Source: Thiohalobacter sp.
GTDB lineage: Bacteria > Pseudomonadota > Gammaproteobacteria > Thiohalobacterales > Thiohalobacteraceae
NCBI RefSeq assembly: GCF_027000115.1
Contig: NZ_JALTON010000016.1
Coordinates: 2,118 to 66,117 of the forward strand
Direction of reading: 5' to 3'
Length of the DNA stretch: 64,000 nucleotides
Below the pieces are notes generated by a model. That model saw nothing but the letters and a program-made list of their open reading frames with translations, searched no databases and was not told the origin of the DNA. This document shows, in pieces, positions 1-64,000 of this stretch. How positions within the stretch are numbered: the first letter of the stretch is position 1; every line of letters begins with the position of its first letter. The translations under genes and the position numbers were made by a program.

Positions 1-936
<936 letters not shown>

Positions 937-960
937 TGTTTTCGGTTACCAAGAGATCAG

Positions 961-1474
961 GAGCGCCACGGAATACACGGAAGGCACGGAAAATACGGAT
1001 TGTTTCAGCATACCACCCGCTTGATCGTAACCTTCGGATAACAGAAATTGAGCAGCAGGCCCACCTGTTTTCCGCTTGCGCGCAGATAGTTCAACAACTG
1101 CGAAGTATGGGCCGGGGAAAGCGCCGGCTGGGCCTTGAGTTCGAGAATGATCCTGTCCTCGACCACCAGATCAGCCAGATACTCGCCCACCCTTTCGCCC
1201 TTGTACTCGATCTTCAGGGCTACCTGCGCTTCCGCTCGATAGCCCCGCAGGCGCAGTTCCCGCAACAGCGCCCGCTCATAAACCTTCTCCAGGAACCCGG
1301 CACCCAACTGACGGTAGACCTCGTACGCTGCACCGCGTATGCCATAGGTCAGGTCCTCTTCCAGCAACATCCGCATTCCTCCCTGAATGCATCAGTCCCT
1401 TGCCACATCCTGCGGACTCCAGGCCCGAAAACAACATTCCCCCTTCCGTGTTCTCCGTGTCGTCCGTGGCGCTC
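961..1474. mobile_element. MITE-like cassette: imperfect inverted repeats bracketing the GxxExxY gene
   Basis: 961-999 is gagcgccacggaatacacggaaggcacggaaaatacgga. The reverse complement of 1442-1474 is gagcgccacggacgacacggagaacacggaagg. The same arm type (GAGCGCCAC + CACGGA-like heptads) bounds the elements at 39511, 42292, 57240 and 61375. Confidence 0.5.
1005..1376 (-). CDS. GxxExxY family protein (small PD-(D/E)XK-like protein family often found in rRNA intervening sequences and repeat cassettes)
   Basis: 123 aa: ...YGIRGAAYEVYRQLGAGFLEKVYERALLRELRLRGY...ADLVVEDRIILELKA. GFLEKVY matches the eponymous GxxExxY motif. Confidence 0.8.
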   Translation of the reverse strand: MRMLLEEDLTYGIRGAAYEVYRQLGAGFLEKVYERALLRELRLRGYRAEAQVALKIEYKGERVGEYLADLVVEDRIILELKAQPALSPAHTSQLLNYLRASGKQVGLLLNFCYPKVTIKRVVC

Positions 1475-1482
1475 TTCGAATT

Positions 1483-1953
1483 TCAATCAATCACGAACAA
1501 CGGCTGCCCGAACTCCACCGGCTGGCCGTTCTCGGCCAGGATGGCGACGACCGTGCCCGCCTTGTCGGCTTCGATCTGGTTGAGCATCTTCATGGCCTCG
1601 ATGATGCACAGGGTGTCGCCGGCGTTGACGTGTTGACCGACCTCGACGAAGGGCTTGGCGCCAGGCGAGGGAGCGCGGTAGAAGGTGCCCACCATGGGCG
1701 AGGTCACCTGATGACCCGGCGGAATGTCGGCGCCCGACTCGGTCGCGGGTTCGGCGGCGGCCGGCGCGGCCGATGCGGGTGCGGACGCCGGTGCCGCCGC
1801 CGGTATCGGCGCCGGCGCGGCCACCACGGCCGGTCCAGGCGCCGAGGCATGCCGGCTGATGCGCACCGACTCCTCGCCCTCGTGGATCTCGATCTCCGCG
1901 ATGCCGGATTCCTCCAGCAGTTCGATCAGCTTCTTGACTTTGCGTATATCCAT
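1483..1953 (-). CDS. accB: biotin carboxyl carrier protein of acetyl-CoA carboxylase
   Basis: 156 aa with an Ala/Pro-rich linker and a biotinyl domain, ...[22 protein letters not shown]..., containing the EAMKM biotinylation motif. Confidence 0.95.
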
Positions 1954-1959
1954 GATGTG

Positions 1960-2412
1960 TTACCCGGCGGGCTCACTTGAAAGGTGTTCCACCGCGGCGC
2001 GCAGGGCCAGCGCGTAGCCCAGGGCGCCCAGGCCGCTGATCACGCCCGCCGCGATGTCGGAGAAATAGGACCGCTGCCGGAAGGCTTCGCGGGCATGGAC
2101 ATTGGACAGGTGCACCTCGATGAAGGGGATCTCCACCGCTGTCAGGGCGTCCCGCAGGGCCACGCTGGTATGGGTGAAGGCCGCCGGATTGAATACGATG
2201 AACCCCACCCCTTCCTCGCGGGCGGCATGGATGCGCTCCACCAGTTCGTGCTCGGCGTTGGACTGGAAGCCGCGCACCTCCGCCCCAAGCTCCGCGCCCA
2301 GGGTTTCGAGGCGCGCCATGATGGCCGCCAGGGTCTCGGAGCCATAGTGGCCGGGCTCCCGGACGCCCAGGAGATTCAGATTGGGGCCGTGCAAGACGAG
2401 TATCTGGTGCAT
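1960..2412 (-). CDS. aroQ: type II 3-dehydroquinate dehydratase
   Basis: 150 aa: [24 protein letters not shown]...[19 protein letters not shown]...[15 protein letters not shown]. Canonical aroQ-accB order. Confidence 0.95.
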
Positions 2413-2540
2413 GACAGCAGCTTCGCACCTGTTCCAGGTGATTTCGTGGCAGATCGCCGCCGGAATGCGGAAATCACGATGAGTGGATTATGCCCCAGCC
2501 GCCGCCGGATTGCCATGATCCCGCGCGAAAAAATGCCCGC

Positions 2541-2577
2541 CCTTGTATCTTGCATCTTGCCGCTTGTATCTTGATAC
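2541..2577 (+). repeat. short-period pyrimidine-rich leader block (CTTGTATCTTGCATCTTG type)
   Basis: ccttgtatcttgcatcttgccgcttgtatcttgatac lies just upstream of the 2605 start. A near copy lies at 51322-51358, upstream of the 51364 start. Confidence 0.6.
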
Positions 2578-2604
2578 CCGGAAATTCCCGCAAGGAGCGT
2601 AAAG

Positions 2605-3177
2605 ATGTCGACGACCGCGGAAGAGAGTCTGCTACACCGCCACCGGCTGGATGTGGACGCCTATTACCGCATGGCCGAGGCCGGCATTCTCGGGCCGGAC
2701 GCCCGGGTGGAACTGATCGAGGGAGAGATCATCGACATGGCACCGATAGGGAGCAGACACGCTGCGGCCGTGAGCCGGCTGGCCCACCTTCTACACCAGA
2801 AAATTGGCCAGCAGGTCATCGTGTGGACCCAAAACCCCCTCCGTCTGGACGAATATTCCGAACCCGAACCCGACCTCGCCCTGCTGCGACCGCAGGAAGA
2901 CTTCTACAAGTCCGCACATCCGAGCCCCAGGGACGTCCTCCTGGTCATCGAAGTGGCAGAATCATCCCTGCGCTACGACCGCGAAATCAAGATCCCCCTC
3001 TACGCCCGCCACGGCATCCCCGAGGCCTGGCTGGTGGATGTCGAGAACGAAGCGCTCACCCTGTTCCGCGAGCCCTCCGAATCCGGCTACCGGCAGGAGA
3101 TCCACCCCGACACCTTCACGGCCATCACCCCCGCCACCCTGCCTGCCCTCGCCCTCGACCTGAGCGGCCTCTTCTGA
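2605..3177 (+). CDS. Uma2 family (DUF820) putative endonuclease
   Basis: 190 aa: ...YYRMAEAGILGPDARVELIEGEIIDMAPIGSRHA...EPDLALL...LVIEVAESSLRYDREIKIPLYARHGIPEAWLVD, the typical Uma2 layout. Confidence 0.75.
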   Translation: MSTTAEESLLHRHRLDVDAYYRMAEAGILGPDARVELIEGEIIDMAPIGSRHAAAVSRLAHLLHQKIGQQVIVWTQNPLRLDEYSEPEPDLALLRPQEDFYKSAHPSPRDVLLVIEVAESSLRYDREIKIPLYARHGIPEAWLVDVENEALTLFREPSESGYRQEIHPDTFTAITPATLPALALDLSGLF

Positions 3178-3375
3178 ACGACAGCGCCCGAACCCGTCGG
3201 ATACGCACCGCGCACCACGGCAACGCCAAGCGGCGCGACGGCGGGCGGTGCCCGCCCTGCGGGATTCAGGGGTGGTACTGGAGCTGCGCGCCGATGCCGG
3301 CCACCGGACTGCCCGCGGCATCCACGGACTTCACCAGGCGCCGCGAACAATCCGTGATATCGGACCTGGATCCCT

Positions 3376-4053
3376 TCAGGCTGGCGCGCGCCCCCGCCGG
3401 GCCAGACCCATCAGGCCGACCAGCCCGGAACCGAACAGCCAGACGGCTGCGGGGACGGGCACGGGCGTGGCGTAGAAATCGAACGACACGTTGAGCCCCT
3501 GGAAGATGAAAGCATCCTGCACCGCACCACCCGGCTGCCCATCCCCATCCCAGTCGGTACTGGTATAAGTCGTGCACGAGTAGACCCACGGGAGATTGGC
3601 ACAACCGTAAGTAACATCCCAGACATTGACGACACCAAAGGGATAACTGATACCGCTGTCGCTCCAGTCAAACAACATGCCCCCGCCCACCTGGCCGGGT
3701 CCGACGGTAAAGGTATAGGCATAGGTTGCCGGCCCCGCATCCGATCCCGTACCGACATAGGTCCAGGTGTGGGTCCCCTCGCCAAACAGGGTCAAGGTCG
3801 CAGACATGTTGTTGTCGAGCAGAACCTGATCCCACACGCTCAGGTTGCCGGTCCCCAACAGTTCGTCTATTTCTCCGAACGTCGTCGCGCAGGGACCGCC
3901 GCCATCGGTGACGAAATTCTGCGTAGTTCCGGAGCTATCGATAAAACACAGACTCCCATCCAGTGCCAGCGGGGGGCGCACATTGAGCGCGAACACCTGC
4001 CCCGAACCCAGCAGGGCTGCGAGGCCCCACACCAAACACCGCTTTCTTCCCAT
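3376..4053 (-). CDS. secreted protein with exosortase-type C-terminal sorting tag (VPLPA/PEP-CTERM class)
   Basis: Start moved to the ATG at 4053, which has AAGGAG upstream. Signal peptide MGRKRCLVWGLAALLGSGQVFA. C-terminus TPVPVPAAVWLFGSGLVGLMGLARRGRAPA (motif + TM helix + Arg cluster). Confidence 0.8.
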   Translation of the reverse strand: MGRKRCLVWGLAALLGSGQVFALNVRPPLALDGSLCFIDSSGTTQNFVTDGGGPCATTFGEIDELLGTGNLSVWDQVLLDNNMSATLTLFGEGTHTWTYVGTGSDAGPATYAYTFTVGPGQVGGGMLFDWSDSGISYPFGVVNVWDVTYGCANLPWVYSCTTYTSTDWDGDGQPGGAVQDAFIFQGLNVSFDFYATPVPVPAAVWLFGSGLVGLMGLARRGRAPA

Positions 4054-4123
4054 GGTTACGCTCCTTGTTTTTCGAAAGGAAATCCGGCCCGCCTTTTCCA
4101 CGCCGGCGGGCCGGCAGACGTCC

Positions 4124-4717
4124 TCAGTGGCCCCGCCGGGCCAGACCCATCAGGCCGACCAGCCCGGAACCGAACAGCCAGACGGCCGCGGGCAGGGGCA
4201 CGAAGGCCTCCGGCGTCACCGCAACCGTCATCGAGAATCCAACCGTGGTCCCGCCAAAGGGGCCGCTCGCCTGCTCGCTGGTGAGAAAAACATCCCAGCT
4301 CGTGGCGCTGACCTGGGTCAGGGTTGCCGTGCCTCCCATGTAGAACTCCTCACCATTGAAGTTCCCATAGAGACCGCCAAAGTCCGCCGTCCCGTTGGCA
4401 AAATCCAGGCTCGGCAACGGATGGCTGCCGCCATCCACGCCGGTCTGCGCAAAATAGAAGTCGAGCGGATTGCCCAGGAAGCTCCCCTGCGCAAGACCGG
4501 CATAGGTCGCAGAGGCATCGGTCGCAATCGTCGCCGCGCTGCCGGTGAAGGCCTCGGGCAAGGGACCGTTGCCGGTCAGGCTGACGCCACCGCCAACCAC
4601 GTCAACAACCGAAAAGCTGCCGGAATCCACCCAGGTGAGGGCCGCCGCGCGGGCGAGGCCGGCTGTCGCCATCAGGGCGACGAAGGTCAGGGTACAAATC
4701 CAGTTTCTGCGGTTCAT
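4124..4717 (-). CDS. secreted protein with exosortase-type C-terminal sorting tag
   Basis: Start at the ATG at 4717, with GAGGAG upstream. Signal peptide MNRRNWICTLTFVALMATAGLARAAA. C-terminus FVPLPAAVWLFGSGLVGLMGLARRGH. Confidence 0.8.
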   Translation of the reverse strand: MNRRNWICTLTFVALMATAGLARAAALTWVDSGSFSVVDVVGGGVSLTGNGPLPEAFTGSAATIATDASATYAGLAQGSFLGNPLDFYFAQTGVDGGSHPLPSLDFANGTADFGGLYGNFNGEEFYMGGTATLTQVSATSWDVFLTSEQASGPFGGTTVGFSMTVAVTPEAFVPLPAAVWLFGSGLVGLMGLARRGH

Positions 4718-4867
4718 CCTTGTTTCTCCTCTGTCATGGTTATGGCAACGGGTTCCTCCGAACCACACGAACCCTTCGATCCGCGGCGGTCGCTGTCATT
4801 CGCACCGACAGACACCGACACAACCGGAGTCCGCCCTGCTCCCGGACGGAAACAGGGCGGACGCACC

Positions 4868-5773
4868 TCACTCGATCACCGCCGTGATACCCGGCAGCGG
4901 GTTGCCGGCGCCGTCCACCGCACGCACTTCCACCACCTGCAGGCCGCTGAGACCGCCGGCGACATAGAATTTGAAATCGTTCAGGTCCTGCAGGGGCTGC
5001 GTGCCGGCCGGCGTGAGCAGCACACGCAATCGCGTGCCGTCGTCGCGCCACAGCAGGCTCTTGAGGTCCCCCCTCGGGTTCACCACCCAGGCCCTGCCCT
5101 GCCCGCCGTTGTCCGCATCCGGATCGTGCAGGCATTCCACCTGAATGGCATGGGGCACGACCGATCCCGAAAAACGCACCGTGTAATGGGGCACCCGCGC
5201 CAGGCCGGCGAGCTGTTCGGGGGTCAGCGGCCCGTTGAGTTCGGCCTCGAAGTCCTCGGGCTGACCGGTGCCCGCAATCACCAGAAGCTCCGCCGTGACG
5301 GACTCGCCCGCCGGATTGCTGACCTCGACCCGGGTATTCCCGGCCGGCAGCCATGCGGGCAGATCCACGAACACCACCGTCTGCCACCAGTCGCCGTCAC
5401 CCCCGCTGAAACCCTCTTCGATCGCGGTACCATAGCTCCGGGCGGCGGGCGTCAGATCCTGGTCGATGCCGGCAGAGACGCGCAGGCTGGACAGGGGATC
5501 GGGATAGAGATTGAACACGGCGCGAATGGCCGGATCGCCCGGCGGGATCACCACCGGCGCACCGGCCGAGGGCGTAATGGTGACGGTGACCGTGTCCCGG
5601 GAAAAACCCAGCCGGCGGCCGGCGGCCAGGGTCACGGTGTCGCCGGCCCGGCTCACCGCCGGGTAGGTCTGAACGCCCGAACAGCCACCGAGTCCGGCAA
5701 GCGCCACCAATAAAAGCAACATGCCGACACACCGCGAGACACCCGCCATCATGTCCAGGCAACCCTTCATCAT
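4868..5773 (-). CDS. lipoprotein of unknown function
   Basis: 301 aa with lipobox LLLLVALAGLGGCSG. Its start overlaps the stop of the upstream S8 peptidase gene (ATGATGA overlap at 5768-5773). Confidence 0.6.
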   Translation of the reverse strand: MMKGCLDMMAGVSRCVGMLLLLVALAGLGGCSGVQTYPAVSRAGDTVTLAAGRRLGFSRDTVTVTITPSAGAPVVIPPGDPAIRAVFNLYPDPLSSLRVSAGIDQDLTPAARSYGTAIEEGFSGGDGDWWQTVVFVDLPAWLPAGNTRVEVSNPAGESVTAELLVIAGTGQPEDFEAELNGPLTPEQLAGLARVPHYTVRFSGSVVPHAIQVECLHDPDADNGGQGRAWVVNPRGDLKSLLWRDDGTRLRVLLTPAGTQPLQDLNDFKFYVAGGLSGLQVVEVRAVDGAGNPLPGITAVIE

Positions 5774-7905
5774 TGGCCCAACCTCTGCTGAATCAGTACC
5801 AGGTCCGACAGATCGATCACACCGTCCGGCGCGCCCGGAGGATAAAGATCGCCATGACTCAGATCCAGCGCAGCGGCCGCACGCTCGCCCAGCACCAGTT
5901 GCCGGGCCAGCAACAGGTCACCGGCATCCAGTACCCCGTCCGGGGCGCCCGGCGGCGCCAGATCGCCATCGGCATAATTGAACAGGAGCGGGACGGGATC
6001 GCTGCCGTCGGGAAGCCCGTCGCCATCGGTATCGCCAGACAGTGGATCCAGATCCGCCCCGGGGTTGTAGGCCGGATCCCCGTCCCATGCGAGCTCGGCC
6101 GCATCACTCAATCCGTCGCCATCAGTGTCGGCGAGCACCGGCGAGAGGTCCTGACCCGCCACATAGCCCGTCGCATCGCCATCGAAGGCCACCTCGAAGT
6201 AGTCGTCGAGGCCGTCTCCGTCGCTGTCCAGAACCAGCGGGTTGCTGCCAATGGCCAGCTCCAGCACATCGGACAGGCCGTCGTTGTCATCGTCCCCGTC
6301 ACAGGCATCGCCGGCGAGATCGCCGTCGGTATCGACCTGGGCGGCGTTGGCGATCAAGGGACAATTGTCGGTGTCGTGGTTCCAGCCATCGCCGTCGGCA
6401 TCCAGGCTGAGCCGCCCCTGACCGGTGCGGTAATCGAAACCCGCGCCGGCCACGTCCTCCGCCGTTGCCGTCAACTCGGCGCGCAGGCTGGCAACCGACC
6501 AGCCGGGATTACGGGCCAGCAGCAGGGCCGCGCCCCCGGCCACGTGGGGAGAAGCCGCCGAAGTGCCGGCAAAGCTGCCGCTGAGCGAGGTCTGCACCCG
6601 GTCGGTGCCCGCGATCTCCGGCTTGGCCCGGCCATCGGTGGTCGGCCCTTCCGAGCTGAAGCCTTCCGCCCCGTCGCTGAGGTTGACCGCGCCCACCGCG
6701 ATCACGCTCGCGCAATCGGCGGGCTGCACCAGGCTGCTGGCCTGGACACGGGTATCAAGGCTCGGCCCCAGGGAAAACAGGCTCAGCGGCACATCCGCCG
6801 TGCTGGCAGAGCGCTTGGTCACCACCAGGTAATAGGTCCCGGCGGTGGCGGCCGTGAAGTCGATGGCCTCGTAGGGGACACTGGAAGGCGTCCCCCGCTG
6901 CCGATTGGTCGAACTGGCCACCAGATTGCCGCCGGCATCGGGATCGCCGTCGTAAAGATGGAGATCGTAGTCGATGCCGGTAACCGGATAGGCATCCCAG
7001 TTCAGCACCAGAGTCACCGCCTGCCCCGCGTTGAGGCTGAGGCTGTTCCAGTTCTGGCCGGATGAAAACTCGTGACGGAGATCGCCGTCGGCATCACTGA
7101 ACTGGCCCAGCCAGTGCTTGGTGCGCGAGTTGCCGGCCGCGTTGACCCACAACGCACCGCCCTGTTCCGCCGTGTCCGTGATCCCGCACAATGGCCCGGT
7201 TCCGTCATAGAAGGCCGCGCCGTACCAGGCCACCGAGTGGTTGATGATCCGAACACCCGCGGCCAGCATGTCGTTCACCGCCTGACTCAGTTCCAGGTCG
7301 GTGCTGACCTTTGCCAGGTAGAACTGCGCACCCGGCGCCATGTCGTACAGGATTTCGGCCACCTGGGTTCCGTGAGTGGTGCCGCCGTTGCCCGTGCCCG
7401 TGTAGTCGGTGATGACCAGGTTGGCAGGCAGGTCGCCGGAGGCCTGCGATGCGGCCAGGCTGGCAAAACCGAGATCGATGACGCCAATCCTCACCCCGCC
7501 GCCATCGACACCCAGGGCGTGAAAATCGGCAGCACCCTGGATGGCCACCCCCTGACTGGTCACCGCCAGCGGCTCGTGGGGAAAGGGCAGGCGCACGCGG
7601 GTGTCCGGCGGCAGCACGGCCAGCAGGCGGGACAGGGCGCCGGCCGGGACCTCAAGCTGCCGGCTCCGCTCCGAGGAAAAGCGCAACCGCCCACCCTGCG
7701 CCTCGATCAAATTCCGCACCGACGCCGGCAGGACACCCCCCTCGAGAATGACCTTGACGCGGGCCGTCGCAGTCCGGGCATCCCCGGCCAACCGATCCAG
7801 CCTATGCGCGAGCCGCGCCTCGAGTTGGGCGGCGTGCGCGGATAAGGACGGCAGGAGCAAGGTACAGACCCCGAACAACAGCCATGCCGTGCGCCACCAT
7901 GCCAT
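5770..7905 (-). CDS. S8 (subtilisin) family serine peptidase with thrombospondin type-3-like Asp-rich repeats and a dockerin-like C-terminus
   Basis: Start taken at MAWWRTAWLLFGVCTLLLPSLSAHA (7905), because the upstream part of the ORF overlaps the neighbouring gene. Triad motifs: GVRIGVIDLGF, GGTTHGTQVAEI, GTSAASPHVAGGAALL. Followed by DADGDGWNHDTDNCP...DTDGDLAGDACDGDDDNDGLSD repeats and DLYPPGAPDGVIDLSDLVLIQQRL. Confidence 0.85.
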   Translation of the reverse strand: MAWWRTAWLLFGVCTLLLPSLSAHAAQLEARLAHRLDRLAGDARTATARVKVILEGGVLPASVRNLIEAQGGRLRFSSERSRQLEVPAGALSRLLAVLPPDTRVRLPFPHEPLAVTSQGVAIQGAADFHALGVDGGGVRIGVIDLGFASLAASQASGDLPANLVITDYTGTGNGGTTHGTQVAEILYDMAPGAQFYLAKVSTDLELSQAVNDMLAAGVRIINHSVAWYGAAFYDGTGPLCGITDTAEQGGALWVNAAGNSRTKHWLGQFSDADGDLRHEFSSGQNWNSLSLNAGQAVTLVLNWDAYPVTGIDYDLHLYDGDPDAGGNLVASSTNRQRGTPSSVPYEAIDFTAATAGTYYLVVTKRSASTADVPLSLFSLGPSLDTRVQASSLVQPADCASVIAVGAVNLSDGAEGFSSEGPTTDGRAKPEIAGTDRVQTSLSGSFAGTSAASPHVAGGAALLLARNPGWSVASLRAELTATAEDVAGAGFDYRTGQGRLSLDADGDGWNHDTDNCPLIANAAQVDTDGDLAGDACDGDDDNDGLSDVLELAIGSNPLVLDSDGDGLDDYFEVAFDGDATGYVAGQDLSPVLADTDGDGLSDAAELAWDGDPAYNPGADLDPLSGDTDGDGLPDGSDPVPLLFNYADGDLAPPGAPDGVLDAGDLLLARQLVLGERAAAALDLSHGDLYPPGAPDGVIDLSDLVLIQQRLGQ

Positions 7906-7915
7906 CCGCGCCCCC

Positions 7916-9019
7916 TCAGCCGCGGCGGCGCCTCGCCAGGCCAACCAGCCCCGCCAGGCCGGAGCCGAACAGCCAGACCGCCCCCGGAACCGGCACCGGC
8001 GCCACATAGGTCAGGCCATGCAGATTGTAGGCGCCCGTGGTCCTGAAGCGCGTGACCTCGGTGGCCGTATCGGCATCGATGACCGCGACGGCATCACGGC
8101 TCGTTGAAATGGCATCGTAGAAAATGCTGGTGTAGAGATAGCGGCCGTCGGCGCTGATGTCCAGGCCATGGGCACCGATCAGGCCATCAATGGCGGCATA
8201 GCTGACCCCGCCGGTCGTGAGATCATGGCCATGGACCGTGTTGCCGGCGGTACCCGACAGCCACAGGGTGCTGCCATCGGGATCGGCCACCAGTCCCATC
8301 GGCCCCATGCCGCCACCGCCGCCCATGTCGAAGGCACCGGTCGCGGCCAGCGTGGCCACATCGATGACCGATACGGTGTTGTCGTCGTAGTTGGTGACAT
8401 AGGCGGTACTGCCGTCGATGCTGAAGGTCGCCTGGATGGGGCGGCTGCCGACTGCGATATCGGTCTGCACCGCGCCGAGATTGGCGTCGAGCACGGACAC
8501 GACGTTGCGCGCCTCGTCCACCACCCACACCTGGCTGCCGTCCGGCGACACATCGACATCATGGGGGCCGTAGGCCTGACTGGGTCCGCCCCCGAAGTCA
8601 TAACTGGCGGCGATCGAGCCGTCGGTCGTGCTCATCTTGACGACCTGGTCGCTGGTGTTGTTGACCACGTACAGCCACTGGCCGTCGCCGCTGACCGCCA
8701 GATGCGTCGGGGCATAGCCGCCCGTGCCATAGGTGGCCACCAGGCTGTTGGTCAGGGCGTCGATCTTGGCGACCTGACCCGCATCCTTGAGCGTCGCCCA
8801 GACATAGCGGCGATCAGGACTGGCCACCAGGTTGTGCGGCGCGCTGGCCGCTCCCGTGGAAATGGTAGCGACCACCGTGTTGGTGTGGGCATCGATGACC
8901 ACGATATTGTCCGAACCGTCGCCGGCCACGAACACCTTGCCCACCGTGCTGGCCATGGCGGATACGGAAACGGCGGACAGCATGGCCACGCCGATACCGG
9001 CACAGATCCTGCGTTTCAT
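7916..9019 (-). CDS. YVTN-type beta-propeller repeat protein with exosortase-type C-terminal sorting tag
   Basis: Start at MKRRICAGIGVAMLSAVSVSAMA (9019). Repeated ...VVIDAHTNTVVATI / VAKIDALTNSLVATY / VSVLDANLGAV / VSVIDVATLAA blades. C-terminus APVPVPGAVWLFGSGLAGLVGLARRRRG. Confidence 0.85.
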   Translation of the reverse strand: MKRRICAGIGVAMLSAVSVSAMASTVGKVFVAGDGSDNIVVIDAHTNTVVATISTGAASAPHNLVASPDRRYVWATLKDAGQVAKIDALTNSLVATYGTGGYAPTHLAVSGDGQWLYVVNNTSDQVVKMSTTDGSIAASYDFGGGPSQAYGPHDVDVSPDGSQVWVVDEARNVVSVLDANLGAVQTDIAVGSRPIQATFSIDGSTAYVTNYDDNTVSVIDVATLAATGAFDMGGGGGMGPMGLVADPDGSTLWLSGTAGNTVHGHDLTTGGVSYAAIDGLIGAHGLDISADGRYLYTSIFYDAISTSRDAVAVIDADTATEVTRFRTTGAYNLHGLTYVAPVPVPGAVWLFGSGLAGLVGLARRRRG

Positions 9020-9160
9020 ATCTGAATCCTCCTCCACCGAAGTGAAATACCCGGTCGTCCTTCGGCCGCAGCGGGGACGGGACAGCCTCGCCCGGATACA
9101 AAACAGGGCGAAGGAAATACCCCTTCGCCCTGCCCGCAAGCGGAACTCAGGCGCCCCGGA

Positions 9161-10525
9161 TCACACGCGCGCCCGCCGGCGCCGCGCCACGCCCAGGAGC
9201 CCCACCAGGCCCGAGCCGAACAGCCAGACGGCCGCGGGCACCGGCACGGCGCTCAGGTCGGCGATCGCGACCAGGTTGCCGTTTTCGTCATAGTTGTAGG
9301 CGACCCCGTTGGCATCCGTGTTGGGCACATTGCTCAGATCGGAATAGACGCTGTAGTCCATGGCGTCGATCACGCGGATGCCGTCGGCGCGCATGATGAA
9401 GGCAAACCCCGGGAAAGAAGCATTCTGCCAGCTTCCACCCGCGGCCTCGCAACTGGTGCGGTCGGTGTAATCCAGCAACGATGAGAACTTGTACACACCC
9501 TCACCGCGCTGACCCGCCGCCCATTCGGCCGTCAGCACCCCGCACTTGCCTGCCACCGAAAGCACGTCGGCGCCATGGAAGGACACCAGGTTGTAGAAAT
9601 TGGCATCGGTCGGCGCCGTGCCACTGGCCAGCCCGGCCGCGACGGCATCCACGTCGTTCGGATTGGTATTGTTGACCACCGCGCGGGAACTGAATTGCTG
9701 CACATACCCTCCCGCCCCAGGGCTCACATTCACCGTGAACTCACCAAAGCTGGTCATCTTGAAGCCGCGCACGATCTCGGTGCTGAAGTAGGTATACTGG
9801 CCAGTGGTGAAGTTATAGGAGTAGACATCGAAGGCGAAGTCGAAGGTGACCATGCCGCCCATGGCCTCCTGGGCGGCGGGATTGGATGCCATCACCGAAC
9901 CGCACCAGCCGATGGCATCCGACAGCGCATAGGGCTGAAAGGCCAGGCCCGTGTTGTAGGTACCGTCGGGCGGCGCGTTGGGATCGAGCACGCCATCGGC
10001 TCCCAGCTCCTGCTGATAGGATAAGACATCGTAGAACTGGAAGGTCATGTCCTCCTGGCGGACGAGGTAGTCCCCGTCATAGTCGATCCGCATGTTGTTG
10101 AAGGTCGACCCGGGCTTGGTGGTGTAGCCCCACTTGTAGAAGTTGACCTGGGTGTCCAGATTGGCGTCGGTGAAGGTGTTGCTAGGCGCCCCGAAGTCAC
10201 TGTACAGGGTCTGCGGCCCGTCCGGCGTGAGCCCGTCCGCAGCCCGCGTCACCACGTGCTGGATCTGGCTGATGCCGCCGGCCGGGTCGGCATTGTTGCC
10301 CTCCGCCGGACCGCCGAACCCGCCGTTCAGGGGCGCGGTGTCGTTGTAGGTCCGCCCGCCCGGGCCGACATAGCCCCAGTCATCGAAGGTGATGGTACCG
10401 GTCGCGTTGTAGGTCGCGGCGTCGATGTTCTTGACCCACTGCTGCGCCACCGCGGATTGGGAACCCACCAGCAGGGCGACCGAAACCGCCACTGCCGTTC
10501 TTGAGATTGCAACTGGGCGAGCCAT
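9161..10525 (-). CDS. secreted protein of unknown function with exosortase-type C-terminal sorting tag
   Basis: Start at the ATG at 10525, with GGAGGA upstream. Signal peptide MARPVAISRTAVAVSVALLVGSQSAVA. C-terminus AVPVPAAVWLFGSGLVGLLGVARRRRARV. Confidence 0.8.
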   Translation of the reverse strand: MARPVAISRTAVAVSVALLVGSQSAVAQQWVKNIDAATYNATGTITFDDWGYVGPGGRTYNDTAPLNGGFGGPAEGNNADPAGGISQIQHVVTRAADGLTPDGPQTLYSDFGAPSNTFTDANLDTQVNFYKWGYTTKPGSTFNNMRIDYDGDYLVRQEDMTFQFYDVLSYQQELGADGVLDPNAPPDGTYNTGLAFQPYALSDAIGWCGSVMASNPAAQEAMGGMVTFDFAFDVYSYNFTTGQYTYFSTEIVRGFKMTSFGEFTVNVSPGAGGYVQQFSSRAVVNNTNPNDVDAVAAGLASGTAPTDANFYNLVSFHGADVLSVAGKCGVLTAEWAAGQRGEGVYKFSSLLDYTDRTSCEAAGGSWQNASFPGFAFIMRADGIRVIDAMDYSVYSDLSNVPNTDANGVAYNYDENGNLVAIADLSAVPVPAAVWLFGSGLVGLLGVARRRRARV

Positions 10526-10934
10526 GACTCCTCCTGAATAGTGTGTCTGTTGTGTTATGACTGCAATCGGGTTTCTTGCCATCCCGCCTTGATGCGGGCG
10601 CCAGCCCCTTAGCGACCGCCTGTGTCTTGTCGTTGTTTTTCCCTGTCGTCCGGTTTTCCGGGCGACAGCCGAGCAGCCCGGTACGCCGCACGCGACCACC
10701 CACCCCGCGCGAACTTCGGGCATTTCTTGTGCCCACAGGCAAGCAAGTTTTGATCCAGCATGCCCGCGGTTGCACCCCCTCCCGGATCTTTTTGCTGTAG
10801 AGTCCGCGACTTGCAACAAGAAAGCCCAAATCCCGGACACCGGCGACAAGGGACCCGGATGCCTGGATGTCAGGTCATCCGACACCCCGAAAACCGGCCG
10901 CAAGGCATCAACCCACTGTTGCAAAATGGTTTTT

Positions 10935-10986
10935 CAGCATGCATGCATGGCGTAAACAAAACCGACAGTTGCCGACATGCATGCTG
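10935..10986. promoter_or_regulatory. perfect 11-bp inverted repeat (CAGCATGCATG-N30-CATGCATGCTG) in the divergent intergenic region upstream of the YcaO gene
   Basis: Read directly: arms at 10935-10945 and 10976-10986. Lies 56 nt upstream of the 11042 start. The regulatory function is only a guess. Confidence 0.25.
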
Positions 10987-11041
10987 GTCGCGTGGCGGGT
11001 ATCATGGATAACCCGCTTGCAAATATGCAACACGAGATACC

Positions 11042-12673
11042 ATGTCTTCGTCTTCCGGCACAGCGCCTTTCGAACGACTGGGCAAGGCCTGCGTGCGTTT
11101 CCGCCTGAACCGGACCTACGTCACGGATGGCCGTTTCCTGTTCGTGCCGCCGGACGCCACCGACTTCTGTCCGCTCTGTTTCGAACGCCGCCACCGCGCC
11201 CAGTTTCCTGCCGCACCGGAACTGCACAGCCTCCCACCAGCCGCCCTCGAGCTGGCCAGACAATTCGACAAGGCCGCCAGGCACACGGACGAGTGGGTCG
11301 CCCAGGCACTGAAACCCGGCGCCGCCCGACAGAACTTCCGCCTGTTCGGATTCGAGGACTGCCCCCGCTGCCAGCCGCCACAAGCTGCCCTTTCACCGGC
11401 CGAGGCCGCCGAATACTACGAACTCAAACTCACCGGCCCCTCACCCGATTTCAACCCGGAAAACCTTTCCCGGCGTGTTTTCTCCTTCGGCTTTGCGCAC
11501 CGGGCAATGATGATGAACCGGTCCCGCCTGGACGACCCCCGCCTGACGAACCTCATCGCGGACGGTCATCATGCCCGGGTTCTGTACCGCATGGTGGTGC
11601 CGGACGGCCGTTTCACGGATGCCGCGACCACGGGTTACGACACCGACCCGGCACACGCGAGCCTCAAGGCGCTGATGGAGTACGCGGAGCGCTACGCCTT
11701 CAACCTCCATGTCACACCCGCCCGCGCCGAGCGGGCCGATCCGGAGCTGATCGACGGCTACATGCAACTCTACCGGCGCCCGCTTTCGGCGGCGGAAAAA
11801 AAACAGGCCGAGAACGAGGCCGTCTGGGGAGTCGACCTGTTGCGCGGTACACCCCGCGCCATCCCCCTGCCGTTCCTGTTCAGCTACCAGGCTTTCCGTG
11901 ACGTCAAGCCGACCAGCAGCGGTTATGGCGCCCACGGCAGCTTCGGGGATGCCGTGGCGTCCGGTATTGTGGAACTCGTCGAAAGGGATGCCTTCGTACG
12001 CTTCTGGCACGATCCGGGTCGTGCCCGTCTTCTGGAACTGCCACCGCCACAGGAACAGGCACTGACGTCGGTCGCGGCAGCCACTGCCGCCGCCGCCACC
12101 ATACCACCTCTCACCTCCCGGGCCTTCCTCATTCCCTCGCCCCTGCGGATCCCCGTGGTCCTGCTGGCCATATCCAGCGACCACCCGGAGCAGGGCCCTG
12201 CCCTGTTGTTCGGTTTCGGGGCGGGCTTGACCCTGGACGAGGCAGCGTACGGCGCACTGCGGGAACTCCGCCTGAATGCCATGAACCTGGTCCGTGCCCT
12301 GAAAATGATGCCGGACCTGCTGACGCAACACCCTCCGGCCAAGGTGGACGGTATTGCGCAACGCATGCAGCTCTACGCCTCGGCCGTCCCGCGCCCGCAT
12401 CTGCGCTTCCTCGACGAAGCCGATATGGCCCAGGCGGATGACTGCACGAGCTGCCCGCCTGATCTCGATGCCCTGCTCGACCGTTTCCGGAATGCGGAAA
12501 TCGACATCCACGCCGTTGACTGCACGCCGGAATGCCTGGCCGATCTCGGTGTGCATGTGGTCCGCGCCTTCTCGACCGGACTCTATCCGCTACAGTTCGA
12601 GCGCGAGGATACACTGAGCTTACCTCGAAGCGATGGGTACGCGGGAAAACACCTCTCACACTTCTTCCTGTAG
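11042..12673 (+). CDS. stand-alone YcaO-domain protein (ATP-dependent backbone amide-activating enzyme family)
   Basis: 543 aa. YcaO-like core: ...DPAHASLKALMEYAERYAF...SSGYGAHGSFGDAVASGIVELVERDAFVRFWH...GFGAGLTLDEAAYGALREL. The N-terminal region has CPLC and CPRC pairs. Confidence 0.8.
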   Translation: MSSSSGTAPFERLGKACVRFRLNRTYVTDGRFLFVPPDATDFCPLCFERRHRAQFPAAPELHSLPPAALELARQFDKAARHTDEWVAQALKPGAARQNFRLFGFEDCPRCQPPQAALSPAEAAEYYELKLTGPSPDFNPENLSRRVFSFGFAHRAMMMNRSRLDDPRLTNLIADGHHARVLYRMVVPDGRFTDAATTGYDTDPAHASLKALMEYAERYAFNLHVTPARAERADPELIDGYMQLYRRPLSAAEKKQAENEAVWGVDLLRGTPRAIPLPFLFSYQAFRDVKPTSSGYGAHGSFGDAVASGIVELVERDAFVRFWHDPGRARLLELPPPQEQALTSVAAATAAAATIPPLTSRAFLIPSPLRIPVVLLAISSDHPEQGPALLFGFGAGLTLDEAAYGALRELRLNAMNLVRALKMMPDLLTQHPPAKVDGIAQRMQLYASAVPRPHLRFLDEADMAQADDCTSCPPDLDALLDRFRNAEIDIHAVDCTPECLADLGVHVVRAFSTGLYPLQFEREDTLSLPRSDGYAGKHLSHFFL

Positions 12674-12895
12674 CATAAGGACAAGGTGATATCCCTAATG
12701 ACAGTGCCCCTCGCCCCAGTACGCGAATGGCCGTCGACCAAACCAACGAGGGGTTACTTGGGGTTTTATTTCCCGGGAAATGCCGCCATGTGGAGCCACC
12801 GTCCAACACCACCTGGCACGGATCCATGGGCAGGCACCCAGACCGCGTACGGGACCTTTCAGGCCACAAACCGACAACTTCCTTGAGTCTCACAC

Positions 12896-14011
12896 ATGCT
12901 GTCACCAGAAAGAAATTTCATGCTATCCGGAGGTGCCCTGAAAACCGCGCTTGCCTCGGAGCTGGACGGCCTAAGAAGGGCTGCAAAACGCCCTGATTAC
13001 CGCTCAAATCTGGCTTTGTTGGAAACGTACATCGATGACATGGACAGTGTCGCTCAGGGAGCACCCTTCTCCCGACTCGATGGCATGCCAAGAAACACCC
13101 GTATCATCGACTTTCCTAAGGCGCAGCCCAAGATCAAGTCGCGCCTGTTTTTTTCACATATCGCCGCCTGTATCGTTCTTCTGGAACACCACACTCTTAG
13201 CCCAGAGGAACTACGAGTGGGCATAACAAATCACAAGGCCAATCAAATACTGGACTTGGCAGAACGAAACCCGGAAGTCCGTCGCAACCTGATGCAAAGA
13301 CTCACGGGCATGGATGCTGTTCGAACCAACATGCTCCTGCGGGCCTTGGGCCTCATTACCCGAAAGCCTTCAGCAATACGTCAATTGGGTCTTGGCGTGG
13401 CGAGCGGGGCCAAGGATATCCGTTTTTTTCATTTGTACCCGATACTGGCACGGCAAGCCACCTCCGAGGACCATTACCTGTACACGCTGAACACCATTCA
13501 TCAGGCTGCGCACGACATTGTCATCAATGACCTAGACCCTCGACATGAGGCCGCATTCAAGAATTACGAAAAACTAGGAAGCCCCGCCGTCAAAGGCTAC
13601 ATCTGTGATACGCAAGAGGCCCTCGTAAGACTGGCGGAAGACGATATACCCAAGAGAAACCTGGTAACCATGCTGCGCATGGAACCTGCCATGATAAGAG
13701 ACAGCCGCGAGTTTCTCCGGCACTTATCAAGAACCATCGAGCGTGACTGTGATTTCGTTTTTACGATAGGATCCGGCGACAATCCCGATGCTTACAGGCA
13801 CCGCGTTCGTCGCATCAGCGACCTGTTCGAGAAATTCGATGCAGCGGGCCTCGACCCGGTCCTCATTCGGCTTCACAAAGGCGGCACCATCATGCAACAA
13901 GCGCGCTCCCTCCAGTTCGGCAGTGGCGCTGCCGCAAGCTATGAAATACTGTACTGCCGGCTTGACCCAGAGAAGTTGACGGAATTACTAGTCCGCGACC
14001 AGAAGAAATGA
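12896..14011 (+). CDS. hypothetical protein (no family recognised), lower-GC gene
   Basis: 371-aa ORF in the low-GC insert with coherent codon usage. No motifs recognised. The start is uncertain (alternative Met at 12923). Confidence 0.5.
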   Translation: MLSPERNFMLSGGALKTALASELDGLRRAAKRPDYRSNLALLETYIDDMDSVAQGAPFSRLDGMPRNTRIIDFPKAQPKIKSRLFFSHIAACIVLLEHHTLSPEELRVGITNHKANQILDLAERNPEVRRNLMQRLTGMDAVRTNMLLRALGLITRKPSAIRQLGLGVASGAKDIRFFHLYPILARQATSEDHYLYTLNTIHQAAHDIVINDLDPRHEAAFKNYEKLGSPAVKGYICDTQEALVRLAEDDIPKRNLVTMLRMEPAMIRDSREFLRHLSRTIERDCDFVFTIGSGDNPDAYRHRVRRISDLFEKFDAAGLDPVLIRLHKGGTIMQQARSLQFGSGAAASYEILYCRLDPEKLTELLVRDQKK

Positions 14012-14067
14012 CAGAATCGCTCCCTGCGCAAACAGGGGCATAACACACCTCCCATAGTCAAGATACC

Positions 14068-15930
14068 ATGACCAACAAGCCGATCAGCCACAAGTCGATC
14101 CTTGAACTTATTAACAAAGGCAAACCTCAAAAGGCACTACATCAATGCGAGACTCTGCTACGTCGCTCGAAACATGATCCGAATCTCCATATCATGGCGG
14201 GTTCCCTGAACGCCCAACTGGGCGCATTCTCTGCGGCAATCGACCATTTTCTCGAGGCCAACAGACATCAGCCAAACAACCCCAATACGATCAATAGCCT
14301 GGGAATGGCTTATGCTGCCGACGGGCAGTTCCAGGACGCCGAAACCTGGTTCAGAAAAGCGCTGGAACTTCAGCCCGGGAAACCGGAGATCATGAAAAAC
14401 CTCGCATTCACGCTGGTCAAGCAAGGAAAAACCGGCGAGGCGGAAGCGTTACTGAAGGAAACACTGAAGCTCGCGCCCAACTCGGCAGACGCGCTGCAGC
14501 TTCTGGGTGACATACAACTCGCAGAACGGCTCTATGCGCTGGCCATCGACTCCTACAGTCGCGCCCTGAATTTATACCCAACGCGCCCCCAGCTTCTTTT
14601 ACAGCGCGCAAAGGCACAAATGCTTGCCGGGAAGATCGGCCCGGCGATAGTTGATCTCAAGAAAGCCACTGATATCGACCCCAATTACGCTCAGGCTTAC
14701 ATCACTCTGGGCCACGCCTACATTTCCAACGGGGACCCTGATAATGCGCGCCAGGCATTCGAGAAAGCACTGAACACCCAACCGAATAACCTCGACGCGC
14801 TCCTTGGTATCATCACGCTAGATGAACGCGCAGGAAATCTCGATGCGGCATTCCGAAACCTCCTCCCCCTCACGAAAACCATCAAAAACAATTTGGAACT
14901 GGGCGACATATACGTCCGTCTATGCCACCATTTCGACGCGTGCGAGAAAGCCATCGAATATGCACTCCAAGCTCTGGCTCAGCATGAAGACCTACCCAAA
15001 ATGAAAGGCCAACTCCACTTTTCCCTTGGCCGACACTTTGACCGAATCGGAAATTATGATGCCGCGTTCGAACACTACCAGAGCGCGAACTCGCTCCGCC
15101 CTCAGAACTATGACCCGGAAGAGCACGCCAACCTGGTCAATTCACTGATCACCATATTCAGCCAGGACTTCATTGCATCCGCGCCACGCTCGACCCTATC
15201 CTCGCAGAAGCCTGTATTCGTAGTGGGAATGCCGCGAAGCGGGACGACTCTCACTGAACAGATTCTAGCGAGCCACCCTGATATTTATGGAGTCGGAGAA
15301 CTTACTGATATCGGAGACTTGATCCAATCGATCGCCGTCCTCGGAAAATCCGGCCTAGAGTACCCTTTCAGCCTAAAAGATATTACCAACGAGATCCTGG
15401 ACTTCATCGCCAACAATTACCTTGCGCGACTGCATGAAGTGGCGCCCGACGCGCCGCGGGTTATCGACAAATACCCGGGAAACTACCTGCATCTGGGATT
15501 GATCGCGCTCGCATTTCCTGGCGCCCGGGTCATTCACTGCCGTCGCGACCCACGCGACACCTGCCTGTCCATATACTTCCAGGACTTCAGCGAACAGTTC
15601 CAGTATGCGAACAACCTTGAACACGCGGGACTACATTACAGGCAGTACAACAAACTCATGGAACACTACCGACAGACTCTCGATATCCCAATACTGGAAG
15701 TGTATTATGAGAAGTTGGTAACCAGCCCGGAGCCAACGATCCGAGAAATGATCGAGTTCCTGGAATTGGAATGGAACGACAGTTGCCTGGAGTTCCACAA
15801 AACCCAGCGATTTATAGCGACCCCAAGTTATGACCAAGTCCGCAAACCACTCTACTCGGATTCCATCGGACGTTGGGAGCATTACGAGAAATACATTTCA
15901 CCGTTACTGAATGCGTTGAACATGAAGTAA
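14068..15930 (+). CDS. TPR repeat-containing sulfotransferase (paralog 1, lower-GC copy)
   Basis: 620 aa. N-terminal TPR array. C-terminal PAPS-binding motifs: PVFVVGMPRSGTTLTEQILASHP (5-prime PSB), IHCRRDPRDTCLSIYFQDF, TPSYDQVRKPLYSDSIGRWEHY. Confidence 0.85.
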   Translation: MTNKPISHKSILELINKGKPQKALHQCETLLRRSKHDPNLHIMAGSLNAQLGAFSAAIDHFLEANRHQPNNPNTINSLGMAYAADGQFQDAETWFRKALELQPGKPEIMKNLAFTLVKQGKTGEAEALLKETLKLAPNSADALQLLGDIQLAERLYALAIDSYSRALNLYPTRPQLLLQRAKAQMLAGKIGPAIVDLKKATDIDPNYAQAYITLGHAYISNGDPDNARQAFEKALNTQPNNLDALLGIITLDERAGNLDAAFRNLLPLTKTIKNNLELGDIYVRLCHHFDACEKAIEYALQALAQHEDLPKMKGQLHFSLGRHFDRIGNYDAAFEHYQSANSLRPQNYDPEEHANLVNSLITIFSQDFIASAPRSTLSSQKPVFVVGMPRSGTTLTEQILASHPDIYGVGELTDIGDLIQSIAVLGKSGLEYPFSLKDITNEILDFIANNYLARLHEVAPDAPRVIDKYPGNYLHLGLIALAFPGARVIHCRRDPRDTCLSIYFQDFSEQFQYANNLEHAGLHYRQYNKLMEHYRQTLDIPILEVYYEKLVTSPEPTIREMIEFLELEWNDSCLEFHKTQRFIATPSYDQVRKPLYSDSIGRWEHYEKYISPLLNALNMK

Positions 15931-16061
15931 TGCAGAGGAGCAACGGCCGAACGGCGTGGTCAGAGACGCAACTCGATGGCTATCTTGCAATCGACAACCG
16001 CTGAACCCGCAGGACAAACGTCCAACAGTCCCGACACCATCCAGCCTCGGTTATGCTGACG

Positions 16062-17060
16062 CTAGCCGCCTTTCAATTGCTGACTACTTACATAGGCAAT
16101 CGCCTCATCAATACGCCCGGCATCAAAATCGGACAAATCCGGATCCTCAGCCAACATGTTGAGCAGTTTCAGACAGCCTTCCCGAAGACCCACCACATGA
16201 CTAAACTTGGCAAGCACCAAGGCAGCCTCCACATGCGGTCTTTGTCGCTCCAATGATGGCTTGATGAGCTCGAACGCCTTCTGCAAATCACCTTGCGCAT
16301 AAAACACGTCGGCCCGCTGAATCCGATACTTCTCATTATCCGAGTCCCGCGCCAAGGCCTTTTCAATGGCCATCAATGCCTCTTCGTTCAGCCCCCAGGC
16401 AACAAATACTTTCGAGGCGAAATACTGGATTTCCGCAATATCCACTCGCGATACGATATCTTTAAGCAGCAGGACACCGTCATCATCCAAATCCTTTTGC
16501 TGCAGACAAAGACACCAGCCGATGATCAAGCTCTCATCACGGTTGCCCAGCACCAGCGCCTTGCGGTAAGCATCTTCGGCGGAAGCAACATCGCCGGTCC
16601 TGGCATAAAGATACCCCAGGTAACCCCACACATCCGGCTGACCATCATCAAGCGCGACCGCCCGCCTAAAGGCCTCCAGCGCCTCCTCCTCGCGCCCCGA
16701 TCTCAGCAATGCTTCCCCATGGGCACAGACTGCCCCGATATCCTCCGCATCAAGCTCCACGGCTTTGGAAAAGTGTTCCACGGCCTCGGCCAGATTACCA
16801 AGGGCCGAGCTAATCTGCCCAAGCACCATATACAAATCGGGATTATTTGGATCCAGACTTCTGGATTTCTCGATAAAATTCATCCCATCGGATACATGAC
16901 CCAGCTCGACCGCCAGTGACCCGCGCATCAACCAGGCCTCGGCGCAGTCAGGAACATCCTCGGTAATCTTCTGGTAGGCATTCAGGGCACCTGGCAGATC
17001 ACCCTGATCGCATAAAGTCGATGCTTCCGCGAGCTTCGTCGCCAAATCGATCATAACCAA
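16062..17060 (-). CDS. TPR repeat protein
   Basis: 332 aa of consecutive 34-residue TPR-like units (...AEAWLMRGSLAVELGH..., ...PDLYMVLGQISSALGNLAEAVEHFSKAVELD...). Confidence 0.8.
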   Translation of the reverse strand: MVMIDLATKLAEASTLCDQGDLPGALNAYQKITEDVPDCAEAWLMRGSLAVELGHVSDGMNFIEKSRSLDPNNPDLYMVLGQISSALGNLAEAVEHFSKAVELDAEDIGAVCAHGEALLRSGREEEALEAFRRAVALDDGQPDVWGYLGYLYARTGDVASAEDAYRKALVLGNRDESLIIGWCLCLQQKDLDDDGVLLLKDIVSRVDIAEIQYFASKVFVAWGLNEEALMAIEKALARDSDNEKYRIQRADVFYAQGDLQKAFELIKPSLERQRPHVEAALVLAKFSHVVGLREGCLKLLNMLAEDPDLSDFDAGRIDEAIAYVSSQQLKGG

Positions 17061-17379
17061 CCTATCTATCTGTTAACCTTGATCCAACACATTTTCCAGC
17101 AAGGAAATGAACACAACCCCTCCCGGCTCCACGAAGGCCGTGACCACCGGCAACACGACCATTCGGGGCAAATATCTATACTTCGGCACCATCAGCCACA
17201 ACCATCCGGATGCCGCCGCCGGCACCAGACCCCGCTGTTGCCTTGGTGCAATAGGCGAGTTGGCTGCTCGCCAGGATTTCACAGTTAGCCCAGAACGCTG
17301 GCTTTGCCAAGCAAAAAAACCGGATAACGGCACCTTACAACGTCCCAACGGGAAAGAGCGCGAGGAATACGGCGGCAGC

Positions 17380-18042
17380 CTATATGTCCAGGGAAAAGTT
17401 CTCTTTCTCAATCTTTGTCAGATACCAGCCAGTTATCGACAACCGTTTGTGGGGGGTCTCGCACCGCACCGCTTCAACCCAGTGGTGGCTGCTTGGCCGC
17501 ACATTAAACAATACCAGTTTATTGAAAGATGGGGTAATGACCATCCGCGGCGACTTCCAAACCAAGTTACCACCCCAGGCCGCCTCCCAGTCGGTCGACA
17601 AGTAGTAATTGAATGTAAGCGCCCGCCTGTAAACGTTCTCGCCATCAGTGAATACATGGTCATCATTATGCTCACTGATGCCGTCGCCCTGGTGAAACAC
17701 TGCCGCCGAGCCAATGAAGCGATCGAGCTTCTGCCCACTCGCGTATGAAAACCACTCGCGCGTTTCCGGCGCCATCAAATAGCGGAACAAGGACTTTAGG
17801 GCAGCAGGCGCATCTTCGCTGGCAATATTGATGCTGTCCCTAGTGACCTCGAACCGCCCCGGCTGGTACCCGAGCTTCCCCCAGGTACTCCCGTCTTCTC
17901 GAACCCACTCCCCACTCTTCAACAATTCCGACTGCAACTCTTTCGCAACTTCCGCATCAAGAGCATCCTCGAGCACAACAACCGGCCCTTTAAGTTTCTC
18001 CTTCAGATCCTCCCTGGAAGACAGCACTTCATTACTGAGCAT
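17380..18042 (-). CDS. 2OG-Fe(II) oxygenase superfamily protein (prolyl/lysyl hydroxylase-like)
   Basis: 220 aa. HxD in ISEHNDDH, distal His in RPSSHHWVEAV, RxS in KRLSITGWY. This is the classic 2-His-1-carboxylate plus 2OG-binding Arg arrangement. Confidence 0.72.
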   Translation of the reverse strand: MLSNEVLSSREDLKEKLKGPVVVLEDALDAEVAKELQSELLKSGEWVREDGSTWGKLGYQPGRFEVTRDSINIASEDAPAALKSLFRYLMAPETREWFSYASGQKLDRFIGSAAVFHQGDGISEHNDDHVFTDGENVYRRALTFNYYLSTDWEAAWGGNLVWKSPRMVITPSFNKLVLFNVRPSSHHWVEAVRCETPHKRLSITGWYLTKIEKENFSLDI

Positions 18043-18967
18043 GGCTAGTGGAGCACCCTGTAAACGACCTCAGCACAAGCGGGACTGCCCGCAAACCGAT
18101 ACCGACTGACTACAGCAGACTGGCATACCCGATCCTATCATAAAAACCACACCTTTTCGGACGCTGCGCCGCATCCAAACATCACATCCTGTTCCACAGG
18201 GCCGCCGCATGATATTGACTGGAGAAGCCCGGCACTTCATTGATCTTGGAGCGCGATCCAGCGGTCCCGAAACCAGTCTGGATATTCAACGAGGCCACCC
18301 CGCTACCCTCACCGGGCACTGCGGATGGTCGCGGATTGTCGCTCGGGCTTCGGGGACTTCACTCAAGCCGCCGCGGCGGCTACGGCTCGAGTGCCAGCAC
18401 CAGGGTACCCGAATAGCGAGTGAGCGGAATCCGGGGCTACACCATGCCCGCACGCCCGGGCTCCTGACGCACTATGCGGCCAGACCACACCTTATATAAT
18501 ACAACCCGCCAGTTCGGAGGATTGTCTGTCGATAATCCTTACGACCCGCAACCGCCACCAAGACAGCGATGCGCCACCCACTAACCTATTGTAGAGAAAG
18601 CTGGAAACCATGATCTGCGCTCGACGTCCAACATCTCGCCGGCCGAAAAGAACCTGCTGACACCCGCCACAAATGTCGACATACTTGACATTGACCTTTG
18701 GCAATGAACGACGCACAAGCTCGCCACCCAGCCCCGATCCCCGACATATATCTTCGTTTTCAAAGGGATAAAGTGGGGCGCCATCATTCTCTCCTAAAAC
18801 TGGCCCGCTACTTGCATCGTGTTCAGGCGCTTGCGCCCCCCGCCAGATCTTCCGAGATTGCATTACGGCGCGGAGGGGCCTTCGCAAAACCGATGAAACG
18901 CTCCGGTATCCTGCTTCCGCGGTTCCGGAGAAACAAAACTTGAGGAAACTTGCGAGGAGTTACCATC

Positions 18968-19537
18968 ATGATGAAAAAGACCATTCTGGCTGGCGCGATT
19001 GCTGCTGCCATGGGCACCTCCGCTGCCAACGCTGCCGTAACCTCCATCAGCATCACCCAGATGGTGTTCGGAAACACGTATGCTGCGACCGGCTCCATCG
19101 ACATTGCCAATGGTTCCGGCGTGTTCACCTCGGTCGATCCCTTCTACAGCAACCACTGGACTGCGACCGTGCAGACGGTGTTCAGCAGCAGCGGCACCTG
19201 GGCCGGCACCTCGCCGCAGGGCGCCTTCAGCTACCAGTTCACCGTGGACACCACCGCTGGTGACGTGGCTGCCGTCGGCACCTACTTCGACTGGGCCACC
19301 AACCTCGGTATTCCGGTCCTGACCGTGTTCAATTGTGGCGCCGGCAACGTCGGTGATGCCTGCACCGGCCTGAGCCTCCCCATGGCTACGCTGCCTTTCC
19401 CCGGCCAGCAGCCCACTTTCAACGGTGTGGTTGCCGCTGCCAGCAGCCCGGTCCCGGTTCCGGCAGCCGTCTGGCTGATGGGATCCGGCCTGGTCGGCCT
19501 GGTGGGCGTGGCACGCCGCCGCCGTCGCGCTGCCTGA
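18968..19537 (+). CDS. small secreted protein with exosortase-type C-terminal sorting tag; N-terminal domain paralogous to 31307..32719
   Basis: Start at the ATG at 18968, 8 nt after GAGGAG. Signal peptide MMKKTILAGAIAAAMGTSAANA. C-terminus SPVPVPAAVWLMGSGLVGLVGVARRRRRAA. Confidence 0.85.
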   Translation: MMKKTILAGAIAAAMGTSAANAAVTSISITQMVFGNTYAATGSIDIANGSGVFTSVDPFYSNHWTATVQTVFSSSGTWAGTSPQGAFSYQFTVDTTAGDVAAVGTYFDWATNLGIPVLTVFNCGAGNVGDACTGLSLPMATLPFPGQQPTFNGVVAAASSPVPVPAAVWLMGSGLVGLVGVARRRRRAA

Positions 19538-19580
19538 GGCACGCGGCCAACAACCTGACGCAGTCTCCGGACTGCGGAAA

Positions 19581-19607
19581 ACGGGCGCTCAGGCGCCCGT
19601 TTTTTTT
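19581..19607 (+). terminator. Rho-independent terminator
   Basis: acgggcgc-tcag-gcgcccgt stem-loop followed by a T7 run. Confidence 0.75.
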
Positions 19608-19629
19608 GTTTTCTGGTAAATTACAGACA

Positions 19630-21429
19630 ATGACGACAGTTAACAGCGATTCCAGCTCCAGCGCGGCCCGTCACCTGGCTACCCTGGTTGCGGAGGGCCG
19701 CTTCGACGAGGCCATCCCCCTCATGCAGGAAAGCTGCCGGGCCATGCCGGGTAATGCTCGGGCCCACTATGCCCTGGGCTGTGCGCTCGCCAAGGTCGGC
19801 CGGCCCCAAGAAGCCGTTGACAGTCTTCGGACCAGCATTCGATTGAACCCGTCGAATCCCGAACCCCGAATGGCACTGGCAACCATCCTGCTACAAACAG
19901 GCAATATCGACGACGCCGAGAAAATTCTCAGGGAACTGCTTGAACAGACGCCGGACCACGTGGGGGCGCACCTGGCACTGGCGGAAATGGCGCTTGACCG
20001 AAGAGCCATGGATGCCGCGAAAAAACATTTTGAAGCCGTTCTCATCCAGCGCCCGCGAACGGGGAGGGCATTGCGCGGCCTTGCTCGAATCGAGCGCGGA
20101 CGCGGAAATTTCACCGCGGCCCAGCGTCATATAGAGCGTTGGCTGGAATTGGAGCCAGACTCTGCTGACGCCCTAGCCGCCATGGGGCACGTCATCACCG
20201 CACAAGCCACCGAGGGTTGCGTCGGTACACCCGTCGACGCCGAACCCTGGTTCCGGCGCGCCCTGGAACAGGTACCCGACCATATCGACGCCACTGCACA
20301 GCTCGCGCGGATCCTTGAGTTCAAGGGACATTTCGAAGAGGCCTACGAACTGCTCCAGCCACTGTTGGAGAATGATTCGCCGCCCGCCAGTATCGCGACG
20401 ATCTTTGCTCGGCTGTGCCACCGGGTCGGCCGCTGCGAAGAGGCCGTTGCCTACCTAGAGAAGGCTCTGGCCAGGGTCGGCAGTGCCAAAGACGCCGTCG
20501 CTCAAATTCACTTTGCCCTGGGGAGCGTTCTGGATCGCCTCGATCGTTACGATGAGGCCTTCGCACACTATGCTGAAGCCAACCGTCAGGCAACCCGCCA
20601 GCTGTACGATTCCACGAGCCATGCCAACTGGATCACCGAGATCATCGAGACACATTCGCGTGCCCTGCTGGGCCGATACCCGAGCGCGCGCAACCGGGAT
20701 GAGCGTCCCATCTTCATCGTCGGCATGCCGCGCTCCGGCACCAGCCTGGTGGAACAGATCCTGGCCAGCCATCCCGGGGTCGCCGCGGGCGGGGAACTCA
20801 TGCTCCTGAACGGCCTGGTGCAACAGGCCCAGATGCTGGACCCGGAAGAGGCGCCCTTTCCCCGGTTCATGGAGCGCCTGCCGGCAGAACGGCTCGACCA
20901 GATGGCGACGGCCTTCCTGGCCCACCTCGACGAGATCGGCGGCGATTGCTCCCGGGTCACCGACAAGATGCCCCACAATTTCTACTTTCTGGGACTCATC
21001 GAAAAGGCCTTCCCCGGAGCGCGCATCATCCACTGCCGGCGCGACCCCCGGGATACTTGCCTGTCGATCTTCTTCCAGAACTTCAATGAAGGGCATCCCT
21101 ATGCCCATGACCTGTTCACCATCGGCACCCACTACCACCAGTACCGCCGGCTCATGGACCACTGGCGCAATGTGCTCTCCCTGCCCATGCTCGAGATTTC
21201 CTATGAAGCGCTGGTCCGGGAACCCGAGGCCACGATCCGCGGGCTGCTCGAATTCTGCGGCCTGCCCTGGCACGATGCCTGCCTGGCCTTTCATGAAAGC
21301 CGCCGCCGGGTAAACACGGCGAGCTACGACCAGGTGCGCCGCCCCCTCTACACCCGTTCCGTGGACCGCTGGCGCCACTATGAGGCCCATCTCGCGCCCC
21401 TGCTGGAAGGACTGGAAAGAGGCTACTGA
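19630..21429 (+). CDS. TPR repeat-containing sulfotransferase (paralog 2)
   Basis: Start placed at the ATG at 19630 because the 19606 start overlaps the terminator. TPR array, then RPIFIVGMPRSGTSLVEQILASHPGVAAGGEL, IHCRRDPRDTCLSIFFQNF, TASYDQVRRPLYTRSVDRWRHY. Confidence 0.85.
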   Translation: MTTVNSDSSSSAARHLATLVAEGRFDEAIPLMQESCRAMPGNARAHYALGCALAKVGRPQEAVDSLRTSIRLNPSNPEPRMALATILLQTGNIDDAEKILRELLEQTPDHVGAHLALAEMALDRRAMDAAKKHFEAVLIQRPRTGRALRGLARIERGRGNFTAAQRHIERWLELEPDSADALAAMGHVITAQATEGCVGTPVDAEPWFRRALEQVPDHIDATAQLARILEFKGHFEEAYELLQPLLENDSPPASIATIFARLCHRVGRCEEAVAYLEKALARVGSAKDAVAQIHFALGSVLDRLDRYDEAFAHYAEANRQATRQLYDSTSHANWITEIIETHSRALLGRYPSARNRDERPIFIVGMPRSGTSLVEQILASHPGVAAGGELMLLNGLVQQAQMLDPEEAPFPRFMERLPAERLDQMATAFLAHLDEIGGDCSRVTDKMPHNFYFLGLIEKAFPGARIIHCRRDPRDTCLSIFFQNFNEGHPYAHDLFTIGTHYHQYRRLMDHWRNVLSLPMLEISYEALVREPEATIRGLLEFCGLPWHDACLAFHESRRRVNTASYDQVRRPLYTRSVDRWRHYEAHLAPLLEGLERGY

Positions 21430-21432
21430 GAC

Positions 21433-23394
21433 ATGAAGGCGCCCCCGAAAAAGGCACAGGAACTGTTCCGCAAGGCAACCGCGGCCCTGGAGCAGGGCAA
21501 CCCCAGGGACGCGCTGGCGCAGTTCGAGAAAATCGAGAAAATCTGGGAAAGGAACCCGGACATCTGTTACCTCAAGGGCCTGGCGCTGGGCCGCCTGGGC
21601 CGCATACACGAAGTGGCGGAGGTGTCGCGCGAGGGCCTGAAACTGGCGCCCGACCACCACGGCTGCCTGTGCAATCTGGCCAATGCCCAGATGACCCTGC
21701 AGGAGACGGAAGCGGCGCTTGGCAATTACGAGCGGGCGCTGGCCCTCAAACCCGGCGATCCCAACCTGCTCAACAACTACGCGCGCGCGCTCGCACTGCT
21801 GGGACGCCGCGACGAGGCGGTCGAAATCTACCGGCGCGTGGTCCAGACGGCGCCGAACTATGCGCCCGCCCATGTCTCGCTGGGCCGGGCCCATTACGCC
21901 GCCGGCCAGCTCGCGCAGGCAGCGCAAGCCTTCTTCCGCGCCTTGCGCCTCGACCCCCGCCAGTACGAGGCGCATCTCGGCCTGGGGCGGCTGCTGGAAA
22001 ACCAGGGCGGCCTCGAGCCTTCGCGCCGCCACTACGAACAGGCGCTGAAGCTCTTTCCCGATTGCATCGACGCCCGGGTGGGGCTCGCCACCCTGTGCCG
22101 TTACGAGGGGGATTTCGAACGCGCCATGACCTATCTCGAAGAGGCGGCGGAACGCGCAGGCGCGGACAACCCTTCCCTGCTCGCCGGCAAGGCCAATCTG
22201 CTCGAATACTGGGGCAAGCGCGAGGAGGCCCACGCCATCGTCACCGCCCTGGCCGAGCGCGGGCAGCTCACGCCCACTGCGGTCACCGTCCATGCCCGGC
22301 TCTGCCACCACTTCGATGACTGCGACAGGGCCGAGGCACATTTGAAGGATATGCTGGCGGCCCCGGCCACCGATGAGGCGGAACGCTACTCGCTGTACTT
22401 CGCGGCAGGCAGCATGATGGACAGGCAGGGTCGCTACCCGGAGGCCTTCGAGTACTACCGCAAAGGCAACGAGGCGGTGAACATCCGTTGCGACCGCGCC
22501 CGCTTCACGGCCCACGTGGACGCCCTCATCGAGACCTTTTCCAGGGAGAATCTGGCGCATTTCGCACGCGCGGAAACGGGCAGCGACCGCCCCATATTCA
22601 TCGTCGGCATGCCGCGTTCCGGCACCTCGCTCACCGAGCAGATCCTGGCCAGCCACCCCGAGGTTGCGGGCGGCGGCGAGCTGGACACCCTGGCCCGGGT
22701 CGCCAACATGCTGGCCGACACGCCCTCCGCGCCCTTCGGCGAGAACAGCCCGCTGACGGGCGACGCCTACCTGAAACGGCTTCCCGCAGCGGGCAGCCTG
22801 CGGCTGACCGAGCTGGCCTCGAAATACCTCGACCATCTGGACGGCATCGACGCCTCGGCCCGCCATGTCACGGACAAGATGCCGCACAATTTCCTGCGCC
22901 TGGGCCTGATCCAGTTGCTCTTTCCCGAGGCCAGGATCATCCACTGCCGGCGCAATCCCCTGGACACCTGCCTGTCCATCTATTTCCAGCAGTTCATCTG
23001 GAGCCACGACTATGCCTGGGACCTGTCGGACCTGGGCTTCCACTACAGCGAGTACTGGCGCCTCATGCAGCACTGGGAACGGACCCTGGACATCCCCATC
23101 CTCACCATCGACTACGAGGACATGGTCGCGGACCAGGCGGCCGCGTCGCGCAGGCTCCTGGAGTTCTGCGGCCTGGAGTGGCGCGAGGACGTGCTGGAGT
23201 TCCACCGCAGCGAGCGGGCGGTCACGACCGCGAGCTACGACCAGGTCCGGCGCCCCATCTACAAGAGTTCACGGGAGCGCTGGCGCAACTACGCGGACTG
23301 CCTCGCGCCCCTGGTCGAGGCCCTGTCCGACGAGGTGCGGGCGCGCATTCCGGGGCTCGAAGCCGTCCCCGCGGCGCGGCATCAGGCGCCCTGA
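21433..23394 (+). CDS. TPR repeat-containing sulfotransferase (paralog 3)
   Basis: 653 aa, starting 4 nt after paralog 2. TPR array, then RPIFIVGMPRSGTSLTEQILASHPEVAGGGEL, IHCRRNPLDTCLSIYFQQF, TASYDQVRRPIYKSSRERWRNY. Confidence 0.85.
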   Translation: MKAPPKKAQELFRKATAALEQGNPRDALAQFEKIEKIWERNPDICYLKGLALGRLGRIHEVAEVSREGLKLAPDHHGCLCNLANAQMTLQETEAALGNYERALALKPGDPNLLNNYARALALLGRRDEAVEIYRRVVQTAPNYAPAHVSLGRAHYAAGQLAQAAQAFFRALRLDPRQYEAHLGLGRLLENQGGLEPSRRHYEQALKLFPDCIDARVGLATLCRYEGDFERAMTYLEEAAERAGADNPSLLAGKANLLEYWGKREEAHAIVTALAERGQLTPTAVTVHARLCHHFDDCDRAEAHLKDMLAAPATDEAERYSLYFAAGSMMDRQGRYPEAFEYYRKGNEAVNIRCDRARFTAHVDALIETFSRENLAHFARAETGSDRPIFIVGMPRSGTSLTEQILASHPEVAGGGELDTLARVANMLADTPSAPFGENSPLTGDAYLKRLPAAGSLRLTELASKYLDHLDGIDASARHVTDKMPHNFLRLGLIQLLFPEARIIHCRRNPLDTCLSIYFQQFIWSHDYAWDLSDLGFHYSEYWRLMQHWERTLDIPILTIDYEDMVADQAAASRRLLEFCGLEWREDVLEFHRSERAVTTASYDQVRRPIYKSSRERWRNYADCLAPLVEALSDEVRARIPGLEAVPAARHQAP

Positions 23395-25274
23395 TCCCGG
23401 CACCAGGCCTGCCAGCGCGCCCGCCAGGCCTGCTCTATCCCCCGCGCCAGCCGTGCCGCATCACACAGCGGGGACCGCAGCAGCGCATCGCGCAGTCCGG
23501 CGCGCAGCCCGGCCAGCCTCTCCGTACCCGTCCCGGCCAGCTCCGCGGCAATGGCGACGTAGCGCGCGGGATCGTCCGCCACCCATTCCGGCCGCCCGAT
23601 GGCGGCCAGCAGCGAGGCGCCCACCCGGCTGCGGTGGACCCGGCCGGCCAGGCTCACCACCGGAACCCCCATGAGCAGGGCCTCGCAGGTGGTGGTGGTA
23701 CCGTTGTAGGGAAAGGTATCCAGGGCGATGTCCAGGCGCCGGTAGAGCGCCAGGTGCGCCTGGCGTCCCGGCGTGTGTCCCAGCAGCTCCAGCCGCGCGG
23801 TTTCGATGCCACGACCCCGGAACCGCGCCTCGACCATGGCCCGGACCTCCGGATCGGTGAGCGCGGGGCTCTTCAGCAGCAGGCGCGAACCCGGGACGGC
23901 CGCGAGCAGGTCCGCCCAGGCGGCGACCACCGACGGACCGACCTTGGACAGGTTGTTGAACGAACCGAAGGTGACAAAGCCGTTGTCGGCCGCCGGTGGC
24001 GGCGACGGGTCCGGCACCTCCCGGGGGGGCCGATAGGCGAGGAAGGGTGCCGGAACGCGGACCAGTTCTTCCGTGCACCAGCGTTCGCTGCCGGGCGGAT
24101 CCGTGATCTCGTCGACGATCCGGCCGTCGATCGCGGGCAGCCCCGTGGTATTGGGGTAGCCGAGGTAGGTGAACTGCAGCGGCGCGGGGCGCAGCGCGAA
24201 CACGGGCAGGCTGTTGTGCGCGGTGTGGCCGGCGAGATCGACCAGGATGTCGATGCCGTCGGCCGCCACGCGTCCGGCGAGGGCAGACGGGGCCTCGCCC
24301 GCGCAGGCCCGCCAGTGGTCCGCCGCGGCCCTCAGCGCCTGGCTCACGGCATCCTCCCTCGGCGAGGTGGAGTAGCAGAAGATCTCAAATCCGCCCCGGT
24401 CGTGCGCCTCCAGCAATCCCTGGAGGAAACTGGCCACGGAATGGGCCCTGAGGTCCGGCGACAGGTACCCGATCCGCAGCCTGCGGTCCGGGTCGGGCGC
24501 ACGGGGCGGGCAGAGGGGGCCGCCCGAGGCCGACGCCAGCCGTTCGCCCCATGTCCGGTGGGCCTGCAACAGCTCGGCCTCGTCCAGCCCCTCGAGGTAA
24601 TTGAGCGCCAGCAGGTAGCCCGAATGCGCCGGTGCCGCGGGCGGCAGCGTCCGGCAGGCCTCGCGGTGCAGCTCGACGGCCTCGCCGGCGTGCCCCAGCA
24701 CCAGCAGGGCGGAGGCCAGTCCGCTCTGCACCGGCAGCCGGGGATCCCGCCGTCTCGCCTCCTGGTAGGCGGCCACCGCCCGCGAGGGGTAGCCGCGTGC
24801 GCTCTCGACCGCGGCCAGGTTGGCCCACAGGCGCGCCTCCCCCGGCGTGGCGGACACCGCGCGCCGGTAGACCTGCTCCGCCTCGTCCAGTTCGTTGCGG
24901 GCGATCAGGATCTGTCCCAGCAGGTCCAGGCCCTCGCCGTGGGCCGGAGCCACCGACAGCGCCTCGCGAACGGCGCCCAGCGCCTCGTCCGTCGCGCCGC
25001 AACGCCAGAGCACGCGCGCCACGTTGGTCTTCAGCGCGGGCTCGGCCGCCCCGGCCGCAAGCGCACGCCGGGCATGGCGCAGCGCCTCGGCACGGTTCCC
25101 CAGCTCGGCCTCCACGTGCGCGAGCAGCCCCCAGGCAAGCGCCGGCGGCCGGGCGCCGCGAACCAGCCGTTGCAGGAGTACGCGGGCCTCCACGAAAGCG
25201 CCGCCCGCGACCAGCTCGCGCGCCTTCTGCAGCCTGGCACCGGCCTTGGCGGCCCCCGGACGGACCCCGTTCAT
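23382..25274 (-). CDS. TPR repeat-containing GT41-type glycosyltransferase (O-GlcNAc transferase / SPINDLY-like)
   Basis: Start at MNGVRPGAAK (25274). TPR array, then RIGYLSPDLRAHSVASFLQGLLEAHDRGGFEIFCYS, FGSFNNLSKVGPSVVAAWADLL, LDTFPYNGTTTTCEALLMGVPVVSL, the typical COG3914/GT41 catalytic region. The 3-prime end overlaps the convergent gene by 13 nt. Confidence 0.8.
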   Translation of the reverse strand: MNGVRPGAAKAGARLQKARELVAGGAFVEARVLLQRLVRGARPPALAWGLLAHVEAELGNRAEALRHARRALAAGAAEPALKTNVARVLWRCGATDEALGAVREALSVAPAHGEGLDLLGQILIARNELDEAEQVYRRAVSATPGEARLWANLAAVESARGYPSRAVAAYQEARRRDPRLPVQSGLASALLVLGHAGEAVELHREACRTLPPAAPAHSGYLLALNYLEGLDEAELLQAHRTWGERLASASGGPLCPPRAPDPDRRLRIGYLSPDLRAHSVASFLQGLLEAHDRGGFEIFCYSTSPREDAVSQALRAAADHWRACAGEAPSALAGRVAADGIDILVDLAGHTAHNSLPVFALRPAPLQFTYLGYPNTTGLPAIDGRIVDEITDPPGSERWCTEELVRVPAPFLAYRPPREVPDPSPPPAADNGFVTFGSFNNLSKVGPSVVAAWADLLAAVPGSRLLLKSPALTDPEVRAMVEARFRGRGIETARLELLGHTPGRQAHLALYRRLDIALDTFPYNGTTTTCEALLMGVPVVSLAGRVHRSRVGASLLAAIGRPEWVADDPARYVAIAAELAGTGTERLAGLRAGLRDALLRSPLCDAARLARGIEQAWRARWQAWCRDQGA

Positions 25275-25584
25275 GCTGCCCCCGCCGCCGGCGCTTTGCA
25301 GCTCCCAGCCATCCCGTACCCGACTTCGAGCACCAGTGCCCGGCCCGGGTCGCGCAGTGGAACGTCCGGACCGGTTCCAGAACGGTATCGGGCGACGCGC
25401 GAAAAGTTGCCAGCGCGTCCGGGCAGCGGAATAATGGGCCTGCCCCCCCTCTGCCGGCGGGCACCACGGATGGCGACGGGTCTGCGCCCGGGCGGGAGAC
25501 AGAACCTCTGGCAGGTCGGCCACCGATGGCGCTGCCTGCCGCTGTTTTCATGAACACCTGACATAACGAGAAGACGAACCTACC

Positions 25585-27165
25585 ATGGTCAAGCGCATAA
25601 CAATAGTGGGTGGGGGATCGGCGGGCTGGATGACGGCCGCGCACCTGGCGCAGACGCTGCCCGGGGTCGAGATCACCCTGGTCGAATCACCGAACGTCCC
25701 CATCATCGGCGTCGGCGAATCCACCGTGCCGCCCATCGTCGATTTCATGGCCAGCCTGGGGCTCAAGGAACAGGACTGGATGCCGGCCTGCAAGGCCACC
25801 TACAAGAGCTCCATCTGCTTCCGCAACTTCCATGGTACCGACGGCAAGACCATGTGGTTCCCCTTTTCCGGGACCTGGTCCGTTGCCGGACGGCCCGCCG
25901 CGCAGCACTGGCTCTATCGATATTTCACCGATCCGGCCTTCAACGATCGCTTTTCCATCTACGACTATTGCACCCTGGTCCCCGAAATCTGCCGGCAGGG
26001 CAAGACGGTGCGCTCCCTCCCCAATGCCACCTACGCCTATCACCTGGATGCGATCGCGCTGGGCGAACGACTCAAGGTCCATGCCAAGGGCAAGGGCGTG
26101 AAACACGTCCAGGCGCTGATCACCCAGGTCACCCGGCGCGAGGACGGCGCGATCGACCGGCTGGAACTGGACAACGGCGAGGCCCTGACCGCGGACCTGT
26201 TCGTCGACTGCTCCGGCTTCCGCTCCATGCTGCTTGCCGGCACCCTCGAGGAGCCCTTCGAGTACTACACGGATGCCCTGTTCAACGACAAGGCCATCGC
26301 CCTGCGCCTGCCCTTCGACCCGGAACGCCGGGAGGCGGAGATGGTTTCCTACACCCTCTGCACGGCCCTGTCTTCCGGCTGGGTCTGGACCATCCCCCTG
26401 TACAATCGTCTGGGCACGGGGTATGTCTACAGCAGCCGCCACCTCGAGCCCGACCAGGCCGAAACCGAGTTCCGCGGATTCCTGAAAGAACTCCTGGGCG
26501 ACGACCGTGCCGACGGGCTGGAGGCCAAGCACCTGGATATCCGGGTCGGCAAGCATCGGCGCACCTGGGTGAAGAACTGCGTCGCGATCGGACTGTCGGC
26601 CGGCTTCGTGGAGCCGCTGGAATCCACCGGGCTGCAGATCGTCCAGAGCCAGGTCCACCTGCTCGCCGAGACGCTGCGCGCCCGCGGCGGCTTCAACATC
26701 GCTGACGTCAACATCTACAACAAGAGCATCCGCGACCTCCTCGACAGCATCAAGGACTTCCTCGTGTGTCACTATGCGCTGACCGAGCGCGAGGACACCC
26801 CTTACTGGAAGGACGTCAAGTACACCACCGAGATCTCCGACGCGCTTGCCGAGAAGCTCACCCTGGCTCGCAGTGTGCTGCCCGCACCCGGCAACCTGCA
26901 GCGCTTCGATACCGGGGGCGCACTCGCGGGCTTCGGGTTCAACGACGGCTGGTACTACATCCTGGTGGGCATGGGCCACCTGCCCTTCGCAGTCGGGAAG
27001 CAGCGGGAGATGGGCGTCGGCATCTTCGATGCCGTGTTCCAGAAACACGCGGCGGAAGCACAGCAGATGGCGGACCGGCTCAAGGCCGAGCATCCCAGGA
27101 TCGGGCAGCTCCCGAGCCATTACCGGTTCCTGCGTGACAACATCTACGGGGGCGCGGAGGAATAG
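25585..27165 (+). CDS. flavin-dependent halogenase (tryptophan halogenase family)
   Basis: 526 aa. FAD motif ITIVGGGSAGWMTA, family motif SGWVWTIPLYNRLGTGYVY (WxWxIP), conserved Lys context ACKATYKSSICF. Confidence 0.85.
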   Translation: MVKRITIVGGGSAGWMTAAHLAQTLPGVEITLVESPNVPIIGVGESTVPPIVDFMASLGLKEQDWMPACKATYKSSICFRNFHGTDGKTMWFPFSGTWSVAGRPAAQHWLYRYFTDPAFNDRFSIYDYCTLVPEICRQGKTVRSLPNATYAYHLDAIALGERLKVHAKGKGVKHVQALITQVTRREDGAIDRLELDNGEALTADLFVDCSGFRSMLLAGTLEEPFEYYTDALFNDKAIALRLPFDPERREAEMVSYTLCTALSSGWVWTIPLYNRLGTGYVYSSRHLEPDQAETEFRGFLKELLGDDRADGLEAKHLDIRVGKHRRTWVKNCVAIGLSAGFVEPLESTGLQIVQSQVHLLAETLRARGGFNIADVNIYNKSIRDLLDSIKDFLVCHYALTEREDTPYWKDVKYTTEISDALAEKLTLARSVLPAPGNLQRFDTGGALAGFGFNDGWYYILVGMGHLPFAVGKQREMGVGIFDAVFQKHAAEAQQMADRLKAEHPRIGQLPSHYRFLRDNIYGGAEE

Positions 27166-27217
27166 CACCGCCGGGGCTCTCCGGCGCGCGCGTTCCAGGA
27201 TTCCGGGTTCTGTCGGT

Positions 27218-28549
27218 TCAGGCTTCGGGGCGGGTTACGCCGTGCGCCTCCAATATGTCCCGCAGTTCCCCCAGCATCGGCGCGTAGCGCTTCCACTTGC
27301 CGATCGAAGCCGCCGACAGCGGTTTCCGTACCTGGGTATCGCTCGGCGTATTGATCTCCCGCTCTGTTTCATGGAAGCGCAGGCAGGCCGGATCGAAGGG
27401 CAGCCCGCAGAAATCCAGCAGGGCGGCGATCTCGCCGTCGGGATCGGCGACCAGCCGTTCGTAGCAGAGCCGGTGAATCCTGCCGGGCAGGACCTGCTCC
27501 CAGTGCGCCATCAGCCGCCGGTAAAGGACATAGACGCGGCCGAGATCGCCCCAGTCGTGGGCATAGGCGTGGCTGTCCGACAGCGGCTGCTGGTAGATGG
27601 ACAGGCAGTTGTCCAGGGGATCGCGGCTGCAGTGAACGATCGGGGCCTGCGGAAACAGGAGCGCGATCAACCCGACCAGGCGGAAATTCATCGGCGTGGT
27701 GTCGGTGAAACAGGCCGCCTCGGCGACATGGGCGGGAAGCTTGTCCAGGTAGCGGGCCGCCAGCGCTTCCAGTCGAGCCTCGCCCAGATGAAGCACGTTT
27801 TCGGCCAGCGGCCTGCCGGTCGACTGTCCCAACTCGCGGACGATTTCCTCCAGGGCGATGATCTCGCCCCCGCCCGCCACCTGCGGATGGCTGGCGAGGA
27901 TCTGCTCGGTGAGCGTGGTGCCGGAGCGCGGCATGCCGACCACAAAGATGGGGCGCCGCCCGGGCACCGCAGTCGGCGCCGCCCGGCCCAGCAACTCCGG
28001 CGTGAAGGCATGGATCAGCCCCTCGATGTGCTGCTCGTAGGCGCCGGCGTCGAACACCGCGCCGGCCTGCCGCGCCAGCCCATGGACCCGGCCCCACCAG
28101 GCCATGGCCTGCTCCGCATTCCCTTTGCGGTCGAAGACCGAAGCCATCGCGAAACCCAGAAACACGCGTTCGTTCGCCGGCACGTCGGAGCGGGCGAACA
28201 GACGCGCCATAACCTCGAGTTCGCGGTCCGAAAAGTCGTGGACGCGCATGTGCGCCAGGTGAAAATAGGCCATGGGCGTGGCCGGGCGCAGCCGGATGAC
28301 CTCATGGAAACACCGGGCCGCCTGCGCAAACCGCCCCCGCCTGCGCAGGACCAGGCCGAGATTCATCAGCGTGGGCACGTGCCCCTTTTCCAGCTTCAGG
28401 ATACGCCGGTAGTCGCGTTCCGCGGCCTCCAGCCTTCCGGCCTGCTGTGCGCCGACCGCCTGCCGGAACCATTTTTCCAGTTTGTCTCGCAACGCAAGCT
28501 CCCCTGCATCGGAATACAACGCGGCGCGGATTTTACCGCGTGCCACCAC
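27218..28549 (-). CDS. TPR repeat-containing sulfotransferase (paralog 4, short TPR region)
   Basis: 443 aa: RPIFVVGMPRSGTTLTEQILASHPQVAGGGEI, VHCSRDPLDNCLSIYQQPL, TPSDTQVRKPLSAASIGKWKRY. Confidence 0.85.
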   Translation of the reverse strand: MVARGKIRAALYSDAGELALRDKLEKWFRQAVGAQQAGRLEAAERDYRRILKLEKGHVPTLMNLGLVLRRRGRFAQAARCFHEVIRLRPATPMAYFHLAHMRVHDFSDRELEVMARLFARSDVPANERVFLGFAMASVFDRKGNAEQAMAWWGRVHGLARQAGAVFDAGAYEQHIEGLIHAFTPELLGRAAPTAVPGRRPIFVVGMPRSGTTLTEQILASHPQVAGGGEIIALEEIVRELGQSTGRPLAENVLHLGEARLEALAARYLDKLPAHVAEAACFTDTTPMNFRLVGLIALLFPQAPIVHCSRDPLDNCLSIYQQPLSDSHAYAHDWGDLGRVYVLYRRLMAHWEQVLPGRIHRLCYERLVADPDGEIAALLDFCGLPFDPACLRFHETEREINTPSDTQVRKPLSAASIGKWKRYAPMLGELRDILEAHGVTRPEA

Positions 28550-28590
28550 TTCAGTAGACTCGGCGATCCCCCGGCATCGCGACCCCGGCC

Positions 28591-29484
28591 ATGAACGACT
28601 CGAATGCAGTCCACGCGCTGCGCGCCAATCCTGCCACCTGGATTTCCATCCTCGCCATGGGCGGGTTGCTGACGGCGCTGAGCCTGGTGCCGGACCCGCT
28701 CGCCCTGGCGCGCGACTATGGCCAGTTCCTCGCCCTCGGGCTGGCCGGGGCCATCGCCGCCAATTCGACCGGGGCGGGCGGCGGCATCGTCTTCATCCCC
28801 GCGTTCACCTCGCTGGGCATCGGCGGCGAAAACGCGCTCGCCACCAGCCTGGCCATCCAGTGCTTCGGCATGACTGCCGGCAGCATCGCCTGGCTGGTGG
28901 CCCTGAAACGCCATGAATACGGGGGCCGCCACGCGGTCTCGCTGGTGCGCAGGCTGTTGCTGATCACCGCGCCCCCGGCGGCAGCGGGCATGCTGCTCGC
29001 GCAGTATCTGGTTCCGGCCCCGCCGCTGGCAGTGGCGACCATCTTCAAGTATTTCTCCATCCTGTTCGGCCTGCTGCTCCTGTACGGCACGCTGCGCAAG
29101 CCGCAGCCGCACCCGCACGCCATCCACCGGCTCCACCGGCGCCATGTCGTGCCCATCGTCGTCTGCGCCCTGGCCGGTGGCATGGTCACGGCCTGGATCT
29201 CGATCGGCGTCGGCGAGTGGCTGGCCCTGCTGCTTTTCTTTCTGGGCTACCCCACGATGATTTCGGTCTGCATCGCCGTGTGCATCTCCGCGCTCACAGT
29301 GTGGGTCGGCATCGGTTATCATGCCGGTACCGATGGCCACATCGTCTGGCCCATCGTGCTCTTCGCCGCGCCGGCGGCCATGGTCGGCGGCAGCGTCGCG
29401 CGTTACCTTGCCCGCCGGCTCGGACCCGTTCGTCTCAAGATCTTCTTCAGTACCTGGATTCTTGCGACCGGCCTCGTGATGTAG
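28591..29484 (+). CDS. TauE/SafE (DUF81) family anion permease, sulfite-exporter-like
   Basis: 297 aa and polytopic. Gly-rich motif NSTGAGGGIVFIPAFTSLGI is typical of the family. Confidence 0.7.
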   Translation: MNDSNAVHALRANPATWISILAMGGLLTALSLVPDPLALARDYGQFLALGLAGAIAANSTGAGGGIVFIPAFTSLGIGGENALATSLAIQCFGMTAGSIAWLVALKRHEYGGRHAVSLVRRLLLITAPPAAAGMLLAQYLVPAPPLAVATIFKYFSILFGLLLLYGTLRKPQPHPHAIHRLHRRHVVPIVVCALAGGMVTAWISIGVGEWLALLLFFLGYPTMISVCIAVCISALTVWVGIGYHAGTDGHIVWPIVLFAAPAAMVGGSVARYLARRLGPVRLKIFFSTWILATGLVM

Positions 29485-29808
29485 GCTCGCGGCATGGGCC
29501 GGGACGCCAACAAATTGGCGTCCTTCAGGCGGCGCGTTCGCGTTGCTTGACAGTCCGTTTCAGCGTATTGCAAGATTGCCGCGGCTACAACAAACCCAGG
29601 TTCCTGGCCGGTGTTCGTCGCGGATCCACCCGCCCCGCGGGCAGACCACGCCACACCGGATCCAGGCAAAGGAAAAACAAGGCCCGACCAAGGCAGAGAA
29701 GCCGCTATCAGGCGCACAGCGATCTGGTAGCAGACGACGATGTCCCTGCTCCGTTGCCAGCGAGAAACGGGCACTGCCGGACGGCCGGGTTTCGGAGGAG
29801 ACAGTTCA

Positions 29809-31230
29809 ATGGACTCTACCTGCCTGAAAAAGGTCGGGCCCCGCGCGCTTGCGCTTGCCATCGCAGCCACCCTTTCGGCGCCCGCTGCCGCGACCAACGG
29901 CTATTTCCTGATCGGCTACGGCTCGAAGAACCGGGCTCTGGGCGGCGCCAGCGTGGCGGTGGGGAACGATTCCCTCTCCATAGCCGCCAACCCCGCCACA
30001 CTGGCCGATCTGCGCATGAACACCATGCGCATCGACGTTTCCGGCGAATTCTTCATACCCCGCCGCGCGTCCACCCACAATGCGGACATCCTCGGCGGCG
30101 AATACAGCGAAACAAGCGGCGCCAACGTCTTCCTGATCCCCGCGATGGGCGGCGCCTACAAGTTCAACCGCAAGATCTCGGTCGGCATGGCGGCCATCGG
30201 CGCGGGCTCCAACACCCGCTTCGACCAGTCGCTGCCGGAGTGCTTTGACGGCGATCCCAACACCAACGGGTCCCGGTTCTACAACTTTTCCTGTAACGGC
30301 GGCCCCACCGCTGGCGTCAATCTCCTGCAGATGCAGATGCTGCCCACGGTCGCCTACCGCCTCAAGAAGACCCAGTTCATCGGCTTCTCGCTGGCCATCG
30401 GCGTGCAGAGCTTCCGGGCCTACGGGCTGGAGTCCATGGGCGCGCCCGGCTCACCGCTCAACTTCACTTCCGACCGGGAACACCTGTCCAACAACGGCAA
30501 TGACTGGTCCTACGGCGCCGGCTTTCGCGTCGGCTGGCTGGGCAAATTCTTCAAGAAGCGGCTCAGCGTGGGCGTGAACTACGCCTCCCGCGTGTACATG
30601 TCCAAGTTCGACAAGTACCGGGGCCTGTTCGCCGAGCAGGGCGATTTCGACATCCCGGCGCACTATGCCATCGGCTTCGCCGTCAAGCCCCGCAAGGATC
30701 TGACCCTGCTGCTGGACATCCAGCGCATCGAGTTCAGCTCCATCGCCTCGGTCGGCAATCCGGGTCCCGATCCGGCCAACCCCAGCGACTTCTTCCCGCC
30801 GGGCTGTGTCGCCTCCAATCCGCCCGATCCGGCGCTCAACAGTTGCGCACTGGGCCGCGACGACGGCATGGGCTTCGGCTGGAAGGACCAGACGGTGTAC
30901 AAGCTGGGCATCCAGTACGAGTACAACCCCAAGCTGACCCTGCGCGCCGGCTACAACTACGGCAAGGCTCCCATCCCGGAGGACCAGATTGCCTTCAACC
31001 TGCTGGCGCCGGCAACGGTGGAGCACCACCTGACTGCGGGCTTCAGCTATCGGCCCAGCCCCAGCATCGAGTGGAGCATGAACTACATGGTGGCGTTCAA
31101 GAACACCATCCGCGGCAAGACGCCCTTCTACCCGGCGGGCATCAGCCAGTTGTCCGACCTGGACTTCCCCAACGCCGCGACCTCCATGTACCAGCACTCG
31201 CTGGGCCTGACCTTCTCTTACAAGCTGTAA
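29809..31230 (+). CDS. outer membrane transport protein, OmpP1/FadL/TodX family
   Basis: Start at the ATG at 29809, preceded by GGAGGAG. Signal peptide ...AIAATLSAPAAA. N-terminal hatch TNGYFLIGYGSKNRALGGASVAVGNDSLSIAANPATLADL with the NPA motif. Beta-strand-rich, ending ...LGLTFSYKL. Confidence 0.8.
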   Translation: MDSTCLKKVGPRALALAIAATLSAPAAATNGYFLIGYGSKNRALGGASVAVGNDSLSIAANPATLADLRMNTMRIDVSGEFFIPRRASTHNADILGGEYSETSGANVFLIPAMGGAYKFNRKISVGMAAIGAGSNTRFDQSLPECFDGDPNTNGSRFYNFSCNGGPTAGVNLLQMQMLPTVAYRLKKTQFIGFSLAIGVQSFRAYGLESMGAPGSPLNFTSDREHLSNNGNDWSYGAGFRVGWLGKFFKKRLSVGVNYASRVYMSKFDKYRGLFAEQGDFDIPAHYAIGFAVKPRKDLTLLLDIQRIEFSSIASVGNPGPDPANPSDFFPPGCVASNPPDPALNSCALGRDDGMGFGWKDQTVYKLGIQYEYNPKLTLRAGYNYGKAPIPEDQIAFNLLAPATVEHHLTAGFSYRPSPSIEWSMNYMVAFKNTIRGKTPFYPAGISQLSDLDFPNAATSMYQHSLGLTFSYKL

Positions 31231-31306
31231 GCCCCATGGTCAGACTGCCGAACCAATCGAATATGGATAGACAGCGACGGGCCTGATCCGTCGCGGGAGC
31301 ATTCTC

Positions 31307-32719
31307 ATGTCGACATCACAGATCAAACATCCCTTGAAACGCTTTCCCCTTGCCGCGCTGGCGCTGGGCCTGGCCATGGCCGAACCGGCCTCGGCCGTGG
31401 AAACGATCAACATCAATCAGATGAACTTCAACGGCCTGTACACCGCCACCGGCACTATCGACCTCACGACCACCGGTTCCGTGTTCACCTCGGTGGATCC
31501 CTTCTTCAACGCCCACTGGACGGCCACCGTGCAGACGGTGTTCACGAGTTCCGGGACCTGGGCCGGCACCTCGCCGCAGGGCGCCTTCAGCTACCAGTTC
31601 ACCCTGAACACGGCCGCCGGTGACGTGGCGGCCGTCGGCACCTACTTCGACTGGAACGGCAACTACGGCATCCCGGTCCTGACCGTTTTCAACTGTGGCA
31701 GCGGCAACCCGGGTGATCAGTGCACCGGCACCAGCCACCCCATGGCAACGCCCCCCTTCCCAGGCCAACAGCCGGGCTTCAACGGGCCGGTAGGCTCGGC
31801 TGGCTCGGACATACGAACCACGGCCACCGTGGGCGGCAACAATGTCGTCATCAACGTGGTGTCATACCTTCAGAGCGTCGACTCAAGCCTGAACCTCGAT
31901 CCCGCCAGCCTCAGCATAACGGCTGGACCCGCCTTGGGCACGGTCACGGTCAACAACGCCACTGGCGAGATCACCTATCAGCCGCCCGCAAACGCAACCG
32001 ACGAGTGCAAAAGCGACCAGCTCAGTTATACGATCAACAATACAGCCGTTAATCCTGTTGTACCGGTCACAGCGAAGATATTTGTCGACATCGGTCCCAG
32101 TGGCGCGCTGTGCGAGAAGAACGGCCTCACCGTCACCCCCGGACCCACCGACACCGATGGCGATGCCCGGGTCACCCTCAGCGAACTCCTGAGCGCGGGT
32201 GTCGGCAGCGACTCGGCCGTAATCACGGCCTGTGTCGGCGGCTGCTTCGACTACAGCGTGACCGGCGTCGCCCCCGGCGGTACCGCCACGCTGGTGCTGG
32301 AACTCGACGAACCCATACCCCCGGTGCCCAAGCTGCGCAAGTGGGACGGCTCGGCCTGGGGCGATTTCGTGGAAAACGCCAGCAACACGGTAGCCTCCGC
32401 GGCCAAGGTGAACGGCGTCTGCCCGACCAGCAAGTACTCGACCGGCCTGCTGCCCGGAAACGAGTGCCTGCAGATCACCATCCAGGACGGCGGACCCAAC
32501 GATACCGACGGCGCGGCCAACGGCACCATCGTGGATCCGCTGGGTGTCGGCAAGGAGCTGATCCCGGCCGCCGACACGCCGCTGGGCAGCACCTTCGGCG
32601 GCGGCGCGGGTTGCGCGCTTGCGAAAGGCCCGGCGCCCTGGACGCAGCATCTGGAATGGCTGCTGCTTGCCCTGACGGGTGCGGCGGCAGGCATGTCCCG
32701 GCGACTGCGTCGACACTGA
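31307..32719 (+). CDS. secreted protein: N-terminal domain paralogous to 18968..19537, central extension, and a different C-terminal anchor (Gly/Cys motif + TM + Arg-rich tail)
   Basis: 470 aa. Signal peptide ...LALGLAMAEPASA. Residues about 30-170 align with the 19-kb paralog at roughly three-quarters identity by eye. C-terminus STFGGGAGCALAKGPAPWTQHLEWLLLALTGAAAGMSRRLRRH. Confidence 0.8.
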   Translation: MSTSQIKHPLKRFPLAALALGLAMAEPASAVETININQMNFNGLYTATGTIDLTTTGSVFTSVDPFFNAHWTATVQTVFTSSGTWAGTSPQGAFSYQFTLNTAAGDVAAVGTYFDWNGNYGIPVLTVFNCGSGNPGDQCTGTSHPMATPPFPGQQPGFNGPVGSAGSDIRTTATVGGNNVVINVVSYLQSVDSSLNLDPASLSITAGPALGTVTVNNATGEITYQPPANATDECKSDQLSYTINNTAVNPVVPVTAKIFVDIGPSGALCEKNGLTVTPGPTDTDGDARVTLSELLSAGVGSDSAVITACVGGCFDYSVTGVAPGGTATLVLELDEPIPPVPKLRKWDGSAWGDFVENASNTVASAAKVNGVCPTSKYSTGLLPGNECLQITIQDGGPNDTDGAANGTIVDPLGVGKELIPAADTPLGSTFGGGAGCALAKGPAPWTQHLEWLLLALTGAAAGMSRRLRRH

Positions 32720-32738
32720 GCGACGAGCCAGCCCCTGG

Positions 32739-32768
32739 AGAGCCCCGCTTCGGCGGGGCTCTTTGTTT
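32739..32768 (+). terminator. Rho-independent terminator
   Basis: agagccccgc-ttcg-gcggggctct stem-loop followed by ttgttt. Confidence 0.65.
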
Positions 32769-32858
32769 GGGGGGATCGGGCTCACGCGCCCTTGAAATTG
32801 CACCCGCCGACGGACTCCCCTAGAATCCGAAGCCGGTTCACGAAAAGGCGACAAACTC

Positions 32859-33422
32859 ATGTCACGGCATTCCATCGCCCTGTTCCTCGCGGTTCTGCTC
32901 GGCATGCGCCCGGTAGTCTCGAACGCGGACCCGGATGCGGCGATCTACCGGCTCAATCCCGGCGACACCCTGCTGATCTCGGTCTGGGGCGAGGAGAACC
33001 TGCAATCGGAAGTGCTGGTGCGCCCGGACGGCGGCATCAGCTTCCCGCTCGCGGGCGAGGTCAAGGCTGCCGGCCGCGCCCTGAGCGACGTCGAGGCGGA
33101 GCTGGCGAAGAAGCTGTCCAGGTACATCCCCGAGCCGCTGGTAACGGTGGCGGCGAAACAGCTCCTCGGCAACAAGGTCTACGTCATCGGCAAGGTCAAC
33201 CGCGCCGGCGAGTTTCCCATCAATCGCCCGACGGACGTGGTGCAGGCGCTGGCCATGGCCGGGGGCATGACGCCCTATGCGGCCACCGGCAAGATCAAGG
33301 TGCTGCGGCGCGAGGGGGGCGCGCTGAAGGCCATTCCCTTCGATTACGGGGAGATCGAGAAGGGAAGAAACCTGGCGCAGAACATCGTGCTGAAGGCCGG
33401 GGACGTGGTGGTGGTTCCGTAA
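32859..33422 (+). CDS. polysaccharide export protein (Wza-like; PEP-CTERM-locus EpsE-type)
   Basis: 187 aa. Signal peptide, then YRLNPGDTLLISVWGEENL...VRPDGGISFPLAGEVKAAG...VYVIGKVNRAGEFP...LKAGDVVVVP (Poly_export + SLBB pattern). Confidence 0.85.
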   Translation: MSRHSIALFLAVLLGMRPVVSNADPDAAIYRLNPGDTLLISVWGEENLQSEVLVRPDGGISFPLAGEVKAAGRALSDVEAELAKKLSRYIPEPLVTVAAKQLLGNKVYVIGKVNRAGEFPINRPTDVVQALAMAGGMTPYAATGKIKVLRREGGALKAIPFDYGEIEKGRNLAQNIVLKAGDVVVVP

Positions 33423-33436
33423 CACCCTCATTGAAA

Positions 33437-33468
33437 CCCCGGATTCCGCTTCGCTGCATCCGAGCTAC
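33437..33468. repeat. REP half-element of the GTAGCCCGGATG family
   Basis: The reverse complement reads gtagctcggatgcagcgaagcggaatccgggg. Compare 52808, 55080 and 48331. Confidence 0.5.
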
Positions 33469-33522
33469 ACGTCTCAGTAAGACCTTGGCGTTCTTCAAAC
33501 ATAACAACAGAAAGGCACACGG

Positions 33523-34815
33523 ATGGACAGATCAGTGACACGGATGCTGGCGCTGGGTGCATCGACCCTGCTCCTCACCCTCCCCCTCGCCGCCCCGGCC
33601 GCGGAGTGGTACGCCGAGCCGTCCCTGAAGGCCACGAGCCGTTACGACGACAACGTGCGCCTGCTGCCCGAGAACGAACAAAGCGCGGCGGAATTCGCCC
33701 TGACCCCGCGGTTGCCCTTCGGGCGCCGAACCGAGCGCTCGGAACTGGAAGGCGTGCTGGATTTCCGGGTACGGCGTTTCAACCGCAGCGACCTGGACAC
33801 CAACGATGCGCGCTTCGACCTGAACGGCTACTACCTCGCCAGCGAGCGGTCACGCCTGACCCTGGACCTGAGCCTGGTGCGCGACACCACCCTGGATACC
33901 GAGCTGGACGATACCGGCGTGGTCTACAGCCGGGTGCGTCGCAACAGCCGCACCCTCAGCCCCGGCCTGACCCATATATTCAACGAGAAGACCCGCGGCA
34001 GCCTGACCCTGGGCCTGACCCGGGTCGACTACGCCGACGAGGCCACGACCGGCCTGCGCGACTACGAGAATCGTTCGGCCACGGCCTCCGTCAACCGCCA
34101 GTGGTCGCAAAAGACCGTGCTGACCGCCAGCCTCGGCTGGTCACGCTACCAGCGGGAGGACGACAGCGTGCGTTCCGACAACACCCAGCTCACCCTGGGC
34201 GCCGAGCACCGATTCACGGAACGCTCGCGGCTGTCGGCCTACGCGGGTACCCGCCGCACGGAAACGCGGGTGAGCACGGGCGCGACCGCCTGCCCGGACG
34301 GCACCGTGTTCGATGCCTTCGGCCTGTTCTTCGGCCTGCCGCCCTGCGTGGACACCGCGACGGGTACGCGCAGCGATTTCGTGACCATCACCCTGTCATC
34401 CACCAGCCGCAGTTCCGGCAGCGTCTTCGGCCTGACCGCCACCCACGAGTTCGAGACGGGCGAGCTGTCGGTGGATGCCAGCCGCAGCATCACGCCCCAG
34501 GCCAGCGGCCAGGGCCTGCTGATCTCGGACCGGCTGGGTTTCAGCGCCACGCACGGCTTCACCGAAACCCTGAGCGGCCGGCTCGGCCTCAACTGGTACC
34601 GGGCCAGCGCGACCGATGACGCCATCGGCGCCGTGGACCGCACCTACATCACCTTCACCTCGGGCCTGCGCTGGCAACCGCGGCGGGACTGGAGTTTTTC
34701 GCTCGCCTACCGCTACAGGAAGCAGGACCGCGAGGCCACGCTGGGCAGCGCCACCGGAAATGTCGTATCCTTGGCGCTGAACTATGCTTGGCCACGCCTG
34801 ACCCGTTCGCGCTGA
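33523..34815 (+). CDS. predicted outer-membrane beta-barrel protein, PEP-CTERM-system-associated type
   Basis: 430 aa. Signal peptide ...LTLPLAAPAAE. Alternating beta-strand pattern throughout. Its position between the export protein and the chain-length determinant matches the canonical exosortase EPS locus, from my memory of the TIGRFAM pepcterm_hypo_1 context. Confidence 0.6.
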   Translation: MDRSVTRMLALGASTLLLTLPLAAPAAEWYAEPSLKATSRYDDNVRLLPENEQSAAEFALTPRLPFGRRTERSELEGVLDFRVRRFNRSDLDTNDARFDLNGYYLASERSRLTLDLSLVRDTTLDTELDDTGVVYSRVRRNSRTLSPGLTHIFNEKTRGSLTLGLTRVDYADEATTGLRDYENRSATASVNRQWSQKTVLTASLGWSRYQREDDSVRSDNTQLTLGAEHRFTERSRLSAYAGTRRTETRVSTGATACPDGTVFDAFGLFFGLPPCVDTATGTRSDFVTITLSSTSRSSGSVFGLTATHEFETGELSVDASRSITPQASGQGLLISDRLGFSATHGFTETLSGRLGLNWYRASATDDAIGAVDRTYITFTSGLRWQPRRDWSFSLAYRYRKQDREATLGSATGNVVSLALNYAWPRLTRSR

Positions 34816-34987
34816 CCCGCGCCACGGGTCCGGTCGCGGCCCGGCACCGGTTGCCTCGGATTGGCGCAACCCATTGAGATAACGAACAAACCCCGACCAA
34901 CGACCGAGGACGTCGGCAGGCCGGGTGTTGGCCGGCCCGATGACGCGGGCCGGCCCGCCGTGCAACGCATCACGAGACCACAGGGAT

Positions 34988-36730
34988 ATGGAAGAGCAAG
35001 TCAAAGACCTTCAGGACTACCTGGACGCCTTCAGGCGCCGGCGGGGCGCCATCCTGGCAACCTTCTCGGCCATCTTCGCCATCGGCCTGCTGGTGGCCCT
35101 GCTGTGGCCCCCGACCTACCGTTCCGCCGCCACCATCCTCATCGAGGAGCAGGAGGTGCCGGCCGAGCTGGTGCAGTCCACGGTCACCAGCTACGCCACC
35201 CAGCGTATCGAGACCATCAAGGCGCGCGTCATGACCCGTGCCAACATGATGAGCCTGATCGAGAAATACGGCCTGTACGAGGACGAGCGCGAGCGCGAGA
35301 CCACCGAGGAGATCCTCGAACGCATGCGCGACGACATCGAGGTGGAGCTGCTCAACGCCGAGGTCATCGACCCGCGCACCGGCCGGCCCATGCCCGCCAC
35401 CATCGCCTTCACCGTGGCCTTCAATGGCGAGGATCCCGCAAAGGTGCAGAAGGTGGCCGGCGAACTGGCGAGCCTGTTCATGAACGAGAACCTCAAGGAG
35501 CGTTCCAGCAAGGCCAGCGAGACGCTCGCCTTCCTCTCCGACGAGGCCGACCGGCTGCGTAACCAGATCGCGGTGCTGGAACAGCAACTCGCCACCTTCA
35601 AGGAACAGAACGTCAACCGGTTGCCGGAGCTGGCGCAGCTCAACAGCCAGCTCATGGACCGCACCGAACGCCAGATCGAGGACATCGACAACCAGATCCG
35701 CACGCTCGAGGACCGGCGCTTCTATCTGAAGGGGCAGCTCGAACAGCTCGACCCCTATACCCCGGACGTGAACATCAGTCCCCAGGCCCGGCTCAAGGCC
35801 CTGCGCACCCAGTACCTGAGCCTGAACGCGCGCTATTCCCCGGACCACCCCGATGTCATCCGCCTCAAACGCGAGATCGAGGGCCTGGAGAAGGAAACCG
35901 GCGCCGGCCCGGACCGGGACGTCCTGCAGTCCGAACTGCGCGCGCTGCAGACCGAGCTCGCCGCCGCGCGGGAGAAATATTCGGCCGAGCACCCGGACGT
36001 GGTGCGGCTGGAGCGCAGCGTCGCCGCCCTCCAGGCCGAACTCGACAAGGCCCCGGCCACGCCAGGGCAGCAGATCGATGCCGACAACCCGGCCTATGTG
36101 TCGCTGGCCGCCCAGTTGCAGGCGACCGAGGCCGACATCGCCGCCCAGCGCGCGCGGCGCGCCGAGCTGGAGGCCAAGCTCCGGGAATACGAACAGCGCC
36201 TGACCGCCACTCCCGAGGTGGAGCGCCAGTACAGCGCCATGCGCCGCGAGCTGGAACAGGCCGTCGCCAAGTACCAGGAGATCAAGGCCAAGGAGATGCA
36301 GGCGCAGGTGGCCCAGCAGCTCGAATCGGAGAGCAAGGGTGAGCGCTTCACGCTCATCGATCCGCCGGCCCTGCCCGAGGAGCCGATCAAGCCCAACCGT
36401 CCGGCCATCATCTTCCTCAGCTTCGTGCTGGCGCTGGGCGCGGGCCTGGGCCTGGCCGCGGTCGGCGAGAGCCTGGACCGCTCCATTCGTGGCGCCAAGG
36501 GCGTGGCGGCGACGCTCGCCGTGGCCCCGCTGGCGGTCATTCCCTATCTCGCCAGCGACGAGGAACAGCGCCAGAAGAAACGCCGCAAGTGGCGCACCCT
36601 GGGCGCGGCCACCGCCGGCGTGTTGGTTCTGGCGCTGCTGGTGCACTTCCTGTTTGCGCCGCTGGACGTCCTCTGGTTCCGCGCGCTGCGCAAGGTGAGC
36701 ATCCTCACCGGGCTCAACCTGGTGGGGTGA
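34988..36730 (+). CDS. polysaccharide chain length determinant protein (Wzz-like, PEP-CTERM locus subfamily)
   Basis: Start at MEEQVKDLQDYLD (34988). N-terminal TM + PPTYRSAATILIE Wzz motif, long coiled-coil region, C-terminal TM helices. Confidence 0.85.
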   Translation: MEEQVKDLQDYLDAFRRRRGAILATFSAIFAIGLLVALLWPPTYRSAATILIEEQEVPAELVQSTVTSYATQRIETIKARVMTRANMMSLIEKYGLYEDERERETTEEILERMRDDIEVELLNAEVIDPRTGRPMPATIAFTVAFNGEDPAKVQKVAGELASLFMNENLKERSSKASETLAFLSDEADRLRNQIAVLEQQLATFKEQNVNRLPELAQLNSQLMDRTERQIEDIDNQIRTLEDRRFYLKGQLEQLDPYTPDVNISPQARLKALRTQYLSLNARYSPDHPDVIRLKREIEGLEKETGAGPDRDVLQSELRALQTELAAAREKYSAEHPDVVRLERSVAALQAELDKAPATPGQQIDADNPAYVSLAAQLQATEADIAAQRARRAELEAKLREYEQRLTATPEVERQYSAMRRELEQAVAKYQEIKAKEMQAQVAQQLESESKGERFTLIDPPALPEEPIKPNRPAIIFLSFVLALGAGLGLAAVGESLDRSIRGAKGVAATLAVAPLAVIPYLASDEEQRQKKRRKWRTLGAATAGVLVLALLVHFLFAPLDVLWFRALRKVSILTGLNLVG

Positions 36731-36782
36731 GGTCCCGCGGCGGGATCCGGCCTCCGGCCTGCATCCCGGCCGCGAAGACCGC

Positions 36783-37021
36783 AGGATGGGCAAAGACGCG
36801 CAGCGGCGTGCCCATCATGATGCGGCGTAAAGATGGGGATGGCCCTTGCAGGCCCTTTCCATCCCGTGAACTGCCGCGGATTCCGGCCCTGCAGTACGCG
36901 TAGGATGGGCAAAGGCGCGCAGCGGCATGCCCATCATGATGCGGCGTGGAGCGGGGGACGGGCTTTCAGCCCCTTGTCCATCCTGCGAACTGCCCCGGTA
37001 TTGCGGCATCCGGCCTACAGG
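36783..37021 (+). repeat. tandem duplication (2 copies, period about 119 bp) of a GGATGGGCAAAG-core repeat unit
   Basis: The copies start at 36783 and 36902. The first 45 nt or so are nearly identical (aggatgggcaaag[a/g]cgcgcagcggc[g/a]tgcccatcatgatgcggcgt); the rest has diverged but aligns. Lies in a 568-bp gap inside the EPS gene string. Confidence 0.75.
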
Positions 37022-37298
37022 ATTGGCCAGGCGGTCATGACGCAGCGCACCGCCGGGCTGCCGGATCAGGGGTTAACCCCCTATCCCGGCTAAAGTTTTT
37101 CACCCCCTTTCCCGATAGCCCGGAAAGGCGGGCACACCGGCGCTGGGCCGAAGTGCGCGGAAAGGGGTAAAGTAGGGGGCCGGCCGCGGGATACTTCTTC
37201 TCGCGGGACGAGACTTGCGGAGCGGCGCGCCCGCGTTGGGCGAGGGCCGCTCCGGCTGCGGACGCACGGCGTCGTCCTGTATTCACGAGGTTGCTGTT

Positions 37299-38096
37299 AT
37301 GGAACGCATCAAGGTTGCACTGGAAAAGGCACGGGAACAACGTGTCCAGGGAGGTGGCGAGGCCACCGAAAAACAGACGGGACGCTCGGCCCCGGCCGCC
37401 CGGCCCGCGGACATTCAGTACACCCGCACCCGGGTTGCCAAGGTTTCGCCTGCCGTGATGAAGAAGAACCGCATCGTCGCCACCGCCCAGGAAAGCGCCT
37501 TTGCCGACGCCTACAAGATCCTGCGTACCCAGGTGCTGCAGCGGCTGAAGGAAAACGACTGGAACGTGCTCGCCGTGACCAGCCCCGGCGAGGACGAGGG
37601 CAAGACGCTGACCGCCATCAACCTGGCCGTGAGCCTGGCGCTGGAGGTCAGCCATACAGTGCTGCTGGTGGATGCCAACCTGCGCCACCCGAGCATCCAC
37701 GAGCGCCTGGGCCTGGCGCCCGGCAAGGGGCTGTCCGACTACCTGCTCGACGATGCCGACCTGGCCGAACTGCTGCTGCACCCGGAAGGCCTGGACCACG
37801 TGGTGCTGCTGCCGGCCGGCCGTCCGGTGCACAACTCGGCCGAGCTGCTCAACTCGCCGAAGATGGTGCAACTGGTCGACGAGCTCAAGCACCGCTACCC
37901 CGAGCGCATCGTCATCTTCGATCTGCCGCCGGTGCTGTCGGCAGCCGACGCCCTGGCCTTCGCGCCCTACGTGGACGCCGCGCTGCTGGTGGTCGAGGAA
38001 GGCCGCACCCAGGCCGAGGCCGCGCAGCGCGCGGTGGAGCTGCTGGAGTGCACCAACGTGCTGGGCACCGTGCTCAACAAGGCCGGGCAGGCCTGA
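37299..38096 (+). CDS. exopolysaccharide-locus tyrosine autokinase-like P-loop ATPase (EpsG/BY-kinase catalytic-domain type)
   Basis: Start at MERIKVALEKA (37299). Walker A-like VTSPGEDEGKTLTAINLAVSLA, VLLVDANLRHPS, Walker B IVIFDLPPV. Confidence 0.8.
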   Translation: MERIKVALEKAREQRVQGGGEATEKQTGRSAPAARPADIQYTRTRVAKVSPAVMKKNRIVATAQESAFADAYKILRTQVLQRLKENDWNVLAVTSPGEDEGKTLTAINLAVSLALEVSHTVLLVDANLRHPSIHERLGLAPGKGLSDYLLDDADLAELLLHPEGLDHVVLLPAGRPVHNSAELLNSPKMVQLVDELKHRYPERIVIFDLPPVLSAADALAFAPYVDAALLVVEEGRTQAEAAQRAVELLECTNVLGTVLNKAGQA

Positions 38097-38118
38097 TCCG
38101 CCGGGAGGCGGCGGCATC

Positions 38119-39480
38119 ATGTACGAGGCCTTCTACGGATTCCGCGAGAAACCCTTCTCGCTGCTGCCCGACCCCTCTTTCCTGTATTTCAGCAAGAAGC
38201 ACCGCATGGCCTTCGCCATGCTCGAGTACGGACTGGAGAACCAGGCCGGCTTCACTGTCATCAGCGGCGGCATCGGCACCGGCAAGACCACCCTGATCCG
38301 CCACCTGCTCAACCAGATGCAGCACAACACCACGGTGGGACTTATCTCCAACACCCATCAGTCCTTCGGCGAACTGCTGCAGTGGATCCTGCTCGCCTTC
38401 AATCTCGAGCACAAGGGCATGAGCAAGGTGGAGATGTACCAGGCGTTCGTCGACTTCATGATCGGCGAATACGCCCGCGGCCGGCGCACCGTGCTGATCG
38501 TGGACGAGGCCCAGAACATGTCCGCCGAGACGCTGGAAGAGCTGCGCATGCTGTCCAACGTCAACGCCGACAAGGACCAGGTGCTGCAGGTGATCCTGGT
38601 GGGCCAGGAGGAGCTGCGCGACACCCTGCGCCGGCCCGATCTGGTGCAGTTCGCCCAGCGCATCGCCGTGGACTACCAGCTCACGCCGCTGACGGTCGAG
38701 GAGACCACCGAACTCATCCGACACCGGCTGGCCGTGGCCGGCGGCTCGCCCGAGCTGTTCACCGACGCAGCCTGCGCCGCGGTCCACCATTACAGTGGCG
38801 GCACGCCACGGCTGGTCAACCTGATCTGCGACACCACCCTGGTGTACGGCTTTGCCGACCAGCGCGAAACCATCGACGCCGATCTGGTGCACGAGGTGGC
38901 GCGCGAAAAACAGGCCGGTGGCCTGTTCCCCACCACCGCGCCGCCCCCCGCGGCCGGCGAGCCGGAACCGCCGGCCGCCGTGACCGAATCCGAATCGTCG
39001 GCGCGACCGCAACCGGATGCCGACACCATGCCGCGCGCGGGCGCGCTCAATCCCACGCCCGCCAACCGCGAGGAAACACCGGCCGAGACACCGGCGCTGA
39101 GACACCGGCTGCGCCTGGCCGTCATCGGCGAGTCACCCGTGCTGCGCCGCCACCTGCGGCGGCTGATCGAACCCTTCGGCATCGAGGTGGTGGCGGAGCT
39201 GCCGCTGGAGGCCGCCGGCCAGGGTGACATCGATCCCGCCCAACTGGACATGCTGCTGGTGGACATGGACGACCAGGCCCAGGCCAGCGCCGGCGCCCTG
39301 TGCGACCTGATCACCGAATGGAACCTGCCGGTGCTGTTCAACGACAGCCAGCTCACCCAGCAGAGCCTCGATGGCAACGCCCCCGCCTTCGGCAACAAGC
39401 TGGTCGCCAAGCTCGCCAGCCTGCTGCCCGACCACACCGCCGACCTGCGCGTGGTCTCCGGCAGCGGCGAACCGCGCTGA
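38119..39480 (+). CDS. ExeA/GspA-like AAA ATPase (PEP-CTERM-locus secretion ATPase type) with a C-terminal extension of about 150 aa
   Basis: Start at MYEAFYGFREKPFSLLPDP (38119). Walker A ISGGIGTGKTTL, Walker B VLIVDEAQNM. After a Pro/Ala linker comes a receiver-like segment, LRLAVIGESPVLRRHLRRLIEPFGIEVV...LLVDMDD. Confidence 0.8.
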   Translation: MYEAFYGFREKPFSLLPDPSFLYFSKKHRMAFAMLEYGLENQAGFTVISGGIGTGKTTLIRHLLNQMQHNTTVGLISNTHQSFGELLQWILLAFNLEHKGMSKVEMYQAFVDFMIGEYARGRRTVLIVDEAQNMSAETLEELRMLSNVNADKDQVLQVILVGQEELRDTLRRPDLVQFAQRIAVDYQLTPLTVEETTELIRHRLAVAGGSPELFTDAACAAVHHYSGGTPRLVNLICDTTLVYGFADQRETIDADLVHEVAREKQAGGLFPTTAPPPAAGEPEPPAAVTESESSARPQPDADTMPRAGALNPTPANREETPAETPALRHRLRLAVIGESPVLRRHLRRLIEPFGIEVVAELPLEAAGQGDIDPAQLDMLLVDMDDQAQASAGALCDLITEWNLPVLFNDSQLTQQSLDGNAPAFGNKLVAKLASLLPDHTADLRVVSGSGEPR

Positions 39481-39510
39481 CATCCTCGCGAAGAGCGCCG
39501 CGAAAGTCAC

Positions 39511-39681
39511 GGTCAAGAGCGCCACTGAATCCACGGGAAGGGTCATGCGCGATGGGCACGTCGCTGCGCGACTTTGCCCATCCTACTGAAGCATTTCTTG
39601 TAGGATGGGCAAAGCGAAGCGTGCCCATCAATGCATATTGTCCTTTCCGTGGATTCAGTGGATTCCGTGGCGCTCTTGACC
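39511..39681. mobile_element. MITE (about 170 bp): CACGGA-type terminal inverted repeats around a GTAGGATGGGCAAAG palindromic core
   Basis: Left arm ggtcaagagcgccactgaatccacgggaagg. Right arm cctttccgtggattcagtggattccgtggcgctcttgacc. Core: gatgggcacgtcgctgcgcgactttgcccatcctac-N13-gtaggatgggcaaagcgaagcgtgcccatc. Confidence 0.75.
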
Positions 39682-39682
39682 T

Positions 39683-40090
39683 TCAGCGCGACAACCGCGC
39701 CCGATACCAGCTCCGCATGAAGATCCAGGCGCCGTATGCAAACAGCACCCCGCCGAACAGGTCGGCAAGCATGTCATAGAAGTCCATCACCCGGGTCGGC
39801 ACGAAGCTCTGGTGATATTCGTCGGTCAGTCCGTACAGGCCGGCCAGCACGCCGGCGAGCAACGCCTGGCGGCGCTCCAGCCCCTGCTCGCCGGGCCGCA
39901 TGGCGGCCAGATAGAAGATGGCCAGGATGCCGAACGCGACGGCATGATAGAGCTTGTCCTCCCAGGGGAAATGCATGGGCATCCTGCCAGCCGGGAAGGA
40001 CGACCAGTAGAAGATCAGCCCCATCCAGGCCAGCGCCGCCAGCGCGGCCAGGCCACGCATCAGGTTCAGAAGCGGCAGGGGCAGATACAA
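39683..40090 (-). CDS. VanZ family membrane protein
   Basis: 135 aa with four TM segments. ...DKLYHAVAFGILA...LYGLTDEYHQSFVPTRVMDFYDMLADLFGG is the VanZ-like motif. Confidence 0.75.
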   Translation of the reverse strand: MYLPLPLLNLMRGLAALAALAWMGLIFYWSSFPAGRMPMHFPWEDKLYHAVAFGILAIFYLAAMRPGEQGLERRQALLAGVLAGLYGLTDEYHQSFVPTRVMDFYDMLADLFGGVLFAYGAWIFMRSWYRARLSR

Positions 40091-40100
40091 GGCGCGGGGC

Positions 40101-40910
40101 TCACAGGTACTCGGACCAGTTGCGCGAGTCGTCGCCGAACACCAGGAAATGCGGGTTGAGTAGCGAGTCCTTGGTGTTGTAGCGCAGGGTATTCATGTCG
40201 GTGTCGGTGAGCCGGCCGCCGGCCTCCTCCACCACGCACTGGGCGGCGGCGGTATCCCATTCCGAAGTCGGCCCGAGACGGGGATAGATATCCGCGCGGC
40301 CTTCCGCCACCAGGCAGATCTTGAGCGCACTGCCCATGCTGATGATCTCGTGCTCGCCGACCTTCTCCAGAAAGCGGTTGAGCGAATCGCCGCGATGGGA
40401 GCGGCTGCCGGCCACCACCAGCGGGCCGGGTTGCAGCTTGCGCACATGGATGGCCTCGGCCGGCGCGTCGCCGGTCTGGCGGAAGGCGCCGCCGCCGCGA
40501 CAGGCGTAGTAGGTCACGCCCAGCACCGGCACATGCACCACGCCCAGCACCGGCTCGCCGCGGTGGATGAGCGCGATGTTCACGGTGAACTCGCCATTGC
40601 GCTTGACGAACTCCCGCGTCCCGTCCAGCGGATCGACCAGCCAGTACCAGTCCCAGCGCGCGCGCTCCTCGTAGGGCACGCTGGCGGACTCCTCCGACAG
40701 CACCGGCACATCCGGCGTCAGCCGCGCAAGACCCCCGGTGATGGCCCGGTGCGCGGCCATGTCCGCCGCAGTCAGCGGGCTTTCGTCGTCCTTGTGCTCG
40801 ACATCGAAGTCGGTCTCGTAGATCTCCAGTATCCGGCAGCCGGCCTCGGCAGCCAGCGCGCGCACCTCGTCGAGCAGTGCGCAGGGGTCGATGCTGCTGT
40901 TATCGGTCAT
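40101..40910 (-). CDS. cysQ: 3'(2'),5'-bisphosphate nucleotidase (PAP phosphatase)
   Basis: 269 aa: DESPLTAADMAAH, WLVDPLDGTREF, WDTAAAQCVVEEAGG (IMPase-fold CysQ motifs). Confidence 0.88.
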   Translation of the reverse strand: MTDNSSIDPCALLDEVRALAAEAGCRILEIYETDFDVEHKDDESPLTAADMAAHRAITGGLARLTPDVPVLSEESASVPYEERARWDWYWLVDPLDGTREFVKRNGEFTVNIALIHRGEPVLGVVHVPVLGVTYYACRGGGAFRQTGDAPAEAIHVRKLQPGPLVVAGSRSHRGDSLNRFLEKVGEHEIISMGSALKICLVAEGRADIYPRLGPTSEWDTAAAQCVVEEAGGRLTDTDMNTLRYNTKDSLLNPHFLVFGDDSRNWSEYL

Positions 40911-41448
40911 GCCTCATCCTCTCCTGGGCCAGAAACAGCGCGACCATGCTGCGCGCCTCGGTGAAATCATCCCGCGCCAGCAACGCCGGCAGCTCGGCCA
41001 GCCGCCAGGGTACCACTTCCACGGGTTCGGGTTCGTCGCCCTCGGCCTCGGCCGGGAACAGGTCTCGCGCCAGCACGATGTGGGTCACGTGACCGAAATA
41101 GCCGGGCGCCACCGTCACCGTCATCAGCGCCTCCAGCCGCCCGGCGCCGAGGCCGATCTCCTCGCGCAGCTCGCGCTGGGCGGTGGCCAGCGGATCCTCG
41201 CCCGGCTCGATGCGTCCCTTGGGAAAACCCAGCTCGTAGCGCTCGGTGCCCGCGGCATACTCGCGTACCAGCAGCACCGTCTCCGCATCGCGCGCCGGCA
41301 CCACCAGCACCGCGCCGTCGGCCGAGCCGCGCAGCCGCTCGTACACCACCTCGGTACCATTGGCGAAGCGCAGGTCCAACTGCTCGATACGAAACAGGCG
41401 GCTGCGGGCAACGGTGCGGGTTCCGAGGATTTCCGGTGGTTTCGACAT
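40900..41448 (-). CDS. nudE: ADP compounds hydrolase, Nudix family
   Basis: 182 aa, collinear with my recollection of E. coli NudE (...TVARSRLF...VYERLR...REYAAGTERYELGFPKG...). Nudix box GRIEPGEDPLATAQRELREEIGL. Confidence 0.85.
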   Translation of the reverse strand: MSKPPEILGTRTVARSRLFRIEQLDLRFANGTEVVYERLRGSADGAVLVVPARDAETVLLVREYAAGTERYELGFPKGRIEPGEDPLATAQRELREEIGLGAGRLEALMTVTVAPGYFGHVTHIVLARDLFPAEAEGDEPEPVEVVPWRLAELPALLARDDFTEARSMVALFLAQERMRHDR

Positions 41449-41540
41449 GGGGGCATTGTAGCGGAGACGGGAGTGTAGCCGGAACCCGGGCGTCCGCTGG
41501 CGACCCCTCGCGGAAAGATGCTAACCTCACCCGGTAGCAC

Positions 41541-41603
41541 TACTTCCGACTTCTGTCTCCTGACCCCCGACTTTGTCTCCTGGCTCCTGCATTCCGACTC
41601 CCC
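41541..41603 (+). repeat. short-period pyrimidine-rich leader block (CCGACTTCTG / CTCCTGAC type)
   Basis: tacttccgacttctgtctcctgacccccgactttgtctcctggctcctgcattccgactcc lies directly upstream of the 41609 start. A related block lies at 53561-53620, upstream of hemL. Confidence 0.55.
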
Positions 41604-41608
41604 CACCC

Positions 41609-42286
41609 ATGCCCCCCTGGTCACACATCGATACCTTGCTGCTCGACATGGACGGCACCCTGCTGGACCTCCATTTCGACAACCACTTCTGGCGCGAGCA
41701 TGTGCCGCTGCGCTATGCCGAGCGCAACGACCTGGCGTTGGAAGCCGCCAAGGCCGAGCTGTTTCCGCGATTTCAGGCCGCGGAAGGCACCATGGCCTGG
41801 TATTGCGTGGACTACTGGAGCGAGGTGCTGGACATGGACATCGCCGAGCTCAAGCGCGAGGTCGATCATCTCATCGCGGTGCATCCCCATGTCACCGATT
41901 TCCTTGATCTCGCCCGCGCGCGCGGCAAGCGGGTGCTGCTGGTGACCAATGCCCACCAGAAGGCGCTCGATCTCAAGATGGAGAAGACCCGCCTCGGCGG
42001 CCACTTCGACCGCCTGATCTGCGCCCACGACTATGGCAAGCCGAAGGAAGACCCCTCCTTCTGGGACTGGCTGGCCGAACGCGAACCCTTCGACCGCGAA
42101 CGCACCCTGCTCATCGACGACAGCCTGCCGGTACTGCGCTCGGCGCGCGAATACGGCATCCGCCACCTGCTGGCCGTGCGCCGCCCGGACACCCGCGGAC
42201 CCGACAAGGACACCGAGGAGTTCGAGGCGGTCGAGGGATTCGACGCGCTGGTCCGGGGCCTGCAGGGATCGATCGGGAAGCCCTGA
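41609..42286 (+). CDS. HAD superfamily hydrolase (YrfG-like nucleotidase)
   Basis: Start at MPPWSHIDTLLLDMDGTLLD (41609). Has the DxDGT motif I, LVTNAH and LLIDDS. Sits in the cysQ-nudE neighbourhood, as in other Gammaproteobacteria. Confidence 0.8.
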   Translation: MPPWSHIDTLLLDMDGTLLDLHFDNHFWREHVPLRYAERNDLALEAAKAELFPRFQAAEGTMAWYCVDYWSEVLDMDIAELKREVDHLIAVHPHVTDFLDLARARGKRVLLVTNAHQKALDLKMEKTRLGGHFDRLICAHDYGKPKEDPSFWDWLAEREPFDRERTLLIDDSLPVLRSAREYGIRHLLAVRRPDTRGPDKDTEEFEAVEGFDALVRGLQGSIGKP

Positions 42287-42291
42287 TTTTT

Positions 42292-42659
42292 TCAAGAGCG
42301 CCACGGAAACCACCGAATCCACGGAAGGGATGAGGGTGTGTGGCGATGGATGTGTCGGGTCGCACGCGGTTCTGTCTGGCGTTCACCCTTGAACGCCGAG
42401 GCCGTGGAGACGCAGGGCGCACAGAGCATTTCCTGTTTGATCCATGACCGCCTCTGCGTGCTCTGCGCCTCGGTGTACTCCGTGTTACATGCCGGCCGTT
42501 CCCGTCTGTGTGACATGCCGGCTGCCCCTGTCGTGATGGGCACGTCGCTGCGCGCCTTTGCCCATCCTACCGGGACCTCCCTTGTAGGATGGGCAAAGCG
42601 AAGCGTGCCCATCGCACCTCATCCTTTTCCGTGGATTCGGTGGTTTCCGTGGCGCTCTT
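42292..42659. mobile_element. MITE (about 370 bp), same family as 39511, with an extra internal module
   Basis: Left arm tcaagagcgccacggaaaccaccgaatccacggaaggga. Right arm ccttttccgtggattcggtggtttccgtggcgctctt. Core palindrome at 42535-42613. The additional GAGGCCG..GCACAGAGC / GCGTGCTCTGCG module is also seen at 57320-57390. Confidence 0.75.
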
Positions 42660-42677
42660 TCTCTTGCCCCCGATCCC

Positions 42678-43073
42678 TCAGCGCTCGTCCCAGCGCCTGA
42701 AGCGCTTGCGGCAATAGGCCAGCAGCTCGTCGTAGTCACGGAAGAACAGCTCGAAGCCCTCCTCGGCCGGCGCATCGAACTCGCAGTAGTCGTTGCTGTA
42801 GTCGCGGCAGACCTGCGGCCGGGTAGCGTAGATCCGGCAGCGACCGTCATCTCCGAGCATGGTGCAGCGGTTGTTGATGAGCAGGAACCAGCCGTCGCTG
42901 TCCTTGTAGGCCTGGATGTTCTCGTGGGCGAGCTGCCAGAGCAGATGATCGAAGTCATCGCGCGAACGCGGCCCCGGGATCTTCTGGGTGATGTAGGTGC
43001 AGCACTTGGTGCCGGGGCAGAAACTGCACTTGGTCTCGGAGGTGAGTTTGGCGGGCAGGGGCTTGCGGGACAT
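42678..43073 (-). CDS. YkgJ family (UPF0153) cysteine-cluster protein
   Basis: 131 aa: CSFCPGTKCC ... DGRCRIYATRPQVCRDY. Confidence 0.8.
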   Translation of the reverse strand: MSRKPLPAKLTSETKCSFCPGTKCCTYITQKIPGPRSRDDFDHLLWQLAHENIQAYKDSDGWFLLINNRCTMLGDDGRCRIYATRPQVCRDYSNDYCEFDAPAEEGFELFFRDYDELLAYCRKRFRRWDER

Positions 43074-43129
43074 GTTCAGGATATCCGAAGGGTGGCCAAC
43101 CGAAAGAATAACGCCGCGAAGGCGCGCCG

Positions 43130-43774
43130 TCAGCTACCCAACCGGTAGATCAGGCGGATGGGCCTGCCGTGGCGTTCGATCTCGACGGCCAGCTGCCCGG
43201 CCTCGAGCTGGCGATAGAGCTGTCCGGCGTCCACCCGGTCATCAAGGGGAATGCCGTTGACACGCCGCACCAGATCGCCCGGCTGCAGGCCGATCTCCTT
43301 GCGCAGCGGCTCGGGGATGGCGTTGGCGTAATAGCCGTCGACCCTGCCATTCTGCTGATGGGGAATCACATCAATGGCTGCGACGATCTCCGGCAAACGC
43401 AGCGGATCTAGGCGAAAGGCAGAGCCCCCGTCCGTGCGCCCGGGCTGGGGCCCGGACAACCGTGCCCCGAATGACAGCCGGCGTGAGACACCCTGCTCGC
43501 TGACCAGCGCGTGATCCGCCGCCACCGTCTCCAGGCGCATGCCGGGCACCAGCCATTCACCCACCTTGCGCATGACCTGGCCACCGCCATCGGGGCGCTC
43601 GACAATGGCGTAGCCCTGCGCCTCGCCGAGAACGACCGTCCCCCGCAGCACCCACTCATCCATGCCCCACGCGCGGCTGTGCAGCGCCAGCAGCAGCCAC
43701 AACAGCAGCCCCGGCCACCACCTCGTTCCAGTGGTGGCCGGGGCGCTCGACAGGCCCTGTCGCATGGCCGGCAT
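43130..43774 (-). CDS. gspC: type II secretion system protein C (TM + HR domain + PDZ)
   Basis: 214 aa. N-terminal TM WWPGLLLWLLLAL, HR-like LRGTVVLGEAQGYAIVERPDGG...GEWLVPGMRLETVAADHALV, C-terminal PDZ GLQPGDLVRRVNGIPLDD. Confidence 0.7.
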   Translation of the reverse strand: MPAMRQGLSSAPATTGTRWWPGLLLWLLLALHSRAWGMDEWVLRGTVVLGEAQGYAIVERPDGGGQVMRKVGEWLVPGMRLETVAADHALVSEQGVSRRLSFGARLSGPQPGRTDGGSAFRLDPLRLPEIVAAIDVIPHQQNGRVDGYYANAIPEPLRKEIGLQPGDLVRRVNGIPLDDRVDAGQLYRQLEAGQLAVEIERHGRPIRLIYRLGS

Positions 43775-43778
43775 CGCC

Positions 43779-45461
43779 TCAGTTAAGGCTGGGTTGCATC
43801 ATCAGCTTGATCAGTGCATCACGCTCGGCGGCACTGATGGCCGTGCTGCCGTCGGTGGTGCCGCTGATGTTGCCGGCAAGGGTCGCCAGCCCGTTGACGA
43901 AGTTCAGCCGCGCCTGCTGGCGCTGCTGGGCGGTTGGCTGATTGTTGTTGTCCCAGATGGCATAGCGGGTGTTTTCCAGGATCTGGACGTCTTCCATCAG
44001 CCCCATCAGGGCCGCGAACTCGGCCGGCATGCCCATGCTGGTGAAGTCGTGGCGCTGACCGTCGATGCCATTGCCGGGATTGTCGTCGCTGTCCAGCCAA
44101 TTCTGCATGTTGGTGGGCACGGGCGTGGTGTCGCGGGTATAGCCAAAGCTGCCACCCGCGTTGAGCACGCTTGCCACCCAGCTCACCGCGACGGTCTGCG
44201 GGATCGGCCAGTTGACCTGGTTGCCGTTGAAGTCGTACTCCATGCCAAGATCCGAGGGCAGGGTGTTGACGCTCACCCCCAGGGCCGATGCGACACTGTT
44301 CTTCATGTCGCTGATCTCGCTGTTGTTCGAACGTATCGCGGTCTGGAAACTGCTCCAAGCGGCCTGGAAGGCGGTATCGATGGCCTGCTGGACCTGCTGC
44401 TCGGTAACGCCGGGATTGGCAGCCAGATAGGCCTGCGGGTCCATAAAGTAGTCGCCGTACTGGGTGTCGATCTGCTGCTGGGCAGAAATGAAGGTCTGTA
44501 CGCCGGAATTGAAGCGATCAATGAGTGCCTGCGACCCACCCAGCGTCCCGAGAGCGTCCGTGTACTCCTTCTTGATCGCAATCGATGCAACACGATTGAA
44601 GAAGCCGTTGACCGCAGCCATCACGGAGTTCTGGAAGCCTGACGAAAGCGACTGCATGGCCGCATCCAGCCCCGTGGCGTCGCCGGCCGCATCGAAGGCC
44701 GCCAGCAGCAGCTGGGGATCGATGCCGGCTGCGTCCCCGGCGTCGATGAGAATGTCGCCCATGAGGCCGCCGGCCTTGGCGAGATCATCATCGGATGCGC
44801 TGTCCACCGCTGTCTTGAAGAAGGCCACGTAATCGGACATGTCCTTCGTCCCGGCCGTGCCGTTGTAGATGATCCTGTCCTTGAATGTTTCGAGCGCGGA
44901 CTGGCTCACCCCGTTGTTGAGCAGAAAGGCCTCCATGCCATCGTTGCCACGAATCGCGGTCGCCATCATCTGGCTGAGGCCGGGGATATCCGAGTCTGCC
45001 AGGCTCGCCGAGCGGATGAAGACCAGCCCGAAGGCGGCAGCCAGCGGATCATCGGTGCTGTTGTCCGTCATCGAGGCCCGCAGGGCCTCGGCCTGGACGT
45101 CCGAAAGCGGGTTGACGCCGACCAGGTTGGTGTCGCCGGCGCCCGGTGCCGGGGCAATGCCCTGGCGCACCACGCTACCGTTGCCATCCTTGACCTGCAG
45201 CAGCACGAAATGGGTCTGGTCGGCGGTCGGCAGGCCGCTGAGATCGAAGCTGATCTTGCCGTTGCTGTCGGCCGTCGCACTGGTGGAACTCAGGCTGGTC
45301 ACGGAGCCGTCGCTGTTGATCTGCGACACCACGACCGTGTAGCTGGCGCCCGCCGTGAGGGCCGCCGCCGGCATCACCGGCGCCATCGCCAGGGCCAGCG
45401 CCAGACCGGCACCGGCCGCAAGACCGCGCACCTCGCGCGCAATGAATTGATGCAGTTTCAT
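43779..45461 (-). CDS. secreted protein of unknown function located between gspN and gspC
   Basis: Start at MKLHQFIAREVRGLAAGAGLALALAMAPVMPAAA (45461). 561 aa, Ala/Asp/Ser/Gln-rich, with no recognised motif. Its stop lies 4 nt before the gspC start. Confidence 0.65.
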   Translation of the reverse strand: MKLHQFIAREVRGLAAGAGLALALAMAPVMPAAALTAGASYTVVVSQINSDGSVTSLSSTSATADSNGKISFDLSGLPTADQTHFVLLQVKDGNGSVVRQGIAPAPGAGDTNLVGVNPLSDVQAEALRASMTDNSTDDPLAAAFGLVFIRSASLADSDIPGLSQMMATAIRGNDGMEAFLLNNGVSQSALETFKDRIIYNGTAGTKDMSDYVAFFKTAVDSASDDDLAKAGGLMGDILIDAGDAAGIDPQLLLAAFDAAGDATGLDAAMQSLSSGFQNSVMAAVNGFFNRVASIAIKKEYTDALGTLGGSQALIDRFNSGVQTFISAQQQIDTQYGDYFMDPQAYLAANPGVTEQQVQQAIDTAFQAAWSSFQTAIRSNNSEISDMKNSVASALGVSVNTLPSDLGMEYDFNGNQVNWPIPQTVAVSWVASVLNAGGSFGYTRDTTPVPTNMQNWLDSDDNPGNGIDGQRHDFTSMGMPAEFAALMGLMEDVQILENTRYAIWDNNNQPTAQQRQQARLNFVNGLATLAGNISGTTDGSTAISAAERDALIKLMMQPSLN

Positions 45462-45746
45462 CGTGATTACCCCCTCAGGACGCACTGCCCGAGATACCGC
45501 CCGAGCTGCTGCCCGAACCACTTCCGCCACCGCCACAGCCGGTGACACCGACGGCCACCACCAGCAGGACACCCAGCACCGCGGCGACGCGGCGCACTGT
45601 CGTTGGTACTGAAAACATGATCTTCCCTCCCTCCTGTGGAAATACGGGACTGACAGGCGCGAGGCTGCATCAGCCGTGCCAATCACGAGGCCTGGCGATA
45701 AATCAGCACGTTACCGAAAACTGGAAGAGGAGGGTGACGGATGGGG

Positions 45747-46505
45747 TCAGTCGGCGCCCACAATTTGACGAGGCAGGCGACCCACCAGCGTCAGCCGATG
45801 GTCGCCCGACGCATCCGGCGCGCCCAGCAGCCCGAGGGCATCGCGCAGCGCGCGAGCAGCGTCGGCGCGGGCCCGCAGCTTCAGGTCCAACCGGTAGTGG
45901 CCATCGCGTTCGAGGCGGGCACTGCCGGCCAGCGCCAGCGGACCGCCCTGGTCTTGCATCTCGGCCAGCAGCGCATCGCCTTCGCCACGCAGTCGGACCT
46001 GCAGGTCGCCCAGCGGCAGGTTCAGCGGCGCGGCCAGTGCAGCGGACTTCCAGACGAGCGCGCCCTCCAGCCGGTCGGGCCAGTCGCCGCGCCCGCTGGC
46101 GGCCAGTTCCCGGATCAGGAGCCGGCCGCTCGCTTCGATGCCCCAGCGGTCCAGCAGCGGCCGGAAGAACTCGGCCGGGAGTTCGGCGCGGGGCATGCGC
46201 AGCCACCAGCGGCCGGTGAGACCGGCCGCGATCCGGGCCTCGATCGCGGGCGATCCGGTGGTCAGCCGGAAGCCGAGCCGGCCCAGTACCAGGCTGGCGG
46301 GCCGCAGCCGCCAGCGCAGGGACTCGAAACGCAGCGGACCGGCCGCAAGCACGGCGGCCTGGCCGCGCCAGAGCGTGCCCTCGGGGGCCTGAACGGCAAG
46401 CGGCTCGGGCAGGCCGCTCAGCCAGCGTTCCGCCGGCCAGGTGAACAACAGGAACAGGGCCAGGACACAGAGCGCCGCGAGACCCGCGGCGAGGCGTGAC
46501 CTCAT
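45747..46505 (-). CDS. gspN: type II secretion system protein N
   Basis: 252 aa. N-terminal TM, then ...GTLWRGQAAVL...LRWRLRPASLVLGRLGFRL..., the GspN pattern. Overlaps the gspM stop by 4 nt. Confidence 0.8.
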   Translation of the reverse strand: MRSRLAAGLAALCVLALFLLFTWPAERWLSGLPEPLAVQAPEGTLWRGQAAVLAAGPLRFESLRWRLRPASLVLGRLGFRLTTGSPAIEARIAAGLTGRWWLRMPRAELPAEFFRPLLDRWGIEASGRLLIRELAASGRGDWPDRLEGALVWKSAALAAPLNLPLGDLQVRLRGEGDALLAEMQDQGGPLALAGSARLERDGHYRLDLKLRARADAARALRDALGLLGAPDASGDHRLTLVGRLPRQIVGAD

Positions 46506-46993
46506 GGCGCGGCCGCGGCCAGGGTCAGGCGCGCATCGACCCGCCCCGGGGCCTCGGCCGCCTCGATATCGACGGCCTCGGCACGGATGCCGTGGCGGGT
46601 CTGAAGCTGATCCAGCCAGAGCACCAGCTCATCGAAGGCCGCGCCCTCCAGCCGCAGGCGCACGCGGTCGCGGCCCTCGGGTTCCAGATGGCGCAGCGCC
46701 GGGGCCAGCCGGCCGGCGCGCACCGACTGGTCGACCACGGCCAGCAGCGAGCGTCCACCCAGCCCGGCAGAGCGCGCCCCGCCGCCGGCCTGAAGCTGGC
46801 GAATGCGACCGGCGTCCTCGCGCATGGCCTCGTAGGTCACGCGCTGCTCGGAGACGCTGCTGTCCAGTTCGGCCAGGCGCTGGCTGAAGGGCGACCACAG
46901 CAGCGCCCAGCCGAGCAGGATCAGCGCCAGCAGACCACCGCCACCGACCAGCAGGCGTTCGCGCGGTGCCAGCCCCTGCCACCAGTGCTTCAT
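46502..46993 (-). CDS. gspM: type II secretion system protein M
   Basis: Only the last 163 codons of the 546-aa track ORF are called: MKHWWQGLAPRERLLVGGGGLLALILLGWALLW... Start ATG at 46993, overlapping the gspL stop. Confidence 0.8.
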   Translation of the reverse strand: MKHWWQGLAPRERLLVGGGGLLALILLGWALLWSPFSQRLAELDSSVSEQRVTYEAMREDAGRIRQLQAGGGARSAGLGGRSLLAVVDQSVRAGRLAPALRHLEPEGRDRVRLRLEGAAFDELVLWLDQLQTRHGIRAEAVDIEAAEAPGRVDARLTLAAAAP

Positions 46994-48198
46994 GAGCGCA
47001 CCCTCGCCAGCCGCAGCCGGCCCTCGACGCCCTGCTCCCCGCTGGCGCTGGCCGACTGCAGCTCGACCTGCAGATCGGGCCGCTGCGCAAGCCGCTGGCG
47101 CAGGGCTTCGAGGGTCTGCACGTCGGGGGCCGTGACCGAGAGATCGAGCCGGCCGTCGCGGAAGTGCAGGCCCTTCAGCCGGACCCCCTGCGCCCCGGCC
47201 AGCGGTTCGCCGGCGGCGGCCAGCAACGCGAGGAACTCGTCCCCGGCCGCGCCCTGCCCCCGCGCCAGCGCCTCGAGCTGCTGGCGCATCTGTACCGGCG
47301 CATTCACTACCCGCCGGGCCTGGGGAAAGGTGTTGCGGTACAGCGTTTCCATGCGCGCATCCAGCTCCGCCGCCGTCTGCTGCAGCCGCCAGTACTCGAC
47401 CCCCTGGCGCAGCCCCGCCACCGCAACCACCGCCACCAGCAGCACCGCAACCGCGCGCCAGGGGGCCCACAGCCGGCGCGCCCCGGACTGGCGGGCATAG
47501 TCGCCCTGCAGCAGGTCGATGGCCTCGCCGCGGGCCGCCTCGCGGGCCAGTACCACCAGCGGATGGGTCACCCGTTCCAGCCGGGCCTCGGGAAAATGCC
47601 GGCTGATGTCCTCGGGTAGGGCCTCCTGGGTGGAGAACACCTGCAGCGGCGGCGTGGTGTCGGGCGCCAGCAGGGTCTTCAAGGTGGGCAGGTCGGCGTG
47701 GCGCACCGCCAGCACCGTCTCGCCGGTGCGCAGCAGTGCCTCGTCGGCGTCGGTCTCCAGCAGCACCCAGCCCTCGCCGCGCGGCAGCAGATCGCCCTCG
47801 GCGTAGACATGGGTCGCTTCCAGGCCCGCCTCGGCCAGGCGCGCCAGCCAGTGTTCCAGGCAGCGCCGGGCGATCACCACCACCGGGACCGGCTGTTCGT
47901 TTCCGGCCCGGCCGATGGCGAAATGCAGGGCCTCCAGATCCTCCGCGAGCTGGTCCTCGAGGGCATAGGGGACGGCCTGGCGCAGGCGCTGGCGGTTGCG
48001 TGTGGGCACCGTCGCGCGGGTGAGCAGGGTCTCGGCCGCCGGCAACACCACCCACACCGGCTCGCCCTGCCAGCGGGCCGCCAGCGTCGCCGGATCGGTC
48101 CGCTCCGGGCGGGTGCGCAGCTCGCCCTCCGGCGTCACCCACGCGGCCTCGACGGCATCGTCGCCGGTTCGGAAGCGGATCAGCAGGGCATCGGTCAT
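46990..48198 (-). CDS. gspL: type II secretion system protein L
   Basis: 402 aa: ...VLPAAETLLTRATVPTRNRQRLRQAVPYALEDQLAEDLEALHFA..., then the TM and periplasmic domain. Confidence 0.88.
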   Translation of the reverse strand: MTDALLIRFRTGDDAVEAAWVTPEGELRTRPERTDPATLAARWQGEPVWVVLPAAETLLTRATVPTRNRQRLRQAVPYALEDQLAEDLEALHFAIGRAGNEQPVPVVVIARRCLEHWLARLAEAGLEATHVYAEGDLLPRGEGWVLLETDADEALLRTGETVLAVRHADLPTLKTLLAPDTTPPLQVFSTQEALPEDISRHFPEARLERVTHPLVVLAREAARGEAIDLLQGDYARQSGARRLWAPWRAVAVLLVAVVAVAGLRQGVEYWRLQQTAAELDARMETLYRNTFPQARRVVNAPVQMRQQLEALARGQGAAGDEFLALLAAAGEPLAGAQGVRLKGLHFRDGRLDLSVTAPDVQTLEALRQRLAQRPDLQVELQSASASGEQGVEGRLRLARVRS

Positions 48199-48330
48199 GG
48201 TATCGGTGGCGGTTGGCCTGTCGTTATGGTTTCAGGCGTGACCATACCCCATTTCGGGCCGATTCCGAACCACCGGCGGCGGGATCGCCATGCGGTGGCC
48301 GGGCACGCCACCGTGCCATTTGACGGCATA

Positions 48331-48363
48331 CCCCGGATACAGGCCGAAGGCCGGAATCCGGGG
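48331..48363. repeat. REP-type hairpin between gspK and gspL
   Basis: ccccggat-ac-aggcc-gaa-ggcc-gga-atccgggg nested palindrome. It shares the AATCCGGGG motif of the GTAGCCCGGATG family. Confidence 0.5.
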
Positions 48364-48382
48364 CAACAGCGCCTCACGCCCC

Positions 48383-49318
48383 TCACAATCCCCCAAGACT
48401 CCGCAGGCGCACGCTCACATCCCCCCCCTGGCGTTCCAGCACCGAGACCTGGCGCGCACGCGCGGTGCCGAGGCGGACATCGGCGAACACGGCGAAATGG
48501 CCGCTGCCGGTGGCCAGACCCTCGGGGCCGACCGCCCGGCCGGCGAATGTGTCGTGGGCGAGGAAGTCAGCAACGGTGTCGAAGGGCTTGTCGCTGCGGG
48601 CATCCACCAGCGCCTCGGCGTCCGCGGCGGAAAGGTCGGGGAACAGGGCCTGCAGCAGCAGCGGCGGCGCGGTGTTGACGTTGACGGACGCCCGTCCCGG
48701 CAGGGCGCTCAGGTAGGGCCGCAGGCGCCGCACGGCCTCGGCATCGAAGCCCTCGACCAGGCGCAGCTCGCTGACGCTGGCGAAGGGGGCGTTGGCGGCA
48801 CGATAGGGCGGCTCGCGGGTGCTGTAGCGGTCGTCCTCGGCGCCACCCGGAAAGCGGGTTTCGAGATCGGCATCCATCCAGTCCAGCACGGCATTCGCCA
48901 GCGCAGGGTCCAGTTCCAGCAACTCCAGCAGGCGCCGGAAGCGTGCCACGGCGCGTTCGTCGGGCGCTCCGTCAGTGGTCAGCAGGTTGTTGAGATTGAA
49001 ACGACCCTCGAGGTCCTCGATACGGCCGGCGATCTGGCCGCCGGTGACCGCCAGCGGCGGCAGTTCACGGGCCCAGTCCTCGTCCAGGTGATCCACCGGC
49101 CCGTCCTCCAGGTCGCGCCGCAGCAGCACCCGCGCCCAGTCCTCGACCCCCGCGGCGTAGGCCGCGGCCTGGTCGGCATCGAGCTGGTTGGCGGTGCGCC
49201 GCACGTCGTAGTGCTGCCGGGTGGCCATGGCCACCGCGGCCAGCGTCGCCAGCGCCACCACCAGCAGCGCGGTCAGGAGGGCGACGCCGGACTGGCGTCC
49301 GGCAGCCGGAACAGCCAT
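48383..49318 (-). CDS. gspK: type II secretion system minor pseudopilin K
   Basis: Start at MAVPAAGRQSGVALLTALLVVALATL (49318). ...DLEDGPVDHLDEDWARELPPL...GRIEDLEGRFNLNNL. Confidence 0.85.
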   Translation of the reverse strand: MAVPAAGRQSGVALLTALLVVALATLAAVAMATRQHYDVRRTANQLDADQAAAYAAGVEDWARVLLRRDLEDGPVDHLDEDWARELPPLAVTGGQIAGRIEDLEGRFNLNNLLTTDGAPDERAVARFRRLLELLELDPALANAVLDWMDADLETRFPGGAEDDRYSTREPPYRAANAPFASVSELRLVEGFDAEAVRRLRPYLSALPGRASVNVNTAPPLLLQALFPDLSAADAEALVDARSDKPFDTVADFLAHDTFAGRAVGPEGLATGSGHFAVFADVRLGTARARQVSVLERQGGDVSVRLRSLGGL

Positions 49319-49890
49319 CGCAGTTCTCCGTAGCCTTCGGTCTCGAGGATCAGCTCCACCGCACGCGGCAGGGCCGGCGCCTGCGGCCGGTTGCGCGGGG
49401 GCCATTCTTCATGCCAGGCGTCGGCCTCGTCGAGAAAGCGCACTTCCGCGCGCTCGATGCCCTCGCCCAGCCGCTCGCGCCGCGGGGCCTCGCCCTGCAC
49501 CCGATCCAGCGCCCACCAGCCCGCCCGCTCCAGGCCGCCGTCGTCGGTCAGGCGCCAGACCACCCGCCGCAGCTCGCTGCGCGGCTGCCCGGCCGGATTG
49601 CGCCAGCCGGCGCGGGTCAATTCGACGAGATTGCCGTCGAGATGGCCGAGCAGCGCCGGGCGCCGGTCCCCGAAGGCGTCGCGCACCGGCCGGTCGACGG
49701 CCTGGGTGAGATCACGCTCCAGCCGGCGGTACAGCAGCTGCAGGCGGCCCAGCGCCTCGGCCTGCTCCGCGACCGCCGCACGGGTGCTCATCACCGTGTT
49801 CAGGCCGCCGTAGGCCAGCAGCGCGAGCACGGCGAAGATGGCCAGCGCCACCAGCAGTTCGATGAGGGTGAAGCCGCCGTGCCGCCTCAT
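49273..49890 (-). CDS. gspJ: type II secretion system minor pseudopilin J
   Basis: Start at MRRHGGFTLIELLVALAIFAVLALLAYGGL (49890), which carries the prepilin GFTLIE motif. Confidence 0.85.
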   Translation of the reverse strand: MRRHGGFTLIELLVALAIFAVLALLAYGGLNTVMSTRAAVAEQAEALGRLQLLYRRLERDLTQAVDRPVRDAFGDRRPALLGHLDGNLVELTRAGWRNPAGQPRSELRRVVWRLTDDGGLERAGWWALDRVQGEAPRRERLGEGIERAEVRFLDEADAWHEEWPPRNRPQAPALPRAVELILETEGYGELRWLFRLPDASPASPS

Positions 49891-50258
49891 TCCGGCCGTC
49901 CCAGGTAGCCGGTGAGTTCGGCCAGCACCTCGTCCTCGCCGGCGTTGGCCGGCCGCACCCGGATCAGCACCCGGCGCACGTCGGCATCCGGGGTGGGCTC
50001 GACGCGGGTCTGCCAGATCCAGTCGCGGCCGGCGAAGCGCAGCCGGTCGCTGGCCCGGCCCACGGCCGGCCATTCCCGCGCGAGTTGCAGCTCGACAAGC
50101 CGGTTGCGGGCGATCCAGTGCGCGAGGGTGCGTTCCTGCAGGTAGGCCTGGTTGCCGGTGTAGTCGCCCACGGCGCGCACGGCGGCGAACAGCGCCAGCG
50201 CCAGCACGGCGAGCGCCACCAGCACTTCCAGCAGGGTGAAGCCGCGGGCCTGCCTCAT
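49887..50258 (-). CDS. gspI: type II secretion system minor pseudopilin I
   Basis: 123 aa: MRQARGFTLLEVLVALAVLALAL... Confidence 0.85.
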   Translation of the reverse strand: MRQARGFTLLEVLVALAVLALALFAAVRAVGDYTGNQAYLQERTLAHWIARNRLVELQLAREWPAVGRASDRLRFAGRDWIWQTRVEPTPDADVRRVLIRVRPANAGEDEVLAELTGYLGRPE

Positions 50259-50791
50259 GTCGCTTCCGCGTGGCGTTCGAGGCGGCCGTCGGGGTAGCCG
50301 AAGACGCGCGCCACATGCTCGGTGCCGGCATCGCGCAGCACCAGCTCGAAGCCGGTCAGCTCGCCGGAGGACAACAACAGGATGTCGGGCGACGGGGCGT
50401 CAGCGTCTCCATCGGCGGCATCGGCAAGTGCCGCCGGCTGGCCGTCCAGCAGCAACCGGGCCTCGATGCCCTCGGGCCAGTGCCGCGGCCGGAAGGTGGG
50501 GTCCGCCACCGGCCGCCAGCCGTCGTCCTCGAGATAGAGGAAGCGATAGCCCGCCTCGTCCAGGGCCAGGCCCCATTCCTCGCCACGCAGCACGGCCTGT
50601 TCGGCGGCAAGCCGGGTGAGCTGGCGGAAGCGCTCCGCGGCCTCTTCGAGACGTTCGGCGCGGCGGTCGCCGCCGAGGTTGAGGGTGGCGAAGGTGAGGA
50701 TGATGCCGATCAGGGCGATGACGACCAGCAGTTCCAGCAGGGTGAAGCCGCCGGAACGAAACCGGCCGTTACTCGAGATTCCAGTTGCCAA
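50255..50791 (-). CDS. gspH: type II secretion system minor pseudopilin H
   Basis: 178 aa: ...RSGGFTLLELLVVIALIGIILTFA... Confidence 0.82.
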   Translation of the reverse strand: MATGISSNGRFRSGGFTLLELLVVIALIGIILTFATLNLGGDRRAERLEEAAERFRQLTRLAAEQAVLRGEEWGLALDEAGYRFLYLEDDGWRPVADPTFRPRHWPEGIEARLLLDGQPAALADAADGDADAPSPDILLLSSGELTGFELVLRDAGTEHVARVFGYPDGRLERHAEAT

Positions 50792-51212
50792 TGTCGTCGT
50801 CGCTGGGACGACCGTCGGGCCCCAGCGAATAGAGGTCGATGGCGCCGTGCTGGCCCGGGTTCAGGTACTGGTAGGGGCGCCCCCAGGGATCCTTCGGCAA
50901 GCGGTCGATATAGCCCCCGGCCTTCCAGCGCGGCGGCTCGGGATCGGTCGGCTTCTTCACCAGCGCTTCCAGGCCCTGATCGGTGCTGGGATAGTCGTAG
51001 TTGTCGAGCCGGTAGAGGTTCAGCGCCGCTTCCAGCGCACGGATGTCCTGGCGGGCCTTGACGATGCGCGCCTCGTCCGGCCGGTCCATGATGCGCGGCA
51101 CCACGATGGCGGCGAGGATGCCGAGGATCACCACCACCACCATGATCTCGATCAGGGTGAAGCCCCGCTCGCGCCCGCCGGCGGGCGTCGCCCGCCCGAA
51201 TCCCATGACCAT
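50769..51212 (-). CDS. gspG: type II secretion system major pseudopilin G
   Basis: Only the distal part of the track ORF is called: MVMGFGRATPAGGRERGFTLIEIMVVVVILGILAAIVVPRIM...DPWGRPYQYLNPG... An alternative start lies at 51206. Confidence 0.9.
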   Translation of the reverse strand: MVMGFGRATPAGGRERGFTLIEIMVVVVILGILAAIVVPRIMDRPDEARIVKARQDIRALEAALNLYRLDNYDYPSTDQGLEALVKKPTDPEPPRWKAGGYIDRLPKDPWGRPYQYLNPGQHGAIDLYSLGPDGRPSDDDIGNWNLE

Positions 51213-51321
51213 CCCTCTGTCCCTGCCCTGTCGCATATCAAATTCAGGAATGCCGCCCATTCTAACCGATTCGTTGCCGGTGTTGGGCATGTCGCTGCGC
51301 GCCCCTGCACGCCCTGCAACC

Positions 51322-51358
51322 CCTTGTATCCCGCCTCTTGCATCTTGTATCTTGCGTC
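51322..51358 (+). repeat. short-period pyrimidine-rich leader block (CTTGTATCTTGCATCTTG type), copy 2
   Basis: ccttgtatcccgcctcttgcatcttgtatcttgcgtc lies immediately upstream of the 51364 start. Compare 2541-2577. Confidence 0.6.
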
Positions 51359-51363
51359 TCACC

Positions 51364-51930
51364 ATGAACTCCCGAGAGGCACTGGTCCGAACCCATCGCT
51401 GGCTGCGCCGGCACGGCCTCAATGACTCCCACAGCGGCAATGCCTCGGTGCGCGAGGGCGACGACTTCTGGATCACGCCCACCGGCGCCTGTGCCGACAG
51501 CCTGGAGGCCGACGACCTGGTGCGCTGTCCGGTCGAGGGCGAGATTCCCGACGGCGCCTCGCTCGACGCGCCGCTGCACCAGGCGGTGTACCGACGGGTC
51601 GCCGATGCCGCCACGGTGCTGCACAGCCATGGCCCGCACGCGATCGCCATGACCCTGGACGGCCACGACTTCGTGCCCGACGACTTCGAGGGCCGTTACT
51701 ACTTCGAAAGGATCCCGGTACTGGACATCGCCTTCGACGACTATGTCAGCGAGTCGCCCCGGCGGGTCGCCGCCAGCCTGGCGCGCTTCCCGGTGTGCGT
51801 GGTCCGTGGCCATGGCGTGTACGTGTGCGCGCCGAACCTGGATCTGGCCTACAAGCGCACCTGTTCCTTCGAGTCCAGCGCCCGGCTCAGCCTGCTGGGC
51901 CGGCTGGCCGGCACCCTGCCGGCGCGATAG
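51364..51930 (+). CDS. class II aldolase/adducin domain protein
   Basis: Start at MNSREALVRTHRWL (51364). NDSHSGNASVR, VLHSHGPHAIAM, VVRGHGVYVCA. Confidence 0.8.
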   Translation: MNSREALVRTHRWLRRHGLNDSHSGNASVREGDDFWITPTGACADSLEADDLVRCPVEGEIPDGASLDAPLHQAVYRRVADAATVLHSHGPHAIAMTLDGHDFVPDDFEGRYYFERIPVLDIAFDDYVSESPRRVAASLARFPVCVVRGHGVYVCAPNLDLAYKRTCSFESSARLSLLGRLAGTLPAR

Positions 51931-51988
51931 CCGGTGGCCTGGTGATACACTTGGCCGCCGTATCCCAGCCGAGCAGAATCGCCCGCCC

Positions 51989-52795
51989 ATGAGCCAGGCC
52001 AGTTCCCCCGTTCCCGTCGTCCTCGCCTTCTCCGGCAACGATCCCAGCGGCGGCGCCGGCATCCAGGCCGACATCGAGTCGCTGGTCAGCCACGGTTGCC
52101 ACTGCGCGCCCATCATCACCACGCTGACGGTACAGGACACCCAGGACGTGCAGAGCATCGCGCCGCTGGACGGCCTGCTGGTGATGGAGCAGGCACGCGC
52201 CGTGCTGGAGGACATGCCGGTGGCCGGCATCAAGATCGGCCTGCTGGGCAGTGCCGACGTGGTCGAGAGCATCAGCGCGGTGCTGGAGGATTATCCCAAC
52301 ATCCCGGTGGTACTCGATCCGGTGCTGGCCTCGGGCAAGGGCACCGGGCTGGCCGACGACGAGGTACTGGAGGCCATGGACAGCCTTCTGCTGCCGCACA
52401 CCACCGTGCTCACGCCCAACAGCGTGGAGGCGCGCATCCTGTCGCCCGAGGCGGACAGCCTCGATGCCTGCGCCATGTCACTGCTGGAACGCGGCTGCGA
52501 ATTCGTGCTCATCACCGGCACCCACGAAAACACGCCGCACGTGGTCAACCGCCTGTATGGCAACAACCGCCTGCTGGAGAGCTTCACCTGGGAGCGCATC
52601 AACGGCCAGTTCCACGGCTCCGGCTGTACTCTCGCCGCCAGCATCGCCGGCCTGCTGGCACAGGGGCTGGAACCCTTCAGCGCCATTCACGAGGCCCAGG
52701 AATACACCTGGGAGACGCTCAAGCACGGCTACCGCGTCGGCATGGGCCAGTCGCTGCCGAACCGGTTGTTCTGGGCGCAGTCGGATGAGGCGTGA
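51989..52795 (+). CDS. thiD: hydroxymethylpyrimidine/phosphomethylpyrimidine kinase
   Basis: Start at MSQASSPVPVVLAFSGNDPSGGAGIQADI (51989). ...VVLDPVL...TPN..EA...GCTLAASIAG. Confidence 0.9.
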   Translation: MSQASSPVPVVLAFSGNDPSGGAGIQADIESLVSHGCHCAPIITTLTVQDTQDVQSIAPLDGLLVMEQARAVLEDMPVAGIKIGLLGSADVVESISAVLEDYPNIPVVLDPVLASGKGTGLADDEVLEAMDSLLLPHTTVLTPNSVEARILSPEADSLDACAMSLLERGCEFVLITGTHENTPHVVNRLYGNNRLLESFTWERINGQFHGSGCTLAASIAGLLAQGLEPFSAIHEAQEYTWETLKHGYRVGMGQSLPNRLFWAQSDEA

Positions 52796-52807
52796 GACGT
52801 TCGAAGT

Positions 52808-52855
52808 GTAGCCCGGATGGAGCGCAGCGGAAGCCGGGAATCCCTGTTGCCCCGG
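52808..52855. repeat. REP element of the GTAGCCCGGATG family between thiD and thiE
   Basis: gtagcccggatggagcgcagcggaagccgggaatccctgttgccccgg. Confidence 0.55.
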
Positions 52856-52857
52856 AC

Positions 52858-53496
52858 ATGACCCCGCCCGATCCCCGCCTGCGCGGCCTCTATGCCATCA
52901 CCGATCCGGTCCTGCTGCCGGACGAACGCCTGCTGGCGGGCGTGGCCGCGGCCATCCGGGGCGGCGCGCGGCTGGTCCAGTATCGCGACAAGGGCAGGGA
53001 CCGCGACCGCCGCCTCGCTCAGGCGCGGGGGCTGGCACGACTCTGCAGCGAATCGGACGCCCTGCTGATCGTCAACGACGATCCCGAGCTGGCGGCCAAG
53101 GCCGGGGCCCATGGCGTGCACCTGGGGCGCGACGATGCCCCGGTCGCCGAGGCGCGCCGTCTGCTGGGCGAGTCGGCCATCATCGGCGTGTCCTGCTATG
53201 CCGACCCCGCGCGTGCAGAGCGGTTCGCGGCCGAGGCCGACTATCTCGCCTTCGGCCGTTTCTTTCCCTCGCGCACCAAGCCCGATGCCCTGCCGGCCGA
53301 CCCGGCGCTGCTCGGCGACGCGCGCCGCCTGGGGCGACCGCTGGCCGCCATCGGCGGCATCACCGCGGACAACGGGGCCGGGCTCATCGCTGCCGGCGCT
53401 GACATGCTGGCCGTCATTCACGGCGTCTTCGGCCAGCCGGACATCGAGGCCGCCGCACGCGCGCTGGCCGGCCTGTTTTCCCGGAACCGGGAATAG
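52858..53496 (+). CDS. thiE: thiamine-phosphate synthase
   Basis: Start at MTPPDPRLRGLYAITD (52858). ...LVQYRDKG...GAHGVHLG...GVSCY...IGGI. Confidence 0.88.
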   Translation: MTPPDPRLRGLYAITDPVLLPDERLLAGVAAAIRGGARLVQYRDKGRDRDRRLAQARGLARLCSESDALLIVNDDPELAAKAGAHGVHLGRDDAPVAEARRLLGESAIIGVSCYADPARAERFAAEADYLAFGRFFPSRTKPDALPADPALLGDARRLGRPLAAIGGITADNGAGLIAAGADMLAVIHGVFGQPDIEAAARALAGLFSRNRE

Positions 53497-53560
53497 CCCG
53501 GCGCCGCGCGCCTTGCCAACCCGGAATCCAGCCCGGAAAATGGCCCATCGGCTTCCGGCA

Positions 53561-53620
53561 CCTGACTGCCGAATCCCGACTTCTGGCTTCTGACTCCTGA
53601 CTTCCGCTCCTGACTTCCAA
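53561..53620 (+). repeat. short-period pyrimidine-rich leader block (CTGACTTC type) upstream of hemL
   Basis: cctgactgccgaatcccgacttctggcttctgactcctgacttccgctcctgacttccaa. Units of 7-8 nt repeat in series. Confidence 0.55.
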
Positions 53621-53634
53621 CCCCGAGGTACCCC

Positions 53635-54918
53635 ATGACCCGATCCCATGACCTGTTCCAGCGTGCCCAGCGGCATATCCCCGGCGGCGTGAACTCCCCC
53701 GTGCGCGCCTTCAAGGGCGTGGGCGGCGAGCCGGTGTTCTTCGAGCGTGGCGAGGGGCCGTACCTGTATGATGCCGACGGCCGGCGTTACCTCGACTATG
53801 TCGCCTCCTGGGGACCGATGATCCTGGGCCATGCCCACCCGGATGTGTTGCGGGCGGTGCAGGAAACAGCGGCGCGCGGGCTGGGCTTCGGCGCGCCGAC
53901 GGAGATCGAGATCGAGATGGCCGACCTGCTCTGCGAGCGGGTGCCGTCGATGGACATGGTACGCATGGTCAGCTCGGGCACCGAGGCCACCATGAGCGCC
54001 ATCCGGCTGGCGCGCGGCTTCACCGGGCGGGACAAGATCGTCAAGTTCGAGGGCTGCTACCACGGCCATTCGGATTCCCTGCTGGTCAAGGCCGGCTCGG
54101 GCGCGCTCACCCTCGGCGTGCCGACCTCGCCGGGCGTGCCGGTGGCGCTGGCCGAACACACCATCACCCTGGAGTACAACAACCTCGACCAGGTGCGCGA
54201 GGCCTTCGCCCATGTCGGCGGCCAGATCGCCGCCGTCATCGTCGAGCCCGTGGCGGGCAACATGAACTGCGTGCCGCCCGCCCCGGGTTTTCTGGAAGGG
54301 CTGCGCGAGGTCTGCGATCAGTACGAATCCGTGCTCATCTTCGACGAGGTCATGACCGGCTTCCGCGTCGGGCCCTCGGGGGCGCAGGGCCTGTACGGCG
54401 TCACGCCCGACCTGACCACGCTGGGCAAGGTGGTCGGCGGCGGCCTGCCGGTCGGCGCCTTCGGCGGCAAGCGCGAGATCATGGAACAGATCGCGCCGCT
54501 CGGCCCCGTCTACCAGGCCGGCACCCTGTCGGGCAACCCGGTGGCCATGGCCGCCGGGCTGGCCACCCTGCGCGGCACCGAGACCCCCAACTTCTACGAG
54601 CTGCTCGCGGAAAAGACCCGTCGCCTGGCCGACGGCATCGTCGAGCGCGCCCGCGCCCATGGCATTGCCATGACCGCGAACAGCGTCGGCGGCATGTTCG
54701 GCCTGTTCTTCACCGACGCCGAGCGGGTGGAAAACTTCTACCAGGTCGGGCAGTGCGACCTGAACCGCTTCAGGCTGTTCTTCCACGAAATGCTCGAACG
54801 CGGCGTCTATCTCGCCCCCTCGGCCTACGAGGCCGGTTTCGTCTCCGCCGCCCATGACGACGCGGCCATCGACGAAACGCTCGCTGCCGCCGAGGCCGTG
54901 TTCGCCGGCATGAGTTGA
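53635..54918 (+). CDS. hemL: glutamate-1-semialdehyde 2,1-aminomutase
   Basis: 427 aa: ...[17 protein letters not shown]...[15 protein letters not shown]...FDEVMTGFR...[16 protein letters not shown]. Confidence 0.95.
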
Positions 54919-55079
54919 GGCCGCCCCGTACGCTGGGGCAGACGCGGCACTGGCGGATCTTCCCGGATCGCGGCACCTGAACGCAGAGCGCGGAGACCGC
55001 AGAGTTTTTGAAACGTGCTTTTCTCCGTGCCCCGGTTGCTCGCCGGACTCCGCGTTCCACCCGCCGCCATCAAAGCCTC

Positions 55080-55158
55080 GTAGCCCGGATGCAGCGCAAG
55101 CGGAATCCGGGAAGTCCTGTTACCCCGGATTCCGGCCTTCAGCCTGCATCCGGGCTAC
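55080..55158. repeat. complete palindromic REP element (GTAGCCCGGATGCAG ... CTGCATCCGGGCTAC)
   Basis: gtagcccggatgcagcgcaagcggaatccgggaagtcctgttaccccggattccggccttcagcctgcatccgggctac. Confidence 0.7.
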
Positions 55159-55199
55159 GCGCCCTCACCCATCACGCCTGACGCCCTTATAATCCCCCC

Positions 55200-57251
55200 A
55201 TGCTCAGCGCCCTGTCCCAGTTCTTCGGGCAACTCATGGACCAGACCGTGACCTGGATCCAGTTGCACCCGCACTGGGCGAACCTGGCCATCTTCGTCAC
55301 CGCGGCGCTGGAGTCACTGGCCATCGTCGGCCTGTTCCTGCCCGGCGCGGTCATCATGTTCGGCATCGGCGCCATCGTCGCCACCGGCGCGCTGGAGCTG
55401 GGTCCGACCCTGCTGTGGGCCGCGGCGGGCGCGGTGCTGGGCGACGGCGTGAGCTTCTGGCTGGGCCGGCACTATCACCAGCGGCTGCGGGTGATGTGGC
55501 CCTTCCGCCAGTATCCGCGGCTGGTCAATCACGGCGTGGACTTCTTCCACAAGCATGGCGGCAAAAGCGTGGTGCTGGCCCGCTTCGTGGGACCGGTCCG
55601 TCCCATCCTGCCGGCGGTGGCGGGCATGCTGAACATGCCGCCCTTGCGCTTCCTGACGGTCAACCTGCTGTCGGCATTGCTGTGGGCGCCGGCCTACATC
55701 CTGCCCGGCGTGGCCTTCGGGGCCTCGGTGGGGCTGGCGGCGGAGGTTGCGGGCCGGCTGGCGCTGCTGCTGATCCTGCTGCTGGGCCTGCTGTGGCTGA
55801 GCGGCTGGCTGACCTACCGCCTGGTGCGCTGGCTGTATCCCCATGCAAACCGCCTGCTCAATCGCATCCAGGCCTGGAGCCGCGGCCATCCGGTGATCGC
55901 GCCGCTGGCCGGCGCGCTGCTGGACCCCGATCATCCCGAGGCCCGCGGCCTGGCAGTACTGGCGATGCTGCTGGGCGTGGCCAGCCTGCTGTTCGCCACC
56001 CTGCTCACCGGCTTCCTCTCCGGCACCGATGCCCTGGTGCATGCGGCGATGATGGAGCTGCGCACGCCACTGGCCGACCGGCTCATGGTGCTGATCACGG
56101 AACTGGGCGACGCCACCGTGCTGCTGGGCGTGCTCGTCGGCACCTGCCTGTGGCTGCTGGCGGGCCGCCACTGGCGCGCGACGGTCCACTGGGTCGCGGC
56201 CTTCGCCGTGGCCGCCGTGCTCGTCCGGCTACTCAAGCTCTGGATACAGGCACCGCGGCCCATGGCGCTCTATGAAGGCATCAGCGCCTACGCCTTCCCG
56301 AGCAGCCACGCCACACTGGCCACCGTCTGCTACGGCTTCCTCGCCGTCATCGTGGCCCGCGAGCTGCGCGGCCCCTGGCGCTGGCTGCCCTATACCCTGG
56401 CCAGCCTGCTGGTCAGCCTGATCGCCTTCTCGCGCCTGTATCTCGGCGCCCACTGGCTGTCCGACGTGCTCGGCGGGCTGTCGCTGGGCCTGGCGACGGT
56501 GGCCCTGTTCGGCATCGCCTATCGTCGCCACCCGGCCGAGCCCCTGTCGCCGGCGGGCACCTCGGCCGTGTTCGCGATCCTGCTCGCCGGCATCACCGCC
56601 TTTTACGCCAGCCAGCGACTGGATACGGACCTCGCCCGCTACCAGCCGCAGACAGGGGTGGAACGCATGGCGGCGGCGACCTGGTGGGACATCGGCTGGG
56701 CCGCCCTGCCCGACCATCGCGCCGACATCGCCAACCGCCGTACCCAGCCCCTTAACCTGCAATACGCCGGCGAGCTGGCTGCGCTGGAGCGAGAACTGGC
56801 AACACGCGGCTGGGCCCGCCCGCCCGCACTGGACTGGCAGCGCGCCTTGCTGTGGTTGTCACCGCAGTCCGATCCCTCGAAGCTGCCTGTGCTGCCGCAG
56901 GTCCATGATGGCCACCACGAGTCGCTGCGCCTGATACGTCACCAGAACGGGCAACTGTTCGTGCTCCGGCTGTGGCCGTCGGACTTTGCGCTGTCGGGTC
57001 CGGACCGTCCCCTGTGGGTCGGCAGTTCGAGCGAACTGCGGCTGCGCGAGGGTCTGCTGCTGCGCTGGCTGGAAACGGCGCCGGACTTCGACACGCCGCT
57101 GGACCGGCTGCAGGCCGCCCTCGCCCCGCCGCTCGAATGGCGCGTTGTGCGTGCCCCGCCCGAGGCGCGGCACCCCGGCTGGAGCGGGCGGGTGCTGCTG
57201 GTGCGCGAAGGACAGGGCGCCGAGGATTTCGGGAACACTGAGCGCCACTGA
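55200..57251 (+). CDS. bifunctional DedA family / PAP2 phosphatase family membrane protein
   Basis: 683 aa. N-terminal DedA-like region (...GDGVSFWLGR...FVGPVRPILPAVAGM...). Central PAP2 motifs (KLWIQAPRP ... FPSSHATLA ... SRLYLGAHWLSDVLGG). Soluble C-terminal domain. Confidence 0.8.
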   Translation: MLSALSQFFGQLMDQTVTWIQLHPHWANLAIFVTAALESLAIVGLFLPGAVIMFGIGAIVATGALELGPTLLWAAAGAVLGDGVSFWLGRHYHQRLRVMWPFRQYPRLVNHGVDFFHKHGGKSVVLARFVGPVRPILPAVAGMLNMPPLRFLTVNLLSALLWAPAYILPGVAFGASVGLAAEVAGRLALLLILLLGLLWLSGWLTYRLVRWLYPHANRLLNRIQAWSRGHPVIAPLAGALLDPDHPEARGLAVLAMLLGVASLLFATLLTGFLSGTDALVHAAMMELRTPLADRLMVLITELGDATVLLGVLVGTCLWLLAGRHWRATVHWVAAFAVAAVLVRLLKLWIQAPRPMALYEGISAYAFPSSHATLATVCYGFLAVIVARELRGPWRWLPYTLASLLVSLIAFSRLYLGAHWLSDVLGGLSLGLATVALFGIAYRRHPAEPLSPAGTSAVFAILLAGITAFYASQRLDTDLARYQPQTGVERMAAATWWDIGWAALPDHRADIANRRTQPLNLQYAGELAALERELATRGWARPPALDWQRALLWLSPQSDPSKLPVLPQVHDGHHESLRLIRHQNGQLFVLRLWPSDFALSGPDRPLWVGSSSELRLREGLLLRWLETAPDFDTPLDRLQAALAPPLEWRVVRAPPEARHPGWSGRVLLVREGQGAEDFGNTERH

Positions 57252-57525
57252 AATCTATGGAAAGGGGGATATGTGATGGGCACGCTTCGCTTTGCCCATC
57301 CTACAAGAGACTGAGGCCGCGGAGGCACAGAGCAATCGCATGTTTGGTTGTGAAGGCCTCGGCGTGCTCTGCGTCGCCTGTCGGCTGTCCCTGTCGTGAT
57401 GGGCAAGTCGCTACGCGCCTTTGCCCATCCTACTGAAGCATCTCTTGTAGGATGGGCAAAGCGAAGCGTGCCCATCAATACACATCGTCCTTTCCGTGGA
57501 TTCAGTGTCTTCCGTGACGATCTTT
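57240..57525. mobile_element. MITE (about 285 bp), same family as 39511/42292; contains three core half-sites
   Basis: Left arm gagcgccactgaaatctatggaaaggg overlaps the stop of the DedA/PAP2 gene. Right arm cctttccgtggattcagtgtcttccgtgacgatcttt. Cores at 57284-57313, 57398-57433 and 57447-57476. Confidence 0.7.
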
Positions 57526-57532
57526 ACAACCT

Positions 57533-58174
57533 TCAGTCCAGCGGCCCGGTCTCGCCCCAGCGGCTGGAAAGGGTGTGCGGGACCTCGAGGTGGTCGAGGA
57601 TGCGGGCGACGATGAAGTCGACCAGGTCCTCAATGCCCTCGGGGCGGTGGTAGAAGCCGGGATTGGCGGCGAGCATGACCGCGCCCATGCGCGCGAGGCG
57701 CAGCATGTTCTCGAGATGGATTTCGGAGAAGGGCGTCTCGCGCGGCACCAGGATCAGTCGGCGACGTTCCTTGAGCACCACGTCGGCGGCACGCTCGATG
57801 AGGCTGCTGCTGGCACCGCAGGCGATGGCGGCCAGCGTGCCCATGGTGCAGGGGCAGACCACCATGGCGCGCGGGGCGCTGGAGCCGCTGGCCACGGGCG
57901 CTGTCCATTCCTTGCGTCCGAATACCCGGATCTGATCCTCGTCGGCGGCGAAATACTCGGTCAGAAAGCGCTGCATCTCGGCCGGCCGGCCCGGCAGCTT
58001 GATGTCTGTCTCCATGGCGATGACGATCTGCCCCGGCTCGGAGACCATGAGCTGTACCTGCTCGCCAGCCTCGACCAGGCATTCGAGCAGACGCAGGGCA
58101 TAGTGGGCACCCGAGGCACCGGTGATGGCGAGGGCGACGGGCTGGCGTGCATGTGTTCCCATGTAGACCCGCAT
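57533..58174 (-). CDS. ubiX: flavin prenyltransferase
   Basis: 213 aa: ...VALAITGASGAHYALRLLECL...CPCTMGTLAAIACG...ERRRLILVPRETP... Confidence 0.9.
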   Translation of the reverse strand: MRVYMGTHARQPVALAITGASGAHYALRLLECLVEAGEQVQLMVSEPGQIVIAMETDIKLPGRPAEMQRFLTEYFAADEDQIRVFGRKEWTAPVASGSSAPRAMVVCPCTMGTLAAIACGASSSLIERAADVVLKERRRLILVPRETPFSEIHLENMLRLARMGAVMLAANPGFYHRPEGIEDLVDFIVARILDHLEVPHTLSSRWGETGPLD

Positions 58175-58240
58175 GTTGCACCAGGGCGGCAGCCGGCAGT
58201 GTGCAGCTTCGCTCGTTGAAAGGCAACAAGGGGCGGCAAC

Positions 58241-59626
58241 TCACTCCGGACGGGATCCGCTCGTCGCCTCGCCCAGCGCCGCCAGCAGCCGCTCGTGGAT
58301 GCCGCCGAAGCCGCCGTTGCTCATGACCAGGATCACGTCGCCCGGACGGGCGGCGCGGGCGGCCTCGCGAACGATGGCGTCGATGTCGTCGTGGATGCGG
58401 GAGGGTGGGCGCAGCAGGCGCGTGGCCTCGGCCAGATCCCAGCCAAGTTCCGGCGGGCGGAAGAACCAGACGGCATCGGCCGCGTCCAGCGCCGGCGCCA
58501 GCCGGTCGCGGTGCACGCCCATGCGCATGGTGTTGGAACGGGGCTCGAGGATGGCGAGGATGCGGCCACCGTTCATGCGCCGGCGCAGCCCGGCGAGCGT
58601 GGTGGCGATGGCGGTCGGATGGTGGGCGAAGTCGTCGATAACGGTCACATCGCGCACCACGCCACGCACCTCCATGCGGCGCTTCACGCCGCGGAACGCA
58701 CCCAGCGCCTCGATCCCGGCCGCGGGCGGCACCCCGGCATGGCGCGCCGCGGCCAGCGCGGCGAGGGCGTTGTGCATGTTGTGCAGGCCGATCTGGTCCC
58801 ATTCGACCGTGCCCTGCGGCTCGCCCTCGAACAGCACCTCGAAACGATGGGCATCGGCCGCCAGCGGCCGCGCCTGCCACTGGGCCGGGAACTCGCCGAC
58901 GGAGACCGTTTCCGTTGGCGTCCAGCAGCCCATTTCCAGCACCTCGGCGAGGTTGCCGTCGTTGGCGTTCTCGATGATCAGGCCCTTGCCCGGCACGGTG
59001 CGGATCAGGTGATGGAACTGGCGCTGGATGGCCTCGAGGTTGGGGAAGATGTCGGCGTGATCGAACTCCAGGTTGTTGAGTACCAGCGTGCGCGGCCGGT
59101 AGTGCACGAACTTGGAGCGCTTGTCGAAGAAGGCGGTGTCGTACTCGTCGGCCTCGACCACGAAGAAGGGCGCCTTGCCCAGCCGCGCACTCACCCCGAA
59201 GTTGGCCGGCACGCCGCCGATCAGGAAACCCGGGGACAGGCCGGCATGCTCCAGTATCCAGGCCAGCATGCTGGCGGTGGAAGTCTTGCCATGGGTGCCG
59301 GCAACGGCCAGCACCCAGCGGTCGCGCAGGATGTGCCGCGCCAGCCACTCCGGCCCCGAGGTGTAGGGCAGCCCGCGGTCGAGCACGGCCTCGACCTCGG
59401 GGTTGCCGCGCGACAGGGCATTGCCGATCACCACCTCGTCGACCCTCTCCGGCAGGTTGTCGGCGGCGTAGCCTTCCTTCAGCGCAATACCCTGTTCGGC
59501 GAGCTGCGTGCTCATGGGCGGATAGACGCCGGCGTCGGAACCGCTGACATCGATGCCCGCCTCGCGCGCCAGCAGGGCGATGCCGCCCATGAAGGTGCCA
59601 CAGATGCCCAGGATGTGAATGTTCAA
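58241..59626 (-). CDS. mpl: UDP-N-acetylmuramate:L-alanyl-gamma-D-glutamyl-meso-diaminopimelate ligase
   Basis: 461 aa: MNIHILGICGTFMGGIALLAREAG...AVAGTHGKTSTASMLAWIL...EADEYDTAFFDKRSKF. Confidence 0.92.
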   Translation of the reverse strand: MNIHILGICGTFMGGIALLAREAGIDVSGSDAGVYPPMSTQLAEQGIALKEGYAADNLPERVDEVVIGNALSRGNPEVEAVLDRGLPYTSGPEWLARHILRDRWVLAVAGTHGKTSTASMLAWILEHAGLSPGFLIGGVPANFGVSARLGKAPFFVVEADEYDTAFFDKRSKFVHYRPRTLVLNNLEFDHADIFPNLEAIQRQFHHLIRTVPGKGLIIENANDGNLAEVLEMGCWTPTETVSVGEFPAQWQARPLAADAHRFEVLFEGEPQGTVEWDQIGLHNMHNALAALAAARHAGVPPAAGIEALGAFRGVKRRMEVRGVVRDVTVIDDFAHHPTAIATTLAGLRRRMNGGRILAILEPRSNTMRMGVHRDRLAPALDAADAVWFFRPPELGWDLAEATRLLRPPSRIHDDIDAIVREAARAARPGDVILVMSNGGFGGIHERLLAALGEATSGSRPE

Positions 59627-59637
59627 TTCATGTCACC

Positions 59638-60150
59638 TCAGGAGACCGGAAGGGGAAACACCGCCTGTACCAGGATCTGTGATATCAGGAAATAGGCCAC
59701 GCTGATGCCCAGCCCCGCCATCAGCGAGATCTCCAGCGCATGGCGCAACACATGCCCAAGAATGGCCAGACTCCAGCCCAGCAGCACCAGCAGGCCGAGC
59801 AGCGCACCGCCGCCCTCGCCCTCGGCGGCCCGATTGACCGCAAACAGCAGCGGCAGCGCCAGCAGCCCGATCAGCGCCCAACTTCCGGTCACTGCCGTCA
59901 GGGCCTTGGTCAGCCGCTCGCGGTGTCCGCCGATGCCCAGCACCAGCTGCAGCGTGGCGGCCAGCAGCAGGGTGTCGAGCAGGCTGGCACCGAGCGCACG
60001 CCAGTCACCGAAGTAGCTCAGCCCGGAGACCACGCCCACCGTGGCATAGGCCGCGACGCTCAGCCACATCAGCGCCGTCGAGTGCGGCAGCCGCTGCGGG
60101 CCCGCGCGCAGCAGGCAGATGTCGATGAAGATGCGGATCAGGGCGTTCAT
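59638..60150 (-). CDS. integral membrane protein of unknown function
   Basis: 170 aa with about five hydrophobic helices. No family recognised. Confidence 0.55.
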   Translation of the reverse strand: MNALIRIFIDICLLRAGPQRLPHSTALMWLSVAAYATVGVVSGLSYFGDWRALGASLLDTLLLAATLQLVLGIGGHRERLTKALTAVTGSWALIGLLALPLLFAVNRAAEGEGGGALLGLLVLLGWSLAILGHVLRHALEISLMAGLGISVAYFLISQILVQAVFPLPVS

Positions 60151-60231
60151 GCAGTGCTCCGTTGGCTTGCGTCCATTCTACCCGACCGTCGCAGCCTTGC
60201 ACCGGCGCGGTCCGCCGGGTAGCGTGGCGCC

Positions 60232-61362
60232 ATGGCCGGGACCGACAACGGGGACTTCGGGTGCTGGCGCGACGGCAACCGCTTCGAACTGCTGGTCGAT
60301 GGCGGCGTCTTTCTGCCCGCAATGCTGGACGCCATCGGCCAGGCGCGGCAACGCATCCTGCTGGAACTCTACCTCATGGAGAGCGGCCGCACCGCGGACC
60401 GCTTCATCGAGGCCCTGACCACGGCGGCCCGACGCGGCGTGGCCGTTCATCTGCTGCTCGACGATTTCGGCAGCCACGGGCTGCGCACAGCCGACCGGCA
60501 GCGGCTGGTCGACGCCGGCGTGGAACTCTGCTTCTACAACCCCATTCGCCCGGGCAAGCGCCGTCGCAACCTGTTCCGGGATCACCGCAAGCTGCTGCTG
60601 ATCGACAACCACACCGCCTTCACCGGCGGTTTCGGCATCACCGACGAATTCAACCCGGAGACTTCACCCGCACCCTGGCGGGAAACGGCGGTGCGCATCG
60701 AAGGCGAGGTGCTGCACGACTGGCAACAGGTGTTCCTGCGCAACCACGCGCGCTGGTCGCAACGGCCACTGGCGCTGCTGCCGGCAACCCCGCGGGGCGA
60801 CATGCGCGGCCGGGTGGCCGAATCGGTCAGCCTGCAGCGCTCCGCGATCAGGCGCCACCTGCGCCGCTCGATTCGCCGTGCCCGGCGCCGTGTCTGGATT
60901 GCCACGGCCTATTTCATCCCCAGCCGTCGTCTGCGACGGGCGCTGGCACACGCCGCGCGGCGCGGGCTCGACGTGCGGCTGCTGCTGCCCGGGCCGCTGA
61001 CCGACCATCCGGCCGTACGCCACGCCGGCCGCCGCTTCTATACGCGGCTGCTGCGCGCCGGGGTGCGCATCCACGAATACCAGCCGCGCTTCACCCACCA
61101 GAAGGTCGCACTCTGCGACGACTGGGTGGTGATCGGTTCCAGCAACCTGGACCGCTGGAACCTGCGCTGGAATCTCGAAGCCAGCCAGGAAATCCTCGAT
61201 GCCGGTTTCGCCAGCCAGGTCGCCGACATGTTCGAGCACGACCTCGCCGAGTCACGGGAAATCCTGCTGGAACGCTGGCTGGCCCGGCCGGCGCATGAAC
61301 GCTTCGCCGAATGGTTCTTCGGCAGCCTCGACCTGCTCTCGGAACGCTGGCTGGGGCGCTGA
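60232..61362 (+). CDS. phospholipase D family protein (cardiolipin synthase ClsB-like)
   Basis: 376 aa with two HKD motifs: DHRKLLLIDNHTAFTGGFGI and THQKVALCDDWVVIGSSNLD. Confidence 0.82.
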   Translation: MAGTDNGDFGCWRDGNRFELLVDGGVFLPAMLDAIGQARQRILLELYLMESGRTADRFIEALTTAARRGVAVHLLLDDFGSHGLRTADRQRLVDAGVELCFYNPIRPGKRRRNLFRDHRKLLLIDNHTAFTGGFGITDEFNPETSPAPWRETAVRIEGEVLHDWQQVFLRNHARWSQRPLALLPATPRGDMRGRVAESVSLQRSAIRRHLRRSIRRARRRVWIATAYFIPSRRLRRALAHAARRGLDVRLLLPGPLTDHPAVRHAGRRFYTRLLRAGVRIHEYQPRFTHQKVALCDDWVVIGSSNLDRWNLRWNLEASQEILDAGFASQVADMFEHDLAESREILLERWLARPAHERFAEWFFGSLDLLSERWLGR

Positions 61363-61374
61363 GGGGGCAAGGAC

Positions 61375-61648
61375 AGAACGCCACGGAATCCACCGAACCC
61401 GCGGAAAGGATCATTGCAGTTCCGGCAGGATAGGCAGAGTCGCGTGGCAACGCCCCTATCACCACGGGGACAACCGGCAGTTCCAGTAGGATGGGCAAAG
61501 TCGCGTAGCGACGTGCCCATCAGGTTTTTACCACCGATGTGATGGGCGCGGCCCTGCAGCCCGCAGGAATGCAGAGGCCGCAGAGACGCATACGTCGTCT
61601 CCCGGCTCTTCCTCCGGTGATGGGCACGCTTCGCTTTGCCCATCCTAC
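61375..61648. mobile_element. degenerate MITE of the same family (left arm and two core half-sites; right arm not recognisable)
   Basis: Arm agaacgccacggaatccaccgaacccgcggaaagga. Cores: gtaggatgggcaaagtcgcgtagcgacgtgcccatc (61486-61521) and gatgggcacgcttcgctttgcccatcctac (61618-61648). Confidence 0.6.
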
Positions 61649-62265
61649 GGGACGCTCTTGGTGGCAGTGCGGTCGGGTCGGAGCCAGAGGAACAGGCCGA
61701 GCGAGAAGACGGCACCGAGGGTATCGGCCAGCATGTCCTTCTGCGCGTCCCATTCGTCGCCCTGCGAACCCAGAAAGGCGGCGCCGGCATCGCCGCCCTC
61801 GGCGACGGCATACCACCATTCGATGATCTCGTAGCCGGCGGCGACGCTCATGATGGCGAAGAGCGCAAACAGCAGCGCCAGCCCGGTACCGCAATGCCGT
61901 CGGCGGGTCAGCCACTCGGCAATGGCAAAGGCGTAGAAGCCGACCGAAAAATGCCCGATGCGATCGAACTGGTTGCGCTCGGAGCCGATCAGTTCGTTGA
62001 ACCAGTCGAAGGGCACCTCGGCGAAGGTGTAGTGGGCGCCAATCGTGTGCCAACAGAGCCAGACCGACATCAGCAGCAGGGCGGCATTCGAGAACCGGAA
62101 ACGCCGATACAGCCAGGCCAGCACCGCGAACACCAGCACCAGCGGCAGGGCCTCGGCGATCCAGACGGCGCGGGAATGGGGCTCGATCGCGGACCAGATG
62201 AACAGGGCAACGAACATGGCCGCCAGCAGCGCGGCCAGTGACGGACTCGAGCGGGTCAGGAACAC
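61645..62265 (-). CDS. DUF2238 (YjdF-like) inner membrane protein
   Basis: 206 aa and polytopic: ...CWHTIGAHYTFAEVPFDWFN...RNQFDRIGHFSVGFYAFAIAE...GSQGDEWDAQKDMLADTLGA. Confidence 0.7.
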   Translation of the reverse strand: MFLTRSSPSLAALLAAMFVALFIWSAIEPHSRAVWIAEALPLVLVFAVLAWLYRRFRFSNAALLLMSVWLCWHTIGAHYTFAEVPFDWFNELIGSERNQFDRIGHFSVGFYAFAIAEWLTRRRHCGTGLALLFALFAIMSVAAGYEIIEWWYAVAEGGDAGAAFLGSQGDEWDAQKDMLADTLGAVFSLGLFLWLRPDRTATKSVP

Positions 62266-62274
62266 GGCCGACCG

Positions 62275-63591
62275 CTAGCGACGGCGCGCACCCTTGCCGC
62301 GGGCCGGTTTCTTCTTCGCTGCCTTCTTTCTGGTGACCTTCCTTTTCGCTGCCGGCTTCTTCTTTGCTGCGGCCTTTTTCGCAACCTTCTTCCTGGCGGT
62401 CGGCTTCTTCTTCGCTGCAGCCTTCTTGCCCGCCCCCGCCTTCTTCTTCGCCACCGGTTTCTTCTTCACGGGCGCCTTCTTCGCCGCAACCTTCTTCCTG
62501 GCCACGGCCTTTTTCTTCGTCGCAGACTTCTTCTTCGCGGCCTTCTTCCTGGTGGCAGTCTTTTTCGCCACAGGCGCTTTCACGGTGGCAGACTTCCTGG
62601 CGACCTTCTTCTTCGCCGACGGTTTCCTTTTCGCAACGGCCTTCTTCGCTGCCACCTTCTTCTTCACCGCAGCCTTCTTGCCGACGGCCTTCCTGGTGAC
62701 TGCCTTCTTCACCACGACCTTCTTCGCGGCGGCCTTTTTCTTTGCCGGGGCCTTGCCGGCGGCCTTTTTATCGGCAGCCTTTTTCACGGTGGCAGCCGTC
62801 TTGCCGGCGGACTGCCCGCCCCTGGCGGCCGCCTTGCCCGCGGCGGCAGCACCATCGGACTGCTGACGGGCGCGCTGGGCGGCGATTGCTTGTGCGGCGC
62901 GGCTCGGCGCGGCCTTCCCCTTCGCAGGACGGACGGATTCCTTCGGCAACTGGTCGAGCACCCGGACGATGGCACGGAACACGTCCTCGACATCGGCCTG
63001 GCCCTGGACACGGCGCAGCGTCCCCTGTCGACCGTAGTAGTCGATCAGCGGGGCGGTCTGGGTCTCGTACACCCGGAGACGATTGCCGATGGTCTCCTCG
63101 TTGTCGTCGGCGCGATGATGCAGGGTGCCGCCGCAACGATCGCAGACGCCGTCCACGCGCGGCGGGTTGGAGTAGATGTTGTAGGTGGCGCCGCAGGACA
63201 GGCAGGTATAGCGGCCGGTCAGGCGCTGCATCAGGGCGTCGAAGTCGACGTCGATCAGGATCACGGCCTGCAGCGGGCGCCCGAGCTCATCGAGCAGCTG
63301 GTCGAGCGCTTCGGCCTGGGCGAGATTGCGCGGGAAGCCGTCGAGGATGAAGCCCTTGCGCGCATCCGGCTTGCGCAGCCGCTCACGGATGATGCCCAGC
63401 ACGATCTCGTCGGAAACCAGCTGGCCGGCATCCATGGCTGCCTTGGCCATCCGGCCCAGCGGCGTGCCCTCTGCCACCGCTGCCCGCAACAGGTCACCGG
63501 TAGAGATCTGCGGTATCCCATACTTCGCCTCGATGCGCGCCGCCTGGGTCCCCTTTCCGGAGCCCGGCGCTCCCAGCAGTACGATTCTCAT
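62275..63591 (-). CDS. adk: adenylate kinase fused in frame to a Lys/Ala-rich histone-H1-like C-terminal tail of about 220 aa
   Basis: Start at [17 protein letters not shown] (63591). Complete Adk core with a Cys4 LID (CLSCG...CDRCGG), ending around ...[11 protein letters not shown]. The frame stays open through ...[29 protein letters not shown]...[13 protein letters not shown] to the stop at 62275. Confidence 0.85.
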
Positions 63592-63844
63592 TCTGGCCCC
63601 TTCCGTCCTTTGTGATGGTTGTCGCCCCGCCGTTCCACCAAGCCTGGAACGCCATTCACCCAAAGTCATTAAGTATTTTGCATGGGCTTATACAAATTTT
63701 TAGATGGCTCTTGCAGAACCCTCCCGCTAAGCTAACTGCTCACGTTGCACTGAGTCAACGAAGCAAATCGAAAAACTTCTTGGGGACTGGACAGTTAGGC
63801 CCTGGCGGCGTTGTTCGCGCCCACCCTTCGGCCATTCACGCGAC

Positions 63845-64000
63845 ATGACCAAGATCCCGGACTTCGACGCCTCGGACCCCCGCGCCCTCACGACCGCCCT
63901 CGACGAGCGCTCCACGCGCGGTTCGGGCCTGCCGGGTTCCGGGACTCGGACCGCGGCCGCAAGCGAGGGCTCCGGGGCGCGGGCCGCAGCCCCCTCGATG
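63845..64000 (+). CDS. 5-prime end of an unidentified gene (runs off the window)
   Basis: The ATG at 63845 opens a frame with strongly GC-rich third positions (MTKIPDFDASDPRALTTALDERSTRGSG...) and no stop before the window end. No family recognised. Confidence 0.35.
   Translation, partial: MTKIPDFDASDPRALTTALDERSTRGSGLPGSGTRTAAASEGSGARAAAPSM

Follow-up and report, generated by a model that had tools for sequence, protein, structure and literature searches.

The DNA analysed here, a 64-kb stretch from Thiohalobacter sp. referred to as the window, contains a segment that we read as one copy of a recurrent, modular cytoplasmic toolkit for tailoring surface proteins before their export, a reading to which we give a probability of about 0.5. 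Since the same gene combination recurs in other bacteria, the enzyme set probably decorates the exported surface proteins encoded beside it. Its likely substrates would be PEP/VPLPA-CTERM cargo proteins, with the small beta-domain proteins of the FDW family, and the FDW domain heading the large surface protein beside the FadL-like protein, as the best candidates.

Pfam and NCBIfam searches identified nine enzyme/adaptor genes between positions 11042 and 28549 (Table 1), all at the positions and in the families given by the original prediction. The motifs that it quoted were also recovered: three in each of the four sulfotransferase paralogues, together with GGGSAGW, GWVWTIPL and HxD...H...RxS. 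All of the modifying enzymes have hydrophilic N-termini and no signal peptide, whereas the cargo proteins carry Sec signal peptides. The lack of NRPS, PKS, carrier-protein, nucleotide-sugar and polysaccharide glycosyltransferase genes was borne out, as the ORFs scanned at 3-40 kb gave no match to these or to GT2/GT4, Wzx or Wzy families (NCBIfam only for the cargo ORFs at 3376-4768 and 7916-10924); no exosortase gene was found in the 64-kb window. The 371-aa protein of unknown family had no BLAST match in the related loci fetched, and phmmer over the first 85 loci was also blank. The EPS export genes lie where they had been predicted, all scoring just under the NCBIfam equivalog cut-offs. The modifying enzymes adjoin both the cargo and these export genes, a location that a glycan substrate fits equally well.

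Table 1. Features of the Thiohalobacter sp. window discussed in the text (positions within the window).
Feature	Position	Strand	Basis or remark
Tagged cargo, VPVPAAVWLFGSGL...RR, signal peptide	3376..4101	-	Distant FDW beta-domain family member
Tagged cargo, VPLPAAVWLFGSGL	4124..4768	-	Tag search
Protein, 301 aa, lipoprotein-like N-terminus	4868..5773	-	No Pfam/NCBIfam match; conserved partner of the subtilase
Secreted S8 subtilase, PPC and TSP3 repeats	5770..8007	-	Pfam
Beta-propeller (YVTN-repeat) cargo, VPVPGAVWLFGSGL tag	7916..9139	-	Likely start near 9019
Large cargo, VPVPAAVWLFGSGL tag	9161..10924	-	Likely start near 10528
Stand-alone YcaO, Cys-rich N-terminal extension	11042..12673	+	PF02624, 9e-39
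Unknown-family protein, 371 aa	12896..14011	+	No match in Pfam or NCBIfam
TPR-sulfotransferase 1	14068..15930	+	Pfam
TPR-only protein	16062..17060	-	Pfam; 2OG oxygenase gene just upstream
2OG-Fe(II) oxygenase, prolyl-4-hydroxylase type	17380..18042	-	2OG-FeII_Oxy_3 PF13640, 6.9e-15
Small FDW-family cargo, VPVPAAVWLMGSGL...RRRRR tag	18950..19537	+	189 aa if the start is 18968
Strong intrinsic terminator, gap between cargo gene and sulfotransferase 2	19576..19605	+	13-bp stem, then T-run
TPR-sulfotransferase 2	19606..21429	+	Likely ATG at 19630; orthologues ~590 aa
TPR-sulfotransferase 3	21433..23394	+	Orthologues ~630 aa, kept in tandem with sulfotransferase 2
TPR + GT41 glycosyltransferase, SPINDLY/OGT type	23382..25274 (or to 25523)	-	Glyco_transf_41 PF13844, 1e-50
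Trp-halogenase-family flavin-dependent halogenase	25585..27165	+	PF04820, 5.8e-121
TPR-sulfotransferase 4	27218..28549	-	Short TPR array, deep-branching
TauE/SafE (TSUP) membrane protein	28591..29484	+	PF01925, 9e-22
FadL/Toluene_X-type outer-membrane beta-barrel	29740..31230	+	Pfam
Large surface protein: N-terminal FDW domain, choice-of-anchor U domain, Cys-containing C-terminal anchor	31307..32719	+	
XrtA-type EPS export module: Poly_export, TIGR03016-like OMP, chain-length determinant, tyrosine kinase, ATPase	32859..39480	+	

The four TPR-sulfotransferases match Sulfotransfer_3 with E values of 5.6e-43 to 4e-48 (Pfam), and their sulfotransferase domains are only 44-53% identical to one another, implying that the copies are old and not recent. 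As the original prediction had envisaged, the solved structures closest to these domains were the protein-tyrosine sulfotransferases TPST1/2 (1e-14), whereas polyketide and small-molecule sulfotransferases matched at 5e-7 or worse. The residues aligned to TPST2 R78, E99, K158 and S285 are kept in sulfotransferases 1-3, and sulfotransferase 4 lacks the Lys aligning with K158. In the tree, sulfotransferase 1 groups with sulfotransferases of L026 (Thiohalobacter thiocyanaticus) and L044, while sulfotransferases 2 and 3 fall into separate orthologue clades retained as a tandem pair. For all seven members of the sulfotransferase 2 clade the gene immediately upstream encodes FDW-type cargo or, in L006, a tagged protein; FDW-type cargo genes likewise precede the sulfotransferases of ~589 aa in L098 and L099. 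Relatives of these enzymes also lie within 100-200 bp of flagellin genes in four loci, spread over three distant lineages of bacteria, an adjacency that may serve as an independent pointer to protein substrates; flagellin is bound by the TPR domain of FlmG (PMC7591256).

With respect to the cargo, six tagged proteins had been predicted; the P[VL]P[AG]AVWL...RR tag is present on five ORFs, those so labelled in Table 1 and the beta-propeller, large and small FDW-family cargo, and a sixth was not found, the CTERM tag being absent from the 301-aa protein and the subtilase. The large surface protein shares the FDW domain, 70% identical to that of the small FDW cargo, and differs in its C-terminal anchor. 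The small FDW cargo, our main candidate substrate, combines a Sec signal peptide with an all-beta domain (pLDDT > 90 in the AF2 model), matches TIGR03370 with 28.3 bits against a cut-off of 25.35, and in cargo-anchored loci its gene always comes immediately before the sulfotransferase pair. All close members of the FDW family share an invariant Tyr, which has no acidic context and is not retained in the more distant ones of L008 and L044; the cargo at 3376..4101, whose floc_PepA match is weak, aligns with the family including this Tyr and the FDW motif. A homologue of the large cargo is held by the Desulfocapsa locus L042. The subtilase, a candidate processing enzyme, has a 54% identical homologue in L095, and an S8 gene is also present in L098; homologues of the 301-aa protein occur in L095 (49% identity, adjoining the subtilase) and L097 (42%).

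The order cargo gene, terminator, ~590-aa sulfotransferase and ~630-aa sulfotransferase was found in the window and in six of the seven informative cargo-anchored loci (L087, L088, which is the same as L003, L089, L090, L098 and L099); the contig of the seventh, L086, holds the first sulfotransferase only. The cargo-terminator order is also kept, with one sulfotransferase or GT41, in L008 and L044. An equivalent hairpin and T-run occupies the same site in nine other loci; with a strong terminator lying between cargo gene and sulfotransferases in every locus, the two may be transcribed separately. The sulfotransferase pair plus cargo is the core recurring most often. Around it the GT41, large surface protein, FadL-like and Poly_export/OMP/chain-length genes co-occur with cargo and sulfotransferases, wholly or partly, in Sulfurifustis, Thiogranum, HyVt-541, Thiohalobacter thiocyanaticus, a betaproteobacterium and Desulfocapsa. 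The FadL-like protein is the commonest non-enzyme partner (9 of 83 sulfotransferase-anchored loci plus L092, L096, L097 and L098), and in L092 and L097 the TauE/SafE gene again neighbours the genes for the FadL-like protein and the large surface protein. The predicted linkage to CTERM cargo and to export genes of the XrtA type was recovered, limited to a sub-lineage, since tagged cargo was present in only 7 of the 80 genome loci with relatives of the window sulfotransferases.

The inclusion of the YcaO, halogenase, 2OG oxygenase and TPR-only genes in the system depended on the anchor: judged by the sulfotransferase-anchored sample they seem incidental, but they recur when YcaO is the anchor. 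YcaO adjoins parts of the gene set in all six of the other contexts inspected, and L095 is a near-replica of the window, with the subtilase, the 301-aa protein, four tagged cargo genes, two GT41, YcaO, a TPR-methyltransferase, a halogenase, a 2OG oxygenase, a TPR-only protein and one sulfotransferase. The YcaO family itself is rare (16 clusters among 5.8 billion proteins), and the window protein scores under the TOMM SagD cut-off. The 2OG oxygenase is closest, with a weak match (2.8e-6), to the structures of OGFOD1, Tpa1 and PHD2, and has homologues in L094 and L095 (35% identity) and a weaker one in L093 (26%); we read the TPR-only protein as its adaptor, and L095 keeps the order 2OG oxygenase, TPR-only. 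Partner enzymes in other genomes comprise TPR-methyltransferases, PhyH and SET proteins.

The GT41, found in 10 of 83 sulfotransferase-anchored loci plus L093 and L095, is closest among solved structures to SPINDLY (3e-115), followed by the Thermobaculum OGT (2e-87), human OGT (1e-71) and XcOGT (7e-39). The closest solved relatives of the sulfotransferases, the GT41 and, weakly, the 2OG oxygenase are thus all protein modifiers; in a cyanobacterium, pilin glycosylation needs the GT41 homologue Ogt (PMC9306852). These data bear on a different reading, which we consider unlikely: that the sulfotransferases, and perhaps the GT41, act at the cytoplasmic face on the exopolysaccharide of the locus or on its lipid-linked repeat unit, their TPR arrays docking to the XrtA-type machine and the cargo lying nearby through a common matrix regulon. 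The enzymes indeed stand between cargo and Poly_export, chain-length, kinase and ATPase genes in the window, L008 and L009, and in L002 beside Poly_export, the only export gene on that locus; in L099 a PAPS synthase, which we count in favour of the cargo reading as well, adjoins the cargo-sulfotransferase triad, together with a GDP-mannose-dehydratase-like gene and PrsT/K/R-like regulators. PF13469 sulfotransferases are also present in cyanobacterial sulfated-EPS clusters (PMC8205485), so that family membership alone does not fix the substrate, and sludge EPS is rich in sulfated glycoconjugates whose enzymes are unidentified (PMC10483923). However, the GT41 is the sole glycosyltransferase of the locus, which has no Wzx or Wzy, in contrast to the synechan cluster with eight glycosyltransferases and both of these proteins (PMC8205485), and all the solved GT41 relatives found (SPINDLY, OGT and HMW1C-type N-glycosyltransferases) act on protein. 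Moreover, the order cargo-sulfotransferase-sulfotransferase is kept in L087, L089 and L090 with no EPS gene in reach on the contigs, the flagellin genes noted above adjoin sulfotransferase relatives, and the other recurrent partners (P4H-like, SET, YcaO and methyltransferases) belong to protein- or peptide-directed families.

FadL proteins transport hydrophobic compounds, and those of the TauE/TSUP family sulfur-containing anions. These roles would suit a small molecule or ribosomal peptide, such as a tryptophan derivative bearing halogen, hydroxyl and sulfate groups or a RiPP that has escaped recognition, made or tailored at the locus and either employed on the cell surface or moved into or out of the cell via these proteins. 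The halogenase, which keeps the GxGxxG, WxWxIP, Lys and EPLES motifs and has a 44% identical homologue in L095, is closest to the free-tryptophan halogenases and VirX1 (solved structures VirX1, Th-Hal, PyrH, RebH and PrnA), a YcaO is present, and neighbourhoods with halogenase and dioxygenase were predicted by Iyer et al. (2010) to yield amino-acid-derived metabolites (PMC2938197). We nevertheless hold such a product to be very improbable: besides the lack of NRPS, PKS and carrier proteins, no conserved precursor-like small ORF was seen (those of 66 aa after YcaO and of 50 aa in L095 have no counterpart elsewhere), nor an E1-like or TfuA partner, a peptidase or an ABC exporter; the most frequent core includes neither halogenase nor YcaO, and the TPR fusions and GT41 indicate protein clients.

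OGT-type enzymes have a regulatory role in eukaryotes, and the TPR enzymes could instead form a regulatory layer on the exosortase/EPS machinery, its regulators or cytoplasmic proteins, with no tailoring of cargo. A PrsK/PrsR-like two-component system adjoins the sulfotransferase pair in L099, the enzyme-dense loci L093 and L094 showed no tagged cargo within 8 kb, and most sulfotransferase relatives have no conserved neighbour. This seems to us quite improbable, as the strict adjacency is to one cargo family and to flagellin, not to regulators, and to our knowledge neither sulfation nor halogenation of cytoplasmic proteins is a regulatory mark.

Together, gene linkage and homology partly support the multi-enzyme tailoring of surface proteins put forward originally, its alternative of EPS or glycan sulfation is weakened, and its peptide option found no support. 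In the tailoring that we favour, the cargo precursor would be synthesised in the cytoplasm and, still unfolded, be bound by TPR arrays, either part of the enzyme itself or supplied by a neighbouring gene, which would direct most of the modifying enzymes, not all, onto the chain. The TPST-like sulfotransferases would then move sulfate from PAPS and the SPINDLY/OGT-like GT41 add sugar, with further marks at this locus from the P4H-like 2OG oxygenase and its TPR partner, the flavin halogenase and YcaO, for which other genomes would substitute TPR-methyltransferases, PhyH or SET enzymes. We infer both this order of steps and the modified residues, which may be Tyr, Ser/Thr or a protein-linked glycan, and the FadL-like and TauE-like proteins presumably have roles in the system. 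The decorated precursor would be exported via Sec, retained by its C-terminal helix and processed by an exosortase encoded elsewhere, to enter the EPS or floc matrix. Such a route requires sulfated or glycosylated chains to cross Sec. If true, protein decoration would be a step of biofilm-matrix assembly so far undescribed.

We consider it about an even bet (probability near 0.5), judging from sequence comparison, that the locus encodes a modular cytoplasmic toolkit for tailoring surface and matrix proteins before their export. The TPR arrays would capture unfolded precursors of surface and matrix proteins; the captured precursors would be sulfated, glycosylated and optionally further marked, and would then undergo Sec export followed by exosortase processing. 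That the enzymes instead play a regulatory role on other proteins appeared to us quite improbable.

Housekeeping genes on both sides delimit a locus of about 36 kb: accB and aroQ up to about 3.2 kb on the left, identified by reading translations, and vanZ, cysQ, nudE and then a type II secretion cluster from 39.7 kb on the right. The gene order given in the table is based on GC3-guided ORF choice and on Pfam and NCBIfam scans. Every enzyme listed in the original prediction was recovered at its position with strong scores, and the family assignments held in HMM searches against Pfam; the absence of NRPS, PKS, carrier-protein, nucleotide-sugar and polysaccharide-glycosyltransferase genes was likewise upheld for the ORFs scanned (3-40 kb of the window). 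The 371-aa protein matched no family in Pfam or NCBIfam and had no homologue in any fetched locus. GC content was 0.53-0.58 in the block spanning this protein, sulfotransferase 1, the TPR-only protein and the 2OG oxygenase, versus about 0.65 in its flanks, and this block may have entered the locus independently of the other genes. The cysQ gene is conveniently placed about 600 bp past the ATPase gene, and its product hydrolyses PAP, the by-product of sulfotransferases; with the adjacent nudE it probably forms the usual housekeeping pair.

Coordinates of the features discussed, in the window and in loci from other genomes or metagenomes (L handles)
Sequence	Positions	Strand	Feature
Window	3376-10924	minus	Cargo genes, interleaved with S8/TSP3 subtilase and 301-aa protein
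Window	4868-8007		S8/TSP3 subtilase and ~300-aa protein
Window	11042-12673	plus	YcaO
Window	11042-11640		N-terminal extension of YcaO
Window	12000-18000		Low-GC block
Window	12686-12886		Small ORFs after YcaO
Window	12896-14011	plus	371-aa protein
Window	14068-15930	plus	TPR-sulfotransferase 1
Window	16062-17060	minus	TPR-only protein
Window	17380-18042	minus	2OG oxygenase
Window	18042-18950		Spacer with small ORFs
Window	18801-18815		Sigma-54 consensus match
Window	18950-19537		Small cargo gene (FDW family)
Window	19576-19605		Hairpin and T-run 3' of small cargo gene
Window	19606/19630-21429	plus	TPR-sulfotransferase 2
Window	21433-23394	plus	TPR-sulfotransferase 3
Window	23382-25274	minus	TPR-GT41
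Window	25585-27165	plus	Halogenase
Window	27218-28549	minus	TPR-sulfotransferase 4
Window			TauE-like protein
Window			FadL-like outer-membrane protein
Window	31307-32719	plus	Large surface protein
Window	32859-39480	plus	Poly_export, TIGR03016-like outer-membrane protein, chain-length determinant, tyrosine kinase, ATPase (XrtA type)
Window	40101-41448		Region of cysQ, next to nudE
L002	19265-21385		Large surface protein orthologue
L003	4303-5967		Large surface protein orthologue
L007	8668-11304		Large surface protein orthologue
L009	13585-16269		Large surface protein orthologue
L098	5419-7218		Large surface protein orthologue
L095	45-3009		Subtilase and ~300-aa protein
L098	17809-20528		S8 gene, then 293-aa ORF
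L097	9740-10615		~300-aa protein only
L099	1-9435		PAPS synthase and accompanying genes, upstream of cargo-sulfotransferase-sulfotransferase triad
L022	7379-12538		Flagellin locus
L035	6845-12388		Flagellin locus
L040	223-4055		Flagellin locus
L046	670-3191		Flagellin locus

The motifs by which the sulfotransferases had been recognized were found in all four paralogues. Among these, GMPRSGT[ST]L, whose PRSGT is the 5'-phosphosulfate-binding loop, and [TS]..[YD].QVR.P, the 3'-phosphate segment, occur in 4/4 paralogues and align with TPST1/2. The four domains are ancient paralogues, since their pairwise identity is only 44-53%. The best solved relatives of the domain were protein-tyrosine sulfotransferases (1e-14 to 5e-11), followed by a polyketide sulfotransferase (5e-7); hence, the proposed kinship with TPST-type enzymes was borne out among solved structures, with TPST nearest (1e-14) and others at 5e-7 or worse. 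In an alignment of ten sequences (A1), R26, E47 and S223 were invariant and K104 nearly so. By pairwise HMMER alignment, we take R26, E47, K104 and S223 to correspond to R78, E99, K158 and S285 of TPST2. By homology to TPST, tyrosine could be the sulfate acceptor; the close cargo family has a single invariant Tyr, which lies in no acidic context and is lost in distant members. Sulfotransferase 4 has a short TPR array and lies on a deep branch away from the cargo-linked clades. It carries Thr at the position of the TPST2 catalytic Lys158 (TDTTP versus TDKMP), and may be inactive or work differently. The family comprises more than 7000 clusters at 90% identity and ranges over Gamma-, Beta- and Alphaproteobacteria, Planctomycetota, Desulfobacterota, Verrucomicrobiota and other phyla. 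We know of no characterized TPR-fused sulfotransferase, and none was found in the literature searched; NCBIfam models neither the sulfotransferase nor the GT41 catalytic domain and gave only generic TPR matches.

The remaining enzymes include several related to protein-modifying families. In the GT41 enzyme the TPR array precedes the catalytic domain (PF13844 at 1e-50, plus TPR matches), and the nearest solved structure was SPINDLY (3e-115 over residues 192-710), followed by bacterial and human OGT; candidate sugar donors are UDP-GlcNAc and GDP-fucose. The 2OG enzyme matched weakly the solved structures of the protein prolyl hydroxylases OGFOD1, Tpa1 and PHD2. The halogenase is a typical member of the tryptophan-halogenase family (PF04820 at 5.8e-121) with intact motifs (GGGSAGW, GWVWTIPL, ATYKSSICF and EPLEST), its catalytic Lys and Glu being assigned by motif reading. 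A signal peptide was found in none of the enzymes; therefore, all the modification chemistry is placed in the cytoplasm, where PAPS and nucleotide sugars are available. The YcaO domain scored 120.6, versus a TIGR03604 cut-off of 219.25, and had no solved relative at E <= 0.01. Its N-terminal extension of about 190 residues is zinc-ribbon-like, with CPLC and CPRC motifs, and appears to be kept, since the homologues are full-length (94-100% query coverage). A small-molecule or RiPP pathway is very improbable, as it would be one without precursor and partner genes: neither an E1-like/Ocin-ThiF nor a TfuA partner family was found among the YcaO neighbours in the window and in the other YcaO contexts. 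The 'unrecognized peptide' once suggested as substrate was not supported either, as a conserved small ORF that could encode a RiPP precursor was sought and none was found; the small ORFs after YcaO and in the 18042-18950 spacer, and a 50-aa ORF in the YcaO-bearing locus L095, have no counterparts elsewhere.

As for the putative clients, five ORFs with P[VL]P[AG]AVWL…RR, and not six as first counted, have a signal peptide and, at the C-terminus, a PEP-like motif, a TM helix and a basic cluster. The product of the small cargo gene scored above the cut-off of TIGR03370 (VPLPA-CTERM). It belongs to a family, here called FDW, of Sec-exported, CTERM-tagged proteins of about 170-220 aa whose domain also heads proteins of 500-1660 aa and occurs in 256 representative clusters at E <= 1e-10. 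An AlphaFold model of this domain is all-beta (pLDDT >90); the fold search with the cargo model gave no significant PDB neighbour (best, hemophilin, E = 0.29, TM 0.36), with only weak matches to barrels of the lipocalin or nitrobindin type. Three features of the close family show little or no variation, namely the Tyr, the Trp of FDW and the motif F-P-G-Q-x-P; they could be acceptors, or else may be conserved for structural reasons alone.

The N-terminal domain of the large surface protein is 70% identical to the small cargo, and its C-terminal anchor contains a Cys. In this protein and its orthologues (L002, L003, L007, L009 and L098), the C-terminus has G-C-[AST]-[LI]-[AS], followed after a spacer by a TM helix and an Arg cluster, and so represents a sorting signal of another type. 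In L002, L003 and L098, but not in the window, the orthologous gene adjoins one for a CPBP/Rce1-like intramembrane protease; the logic is like that of the JDVT/MYXO-CTERM and CPBP pairing, but without the DP motif. Among the cargo genes of the window are those for an S8/TSP3 subtilase and a protein of about 300 aa. Both recur beside cargo genes in L095, an S8 gene with a 293-aa ORF after it lies in L098, and L097 has just the ~300-aa protein; the two may be a processing protease and its partner.

A hairpin followed by a T-run lies 3' of the small cargo gene in the window and in L003, L008, L044, L086, L087, L089, L090, L098 and L099; that is, a strong intrinsic terminator separates the cargo gene from the first sulfotransferase in 10/10 loci examined. 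The small cargo gene is probably transcribed by itself and at a high level, and expression of the sulfotransferases probably depends on read-through or on a separate promoter. Matches to the sigma-54 consensus were not enriched (72 versus 82 expected), and a single well-placed one lies upstream of the cargo gene.

We examined the conservation of this arrangement with three anchors; the samples were small and partly redundant (L088 is the same as L003, and L087 and L098 are close relatives), and gene calls in the fetched loci were crude, either ORF-based or, for look-ups, those of the source collection. With the sulfotransferase domain as anchor (83 loci, 80 from genomes), the only recurrent neighbours, apart from tagged cargo, were GT41 (10 loci), a TPR-type methyltransferase (10) and a FadL-like protein (9). 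A loose PEP-CTERM detector, positive in 22 of the 83 loci but giving 16 matches on shuffled tails, was replaced by a strict pattern that matched 0/8399 shuffled tails and found tagged cargo in 7/80 genome loci. In this sample the predicted co-localization of sulfotransferases with CTERM cargo and XrtA-type genes was limited to these few loci, where it took the form of a common layout, whole or partial: cargo, one to three sulfotransferases, GT41, large surface protein, FadL-like protein, Poly_export, outer-membrane protein and chain-length determinant. Its carriers were Sulfurifustis variabilis, Thiogranum, the HyVt-541 MAG, Thiohalobacter thiocyanaticus, a betaproteobacterium and Desulfocapsa.

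With the small cargo domain as anchor, for which a narrower-alignment metagenome scan gave 6 loci, seven loci had sufficient flanking sequence. In 7/7 of them, the gene that comes after the cargo gene in the same orientation, within 130-300 bp, encodes a sulfotransferase of about 590 aa; in 6/7 another sulfotransferase gene (about 630 aa) comes next, the contig of L086 ending after the first. Sulfotransferases 2 and 3 of the window fell in these two orthologue clades in a neighbour-joining tree (no support values). In L099, a trifunctional PAPS synthase (ATP-sulfurylase and APS kinase) is encoded directly upstream of the triad, together with a GDP-mannose-dehydratase-like gene, a large TPR protein, a GAF histidine kinase and a sigma-54 response regulator (PrsT/K/R-like).

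The halogenase, 2OG oxygenase and YcaO had been counted as part of the cluster. This failed with the sulfotransferase anchor (0/83 loci; a phmmer re-check of that sample found halogenase, 2OG, YcaO and TauE absent except for one 2OG match) and held with YcaO, a rare family of 16 clusters, as anchor: all six other contexts inspected lay in the same system. In L095, which nearly replicates the window, we found the 301-aa protein and the subtilase, four tagged cargo genes, two GT41, YcaO, a TPR-methyltransferase, the halogenase (44% identity), the 2OG oxygenase (35%), the TPR-only protein and a sulfotransferase. L093 and L094 have additional PhyH, SET and 2OG enzymes; in L092 and L097, YcaO is accompanied by a TauE-like protein, a surface protein with FDW at its head and a FadL-like protein; in L096 a related large surface protein and a FadL-like protein were present, the TauE-like gene and an FDW match not being seen. 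These contexts overturned the idea that the halogenase, 2OG, YcaO and TauE genes are one-off passengers. Being absent from the first sample and recurrent with YcaO, the halogenase, 2OG, TPR-only, YcaO and TauE-like proteins are sporadic but genuine accessories, not core components. Chance co-location of unrelated genes was rejected because the gene set recurs.

Relatives of the sulfotransferases were also encoded 100-200 bp from a flagellin gene in 4/80 genome loci, from a member of the Phycisphaeraceae, another Phycisphaerae MAG, Ferruginivarius and a member of the Desulfohalobiaceae, that is, in three distant lineages (Phycisphaerae, Rhodospirillales and Desulfohalobiaceae). One of these loci has the order flagellin, sulfotransferase, sulfotransferase, and another has an added methyltransferase. 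Flagellin resembles the cargo in being a structural protein that is abundant and exported. The adjacency suggests that flagellin or its glycan is sulfated, a link absent from the literature searched. Flagellin is modified in the cytoplasm by the TPR-docked enzyme FlmG (PMC7591256), and a cyanobacterial GT41 is required for pilin glycosylation (PMC9306852).

Sulfation of the EPS or of another glycan would be compatible with the position of the locus, and enzymes of PF13469 do occur in cyanobacterial EPS clusters (PMC8205485). In the synechan (xss) cluster of Synechocystis, as here, sulfotransferases are found in an EPS/biofilm locus with co-polymerase and export components; that cluster, however, has 8 glycosyltransferases plus Wzx and Wzy, and TPR fusion was not described for its sulfotransferases (PMC8205485). 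By contrast, our locus has cargo protein genes and only the export and co-polymerase genes; GT2/GT4 glycosyltransferases, the flippase Wzx and the polymerase Wzy were not found in the ORFs scanned (3-40 kb of the window). We regard glycan sulfation as unlikely, as it leaves unexplained these missing functions, the protein-directed partner families and the adjacency to flagellin.

Protein tailoring before export has partial precedents. RaxX of Xanthomonas oryzae is reportedly a secreted peptide that is Tyr-sulfated by RaxST, a cytoplasmic TPST-like sulfotransferase encoded beside it. Our locus shares with that system a TPST-like, PAPS-type enzyme and adjacent genes for enzyme and putative substrate, and cytoplasmic modification before export would apply to both; however, RaxST is a single enzyme with no TPR array acting on a 60-residue RiPP-like precursor with type I export, whereas here 2-4 TPR-fused paralogues and further enzyme classes accompany Sec/exosortase-type proteins of 170-590 aa. 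A cytoplasmic reaction before export is also common to FlmG-flagellin of Caulobacter, where an N-terminal TPR domain docks the client and a C-terminal catalytic domain modifies it (PMC7591256), to Ogt-PilA, with a GT41 of Synechococcus (PMC9306852), and to HMW1C-HMW1 (GT41). These are single-enzyme glycosylations of flagellin, pilin or adhesin, while in our case the TPR architecture extends to sulfotransferases, and elsewhere to methyltransferases, and the clients would be exosortase cargo.

The tripartite C-terminal signals, the single-gene cargo units and the accompanying chain-length, kinase, ATPase and outer-membrane genes resemble the PEP-CTERM/exosortase XrtA system (Haft 2006, PMC1569441). 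The XrtA markers TIGR03007, 03018, 03015 and 03016 were the best matches but fell below their curated equivalog cut-offs (270.8/278.9, 204.6/230.7, 299.6/324.5 and 47/90.9, respectively), and no exosortase or PrsKRT gene was detected among the scanned ORFs of the 64-kb window, which covered most candidate ORFs. Haft's descriptions of exosortase mention none of the enzyme classes found here (sulfotransferase, GT41, halogenase, YcaO) and identify no enzyme that modifies the cargo, and glycosylation of PEP-CTERM cargo was only suggested, from Ser/Thr-rich regions (bioRxiv 10.1101/2023.06.07.544157). Co-clustering of 2OG oxygenases, tryptophan-halogenase-type enzymes and sulfotransferases was described by Iyer, Abhiman, de Souza and Aravind in 2010, who predicted hydroxylation and subsequent sulfation of the secreted proteins encoded alongside (PMC2938197). 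Their neighbourhoods are built around TonB receptors accompanied by SapC, around NRPS, or around collagen-like and tail-collar proteins, all of them missing here, and their description lacks the TPR fusion, GT41, YcaO and PEP-CTERM cargo. In the literature searched, a single paper mentioned both PEP-CTERM and sulfotransferase, each of them once. Tailoring enzymes encoded beside an exported substrate are thus a known kind, and the enzyme-cargo set predicted here appears to be new. To our knowledge, no modifying enzyme has so far been assigned to PEP-CTERM/exosortase cargo.

More tentatively, the locus may belong to an unrecognized mix-and-match toolkit for matrix-protein maturation in bacteria, decorating abundant structural proteins before export. 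Its enzymes, all cytoplasmic, would be TPST-like, SPINDLY/OGT-like and P4H-like proteins, methyltransferases, halogenases and YcaO, most of them carrying or borrowing a TPR adaptor. In sulfur-cycling Proteobacteria and Desulfobacterota its clients would be exosortase cargo, and in Planctomycetota, Rhodospirillales and Desulfohalobiaceae they would be flagellins. If so, this would be a bacterial counterpart to the sulfation, hydroxylation and O-glycosylation of eukaryotic extracellular-matrix proteins, and the first protein sulfation known beyond Xanthomonas RaxX.

The fixed order of cargo, sulfotransferase and sulfotransferase defines a candidate enzyme-substrate pair, and two carriers, Thiohalobacter thiocyanaticus and Sulfurifustis variabilis, are in culture. 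Sulfated glycoconjugates are abundant in the matrices of environmental biofilms and granular sludge, where the responsible sulfotransferases were not found (PMC10483923). If tailoring of surface and matrix proteins by this locus is true, protein sulfation in bacteria would be far from confined to RaxX, its one example so far, and the enzymes would provide handles on the surface chemistry of flocs and biofilms.

Follow-up and report, generated by a model that had tools for sequence, protein, structure and literature searches.

A rare RRE-less YcaO protein with a predicted N-terminal zinc domain, encoded in an island of TPR-fused enzymes in Thiohalobacter

Small RiPP antibiotics are the setting in which YcaO enzymes are best known. 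In the fused cyanobactin-type cyclodehydratases TruD, PatD and LynD (PDB 4BS9, 4V1T-V), the C-terminal YcaO domain is preceded by a part of the C domain with two CxxC pairs, while the SagD/BalhD/McbD-type D proteins have a separate C (E1-like) or Ocin-ThiF partner and a B dehydrogenase. The two-CxxC segment is a structural zinc site in domain 2 of TruD and in MccB (PMC3995012). E. coli YcaO (EcYcaO) and the archaeal McrA-thioamidating YcaO, in turn, stand alone, and their substrate is a folded protein of full length instead of a peptide with a leader. To our knowledge, archaeal McrA and, since 2026, bacterial uL16 are the only protein substrates of YcaO enzymes. EcYcaO has its YcaO domain at the N-terminus and an additional domain at the C-terminus. 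It thioamidates uL16 directly, recognises its tertiary structure, has a pI of 4.4 and groups with more than 1,200 YcaO proteins (PMC13063428). In addition, genes for 2OG dioxygenases, Trp halogenases and sulfotransferases occur in neighbourhoods of bacteria and phages that have been linked to peptide metabolites (Iyer et al. 2010, PMC2938197), with co-encoded secreted Gly-rich proteins as the predicted substrates (Iyer, Abhiman, de Souza, Aravind 2010, PMC2938197).

We analyzed a stretch of 64,000 nucleotides from Thiohalobacter sp. (here referred to as the window), the features of which are compiled in Table 1. A genome-wide search showed that the product of 11042-12673 is the sole YcaO of this 2.65-Mb genome. 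PF02624 matched the 543-aa protein with 134.1 bits (E 9e-39, Pfam cut-off 25.7) over residues 198-514, or profile positions 2-324 of 325, and the YcaO domain is thus full-length. This bears out the initial annotation, in which a 543-aa YcaO with IVELVERDAF, CPLC and CPRC had been recognised; IVELVERDAF occupies residues 309-318 and FSFGFA residues 147-152. The catalytic domain contains M-E213-Y-x-E216-R217, E311-L-V-E314-R315-D316 and E408, and its C-terminal tail is SHFFL. E213/E216/R217, E311/E314/R315/D316 and E408 are invariant in all 16 of the 16 full-length homologues, and a motif-level comparison aligned the same Glu/Arg columns with the ATP/Mg motifs of MJ1094, MusD, LynD and TruD. The AF2 model (pLDDT 84, pTM 0.88) had LynD (E 1e-17), MusD, TruD, archaeal YcaOs, EcYcaO and McbD as its top Foldseek matches, among which EcYcaO ranked below LynD, MusD and the archaeal YcaOs. 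Judging by these intact ATP-Mg motifs, the window gene would encode a catalytically competent YcaO, and the loss of ATP-binding residues expected of an inactive homologue, an outcome considered in the initial annotation, is not seen.

Table 1. Features in and around the YcaO locus of the window. Codes beginning with L denote homologous YcaO loci.
Feature	Coordinates	Strand	Evidence or remarks
Cargo operon	3376..9139	-	CTERM proteins, lipoprotein, S8 peptidase
CTERM proteins of cargo operon	3376-4101, 4124-4768, 7916-9139	-	
Lipoprotein, ~300 aa	4868-5773	-	family in 5/12 YcaO loci
S8 peptidase with TSP3 repeats	5770-8007	-	recurs in L006
VPLPA/PEP-CTERM secreted protein, divergent from YcaO gene	9161..10924	-	C-terminal VPVPAAVWLFGSGLVGLLGVARRRR, motif scan
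Divergent intergenic region, CTERM-cargo operon / YcaO gene	10526..11041	.	
YcaO gene	11042..12673	+	ATG start, 543 aa
Predicted N-terminal zinc-binding domain (residues 1-112), putative E1-like 'C' domain remnant	11042..11377	+	hhalign, own fold
First CxxC, C43-P-L-C46 (CPLC 43-46)	11168..11179	+	aligned with first CxxC of fused cyclodehydratases
Second CxxC, C107-P-R-C110 (CPRC 107-110)	11360..11371	+	aligned with second CxxC (CPxC) of fused cyclodehydratases
Linker end and YcaO catalytic domain (residues 147-543)	11480..12670	+	invariant columns, motif alignment
Orphan protein, 371 aa, start of lower-GC insert	12896..14011	+	
TPR-sulfotransferase paralog 1	14068..15930	+	Sulfotransfer_3 148 bits + TPR; homologues L001, L004, L009
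TPR-only protein	16062..17060	-	homologue in L006
2OG-Fe(II) oxygenase	17380..18042	-	PF13640 56 bits; homologues L001, L004, L006
S1 secreted domain protein, VPLPA-CTERM tail	18950..19537	+	TIGR03370 28.3 bits, above cut-off
Two tandem TPR-sulfotransferases	19606..23394 (19606-21429, 21433-23394)	+	
TPR-GT41 (OGT-like) glycosyltransferase	23382..25523	-	PF13844 173 bits + TPR
Flavin-dependent Trp-halogenase-like enzyme	25585..27165	+	PF04820 405 bits; homologue L006
Sulfotransferase-domain protein, fourth Sulfotransfer_3 match of island	27218..28549	-	closest to TPR-sulfotransferases of other loci
TauE/SafE-family anion transporter	28591..29484	+	PF01925 78 bits
FadL/Toluene_X outer-membrane channel	29740..31230	+	recurs in L003, L007, L008
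S1 secreted domain paralog + choice-of-anchor U domain	31307..32719	+	NF041766

The N-terminal domain appears to be a shrunken remnant of an E1-like 'C' partner, with zinc binding predicted. By hhalign, residues ~13-123 matched the zinc segment of the TIGR03882 region of fused TOMM cyclodehydratases (93%, E 3.3e-7), with both CxxC pairs aligned over 109 columns, while the reversed control gave E 0.031. When the whole N-terminal half of the fused cyclodehydratases was used, the zinc segment alone aligned. All four CxxC cysteines are invariant (16/16 full-length homologues), and the isolated domain was confidently predicted to fold over residues 5-110 in the order beta-beta-beta-beta-alpha-alpha-beta-beta. 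HMMER did not detect TIGR03882 in the window YcaO. A 254-aa ThiF-family ORF of the same genome, which has CYRC/CDVC zinc motifs and is taken as MoeB-like, aligned with the N-terminal domain at the second knuckle alone (E 0.028).

Both the RRE and most of the Rossmann-like part of the C domain are absent from the window YcaO. The N-terminus retains solely the zinc sub-domain of the C domain, and the protein can therefore be described as a putative minimal C-D fusion without RRE. It shares with TruD, PatD and LynD the order of the parts, the homologous zinc segment, the ATP/Mg motifs and a PHxF-like tail, but is ~200-240 residues shorter, and it lacks their domain 1 (the RRE) and most of the Rossmann-like part of domain 2. 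We rejected the idea that the N-terminal domain is an RRE or represents an E1 fold in full, since Foldseek against the PDB gave nothing significant (best E 0.04) and the UBA3 (E1) matches to the isolated domain were weak (probability < 0.1). The structural comparison with RRE and E1-like folds put forward in the initial annotation thus came out negative, and its proposal of a self-sufficient YcaO, whose zinc region would take over substrate recognition, holds in part: the zinc segment is homologous to the zinc-binding part of an E1-like domain, but the RRE is missing and no significant RRE or E1 fold match was obtained, so that a role in substrate recognition is hypothetical.

The description of the gene as an orphan YcaO likewise needs to be modified. 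Pfam and NCBIfam searches detected no separate E1-like/ThiF, TfuA or nitroreductase-type dehydrogenase gene within 10 kb of the gene, and to this extent the description stands. The label is too strong, however, because the CxxC region seems to be the remnant of an E1-like partner domain fused at the protein's own N-terminus. In the genome as a whole, three ThiF-family matches were found, all on other contigs, and the best match to the SagB-type dehydrogenase TIGR03605 (20.5 bits, cut-off 78.4) was also on another contig. The separate partner and B dehydrogenase of the SagD/BalhD/McbD-type systems were thus not found in this genome. These D proteins are the nearest sequence family and have the catalytic motifs and a tail of similar form in common with the window YcaO.

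The best NCBIfam match of the window YcaO is TIGR03604 (SagD-type), with 120.6 bits and hence below the curated cut-off of 219.25; the nearest YcaOs outside its family score 213-280 bits with the same model and are described as passing the cut-off. We found about 35 representatives of its clade among 1.84 billion proteins. The clade was not found in 40 relatives or among 400 genomes sampled across the class, a scan of GTDB species representatives gave distant YcaOs only (21-37% identity), and a long branch (SH-aLRT 99) sets it apart. Core members end in (P/S)HFF[LIT] and the sister group in PHCFP. The core tail sits at the exact C-terminus and is a variant of the PHPF[PL] tail of SagD-type YcaOs; some accepted SagD-type proteins also terminate in PHFFL or PHCFP. 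We take the PHxF tail of the SagD-type relatives to be the PxPxP tail linked to cyclodehydration. The clade is rare and distinct, and its sequences point to descent from TOMM-type (SagD-like) cyclodehydratases.

The neighbours had been read as CTERM cargo genes and TPR-linked tailoring enzymes, and profile matches agree with this (Table 1). The divergently encoded secreted protein gave weak PEP-CTERM/VPLPA-CTERM profile matches and the true start of its ORF is probably internal; a scan of the region between it and the YcaO gene (10526..11041) for consensus promoters and terminators found nothing exceeding background. The 371-aa protein downstream has a GC3 of 0.60 versus about 0.8-0.9 in the surroundings, with no Pfam or NCBIfam match and no homologue among the other YcaO loci. 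The two S1 secreted domain proteins of the window are 70% identical over 147 aa, and 5 of the genome's 14 VPLPA-CTERM matches fall in the window. Sulfotransferase genes are confined to contigs C16, C61 and C21 of this genome, as a tight cluster of four in the island, a single match on C21 and, on C61, a run spread more loosely over ~28 kb. With the genes on three contigs only and four of them clustered in the island, chance adjacency to YcaO is unlikely.

A similar setting was found at the homologous loci. TPR-fused sulfotransferases, GT41, methyltransferases or 2OG oxygenases lie within 10 kb of YcaO in 10 of 12 independent contexts, and a 702-aa TPR-YcaO fusion (P0021) is present in two assemblies as a full-length protein, on contigs under 4 kb (P0021/P0210). 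By contrast, core-clade loci L003, L007 and L008 have no complete TPR-fused enzyme gene within reach. The S1 secreted domain family, often with a VPLPA-CTERM tail, is near YcaO in 8/12 loci, including the three that lack TPR enzymes. The synteny of the loci may in part reflect common descent, not function. The palette of TPR-fused 2OG oxygenases, halogenase, sulfotransferases and methyltransferases is shared with the neighbourhoods of Iyer et al. 2010 (PMC2938197); that paper has 0 occurrences of YcaO, whereas the window island adds a putative backbone-activating enzyme. Moreover, our literature searches found no description of a YcaO associated with TPR, sulfotransferase or PEP-CTERM proteins.

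The explanation we favour, with confidence somewhat short of even, is that the RRE-less minimal C-D YcaO serves as a module of the TPR-enzyme island and acts on a gene-encoded protein. At the expense of ATP, the enzyme would phosphorylate the oxygen of an amide in the backbone of its substrate, a gene-encoded protein or long peptide; the side chain of an adjacent Cys, Ser or Thr would then attack, with an azoline as the most likely outcome. YcaO would be one part of a cytoplasmic set of TPR-fused tailoring enzymes (sulfotransferases, GT41, 2OG oxygenase, halogenase), which would decorate the common substrate as well before its export. The best candidate substrates are the co-located secreted S1-domain proteins and VPLPA-CTERM proteins; nearby secreted proteins as substrates were the second alternative of the initial annotation. 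A protein target is probable, rather than a classical small antibiotic peptide, because the enzyme belongs to a rare clade with a partner remnant whose genes nearly always lie among those of TPR-fused enzymes that add sulfate, sugar and hydroxyl groups.

Several points weigh against this explanation: the loci L003, L007 and L008, the housekeeping context of the sister group (see below), the TIGR03604 score below the cut-off, the possible share of common descent in the synteny, and the outcome of the small-ORF comparison (see below), which gave no conserved or Cys/Ser/Thr-rich candidate. Moreover, the sulfotransferases of this genome cluster with exosortase/EPS loci, so the TPR enzymes may act on polysaccharide and YcaO may be merely a neighbour. 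Finally, we know of no Sec- or exosortase-exported protein among the substrates of YcaO enzymes. A broader version is speculative and in our view unlikely to hold as a whole. In it, TPR-docked enzymes that add sulfate, sugar, halogen, hydroxyl and methyl groups would form a mix-and-match toolkit, which would work in the cytoplasm on surface proteins, whether exosortase-sorted or not, prior to their export. YcaO backbone chemistry (azoline or thioamide) on full-length exported proteins would be a plug-in of this toolkit, docked by the zinc N-domain or, in some members, a fused TPR instead of an RRE.

Another explanation, to which we give a low probability, is that the window YcaO stands alone and targets a folded conserved cellular protein, ribosomal or other, its place in the island being a matter of hitch-hiking on an accessory region. 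EcYcaO and the archaeal McrA YcaO are precedents for a protein substrate and for action without TfuA; EcYcaO thioamidates uL16 directly and recognises its structure (PMC13063428), and TfuA (PF07812) has no match in this 100%-complete genome either. The window copy is the only YcaO here, an E. coli-type YcaO being absent, and the precursor searches described below found none. At L007, the YcaO gene overlaps the end (stop) of mfd, and at L003 it has no adjacent TPR enzyme. This explanation is also kept alive by the sister group, as the single sister-group context, P0024 from Candidatus Babeliales, has purely housekeeping neighbours (S41 peptidase, RapZ, DivIC, LysRS, RecJ and ThrRS). However, that the clade was not found in the sampled relatives and class genomes is odd for a housekeeping modification, and neither the recurrence of TPR-fused enzymes nor the TPR-YcaO fusion fits it well. 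Unlike EcYcaO, the window YcaO has its zinc domain ahead of the YcaO domain and a rare, patchy distribution, and it gave no EcYcaO-type match, with no TIGR00702 match at E <= 0.01. Clade members have pI values between 5.1 and 8.8, without a charge signature like that of EcYcaO; we had considered whether complementary charges might hint at the substrate, but the pI values are uninformative in this respect.

It is rather improbable that the enzyme is an active member of the same island with a different chemistry, namely thioamidation with sulfide or another donor, amidine formation, or ATP-dependent peptide-bond cleavage like that of MusD. The thioamide-forming MJ1094 ranked first in the PDB profile search (37 bits), MusD, an ATP-dependent peptidase, is among the top fold matches, and TfuA-independent thioamidation exists (PMC13063428). 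A TauE/SafE-family transporter near YcaO in 4/12 loci (including L003, L008 and L074), CysQ and the many sulfotransferases suggest heavy sulfur traffic, and a dehydrogenase to turn azolines into azoles is lacking. On the other side, both the family that matches best and the closest relatives are of the azoline type, the C-terminal PHxF tail is that of SagD-type relatives, and TIGR03266, the YcaO of McrA-glycine thioamidation, reached just 26.7 bits versus a cut-off of 365. YcaO chemistry is in any case not assignable from sequence alone.

It appears quite improbable that the enzyme is a TOMM-like RiPP cyclodehydratase of the classical kind, with a short, fast-evolving precursor that was missed or is encoded elsewhere, and with TPR enzymes that either tailor the RiPP further or are unrelated to it. 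SagD-type descent, the tail and the C-domain remnant would agree with it, precursors are often unannotated and poorly conserved, and the halogenase, 2OG oxygenase and sulfotransferases are plausible tailoring enzymes, such neighbourhoods having been tied to peptide metabolites (Iyer et al. 2010, PMC2938197). However, the window YcaO has no RRE, and no precursor, protease or macrocyclase gene, dehydrogenase, leader peptidase/ABC exporter pair or immunity gene was found near it. Genome-wide, we found no Nif11 precursors and, in a search without positive control, no NHLP precursors. We also compared the small ORFs within 1.2 kb of YcaO at 8 loci and all intergenic small ORFs at 12 loci. A conserved precursor beside the gene was rejected, as there was no cross-locus match beyond the synteny of L003 and L008 and one short match of 13 residues between L003 and L074 (E 0.001), and no small ORF of the 12 loci has a tail rich in Cys, Ser, Thr or Gly. 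The ORF at 12686-12886 was dropped as a precursor because it has no counterpart at any homologous locus. Nor did the homologues lie beside classical RiPP partners at the loci examined, which is the other outcome that the initial annotation had considered as contrary to its reading.

Lastly, a decayed or non-catalytic homologue kept as a scaffold is very improbable: among the core members the window copy diverges most (35-42% identity), and it has Ser in place of a near-invariant Pro in its tail, but its frame is intact, its fold is confidently predicted, and the catalytic-motif columns and four zinc cysteines are invariant clade-wide, the window copy included.

If the favoured explanation is true, the clade would be a third, unrelated protein-targeting group of YcaO enzymes, one in which the leader-binding RRE has been lost, and the range of protein backbone modifications would be wider than that seen so far. 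The TPR-enzyme islands, which are seen in many bacteria, could then be approached for their targets as well. Moreover, the minimal C-D architecture may be useful for enzyme engineering, as it reveals how small a portion of the C domain suffices for a YcaO.

The 543-aa protein carries YcaO PF02624 as its sole Pfam domain (134.1 bits, E 9e-39; residues 198-514, profile positions 2-324 of 325), with IVELVERDAF at residues 309-318, CPLC at 43-46 and CPRC at 107-110, which bears out the YcaO core and the two CxxC pairs reported in the initial annotation. A search of 5.8 billion protein clusters returned 15 full-length homologues, all of about 540 aa and 35-42% identical to the window's protein. In the alignment of these 16 sequences C43, C46, C107 and C110 are invariant, as are FSFGF at 147-151, M-E213-Y-x-E216-R217-Y-A, E311-L-x-E314-R315-D316-A and E408, and both acidic helices line up with the ATP/Mg motifs of the solved MJ1094, MusD, LynD and TruD. 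The AlphaFold2 model built from the same alignment is confident (mean pLDDT 84, pTM 0.88), and its best PDB matches are LynD (E 1.2e-17), MusD, the M. kandleri and M. jannaschii YcaOs, TruD, E. coli YcaO and McbD. The ATP/Mg residues, whose absence would have pointed to the inactive homologue that the initial annotation had allowed for, are therefore present.

Among the NCBIfam models, the azoline-type TIGR03604 (SagD family) scored highest at 120.6 bits, below its curated cut-off of 219; the methanogen thioamidation model reached 26.7 bits and the E. coli-type TIGR00702 gave no match. Only 31 of 1.84 billion representative proteins reached E < 1e-30 in a profile search, and they split into a core group around the window's protein and a sister group of 560-605 aa that keeps both CxxC pairs; weaker matches have the YcaO domain only, and those scanned are SagD-type. 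A maximum-likelihood tree of 145 YcaO domains unites the core and sister groups in a single clade with a long stem branch (SH-aLRT 99), and the window's protein is a deep branch inside the core group. The last residues of the chain are PHFF[LIT] in the core group (SHFFL in the window's protein), PHCFP, and also PHLFT, in the sister group, and PHPF[PL] in the SagD-type outgroup, some members of which end in PHFFL or PHCFP. The proline-rich tail may correspond to the PxPxP motif required for cyclodehydration in BalhD-type enzymes, and is used here as a lead rather than a test.

The N-terminal region was compared with the E1-like partner (C) of TOMM cyclodehydratases, in which the YcaO part is called D. 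When residues 5-110 are modelled alone, they fold with confidence into a compact domain made up of four beta-strands, two helices and a beta-hairpin; the first helix opens with one CxxC, and the other follows the hairpin. Only the full-length model is confident for residues 112-195, which there pack on the YcaO domain. Foldseek of the isolated domain against the PDB returned nothing significant (best E 0.04), with scattered NEDD8-E1 (UBA3) matches at probability < 0.1, so neither a leader-binding RRE nor a complete E1 fold, the two folds with which the initial annotation proposed comparison, was demonstrated structurally. In the N-terminal half of every long fused C-D cyclodehydratase of the outgroup, two CxxC motifs are separated by 65-90 residues, and both fall within the region of TIGR03882, 'TOMM precursor leader peptide-binding protein'. 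When the N-domain of 22 clade members was aligned with the zinc segments of 11 fused cyclodehydratases, hhalign returned a probability of 93% and E 3.3e-7 across 109 columns and put both CxxC pairs in register; a reversed-template control preserving composition and Cys spacing gave E 0.031; against the entire N-terminal halves, the zinc segment alone aligns. The CxxC motifs, which bind a structural zinc in domain 2 of TruD, are common to MccB and a class of E1-like adenylating enzymes (PMC3995012). From these sequence comparisons we conclude that the window's YcaO is probably a minimal C-D fusion, in which the zinc sub-domain of the partner would be retained and the RRE (domain 1) and most of the Rossmann-like part would have been lost. 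The description as an orphan is therefore only partly right: no separate partner gene adjoins it, and the partner's zinc sub-domain is probably fused at its N-terminus.

In agreement with the initial annotation, E1/ThiF, TfuA and nitroreductase-type proteins are all absent from the neighbourhood. The window's YcaO is the only one in the organism's own assembly (2.65 Mb in 63 contigs, 100% complete), which has no TfuA, no SagB-type dehydrogenase above cut-off, and three ThiF-family matches, all on other contigs. As for precursors, no small ORF is conserved between loci or resembles a TOMM core, and NHLP and Nif11 precursors were not found in the genome. One ORF just downstream of the YcaO was rejected as a precursor (see the table).

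The setting of CTERM cargo and TPR-linked tailoring genes given in the initial annotation was confirmed. Upstream, the minus strand encodes VPLPA/PEP-CTERM-tailed proteins (5 of the genome's 14 VPLPA-CTERM matches are within the window), and downstream follow TPR-fused sulfotransferases, a TPR-only protein, a 2OG-Fe(II) oxygenase and a TPR-GT41, then a Trp-halogenase-like enzyme, a TauE-family transporter and a FadL-like channel. Among these genes is a lower-GC stretch with a 371-aa orphan (without family match or homologue in the other loci), one TPR-sulfotransferase, the TPR-only protein and the 2OG oxygenase. This stretch seems to have been inserted into the island later.

Coordinates of features in the window and in other retrieved loci (L numbers)
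Feature	Locus	Position	Strand	Remarks
YcaO ORF	window	11042-12673	+	ATG start, 543 aa
S8 peptidase with TSP3 repeats, overlapping start of lipoprotein gene	window	4868-8007	-	lipoprotein ~300 aa, without family match
Same peptidase and lipoprotein pair	L006	45-3009		pair kept
Lower-GC stretch	window	12675-18950		GC 0.53-0.58 vs 0.63-0.71 in flanking stretches; GC3 0.56-0.66; begins directly after YcaO stop
ORF rejected as precursor	window	12686-12886		not conserved
S1 copy	window	18950-19537		70% identical to the other copy over 147 aa
S1 copy	window	31307-32719
XrtA/PEP-CTERM-system EPS export genes	window	32859-39480		directly downstream of island; export protein TIGR03027, outer-membrane protein TIGR03016, chain-length determinant TIGR03007, tyrosine autokinase TIGR03018, ATPase TIGR03015
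CysQ	window	40101-40910		after EPS genes; PAP phosphatase, clears by-product of PAPS-dependent sulfation
SEC-C motif protein	L004	13919-14551		~210 aa, weak methyltransferase match; adjoins 2OG oxygenase
SEC-C motif protein	L074	9969-10607		~210 aa, weak methyltransferase match; adjoins 2OG oxygenase
SET-domain protein	L004	14947-15471
Sister-group YcaO gene	L073	2898-4673		Candidatus Babeliales

We compared 12 independent core-clade contexts (the window, L001, L003, L004, L006-L009, L065, L066, L068 and L074), mostly metagenome contigs, in counts that ignore kinship among them. TPR-fused tailoring enzymes occur within 10 kb of the YcaO in 10 of the 12, eight of which have TPR-fused sulfotransferases, directly adjoining the YcaO in L066, L068 and L074; the other types are GT41, class-I or FkbM-type methyltransferases, 2OG or PhyH oxygenases and a halogenase. 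L003, L007 and L008 lack any complete gene for a TPR-fused enzyme within reach. In the own genome the Sulfotransfer_3 matches are confined to three contigs, so a gene picked at random would rarely be so close to one. Moreover, the metagenome protein P0021 (702 aa) joins TPR (residues 11-148), zinc domain and YcaO in one chain, a Rosetta-stone case, and this P0021/P0210 fusion is full length in two different assemblies (one ENA, one JGI) on contigs < 4 kb. A secreted domain family, S1, is present near the YcaO in eight loci (window, L001, L003, L006, L007, L008, L066 and L074). Its members have a signal peptide, a ~140-aa domain with a conserved Cys pair (FFDW..N.GIPVL..DC...C.G...PM...PF), and a VPLPA-CTERM tail, choice-of-anchor U or Big_9/cadherin-like extensions. 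A ~290-aa lipoprotein is found in five loci, and the FadL-like channel and TauE-family transporter in four each. In L001 and L004, the lipoprotein that is paired with the S8 peptidase in the window also occurs within the enzyme cluster, without the peptidase.

In the mechanism that we propose, the substrate would be a gene-encoded protein or long peptide. The zinc domain may stabilise or dock the enzyme, with a TPR array added in P0021, and the YcaO domain would bind ATP-Mg via the conserved Glu/Arg motifs and O-phosphorylate a backbone amide. A flanking Cys, Ser or Thr would then attack to give an azoline, left unoxidised because a dehydrogenase is absent, and the TPR-fused enzymes would sulfate, glycosylate, hydroxylate or halogenate the same substrate in the cytoplasm before export.

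A cellular protein as target is a serious rival, since E. coli YcaO, known since 2026 to thioamidate ribosomal protein uL16, recognises a folded protein (PMC13063428). The only sister-group context fetched (L073) is purely housekeeping, with S41 peptidase, RapZ, DivIC, LysRS, RecJ and ThrRS as neighbours, which hints at a conserved cellular substrate in that reduced-genome lineage; in L007, the YcaO start codon overlaps the end of mfd (10001; transcription-repair coupling factor), with TPR enzymes out of reach. Rarity of the clade counts against a housekeeping role, with a lineage-specific one still possible: it was not found in 40 relatives (21 of them same-family genomes) or, with an N-domain profile, in 400 genomes drawn evenly from across the class, and among 185,579 species representatives a pattern scan met distant YcaOs only. 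The window's YcaO is a rare accessory gene.

Alternatively, the TPR enzymes might act on polysaccharide and the YcaO be unrelated to them, since sulfotransferases cluster with exosortase/EPS loci. The genome's 14 Sulfotransfer_3 matches lie on three contigs only: four in the window's island (C16), nine more loosely over ~28 kb of C61 (34.5-63 kb) and one on C21 (45.7 kb). The two exosortase genes are on C61 (26041) and C21 (49285), 8-37 kb from the nine and ~3 kb from the one, respectively. This suggests that sulfation is tied to exosortase/EPS systems. As judged from sequence, the chemistry could also be thioamide or amidine formation or MusD-like cleavage instead of the proposed azoline.

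In the literature on YcaO with TPR, sulfotransferase or PEP-CTERM, we did not find this association described. Among the closest known systems are SagD-type D proteins and the neighbourhoods with 2OG oxygenases, halogenases and sulfotransferases in Iyer et al. 2010, which make no mention of YcaO. Fused cyanobactin heterocyclases, also among them, share domain order and zinc site with the window's YcaO and have a similar, PHxF-like tail, but are much larger and RRE-dependent. The protein-modifying EcYcaO and McrA YcaOs are the functional precedents.

Follow-up and report, generated by a model that had tools for sequence, protein, structure and literature searches.

C-terminal sorting signals that contain a cysteine and are cut by proteases of the myxosortase family form a described class (Haft, bioRxiv 10.1101/2023.06.07.544157). 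In one of its members, JDVT-CTERM, a single invariant Cys is followed nine residues on by a near-invariant Asp-Pro, a Leu-rich helix and an Arg cluster. The signal usually occurs once per genome, beside the gene for its protease MrtJ, an adjacency seen in 16 of the 17 cases surveyed, and the MrtJ model NF033192 is confined to proteomes with a JDVT-CTERM client (Haft, bioRxiv 10.1101/2023.06.07.544157). For the related MYXO-CTERM signal, Cys-dependent cleavage by MrtX has been demonstrated by experiment, and lipidation plus type II secretion has been proposed (Guo, Haft and Wall, mBio 2025, PMC11980579). Two further described systems bear on the present locus: the VPLPA-CTERM signal (TIGR03370) with its specific exosortase XrtD (TIGR04152), and the choice-of-anchor domains of NCBIfam (e.g. 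choice-of-anchor U, NF041766), in which a shared domain precedes alternative anchors.

The window, i.e. the whole 64,000-nt stretch of DNA analysed here, encodes two paralogs that have one domain in common and end in two different C-terminal signals (Table 1). We assign a probability of roughly 0.7 to the reading that the tag of the short paralog is cut by XrtD, and that the tail of the long paralog is a long-spacer variant of JDVT-CTERM recognised and cut by MrtJ.

Table 1. Coordinates of the paralog pair, its parts and the genes flanking the long paralog (positions in the window).
Feature	Position	Strand	Basis or remark
Short paralog, 189 aa: signal peptide, shared beta-domain, VPLPA-CTERM tail	18968..19537	+	ORF
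Putative Sec signal peptide, short paralog (MMKKTILAGAIAAAMGTSAANA / AV)	18968..19030	+	Hydrophobic core, A-N-A site; by eye from sequence
Shared domain, short paralog (residues 22-158)	19031..19441	+	Predicted ten-stranded all-beta; conserved Cys C123, C132
48-nt identical run, short copy	19196..19243	+	Equals 31556-31603, exact string comparison
VPLPA-CTERM sorting signal (residues 162-186)	19451..19525	+	TIGR03370
FadL/Toluene_X-type outer-membrane channel, directly upstream of long paralog	29740..31230	+	ORF; syntenic gene elsewhere carries PF03349
Long paralog, 470 aa: signal peptide, shared domain, linker, choice-of-anchor U, Cys-type tail	31307..32719	+	ORF, domain matches, homologs
Shared domain, long paralog (residues 29-165)	31391..31801	+	BLASTP to short paralog
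48-nt identical run, long copy	31556..31603	+	Equals 19196-19243
Choice-of-anchor U domain (residues 311-415)	32237..32551	+	NF041766, 58.1 bits vs cut-off 32
Cys-type tripartite tail (residues 426-470)	32582..32716	+	HMM from related tails; G-C invariance
Polysaccharide export protein, first gene of XrtA-type EPS locus, directly downstream of long paralog	32859..33422	+	TIGR03027 top match

Both ORFs were found as described in a first-pass annotation of the DNA, and a Sec-type signal peptide is predicted at the N-terminus of each product. BLASTP aligned residues 22-168 of the short paralog with residues 29-175 of the long one at 103/147 identities (70%) and without gaps (E 2e-69), bearing out the earlier claim that the two proteins carry the same domain; the common domain measures 137-147 aa. 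Over 441 codon-aligned nucleotides the two copies are 73% identical, and the identity is uneven, at 83-90% for the middle ~200 nt and 50-60% toward the edges. The 48-nt run previously noted as common to both genes is the same base for base.

The shared N-terminal domain matched no Pfam or NCBIfam model and is thus not catalogued. A search among 1.84 billion representative proteins retrieved 78 clusters containing it, whose C-termini were VPLPA-CTERM-like (43), classical PEP-CTERM (2), the Cys tail (10), a helix-plus-basic end of S-M-N or F-S-L type (7), GlyGly-like (1) or dockerin-like (3), the remaining 12 being fragments or lacking a tail. Since several alternative C-termini thus occur on one secreted domain, it is a choice-of-anchor domain in the NCBIfam sense, and it differs from the established members of that group in having no model. 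AlphaFold2 predicted a ten-stranded all-beta fold with high confidence (pLDDT 97.3, pTM 0.90) and two conserved Cys. Two fold searches of the PDB with confident models gave no significant match; the best hits, to nitrobindin and retinol-binding protein (E 0.14-0.2, TM 0.37-0.44), are a weak hint that the domain may form a calycin-like barrel.

The short paralog is an ordinary member of the VPLPA-CTERM/XrtD system. The VPVPAAVWLMGSGL...RRRR tail reported for it earlier was confirmed and passes the VPLPA-CTERM model, scoring 28.4 bits for the whole protein and 33.7 bits for the tail alone against a cut-off of 25.35, and XrtD is encoded in the same genome with 579 bits (cut-off 400). The tag is one of 16 VPLPA-type tails counted genome-wide, beside about five PEP-type tails. 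Its family comprises 530 relatives (90% clustering) without a Pfam domain, and the NCBI name for them, 'VPLPA-CTERM sorting domain-containing protein', is taken from the tail only.

The long paralog has a more elaborate architecture. The extension of about 280 aa described in the first-pass annotation is present; that description overlooked a catalogued choice-of-anchor U domain within it, whose homologs end in alternative anchors, so that the protein carries a known choice-of-anchor domain beside the shared one. Its last 45 residues (LGSTFGGGAGCALAKGPAPWTQHLEWLLLALTGAAAGMSRRLRRH) form a tripartite C-terminus, GGGAGC ... EWLLLALTGAAAGM ... RRLRRH, which runs up to the stop codon and agrees with the tail as previously quoted. 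A Gly-rich linker leads to G435-C436, followed by a 13-residue spacer, E450-W451, a Leu-rich helix (451-463) and the terminal RRLRRH, with the Arg cluster at 465-469; C436 is the lone Cys of the tail.

No NCBIfam model accepted the long tail above threshold, and two weak matches were obtained, to MYXO-CTERM (TIGR03901; 12.0 bits vs 20) and JDVT-CTERM (NF033191; 9.7 bits, E 0.79, vs 27). With MYXO-CTERM it shares a Cys-containing tripartite layout and an enzyme of the CPBP/Rce1-like superfamily, but MYXO-CTERM usually has a GCGC motif and no charge at the start of the helix, serves dozens of clients and occurs in other lineages, and the enzyme found here scores as MrtJ, far under the cut-offs of MrtX, MrtC and MrtP. 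The likeness to JDVT-CTERM extends to the lone Cys after a Gly run, the acidic residue at the start of the Leu-rich helix, the Arg cluster, the single client in this genome, a MrtJ above cut-off and the canonical signal on homologs in sister genomes. The differences are that the acidic residue stands at Cys+14 and is followed by Trp (Glu-Trp at +14/+15), where the canonical signal has Asp-Pro at Cys+9, that MrtJ is not adjacent here, and that genomes of this bacterial family have as many as three or four clients instead of one. The failed model score, the absent DP motif and the distant MrtJ are points against simply filing the tail under JDVT-CTERM. The long tail falls within the known class of Cys-type signals processed by proteases of the myxosortase family (Haft, bioRxiv 10.1101/2023.06.07.544157).

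Alternatively, the long C-terminus could be read as a PEP-CTERM or GlyGly-CTERM signal that has diverged and is processed by XrtA or a rhombosortase. This reading draws some support from the position of the gene immediately upstream of XrtA-type export genes and from the closest homolog (P0002, 54% identity), which ends in GlyGly-CTERM (19.3 bits vs 15.5). We consider it very improbable. The tail has neither a P-E-P nor a VPxP motif, and no PEP-CTERM or GlyGly-CTERM model of NCBIfam matched it even at E up to 10; the ordinary PEP-CTERM variant that the earlier work had named as a deflating outcome was thus not found. A rhombosortase (TIGR03902) is absent from the genome, where the best rhomboid scored 29.6 bits against a cut-off of 84, and the earlier suggestion of a rhombosortase link fails for that reason. 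Where an enzyme adjoins such a tail in other genomes, it is a CPBP protease and never an exosortase.

The tail itself is conserved and modular. The search for homologs of the long paralog yielded twelve, and all except P0002 share its type of tail: [SG]-G-C-[STAV]-[LIM], a spacer, [D/E]-W, a Leu/Gly/Phe-rich helix and R/K. On the JDVT-CTERM model, these homolog tails reached 19 bits at most, and four had no match at all. Every tail in alignments of 17 and of 27 sequences has the G-C, and nearly all have the Trp. Counted from the Cys, the acidic residue is at +14 in 23 of 34 variant tails (range 11-15) and at +9 in all five canonical controls. Canonical controls score 42-44 bits on NF033191. 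With E450 at +14 and W451, the long tail of the window falls at the mode of the spacer distribution. A regular-expression scan for further tails was swamped by spurious high-GC ORFs, and an HMM built without the query was used instead. This model, made from 30 related tails with the window's own left out and run on every six-frame ORF of the genome, gave the long paralog 28.0 bits (E 1.5e-6) and the runner-up 14.1 bits, a gap that identifies the long paralog as the sole client of its kind in the genome. In related genomes the variant tail also occurs on unrelated proteins, namely a Peptidase_S8 (G003), a DUF5122 beta-propeller (G007) and a VesB-like Ig-domain protein (G009), and this modularity separates a sorting signal from a part of one protein family. 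The other deflationary outcome envisaged earlier, a tail found nowhere else, can therefore be set aside.

These observations also bear on whether the long C-terminus might be an uncleaved single-pass anchor with a positive-inside cluster, which would leave the protein in the inner membrane facing the periplasm. Such an anchor would explain why no curated sorting-signal model accepts the tail, why it is the only one of its kind in the genome and why no protease gene adjoins it in the window. It would have no need of an invariant Gly-Cys 14 residues before the helix or of [D/E]-W at the helix start, both of which are kept across tails that are just 20-37% identical, nor would it account for the grafting of the same tail onto unrelated proteins or for the myxosortase-family protease that directly follows the tailed gene in five genomes. 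We regard a plain anchor as quite unlikely.

The assembly that holds the window (2.65 Mb, 63 contigs, 100% complete, 66.7% GC; close relatives carry the labels Thiohalobacteraceae or Thiohalobacterales) provides candidate enzymes for both tails. It encodes two exosortases, XrtD and XrtA (the latter at 343 bits vs 208), the type II secretin GspD (597 bits) and exactly one CPBP/Rce1-like protein. This lone CPBP protein is MrtJ by its score (NF033192, 107 bits vs 75; G000:C61:69711-69998), not MrtX, MrtC or MrtP, and its EExxxR, FxxxH and HxxxN motifs are all intact. The gene does not adjoin the long paralog, its one candidate client in the genome, which lies on a different contig. No ORF of the genome reached the JDVT-CTERM or MYXO-CTERM cut-off; by current models, therefore, the genome has a MrtJ without a recognised client and a Cys tail without a recognised enzyme. 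The presence of XrtD and of MrtJ as the only CPBP protein, together with at least five kinds of C-terminus on the shared domain, supports the two sorting routes, XrtD and MrtJ, and with them the choice-of-anchor interpretation proposed in the first-pass annotation.

The surroundings of MrtJ are fixed in the Thiohalobacteraceae-type family, with the gene order GalE, a conserved secreted protein without a family match, MrtJ and HypD, and no tailed client was found beside MrtJ in the genomes of this family. The secreted protein upstream of MrtJ (~250-290 aa) was considered as a client and rejected, a tripartite tail being present in 0 of 12 genomes. A frameshifted JDVT tail at the start of MrtJ was also rejected: no Arg cluster follows the DPW...L-rich stretch there, which is probably the first helix of MrtJ itself.

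The link between the long tail and MrtJ is strengthened by comparison within the bacterial family. Choice-of-anchor U proteins of genus g2 (G001, G008, G011) end in a canonical JDVT-CTERM of 40-44 bits that reads GGGGC-SLGRSGTQ-DP-LFPLLALL...RR, and the [D/E]-W form is found in other genera of the same family. On homologous proteins of this one family, NF033191 scores of the tails run 44, 41, 27.5, 23, 20, 16 and 9.7 bits, and a DW-variant tail in G001, at 27.5 bits, stands right at the JDVT-CTERM cut-off of 27. The long tail thus grades into canonical JDVT-CTERM inside the family. The earlier proposal of an undescribed sorting signal consequently stands in part: the variant form was indeed missed by the models, but it belongs to a class already described, Cys-type and cut by myxosortases, and is continuous with JDVT-CTERM. 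The novelty lies in the long-spacer form, a variant that present models fail to recognise; the signal is not new in kind, nor is the tail a plain anchor.

MrtJ was found in 19 of 21 sister genomes. Three of them (G001, G009, G012) carry canonical and variant tails together with one full MrtJ gene each, G012 having in addition a partial MrtJ match of 29 bits 5 kb from the full gene. Canonical tails number up to three per genome in the family, so MrtJ is not a one-client enzyme there. Seven family genomes (completeness 74-95%) contain MrtJ without a detectable tail, and the pairing is accordingly not clean in these incomplete MAGs.

To extend the comparison, one genome per species was searched for loci combining choice-of-anchor U with the tail, using a 7-sequence subset of the alignment, the 17-sequence set being too diverse. 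The 80 loci obtained fall into five C-terminus classes: the variant Cys tail; canonical JDVT-CTERM, in two Oleiphilaceae MAGs (the one scored had 42 bits); GlyGly-CTERM-like ends, in Pseudoalteromonas and others; OmpA-like beta-barrels, in Shewanella and Rheinheimera; and ends with no recognisable anchor. MrtJ was then sought in 35 genomes of this set, 14 with the variant tail, two with the canonical tail and 19 with other C-termini. It scored above cut-off in 9 of the 14 variant-tail genomes, and the other five contain a 46-60-bit myxosortase-family protease, whose gene in all five comes immediately after the tailed one (L046, L048, L051, L054, L063). Both canonical-tail genomes have MrtJ adjoining the client. 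Among the 19 genomes in which choice-of-anchor U proteins carry another C-terminus, or none, MrtJ never reached the cut-off. Because the positive and negative sets come from different orders (mainly sulfur-oxidising vs Alteromonadales-type), the co-occurrence is not phylogenetically independent and is to be read as an association, not as an independent statistical test.

The five downstream proteases score under every subfamily cut-off (Mrt_core 45-78 vs 100, MrtJ 46-60 vs 75, MrtP 36-83 vs 250), and this is one argument for regarding G-C / x13 / [D/E]-W as a separate signal that has its own unmodelled Mrt subfamily, missing from the present genome, where the tail would be served by a promiscuous MrtJ or be a relic. 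The spacer length and motif, discretely unlike those of canonical JDVT-CTERM, point the same way. We nevertheless consider such a separate signal unlikely, given that 9 of the 14 tail genomes have a bona fide MrtJ and no adjacent enzyme of this type, that tails on homologous proteins within one family grade into the canonical form, and that the genome has no second CPBP gene. A long-spacer JDVT-CTERM variant served by MrtJ is the interpretation we retain.

The long paralog lies between the FadL-type channel gene and the first gene of the XrtA-type EPS locus (Table 1). The product of this downstream gene matches TIGR03027 at 125 bits, under the cut-off of 180. Genes for a TIGR03016-like outer-membrane protein, a chain-length determinant, a tyrosine autokinase and an ATPase come next. 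A polysaccharide export gene also comes directly after the tailed gene in L043, L044, L047, L057 and L086, and in Sulfuricaulis these two genes are separated by one for a Mrt-like protease; no protease gene adjoins the long paralog within the window. In a tree of the shared domain, both paralogs group with two short and one long homolog of close relatives (support 100/99), apart from the remaining long forms. The genome GCA_015494215.1 holds the same cassette, consisting of the short paralog, two TPR-sulfotransferases, a TPR-GT41, a halogenase, TauE, the FadL-type channel and the long paralog, and in it the short and long copies differ by indels and share only 45% identity. The presence of such diverged copies in the same cassette indicates that the pairing of short and long forms is old. 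Most simply, the N-domains were homogenised in the present lineage by gene conversion, and the identical 48-nt run would fit such homogenisation.

A wider interpretation of these data can be offered tentatively, at somewhat less than an even chance. The tail might be a distinct Cys-type CTERM served by a dedicated myxosortase subfamily that lacks a model and whose genes come right after the client gene in Sulfuricaulis and several gammaproteobacterial MAGs; the MrtJ of Thiohalobacteraceae might be a housekeeping enzyme for variant and canonical tails, with several clients per genome; and the shared domain might be a new choice-of-anchor family whose copies bracket the TPR-sulfotransferase/GT41/halogenase cassette and may be its substrates.

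The reading favoured here, with XrtD acting on the short tag and MrtJ on the long-spacer tail, suggests a model for the two sorting routes. After Sec export, both proteins would stay in the inner membrane, retained by the C-terminal helix with its Arg cluster on the cytoplasmic side. XrtD would then remove the VPLPA-CTERM tag of the short paralog. For the long paralog, we infer that MrtJ, a glutamic intramembrane protease, would recognise the G-C, the 13 intervening residues, the [D/E]-W, the Leu-rich helix and the Arg cluster, and would cut close to the invariant Cys436. The last steps are modelled on MYXO-CTERM and MrtX: a modification of the Cys is probable, and the mature protein probably stays attached to the cell surface, possibly after export by type II secretion.

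Recognition of the long-spacer [D/E]-W form extends the range of substrates known for the MrtJ/myxosortase family, and it shows that MrtJ need not have a single client or be encoded beside it. Annotation pipelines leave the tail unnamed, so that surface proteins of sulfur-oxidising Gammaproteobacteria, among them subtilases, propeller proteins and choice-of-anchor U proteins, are read as plain membrane proteins. The shared domain and the protease subfamily adjoining tailed genes are candidates for new family models. The paralog pair, in which one domain would follow an exosortase route in one protein and a myxosortase route in the other within a single cell, is a natural test case that may be useful for learning how either route affects where a protein ends up.

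Nucleotide identity between the two copies of the shared secreted beta-domain was unevenly distributed, reaching 83-90% in the centre, which includes the 48-nt identical run, and falling to 50-60% at the edges. In the domain tree, the copies from the short and long paralogs fell in one group. The central peak of identity and the joint grouping of the copies suggest gene conversion between the two paralogs in this lineage.

Coordinates of the features discussed (window positions unless a contig or locus is named)
Feature	Position	Strand
Cassette together with its two bracketing paralogs	18968-32719	
Shared domain, short paralog	19031-19441	+
Shared domain, long paralog	31391-31801	+
CysQ 3'(2'),5'-bisphosphate nucleotidase	40101-40910	-
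Secreted protein upstream of MrtJ	G000:C61:68816-69577 (= L001:606-1367)	

Seven long proteins related to the shared domain (representative proteins P0022, P0028, P0053, P0059, P0061, P0070 and P0083) carried a different, helix-plus-basic C-terminal tail, exemplified by ...ASMNIVALFGSLLALFGLR..RKK and ...FSFSLWTLFAGILSVVGLRR, with no Cys, PEP or clear GlyGly motif; this tail was not matched to a sorting-signal model. At five loci (L046, L048, L051, L054 and L063), small myxosortase-family CPBP proteases (~170-240 aa), each scoring below all NCBIfam Mrt subfamily cut-offs, were encoded directly 3' of a choice-of-anchor U gene with the G-C / x13 / DW tail; these proteases are candidates for an unmodelled Mrt subfamily. 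A secreted protein of ~250-290 aa is encoded directly upstream of the myxosortase-family protease MrtJ, overlapping its start in the genome that holds the window (G000). Among 12 loci of the family that were examined, 10 had the protein at this position, and the pair usually lay between GalE and HypD. The protein had neither a Pfam or NCBIfam match nor a tripartite tail.

The two paralogs bracket a cassette running from the short paralog through two TPR-sulfotransferases, a TPR-GT41 protein, a flavin halogenase, a TauE permease and a FadL-type channel to the long paralog. The same gene order was found in a second genome (L144, L145 and L162; GCA_015494215.1 and ENA scaffold_100), in which the short and long paralogs were only 45% identical. 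The EPS locus includes CysQ (324 bits), consistent with the sulfotransferases encoded nearby turning over PAPS heavily. The tailoring enzymes encoded by the cassette may take the secreted beta-domain proteins as substrates.

Follow-up and report, generated by a model that had tools for sequence, protein, structure and literature searches.

In a Thiohalobacter sp. genome (GCF_027000115.1), one gene encodes a complete adenylate kinase (Adk) that continues, without a stop, into a lysine- and alanine-rich C-terminal tail. This fusion is real and is common in uncultured sulfur-oxidising Gammaproteobacteria. The tail belongs to no family of homologous domains and is retained for its composition. On balance, we lean towards the reading that it tethers the enzyme non-specifically to polyanions, of which nucleic acid is the most likely. 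In our ranking of ligands nucleic acid comes first and polyphosphate (polyP) second, with bulk or membrane roles after these. The DNA analysed is a stretch of 64,000 nucleotides, referred to as the window, and coordinates are positions in this window unless a contig or locus is named.

Adenylate kinase and tail share one reading frame

The tailed adk gene comprises the following features, all on the minus strand.

62275–63591 (−): tailed adk coding sequence, 438 codons followed by a TAG stop (62275–62277); Pfam and NCBIfam matches; start and end the same in an independent assembly
63597–63604 (−): Shine-Dalgarno-like GGAAGGGG, 5 nt before the ATG, read from the sequence
62947–63591 (−): adenylate kinase core, residues 1–215, long-LID type (ADK, 2.7e-57; NF001380, 306 bits)
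63547–63573 (−): P-loop GAPGSGKGT, residues 7–15, read from the sequence; eight of nine columns invariant in alignment A1, and S11 at least 90% conserved
63133–63204 (−): LID with C130, C133, C150 and C153, a putative Zn site (ADK_lid, 5.7e-16); all four cysteines invariant in A1
62788–62946 (−): Ala-rich linker, residues 216–268, net charge +8, containing a predicted helix (residues 229–249, at 62845–62907)
62278–62787 (−): polycationic tail, residues 269–438; 39% K, 28% A, 11% V, 7% R, net charge +78

An earlier note made from the DNA alone had proposed a single frame at 62275–63591 in which Adk runs into a tail of about 220 residues. The coordinates are exact: the open reading frame (ORF) encodes 438 residues and ends in TAG, and the tail, residues 216–438, is 223 residues long. 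The full protein has a computed mass of 46.5 kDa and a pI of 11.0. The homologues all begin with MRIVLLG, which matches the ATG at 63591. A longer ORF starting at 63669 is possible on paper, but GGAAGGGG precedes the ATG at 63591 and the relatives begin with MRIVLLG, both of which argue against it.

Low-complexity DNA is error-prone, and the fusion could in principle come from a frameshift or an assembly error that joins adk to a gene for a histone-H1-like protein. We therefore compared the frame with that of the closest database relative (protein P0002, locus L056), which lies on an ENA metagenome contig from an independent assembly, using a nucleotide alignment without protein guidance. In the core the two are 96% identical; of the codon differences there, 48 are synonymous and 8 non-synonymous. 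Identity in the tail is 62%, and the tails differ by five insertions or deletions, of 3, 30, 6, 12 and 9 nt, each a multiple of three; the final 14 residues and the stop are the same in both genes. In-frame indels together with a shared C-terminus indicate that the tail is a translated region under purifying selection for its frame and its charged composition. The independent assembly thus bears out the frame that the note had wished to see confirmed. The same fusion is also found in hundreds of assemblies, single-contig genomes among them.

The same explanation has a second form, in which the tail is additionally translated from an internal start. Within the tail there is no ATG, and apart from the AAGG that lysine codons supply, no Shine-Dalgarno site precedes the in-frame GTGs; we therefore reject separate production of the tail for this gene. 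Nor is a lysine-rich ORF found after adk at any of 16 loci of tail-less relatives. With this evidence, an artefact or a second product is extremely unlikely.

The core is a complete long-LID adenylate kinase

Residues 1–215 are matched well above cut-off by the Pfam ADK family (PF00406; 2.7e-57, 193.6 bits, cut-off 26.8) and by two NCBIfam models, NF001380 (306.4 bits, cut-off 251) and TIGR01351 (256.2 bits, cut-off 168). The LID is recognised by PF05191 (5.7e-16) and contains the Cys-x2-Cys ... Cys-x2-Cys tetrad of the long-LID, Zn-binding Adk subtype, a pattern that is present in all of the best 120 homologues. These results uphold the proposal of a complete Adk with a four-cysteine LID. In alignment A1, which contains 52 sequences, G7–Q16 (except S11, at least 90% conserved), D33, D84, R88, R123, R127, R160 and R171 are invariant, and R36 is at least 90% conserved; the protein has all of these residues. 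An AlphaFold2 (AF2) model of the core has a pLDDT of 85–97. Adenylate kinase catalyses the reaction 2 ADP <-> ATP + AMP, and the N-terminal half of the protein is a catalytically complete, long-LID, probably zinc-binding enzyme of this kind, judging from its profile matches and conserved residues.

In a comparison with the PDB, the nearest solved structures are Adks of the Bacillus/Geobacillus type (1ZIN and 1P3J), which cover residues 1–213/214. Residues 1–213 align with them end to end (E about 1e-77), and the P-loop, the NMP site, the catalytic arginines and the four-cysteine LID are common to both. The difference lies at the C-terminus: the solved enzymes end at about 217 residues, and no PDB chain covers the protein past residue 219.

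The tail is a predicted disordered polycation

Residues 216–438 contain 72 lysines, 67 alanines, 17 arginines and only three acidic residues (32% Lys, 30% Ala), giving a net charge of +86. The first part is the alanine-rich linker, whose predicted helix (residues 229–249) has an AF2 pLDDT of 61–68; its motif AIAAQRA was considered as a universal feature of these proteins and dismissed, being conserved in nearer relatives only. Beyond residue 250 the AF2 model, built with a 52-sequence alignment, is coil to the C-terminus with a pLDDT of about 50, suggesting that the tail is an intrinsically disordered polycation. By autocorrelation, the basic residues of 269–438 are spaced about every 5–6 positions. 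Lysine makes up 39% of this segment compared with about 1.5% in long ORFs of the genome, which has 66% G+C, and only three ORFs in the whole 2.65-Mb genome carry such a K/A-rich segment.

The tail DNA had been described as a low-complexity cttctt/gcc repeat. This description does not hold: the repeats are degenerate, with periods of 15, 18, 30, 36, 48 and 51 (multiples of three) and 62–85% match, and there is no clean ctt/gcc microsatellite. The related idea that tail length changes by repeat slippage survives in part, in that the length does vary among relatives through in-frame indels. Rapid slippage, however, is not indicated by repeats so degenerate.

The comparison with histone H1 likewise holds for composition but not for family membership. 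The tail scores 18.4 bits against HC2 (PF07382; cut-off 40) and 24.8 bits against hist_H1_lk_Burk (NF038053; cut-off 80), both weak and below threshold. The Pfam scan detected no winged-helix globular domain of the kind that lies between the basic tails of linker histone H1, and the AF2 model has nothing besides the Adk fold, a single helix and coil. A search with the tail alone against 1.84 billion protein representatives gave no significant homologue (five matches, best E 3e-5). Composition correction removes all of these matches, and the fusion partners of similar tails cannot be surveyed in this way.

A closer likeness is to AlgP and PhaF of Pseudomonas, in which a long, disordered, Lys/Ala-rich C-terminal polycation also follows an unrelated N-terminal domain. 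The AlgP and PhaF repeats run to between 9 and more than 25 tandem copies of KPAA (or KPVA/KTAAA), whereas the tail described here has one KPAA, is proline-poor (5% Pro) and consists of KKAAx/KKVxx units containing Val and Thr. Furthermore, the partner here is a metabolic enzyme, and homology is not detectable. The tail may resemble an H1- or AlgP-type tail in how it works, by analogy and without homology to either.

Tailed adenylate kinases are widespread and arose at least twice

A protein search returned 5070 matches within its length limits. The best 120 of these are all 368–467 residues long; the tails, measured in 111 of them, have 153–245 residues with a median composition of 34% K, 27% A and 2% D+E. 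Of 21 genomes in the same family, nearly all encode a long-frame Adk of 386–489 residues. Among 400 genomes sampled evenly across the class, an Adk alignment runs into the tail in at least 62, a floor that counts only the best 150 matches listed. Carriers include metagenome-assembled genomes of Thiohalobacter, Ectothiorhodospiraceae, Thiotrichales, Acidiferrobacterales, Sedimenticolaceae, Natronospirales and Thiobacillus. In a maximum-likelihood tree, the tailed Adks lie on one side of a branch with 100/100 support, and the canonical Adks of E. coli type and of Campylobacterota lie on the opposite side. The tailed gene is the sole ADK-family match in five genomes that are 98–99% complete and belong to four families, which shows that the tail is compatible with a housekeeping role; in these genomes no other Adk is left to fill it.

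Some members of the same lineage have no tail and are 214–227 residues long; some lineages can thus do without it. Gene fission in these relatives is ruled out, since no lysine-rich ORF follows adk at the 16 loci. The tail is thus a character that is gained and lost rather than one half of a split gene.

A similar architecture exists in Alphaproteobacteria. In NF010381 / PRK13808, too, an Adk runs in frame into a Lys/Ala-rich tail, about 90 residues long in the member L057, which comes from an 8-Mb genome of the same phylum. In contrast to the protein described here, the L057 core is of the short-LID type, has no cysteines and so no four-cysteine LID. The Thiohalobacter protein scores 207.4 bits against NF010381 (cut-off 426), matching only profile positions 1–127 and a second stretch, and falls outside this family. 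Because the PRK13808 core belongs to a separate, short-LID lineage, the tail was gained independently there and the architecture arose at least twice. The architecture is thus already catalogued in NCBIfam, but named merely 'adenylate kinase'.

The earlier note had regarded the tail as atypical of a bacterial Adk. In comparison with the solved enzymes, which end at about 217 residues, this is correct. Within its own Adk lineage, however, tails are the rule, and NCBIfam holds a model for another tailed Adk. The survey of Adk lengths in relatives that the note proposed as a check therefore turned against the view of the fusion as an oddity, the tailed form being common in the family and in the class. 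No account of a tailed Adk turned up in full-text literature searches. What we describe joins a well-known enzyme to a tail of well-known type; the combination is widespread, and we found no study of it.

These comparisons bear on the reading that the tail has no specific ligand, being either a tolerated low-complexity expansion or a segment with a bulk role (entropic bristle, solubility aid, condensate driver, or a store of lysine or charge). Such a tail would be expected to look much as this one does in several respects: it evolves fast (62% identity to the closest relative, against 96% for the core), ranges from 95 to 356 residues, is missing from some members of the lineage and has no significant homologue of its own. 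Its composition, on the other hand, is tightly held over dozens of families (K about 34%, D+E about 2%) in genomes where lysine codons are rare, its indels preserve the frame, and a similar tail was acquired independently by an alphaproteobacterial Adk. We therefore consider a tail without a specific ligand unlikely.

Gene neighbourhood and other lysine-rich proteins of the genome

The following features flank the gene.

61645–62265 (−): DUF2238 membrane-protein gene (Pfam DUF2238, 2.6e-53), with a GTG start 9 nt past the adk stop
63676–63695 (−): conserved AT-rich 20-mer TTGTATAAGCCCATGCAAAA, lying 85 nt before the ATG and without variation across an alignment of four related loci
63729–63758 (−): putative promoter, TTGACT, 18 nt, TAGCTT, inferred from conserved columns in alignment A2

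Downstream, the DUF2238 gene is probably co-transcribed with tailed adk, since it starts only 9 nt past the adk stop; no terminator-like site lies between the two genes, and terminator-like sites in the scan occur at chance level. A gene for a PLD/cardiolipin-synthase-like protein (60232–61362, +) converges on the DUF2238 gene. This neighbourhood raises the question whether the polycation holds Adk on the anionic inner membrane, rich in phosphatidylglycerol and cardiolipin, near phospholipid synthesis or respiratory ATP production. Mutants of E. coli adk (plsA) are defective in phospholipid synthesis, which is in keeping with this idea. However, the order adk – DUF2238 – PLD-like gene is common only to the closest relative, L056, the tail contains no aromatic or amphipathic membrane-insertion motif, and nucleic acids are by far the most abundant cellular polyanion. 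A membrane tether is therefore very unlikely.

Upstream, a divergent gene encodes a PPi-dependent phosphofructokinase (NF010675, 654 bits). It lies just past the end of the window, at about 2680–3558 (+) of locus L001, and begins at about 66320 of contig C16. The divergent PPi-phosphofructokinase gene is kept in 12 of 18 related loci from several families, with 70–90% identity and gaps of 137–720 bp. The pattern TTGTATAAGCCCATGCAAAA occurs once each in L001, L022, L027, L031 and L056, always 85–95 nt before tailed adk, and is unique in the genome. Together with the upstream TTGACT/TAGCTT pair it could be a promoter or operator, a candidate that rests on conservation among aligned loci. A promoter scan by consensus scored none at the tailed adk locus, TTGACT/TAGCTT included, and Rfam gave nothing there at E <= 0.1.

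The genome contains two adk genes. The second encodes a plain Adk of 216 residues, also with a four-cysteine LID, on another contig (C37:12509–13072, +; locus L002). It passes NF001380, adjoins a transaldolase gene and occurs in most genomes of the family; in the Adk tree its branch is very long. An E. coli-type Adk was not found in this genome; in six other genomes of the family it is present as a third copy.

Besides tailed Adk, the K/A-rich ORFs of the genome are limited to DksA and a stand-alone protein. The sole DksA (C37:139789–140499, −; DksA_N 1.3e-34, zf-dskA_traR 1.3e-11) is extended at its N-terminus by about 105 Lys/Ala-rich, H1-like residues, an extension retained in 20 of the 21 family genomes. 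The stand-alone protein has 135 residues (C27:51622–52029, −) and consists almost entirely of KKKxA/TRKK units; its HC2 score of 22.5 bits is below cut-off, and from its composition it is probably an H1-like nucleoid protein. We also considered a recent exchange of tail DNA among adk, dksA and the H1-like gene. The matches among them reach only 72–80% and occur in many registers, which reflects compositional similarity and not exchange.

Polyphosphate is an unlikely general ligand

Adk and the polyP kinase PPK1 together give polyP:AMP phosphotransferase activity, on which Ishige and Noguchi reportedly published in PNAS in 2000. This makes polyP an attractive ligand, as the genome has PPK1 but no PPK2. 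In such a scheme, the tail would dock Adk on polyP next to PPK1, and PPK1 working in reverse, together with Adk, would turn AMP back into ATP at the granule surface at the expense of polyP. There are precedents: AlgP is placed on polyP granules by its KPAA tail, which also binds DNA (PMC9239181), a 22-residue basic tail directs Caulobacter Ppk1 to granules (PMC3806658), and overproducing PPK1 in E. coli raises polyP:AMP phosphotransferase activity via Adk (PMC3163519). Caulobacter Ppk1 is the closest of these in design, as a basic C-terminal extension sends a phosphoryl-transfer enzyme to a polyanionic body (PMC3806658). It differs in that its tail has 22 residues as opposed to 223, and in that tailed Adk also occurs where no known polyP kinase is found.

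The PPK1 middle domain is present in 40 of the 62 tailed-Adk genomes (65%) compared with 228 of all 400 (57%), indicating no clear enrichment; by itself this comparison is not informative as an argument. We searched ten of the 22 tailed-Adk genomes without PPK1 for PPK2, and seven of the ten have neither the PPK1 middle domain nor PPK2. Five of these seven, from five families, are 99–100% complete and are missing the PPK1 C-terminal domain too; the other two, in which the PPK1 middle domain and PPK2 are likewise missing, are 98% (G378) and 93% (G402) complete. The tails of these PPK-less genomes were verified and have 170–240 residues with 44–86 lysines. Missing known polyP kinases is no proof of missing polyP in these genomes. 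The Thiohalobacter genome has no PPK2/PAP, and none of the loci examined shows a linkage of adk to ppk. The occurrence of verified tailed Adks in near-complete genomes without PPK1 or PPK2 makes polyP unlikely as the general ligand of the tail, unless polyP is made there by an unknown route. We accordingly regard polyP, which the earlier note had listed among the possible partners, as an unlikely explanation, and docking at polyP granules in the Thiohalobacter cell as an unlikely purpose of the tail; since this genome does carry PPK1, some binding of polyP may nevertheless occur there.

Discussion

Based on these observations, we infer that the tail binds polyanions, with nucleic acid as the main ligand, and that the tailed enzyme shares labour with the plain Adk. 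One 46.5-kDa product would combine an Adk head with a 223-residue polycation of charge +86. The tail would bind cellular polyanions non-specifically and multivalently, and would thereby keep a share of cellular Adk on the nucleoid or on RNA-rich material. Adenylates would then be equilibrated beside the ATP-consuming machinery that acts on DNA and RNA, and the soluble pool would be served by the second, untailed Adk.

Nucleic acid is preferred over polyP because tailed Adks occur in near-complete genomes without PPK1 and PPK2. The other K/A-rich proteins of the genome, the stand-alone H1/HC2-like protein and the tailed DksA, an RNA-polymerase factor, point to the nucleoid as well. There are precedents for binding of nucleic acid by such segments: the KPAA tail of PhaF binds specific mRNAs (PMC12818456), and the H1-like domain of Streptomyces DdbA binds DNA (PMC3643593). 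DdbA and other H1-tailed DksA proteins are similar to tailed Adk in that the same kind of tail is placed on a housekeeping factor, and the DksA of this genome has the same layout as DdbA. They differ in that the tail is N-terminal and that the target of its partner is RNA polymerase instead of nucleotides. Against a nucleic-acid tether stands the gene neighbourhood, which contains no pointer to DNA or RNA; its conserved neighbour is PPi-phosphofructokinase.

A more far-reaching version, which we consider unlikely, is that tailed Adk is a true chromatin component. The protein would be abundant and nucleoid-bound, its +86 tail would help to neutralise and compact DNA, its head would buffer local ATP, ADP and AMP for replication, transcription and DNA-bound ATPases, and the plain Adk would serve the cytosol. 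If this were true, nucleoid state and adenylate energy charge would be physically coupled, and the two Adks would be a bacterial counterpart of the compartment-specific AK isoforms of eukaryotes.

The new observations are the second, plain Adk in the same genome, the divergent PPi-phosphofructokinase gene in 12 of 18 loci, and the tailed Adks in five near-complete genomes without PPK1 or PPK2, the last of which argues against polyP as a general ligand. The automatic annotation 'adenylate kinase' conceals the tail. Because the tail is dense in lysine, it is also expected to be under-detected by tryptic proteomics.

Adenylate kinase is essential and among the best-studied enzymes, and to our knowledge it has always been regarded as small and soluble. 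Here, and in a large proportion of uncultured Gammaproteobacteria, it bears a tail that equals the enzyme itself in length and exceeds most nucleoid proteins in positive charge; in some genomes this tailed form is the sole Adk. The same kind of tail on Adk, on DksA and in a stand-alone H1-like protein suggests a shared address label. If the tail directs Adk to a polyanion, be it the nucleoid, RNA or some other, these bacteria would position adenylate equilibration in space, something that we know of for eukaryotic AK isoforms but not for bacteria.
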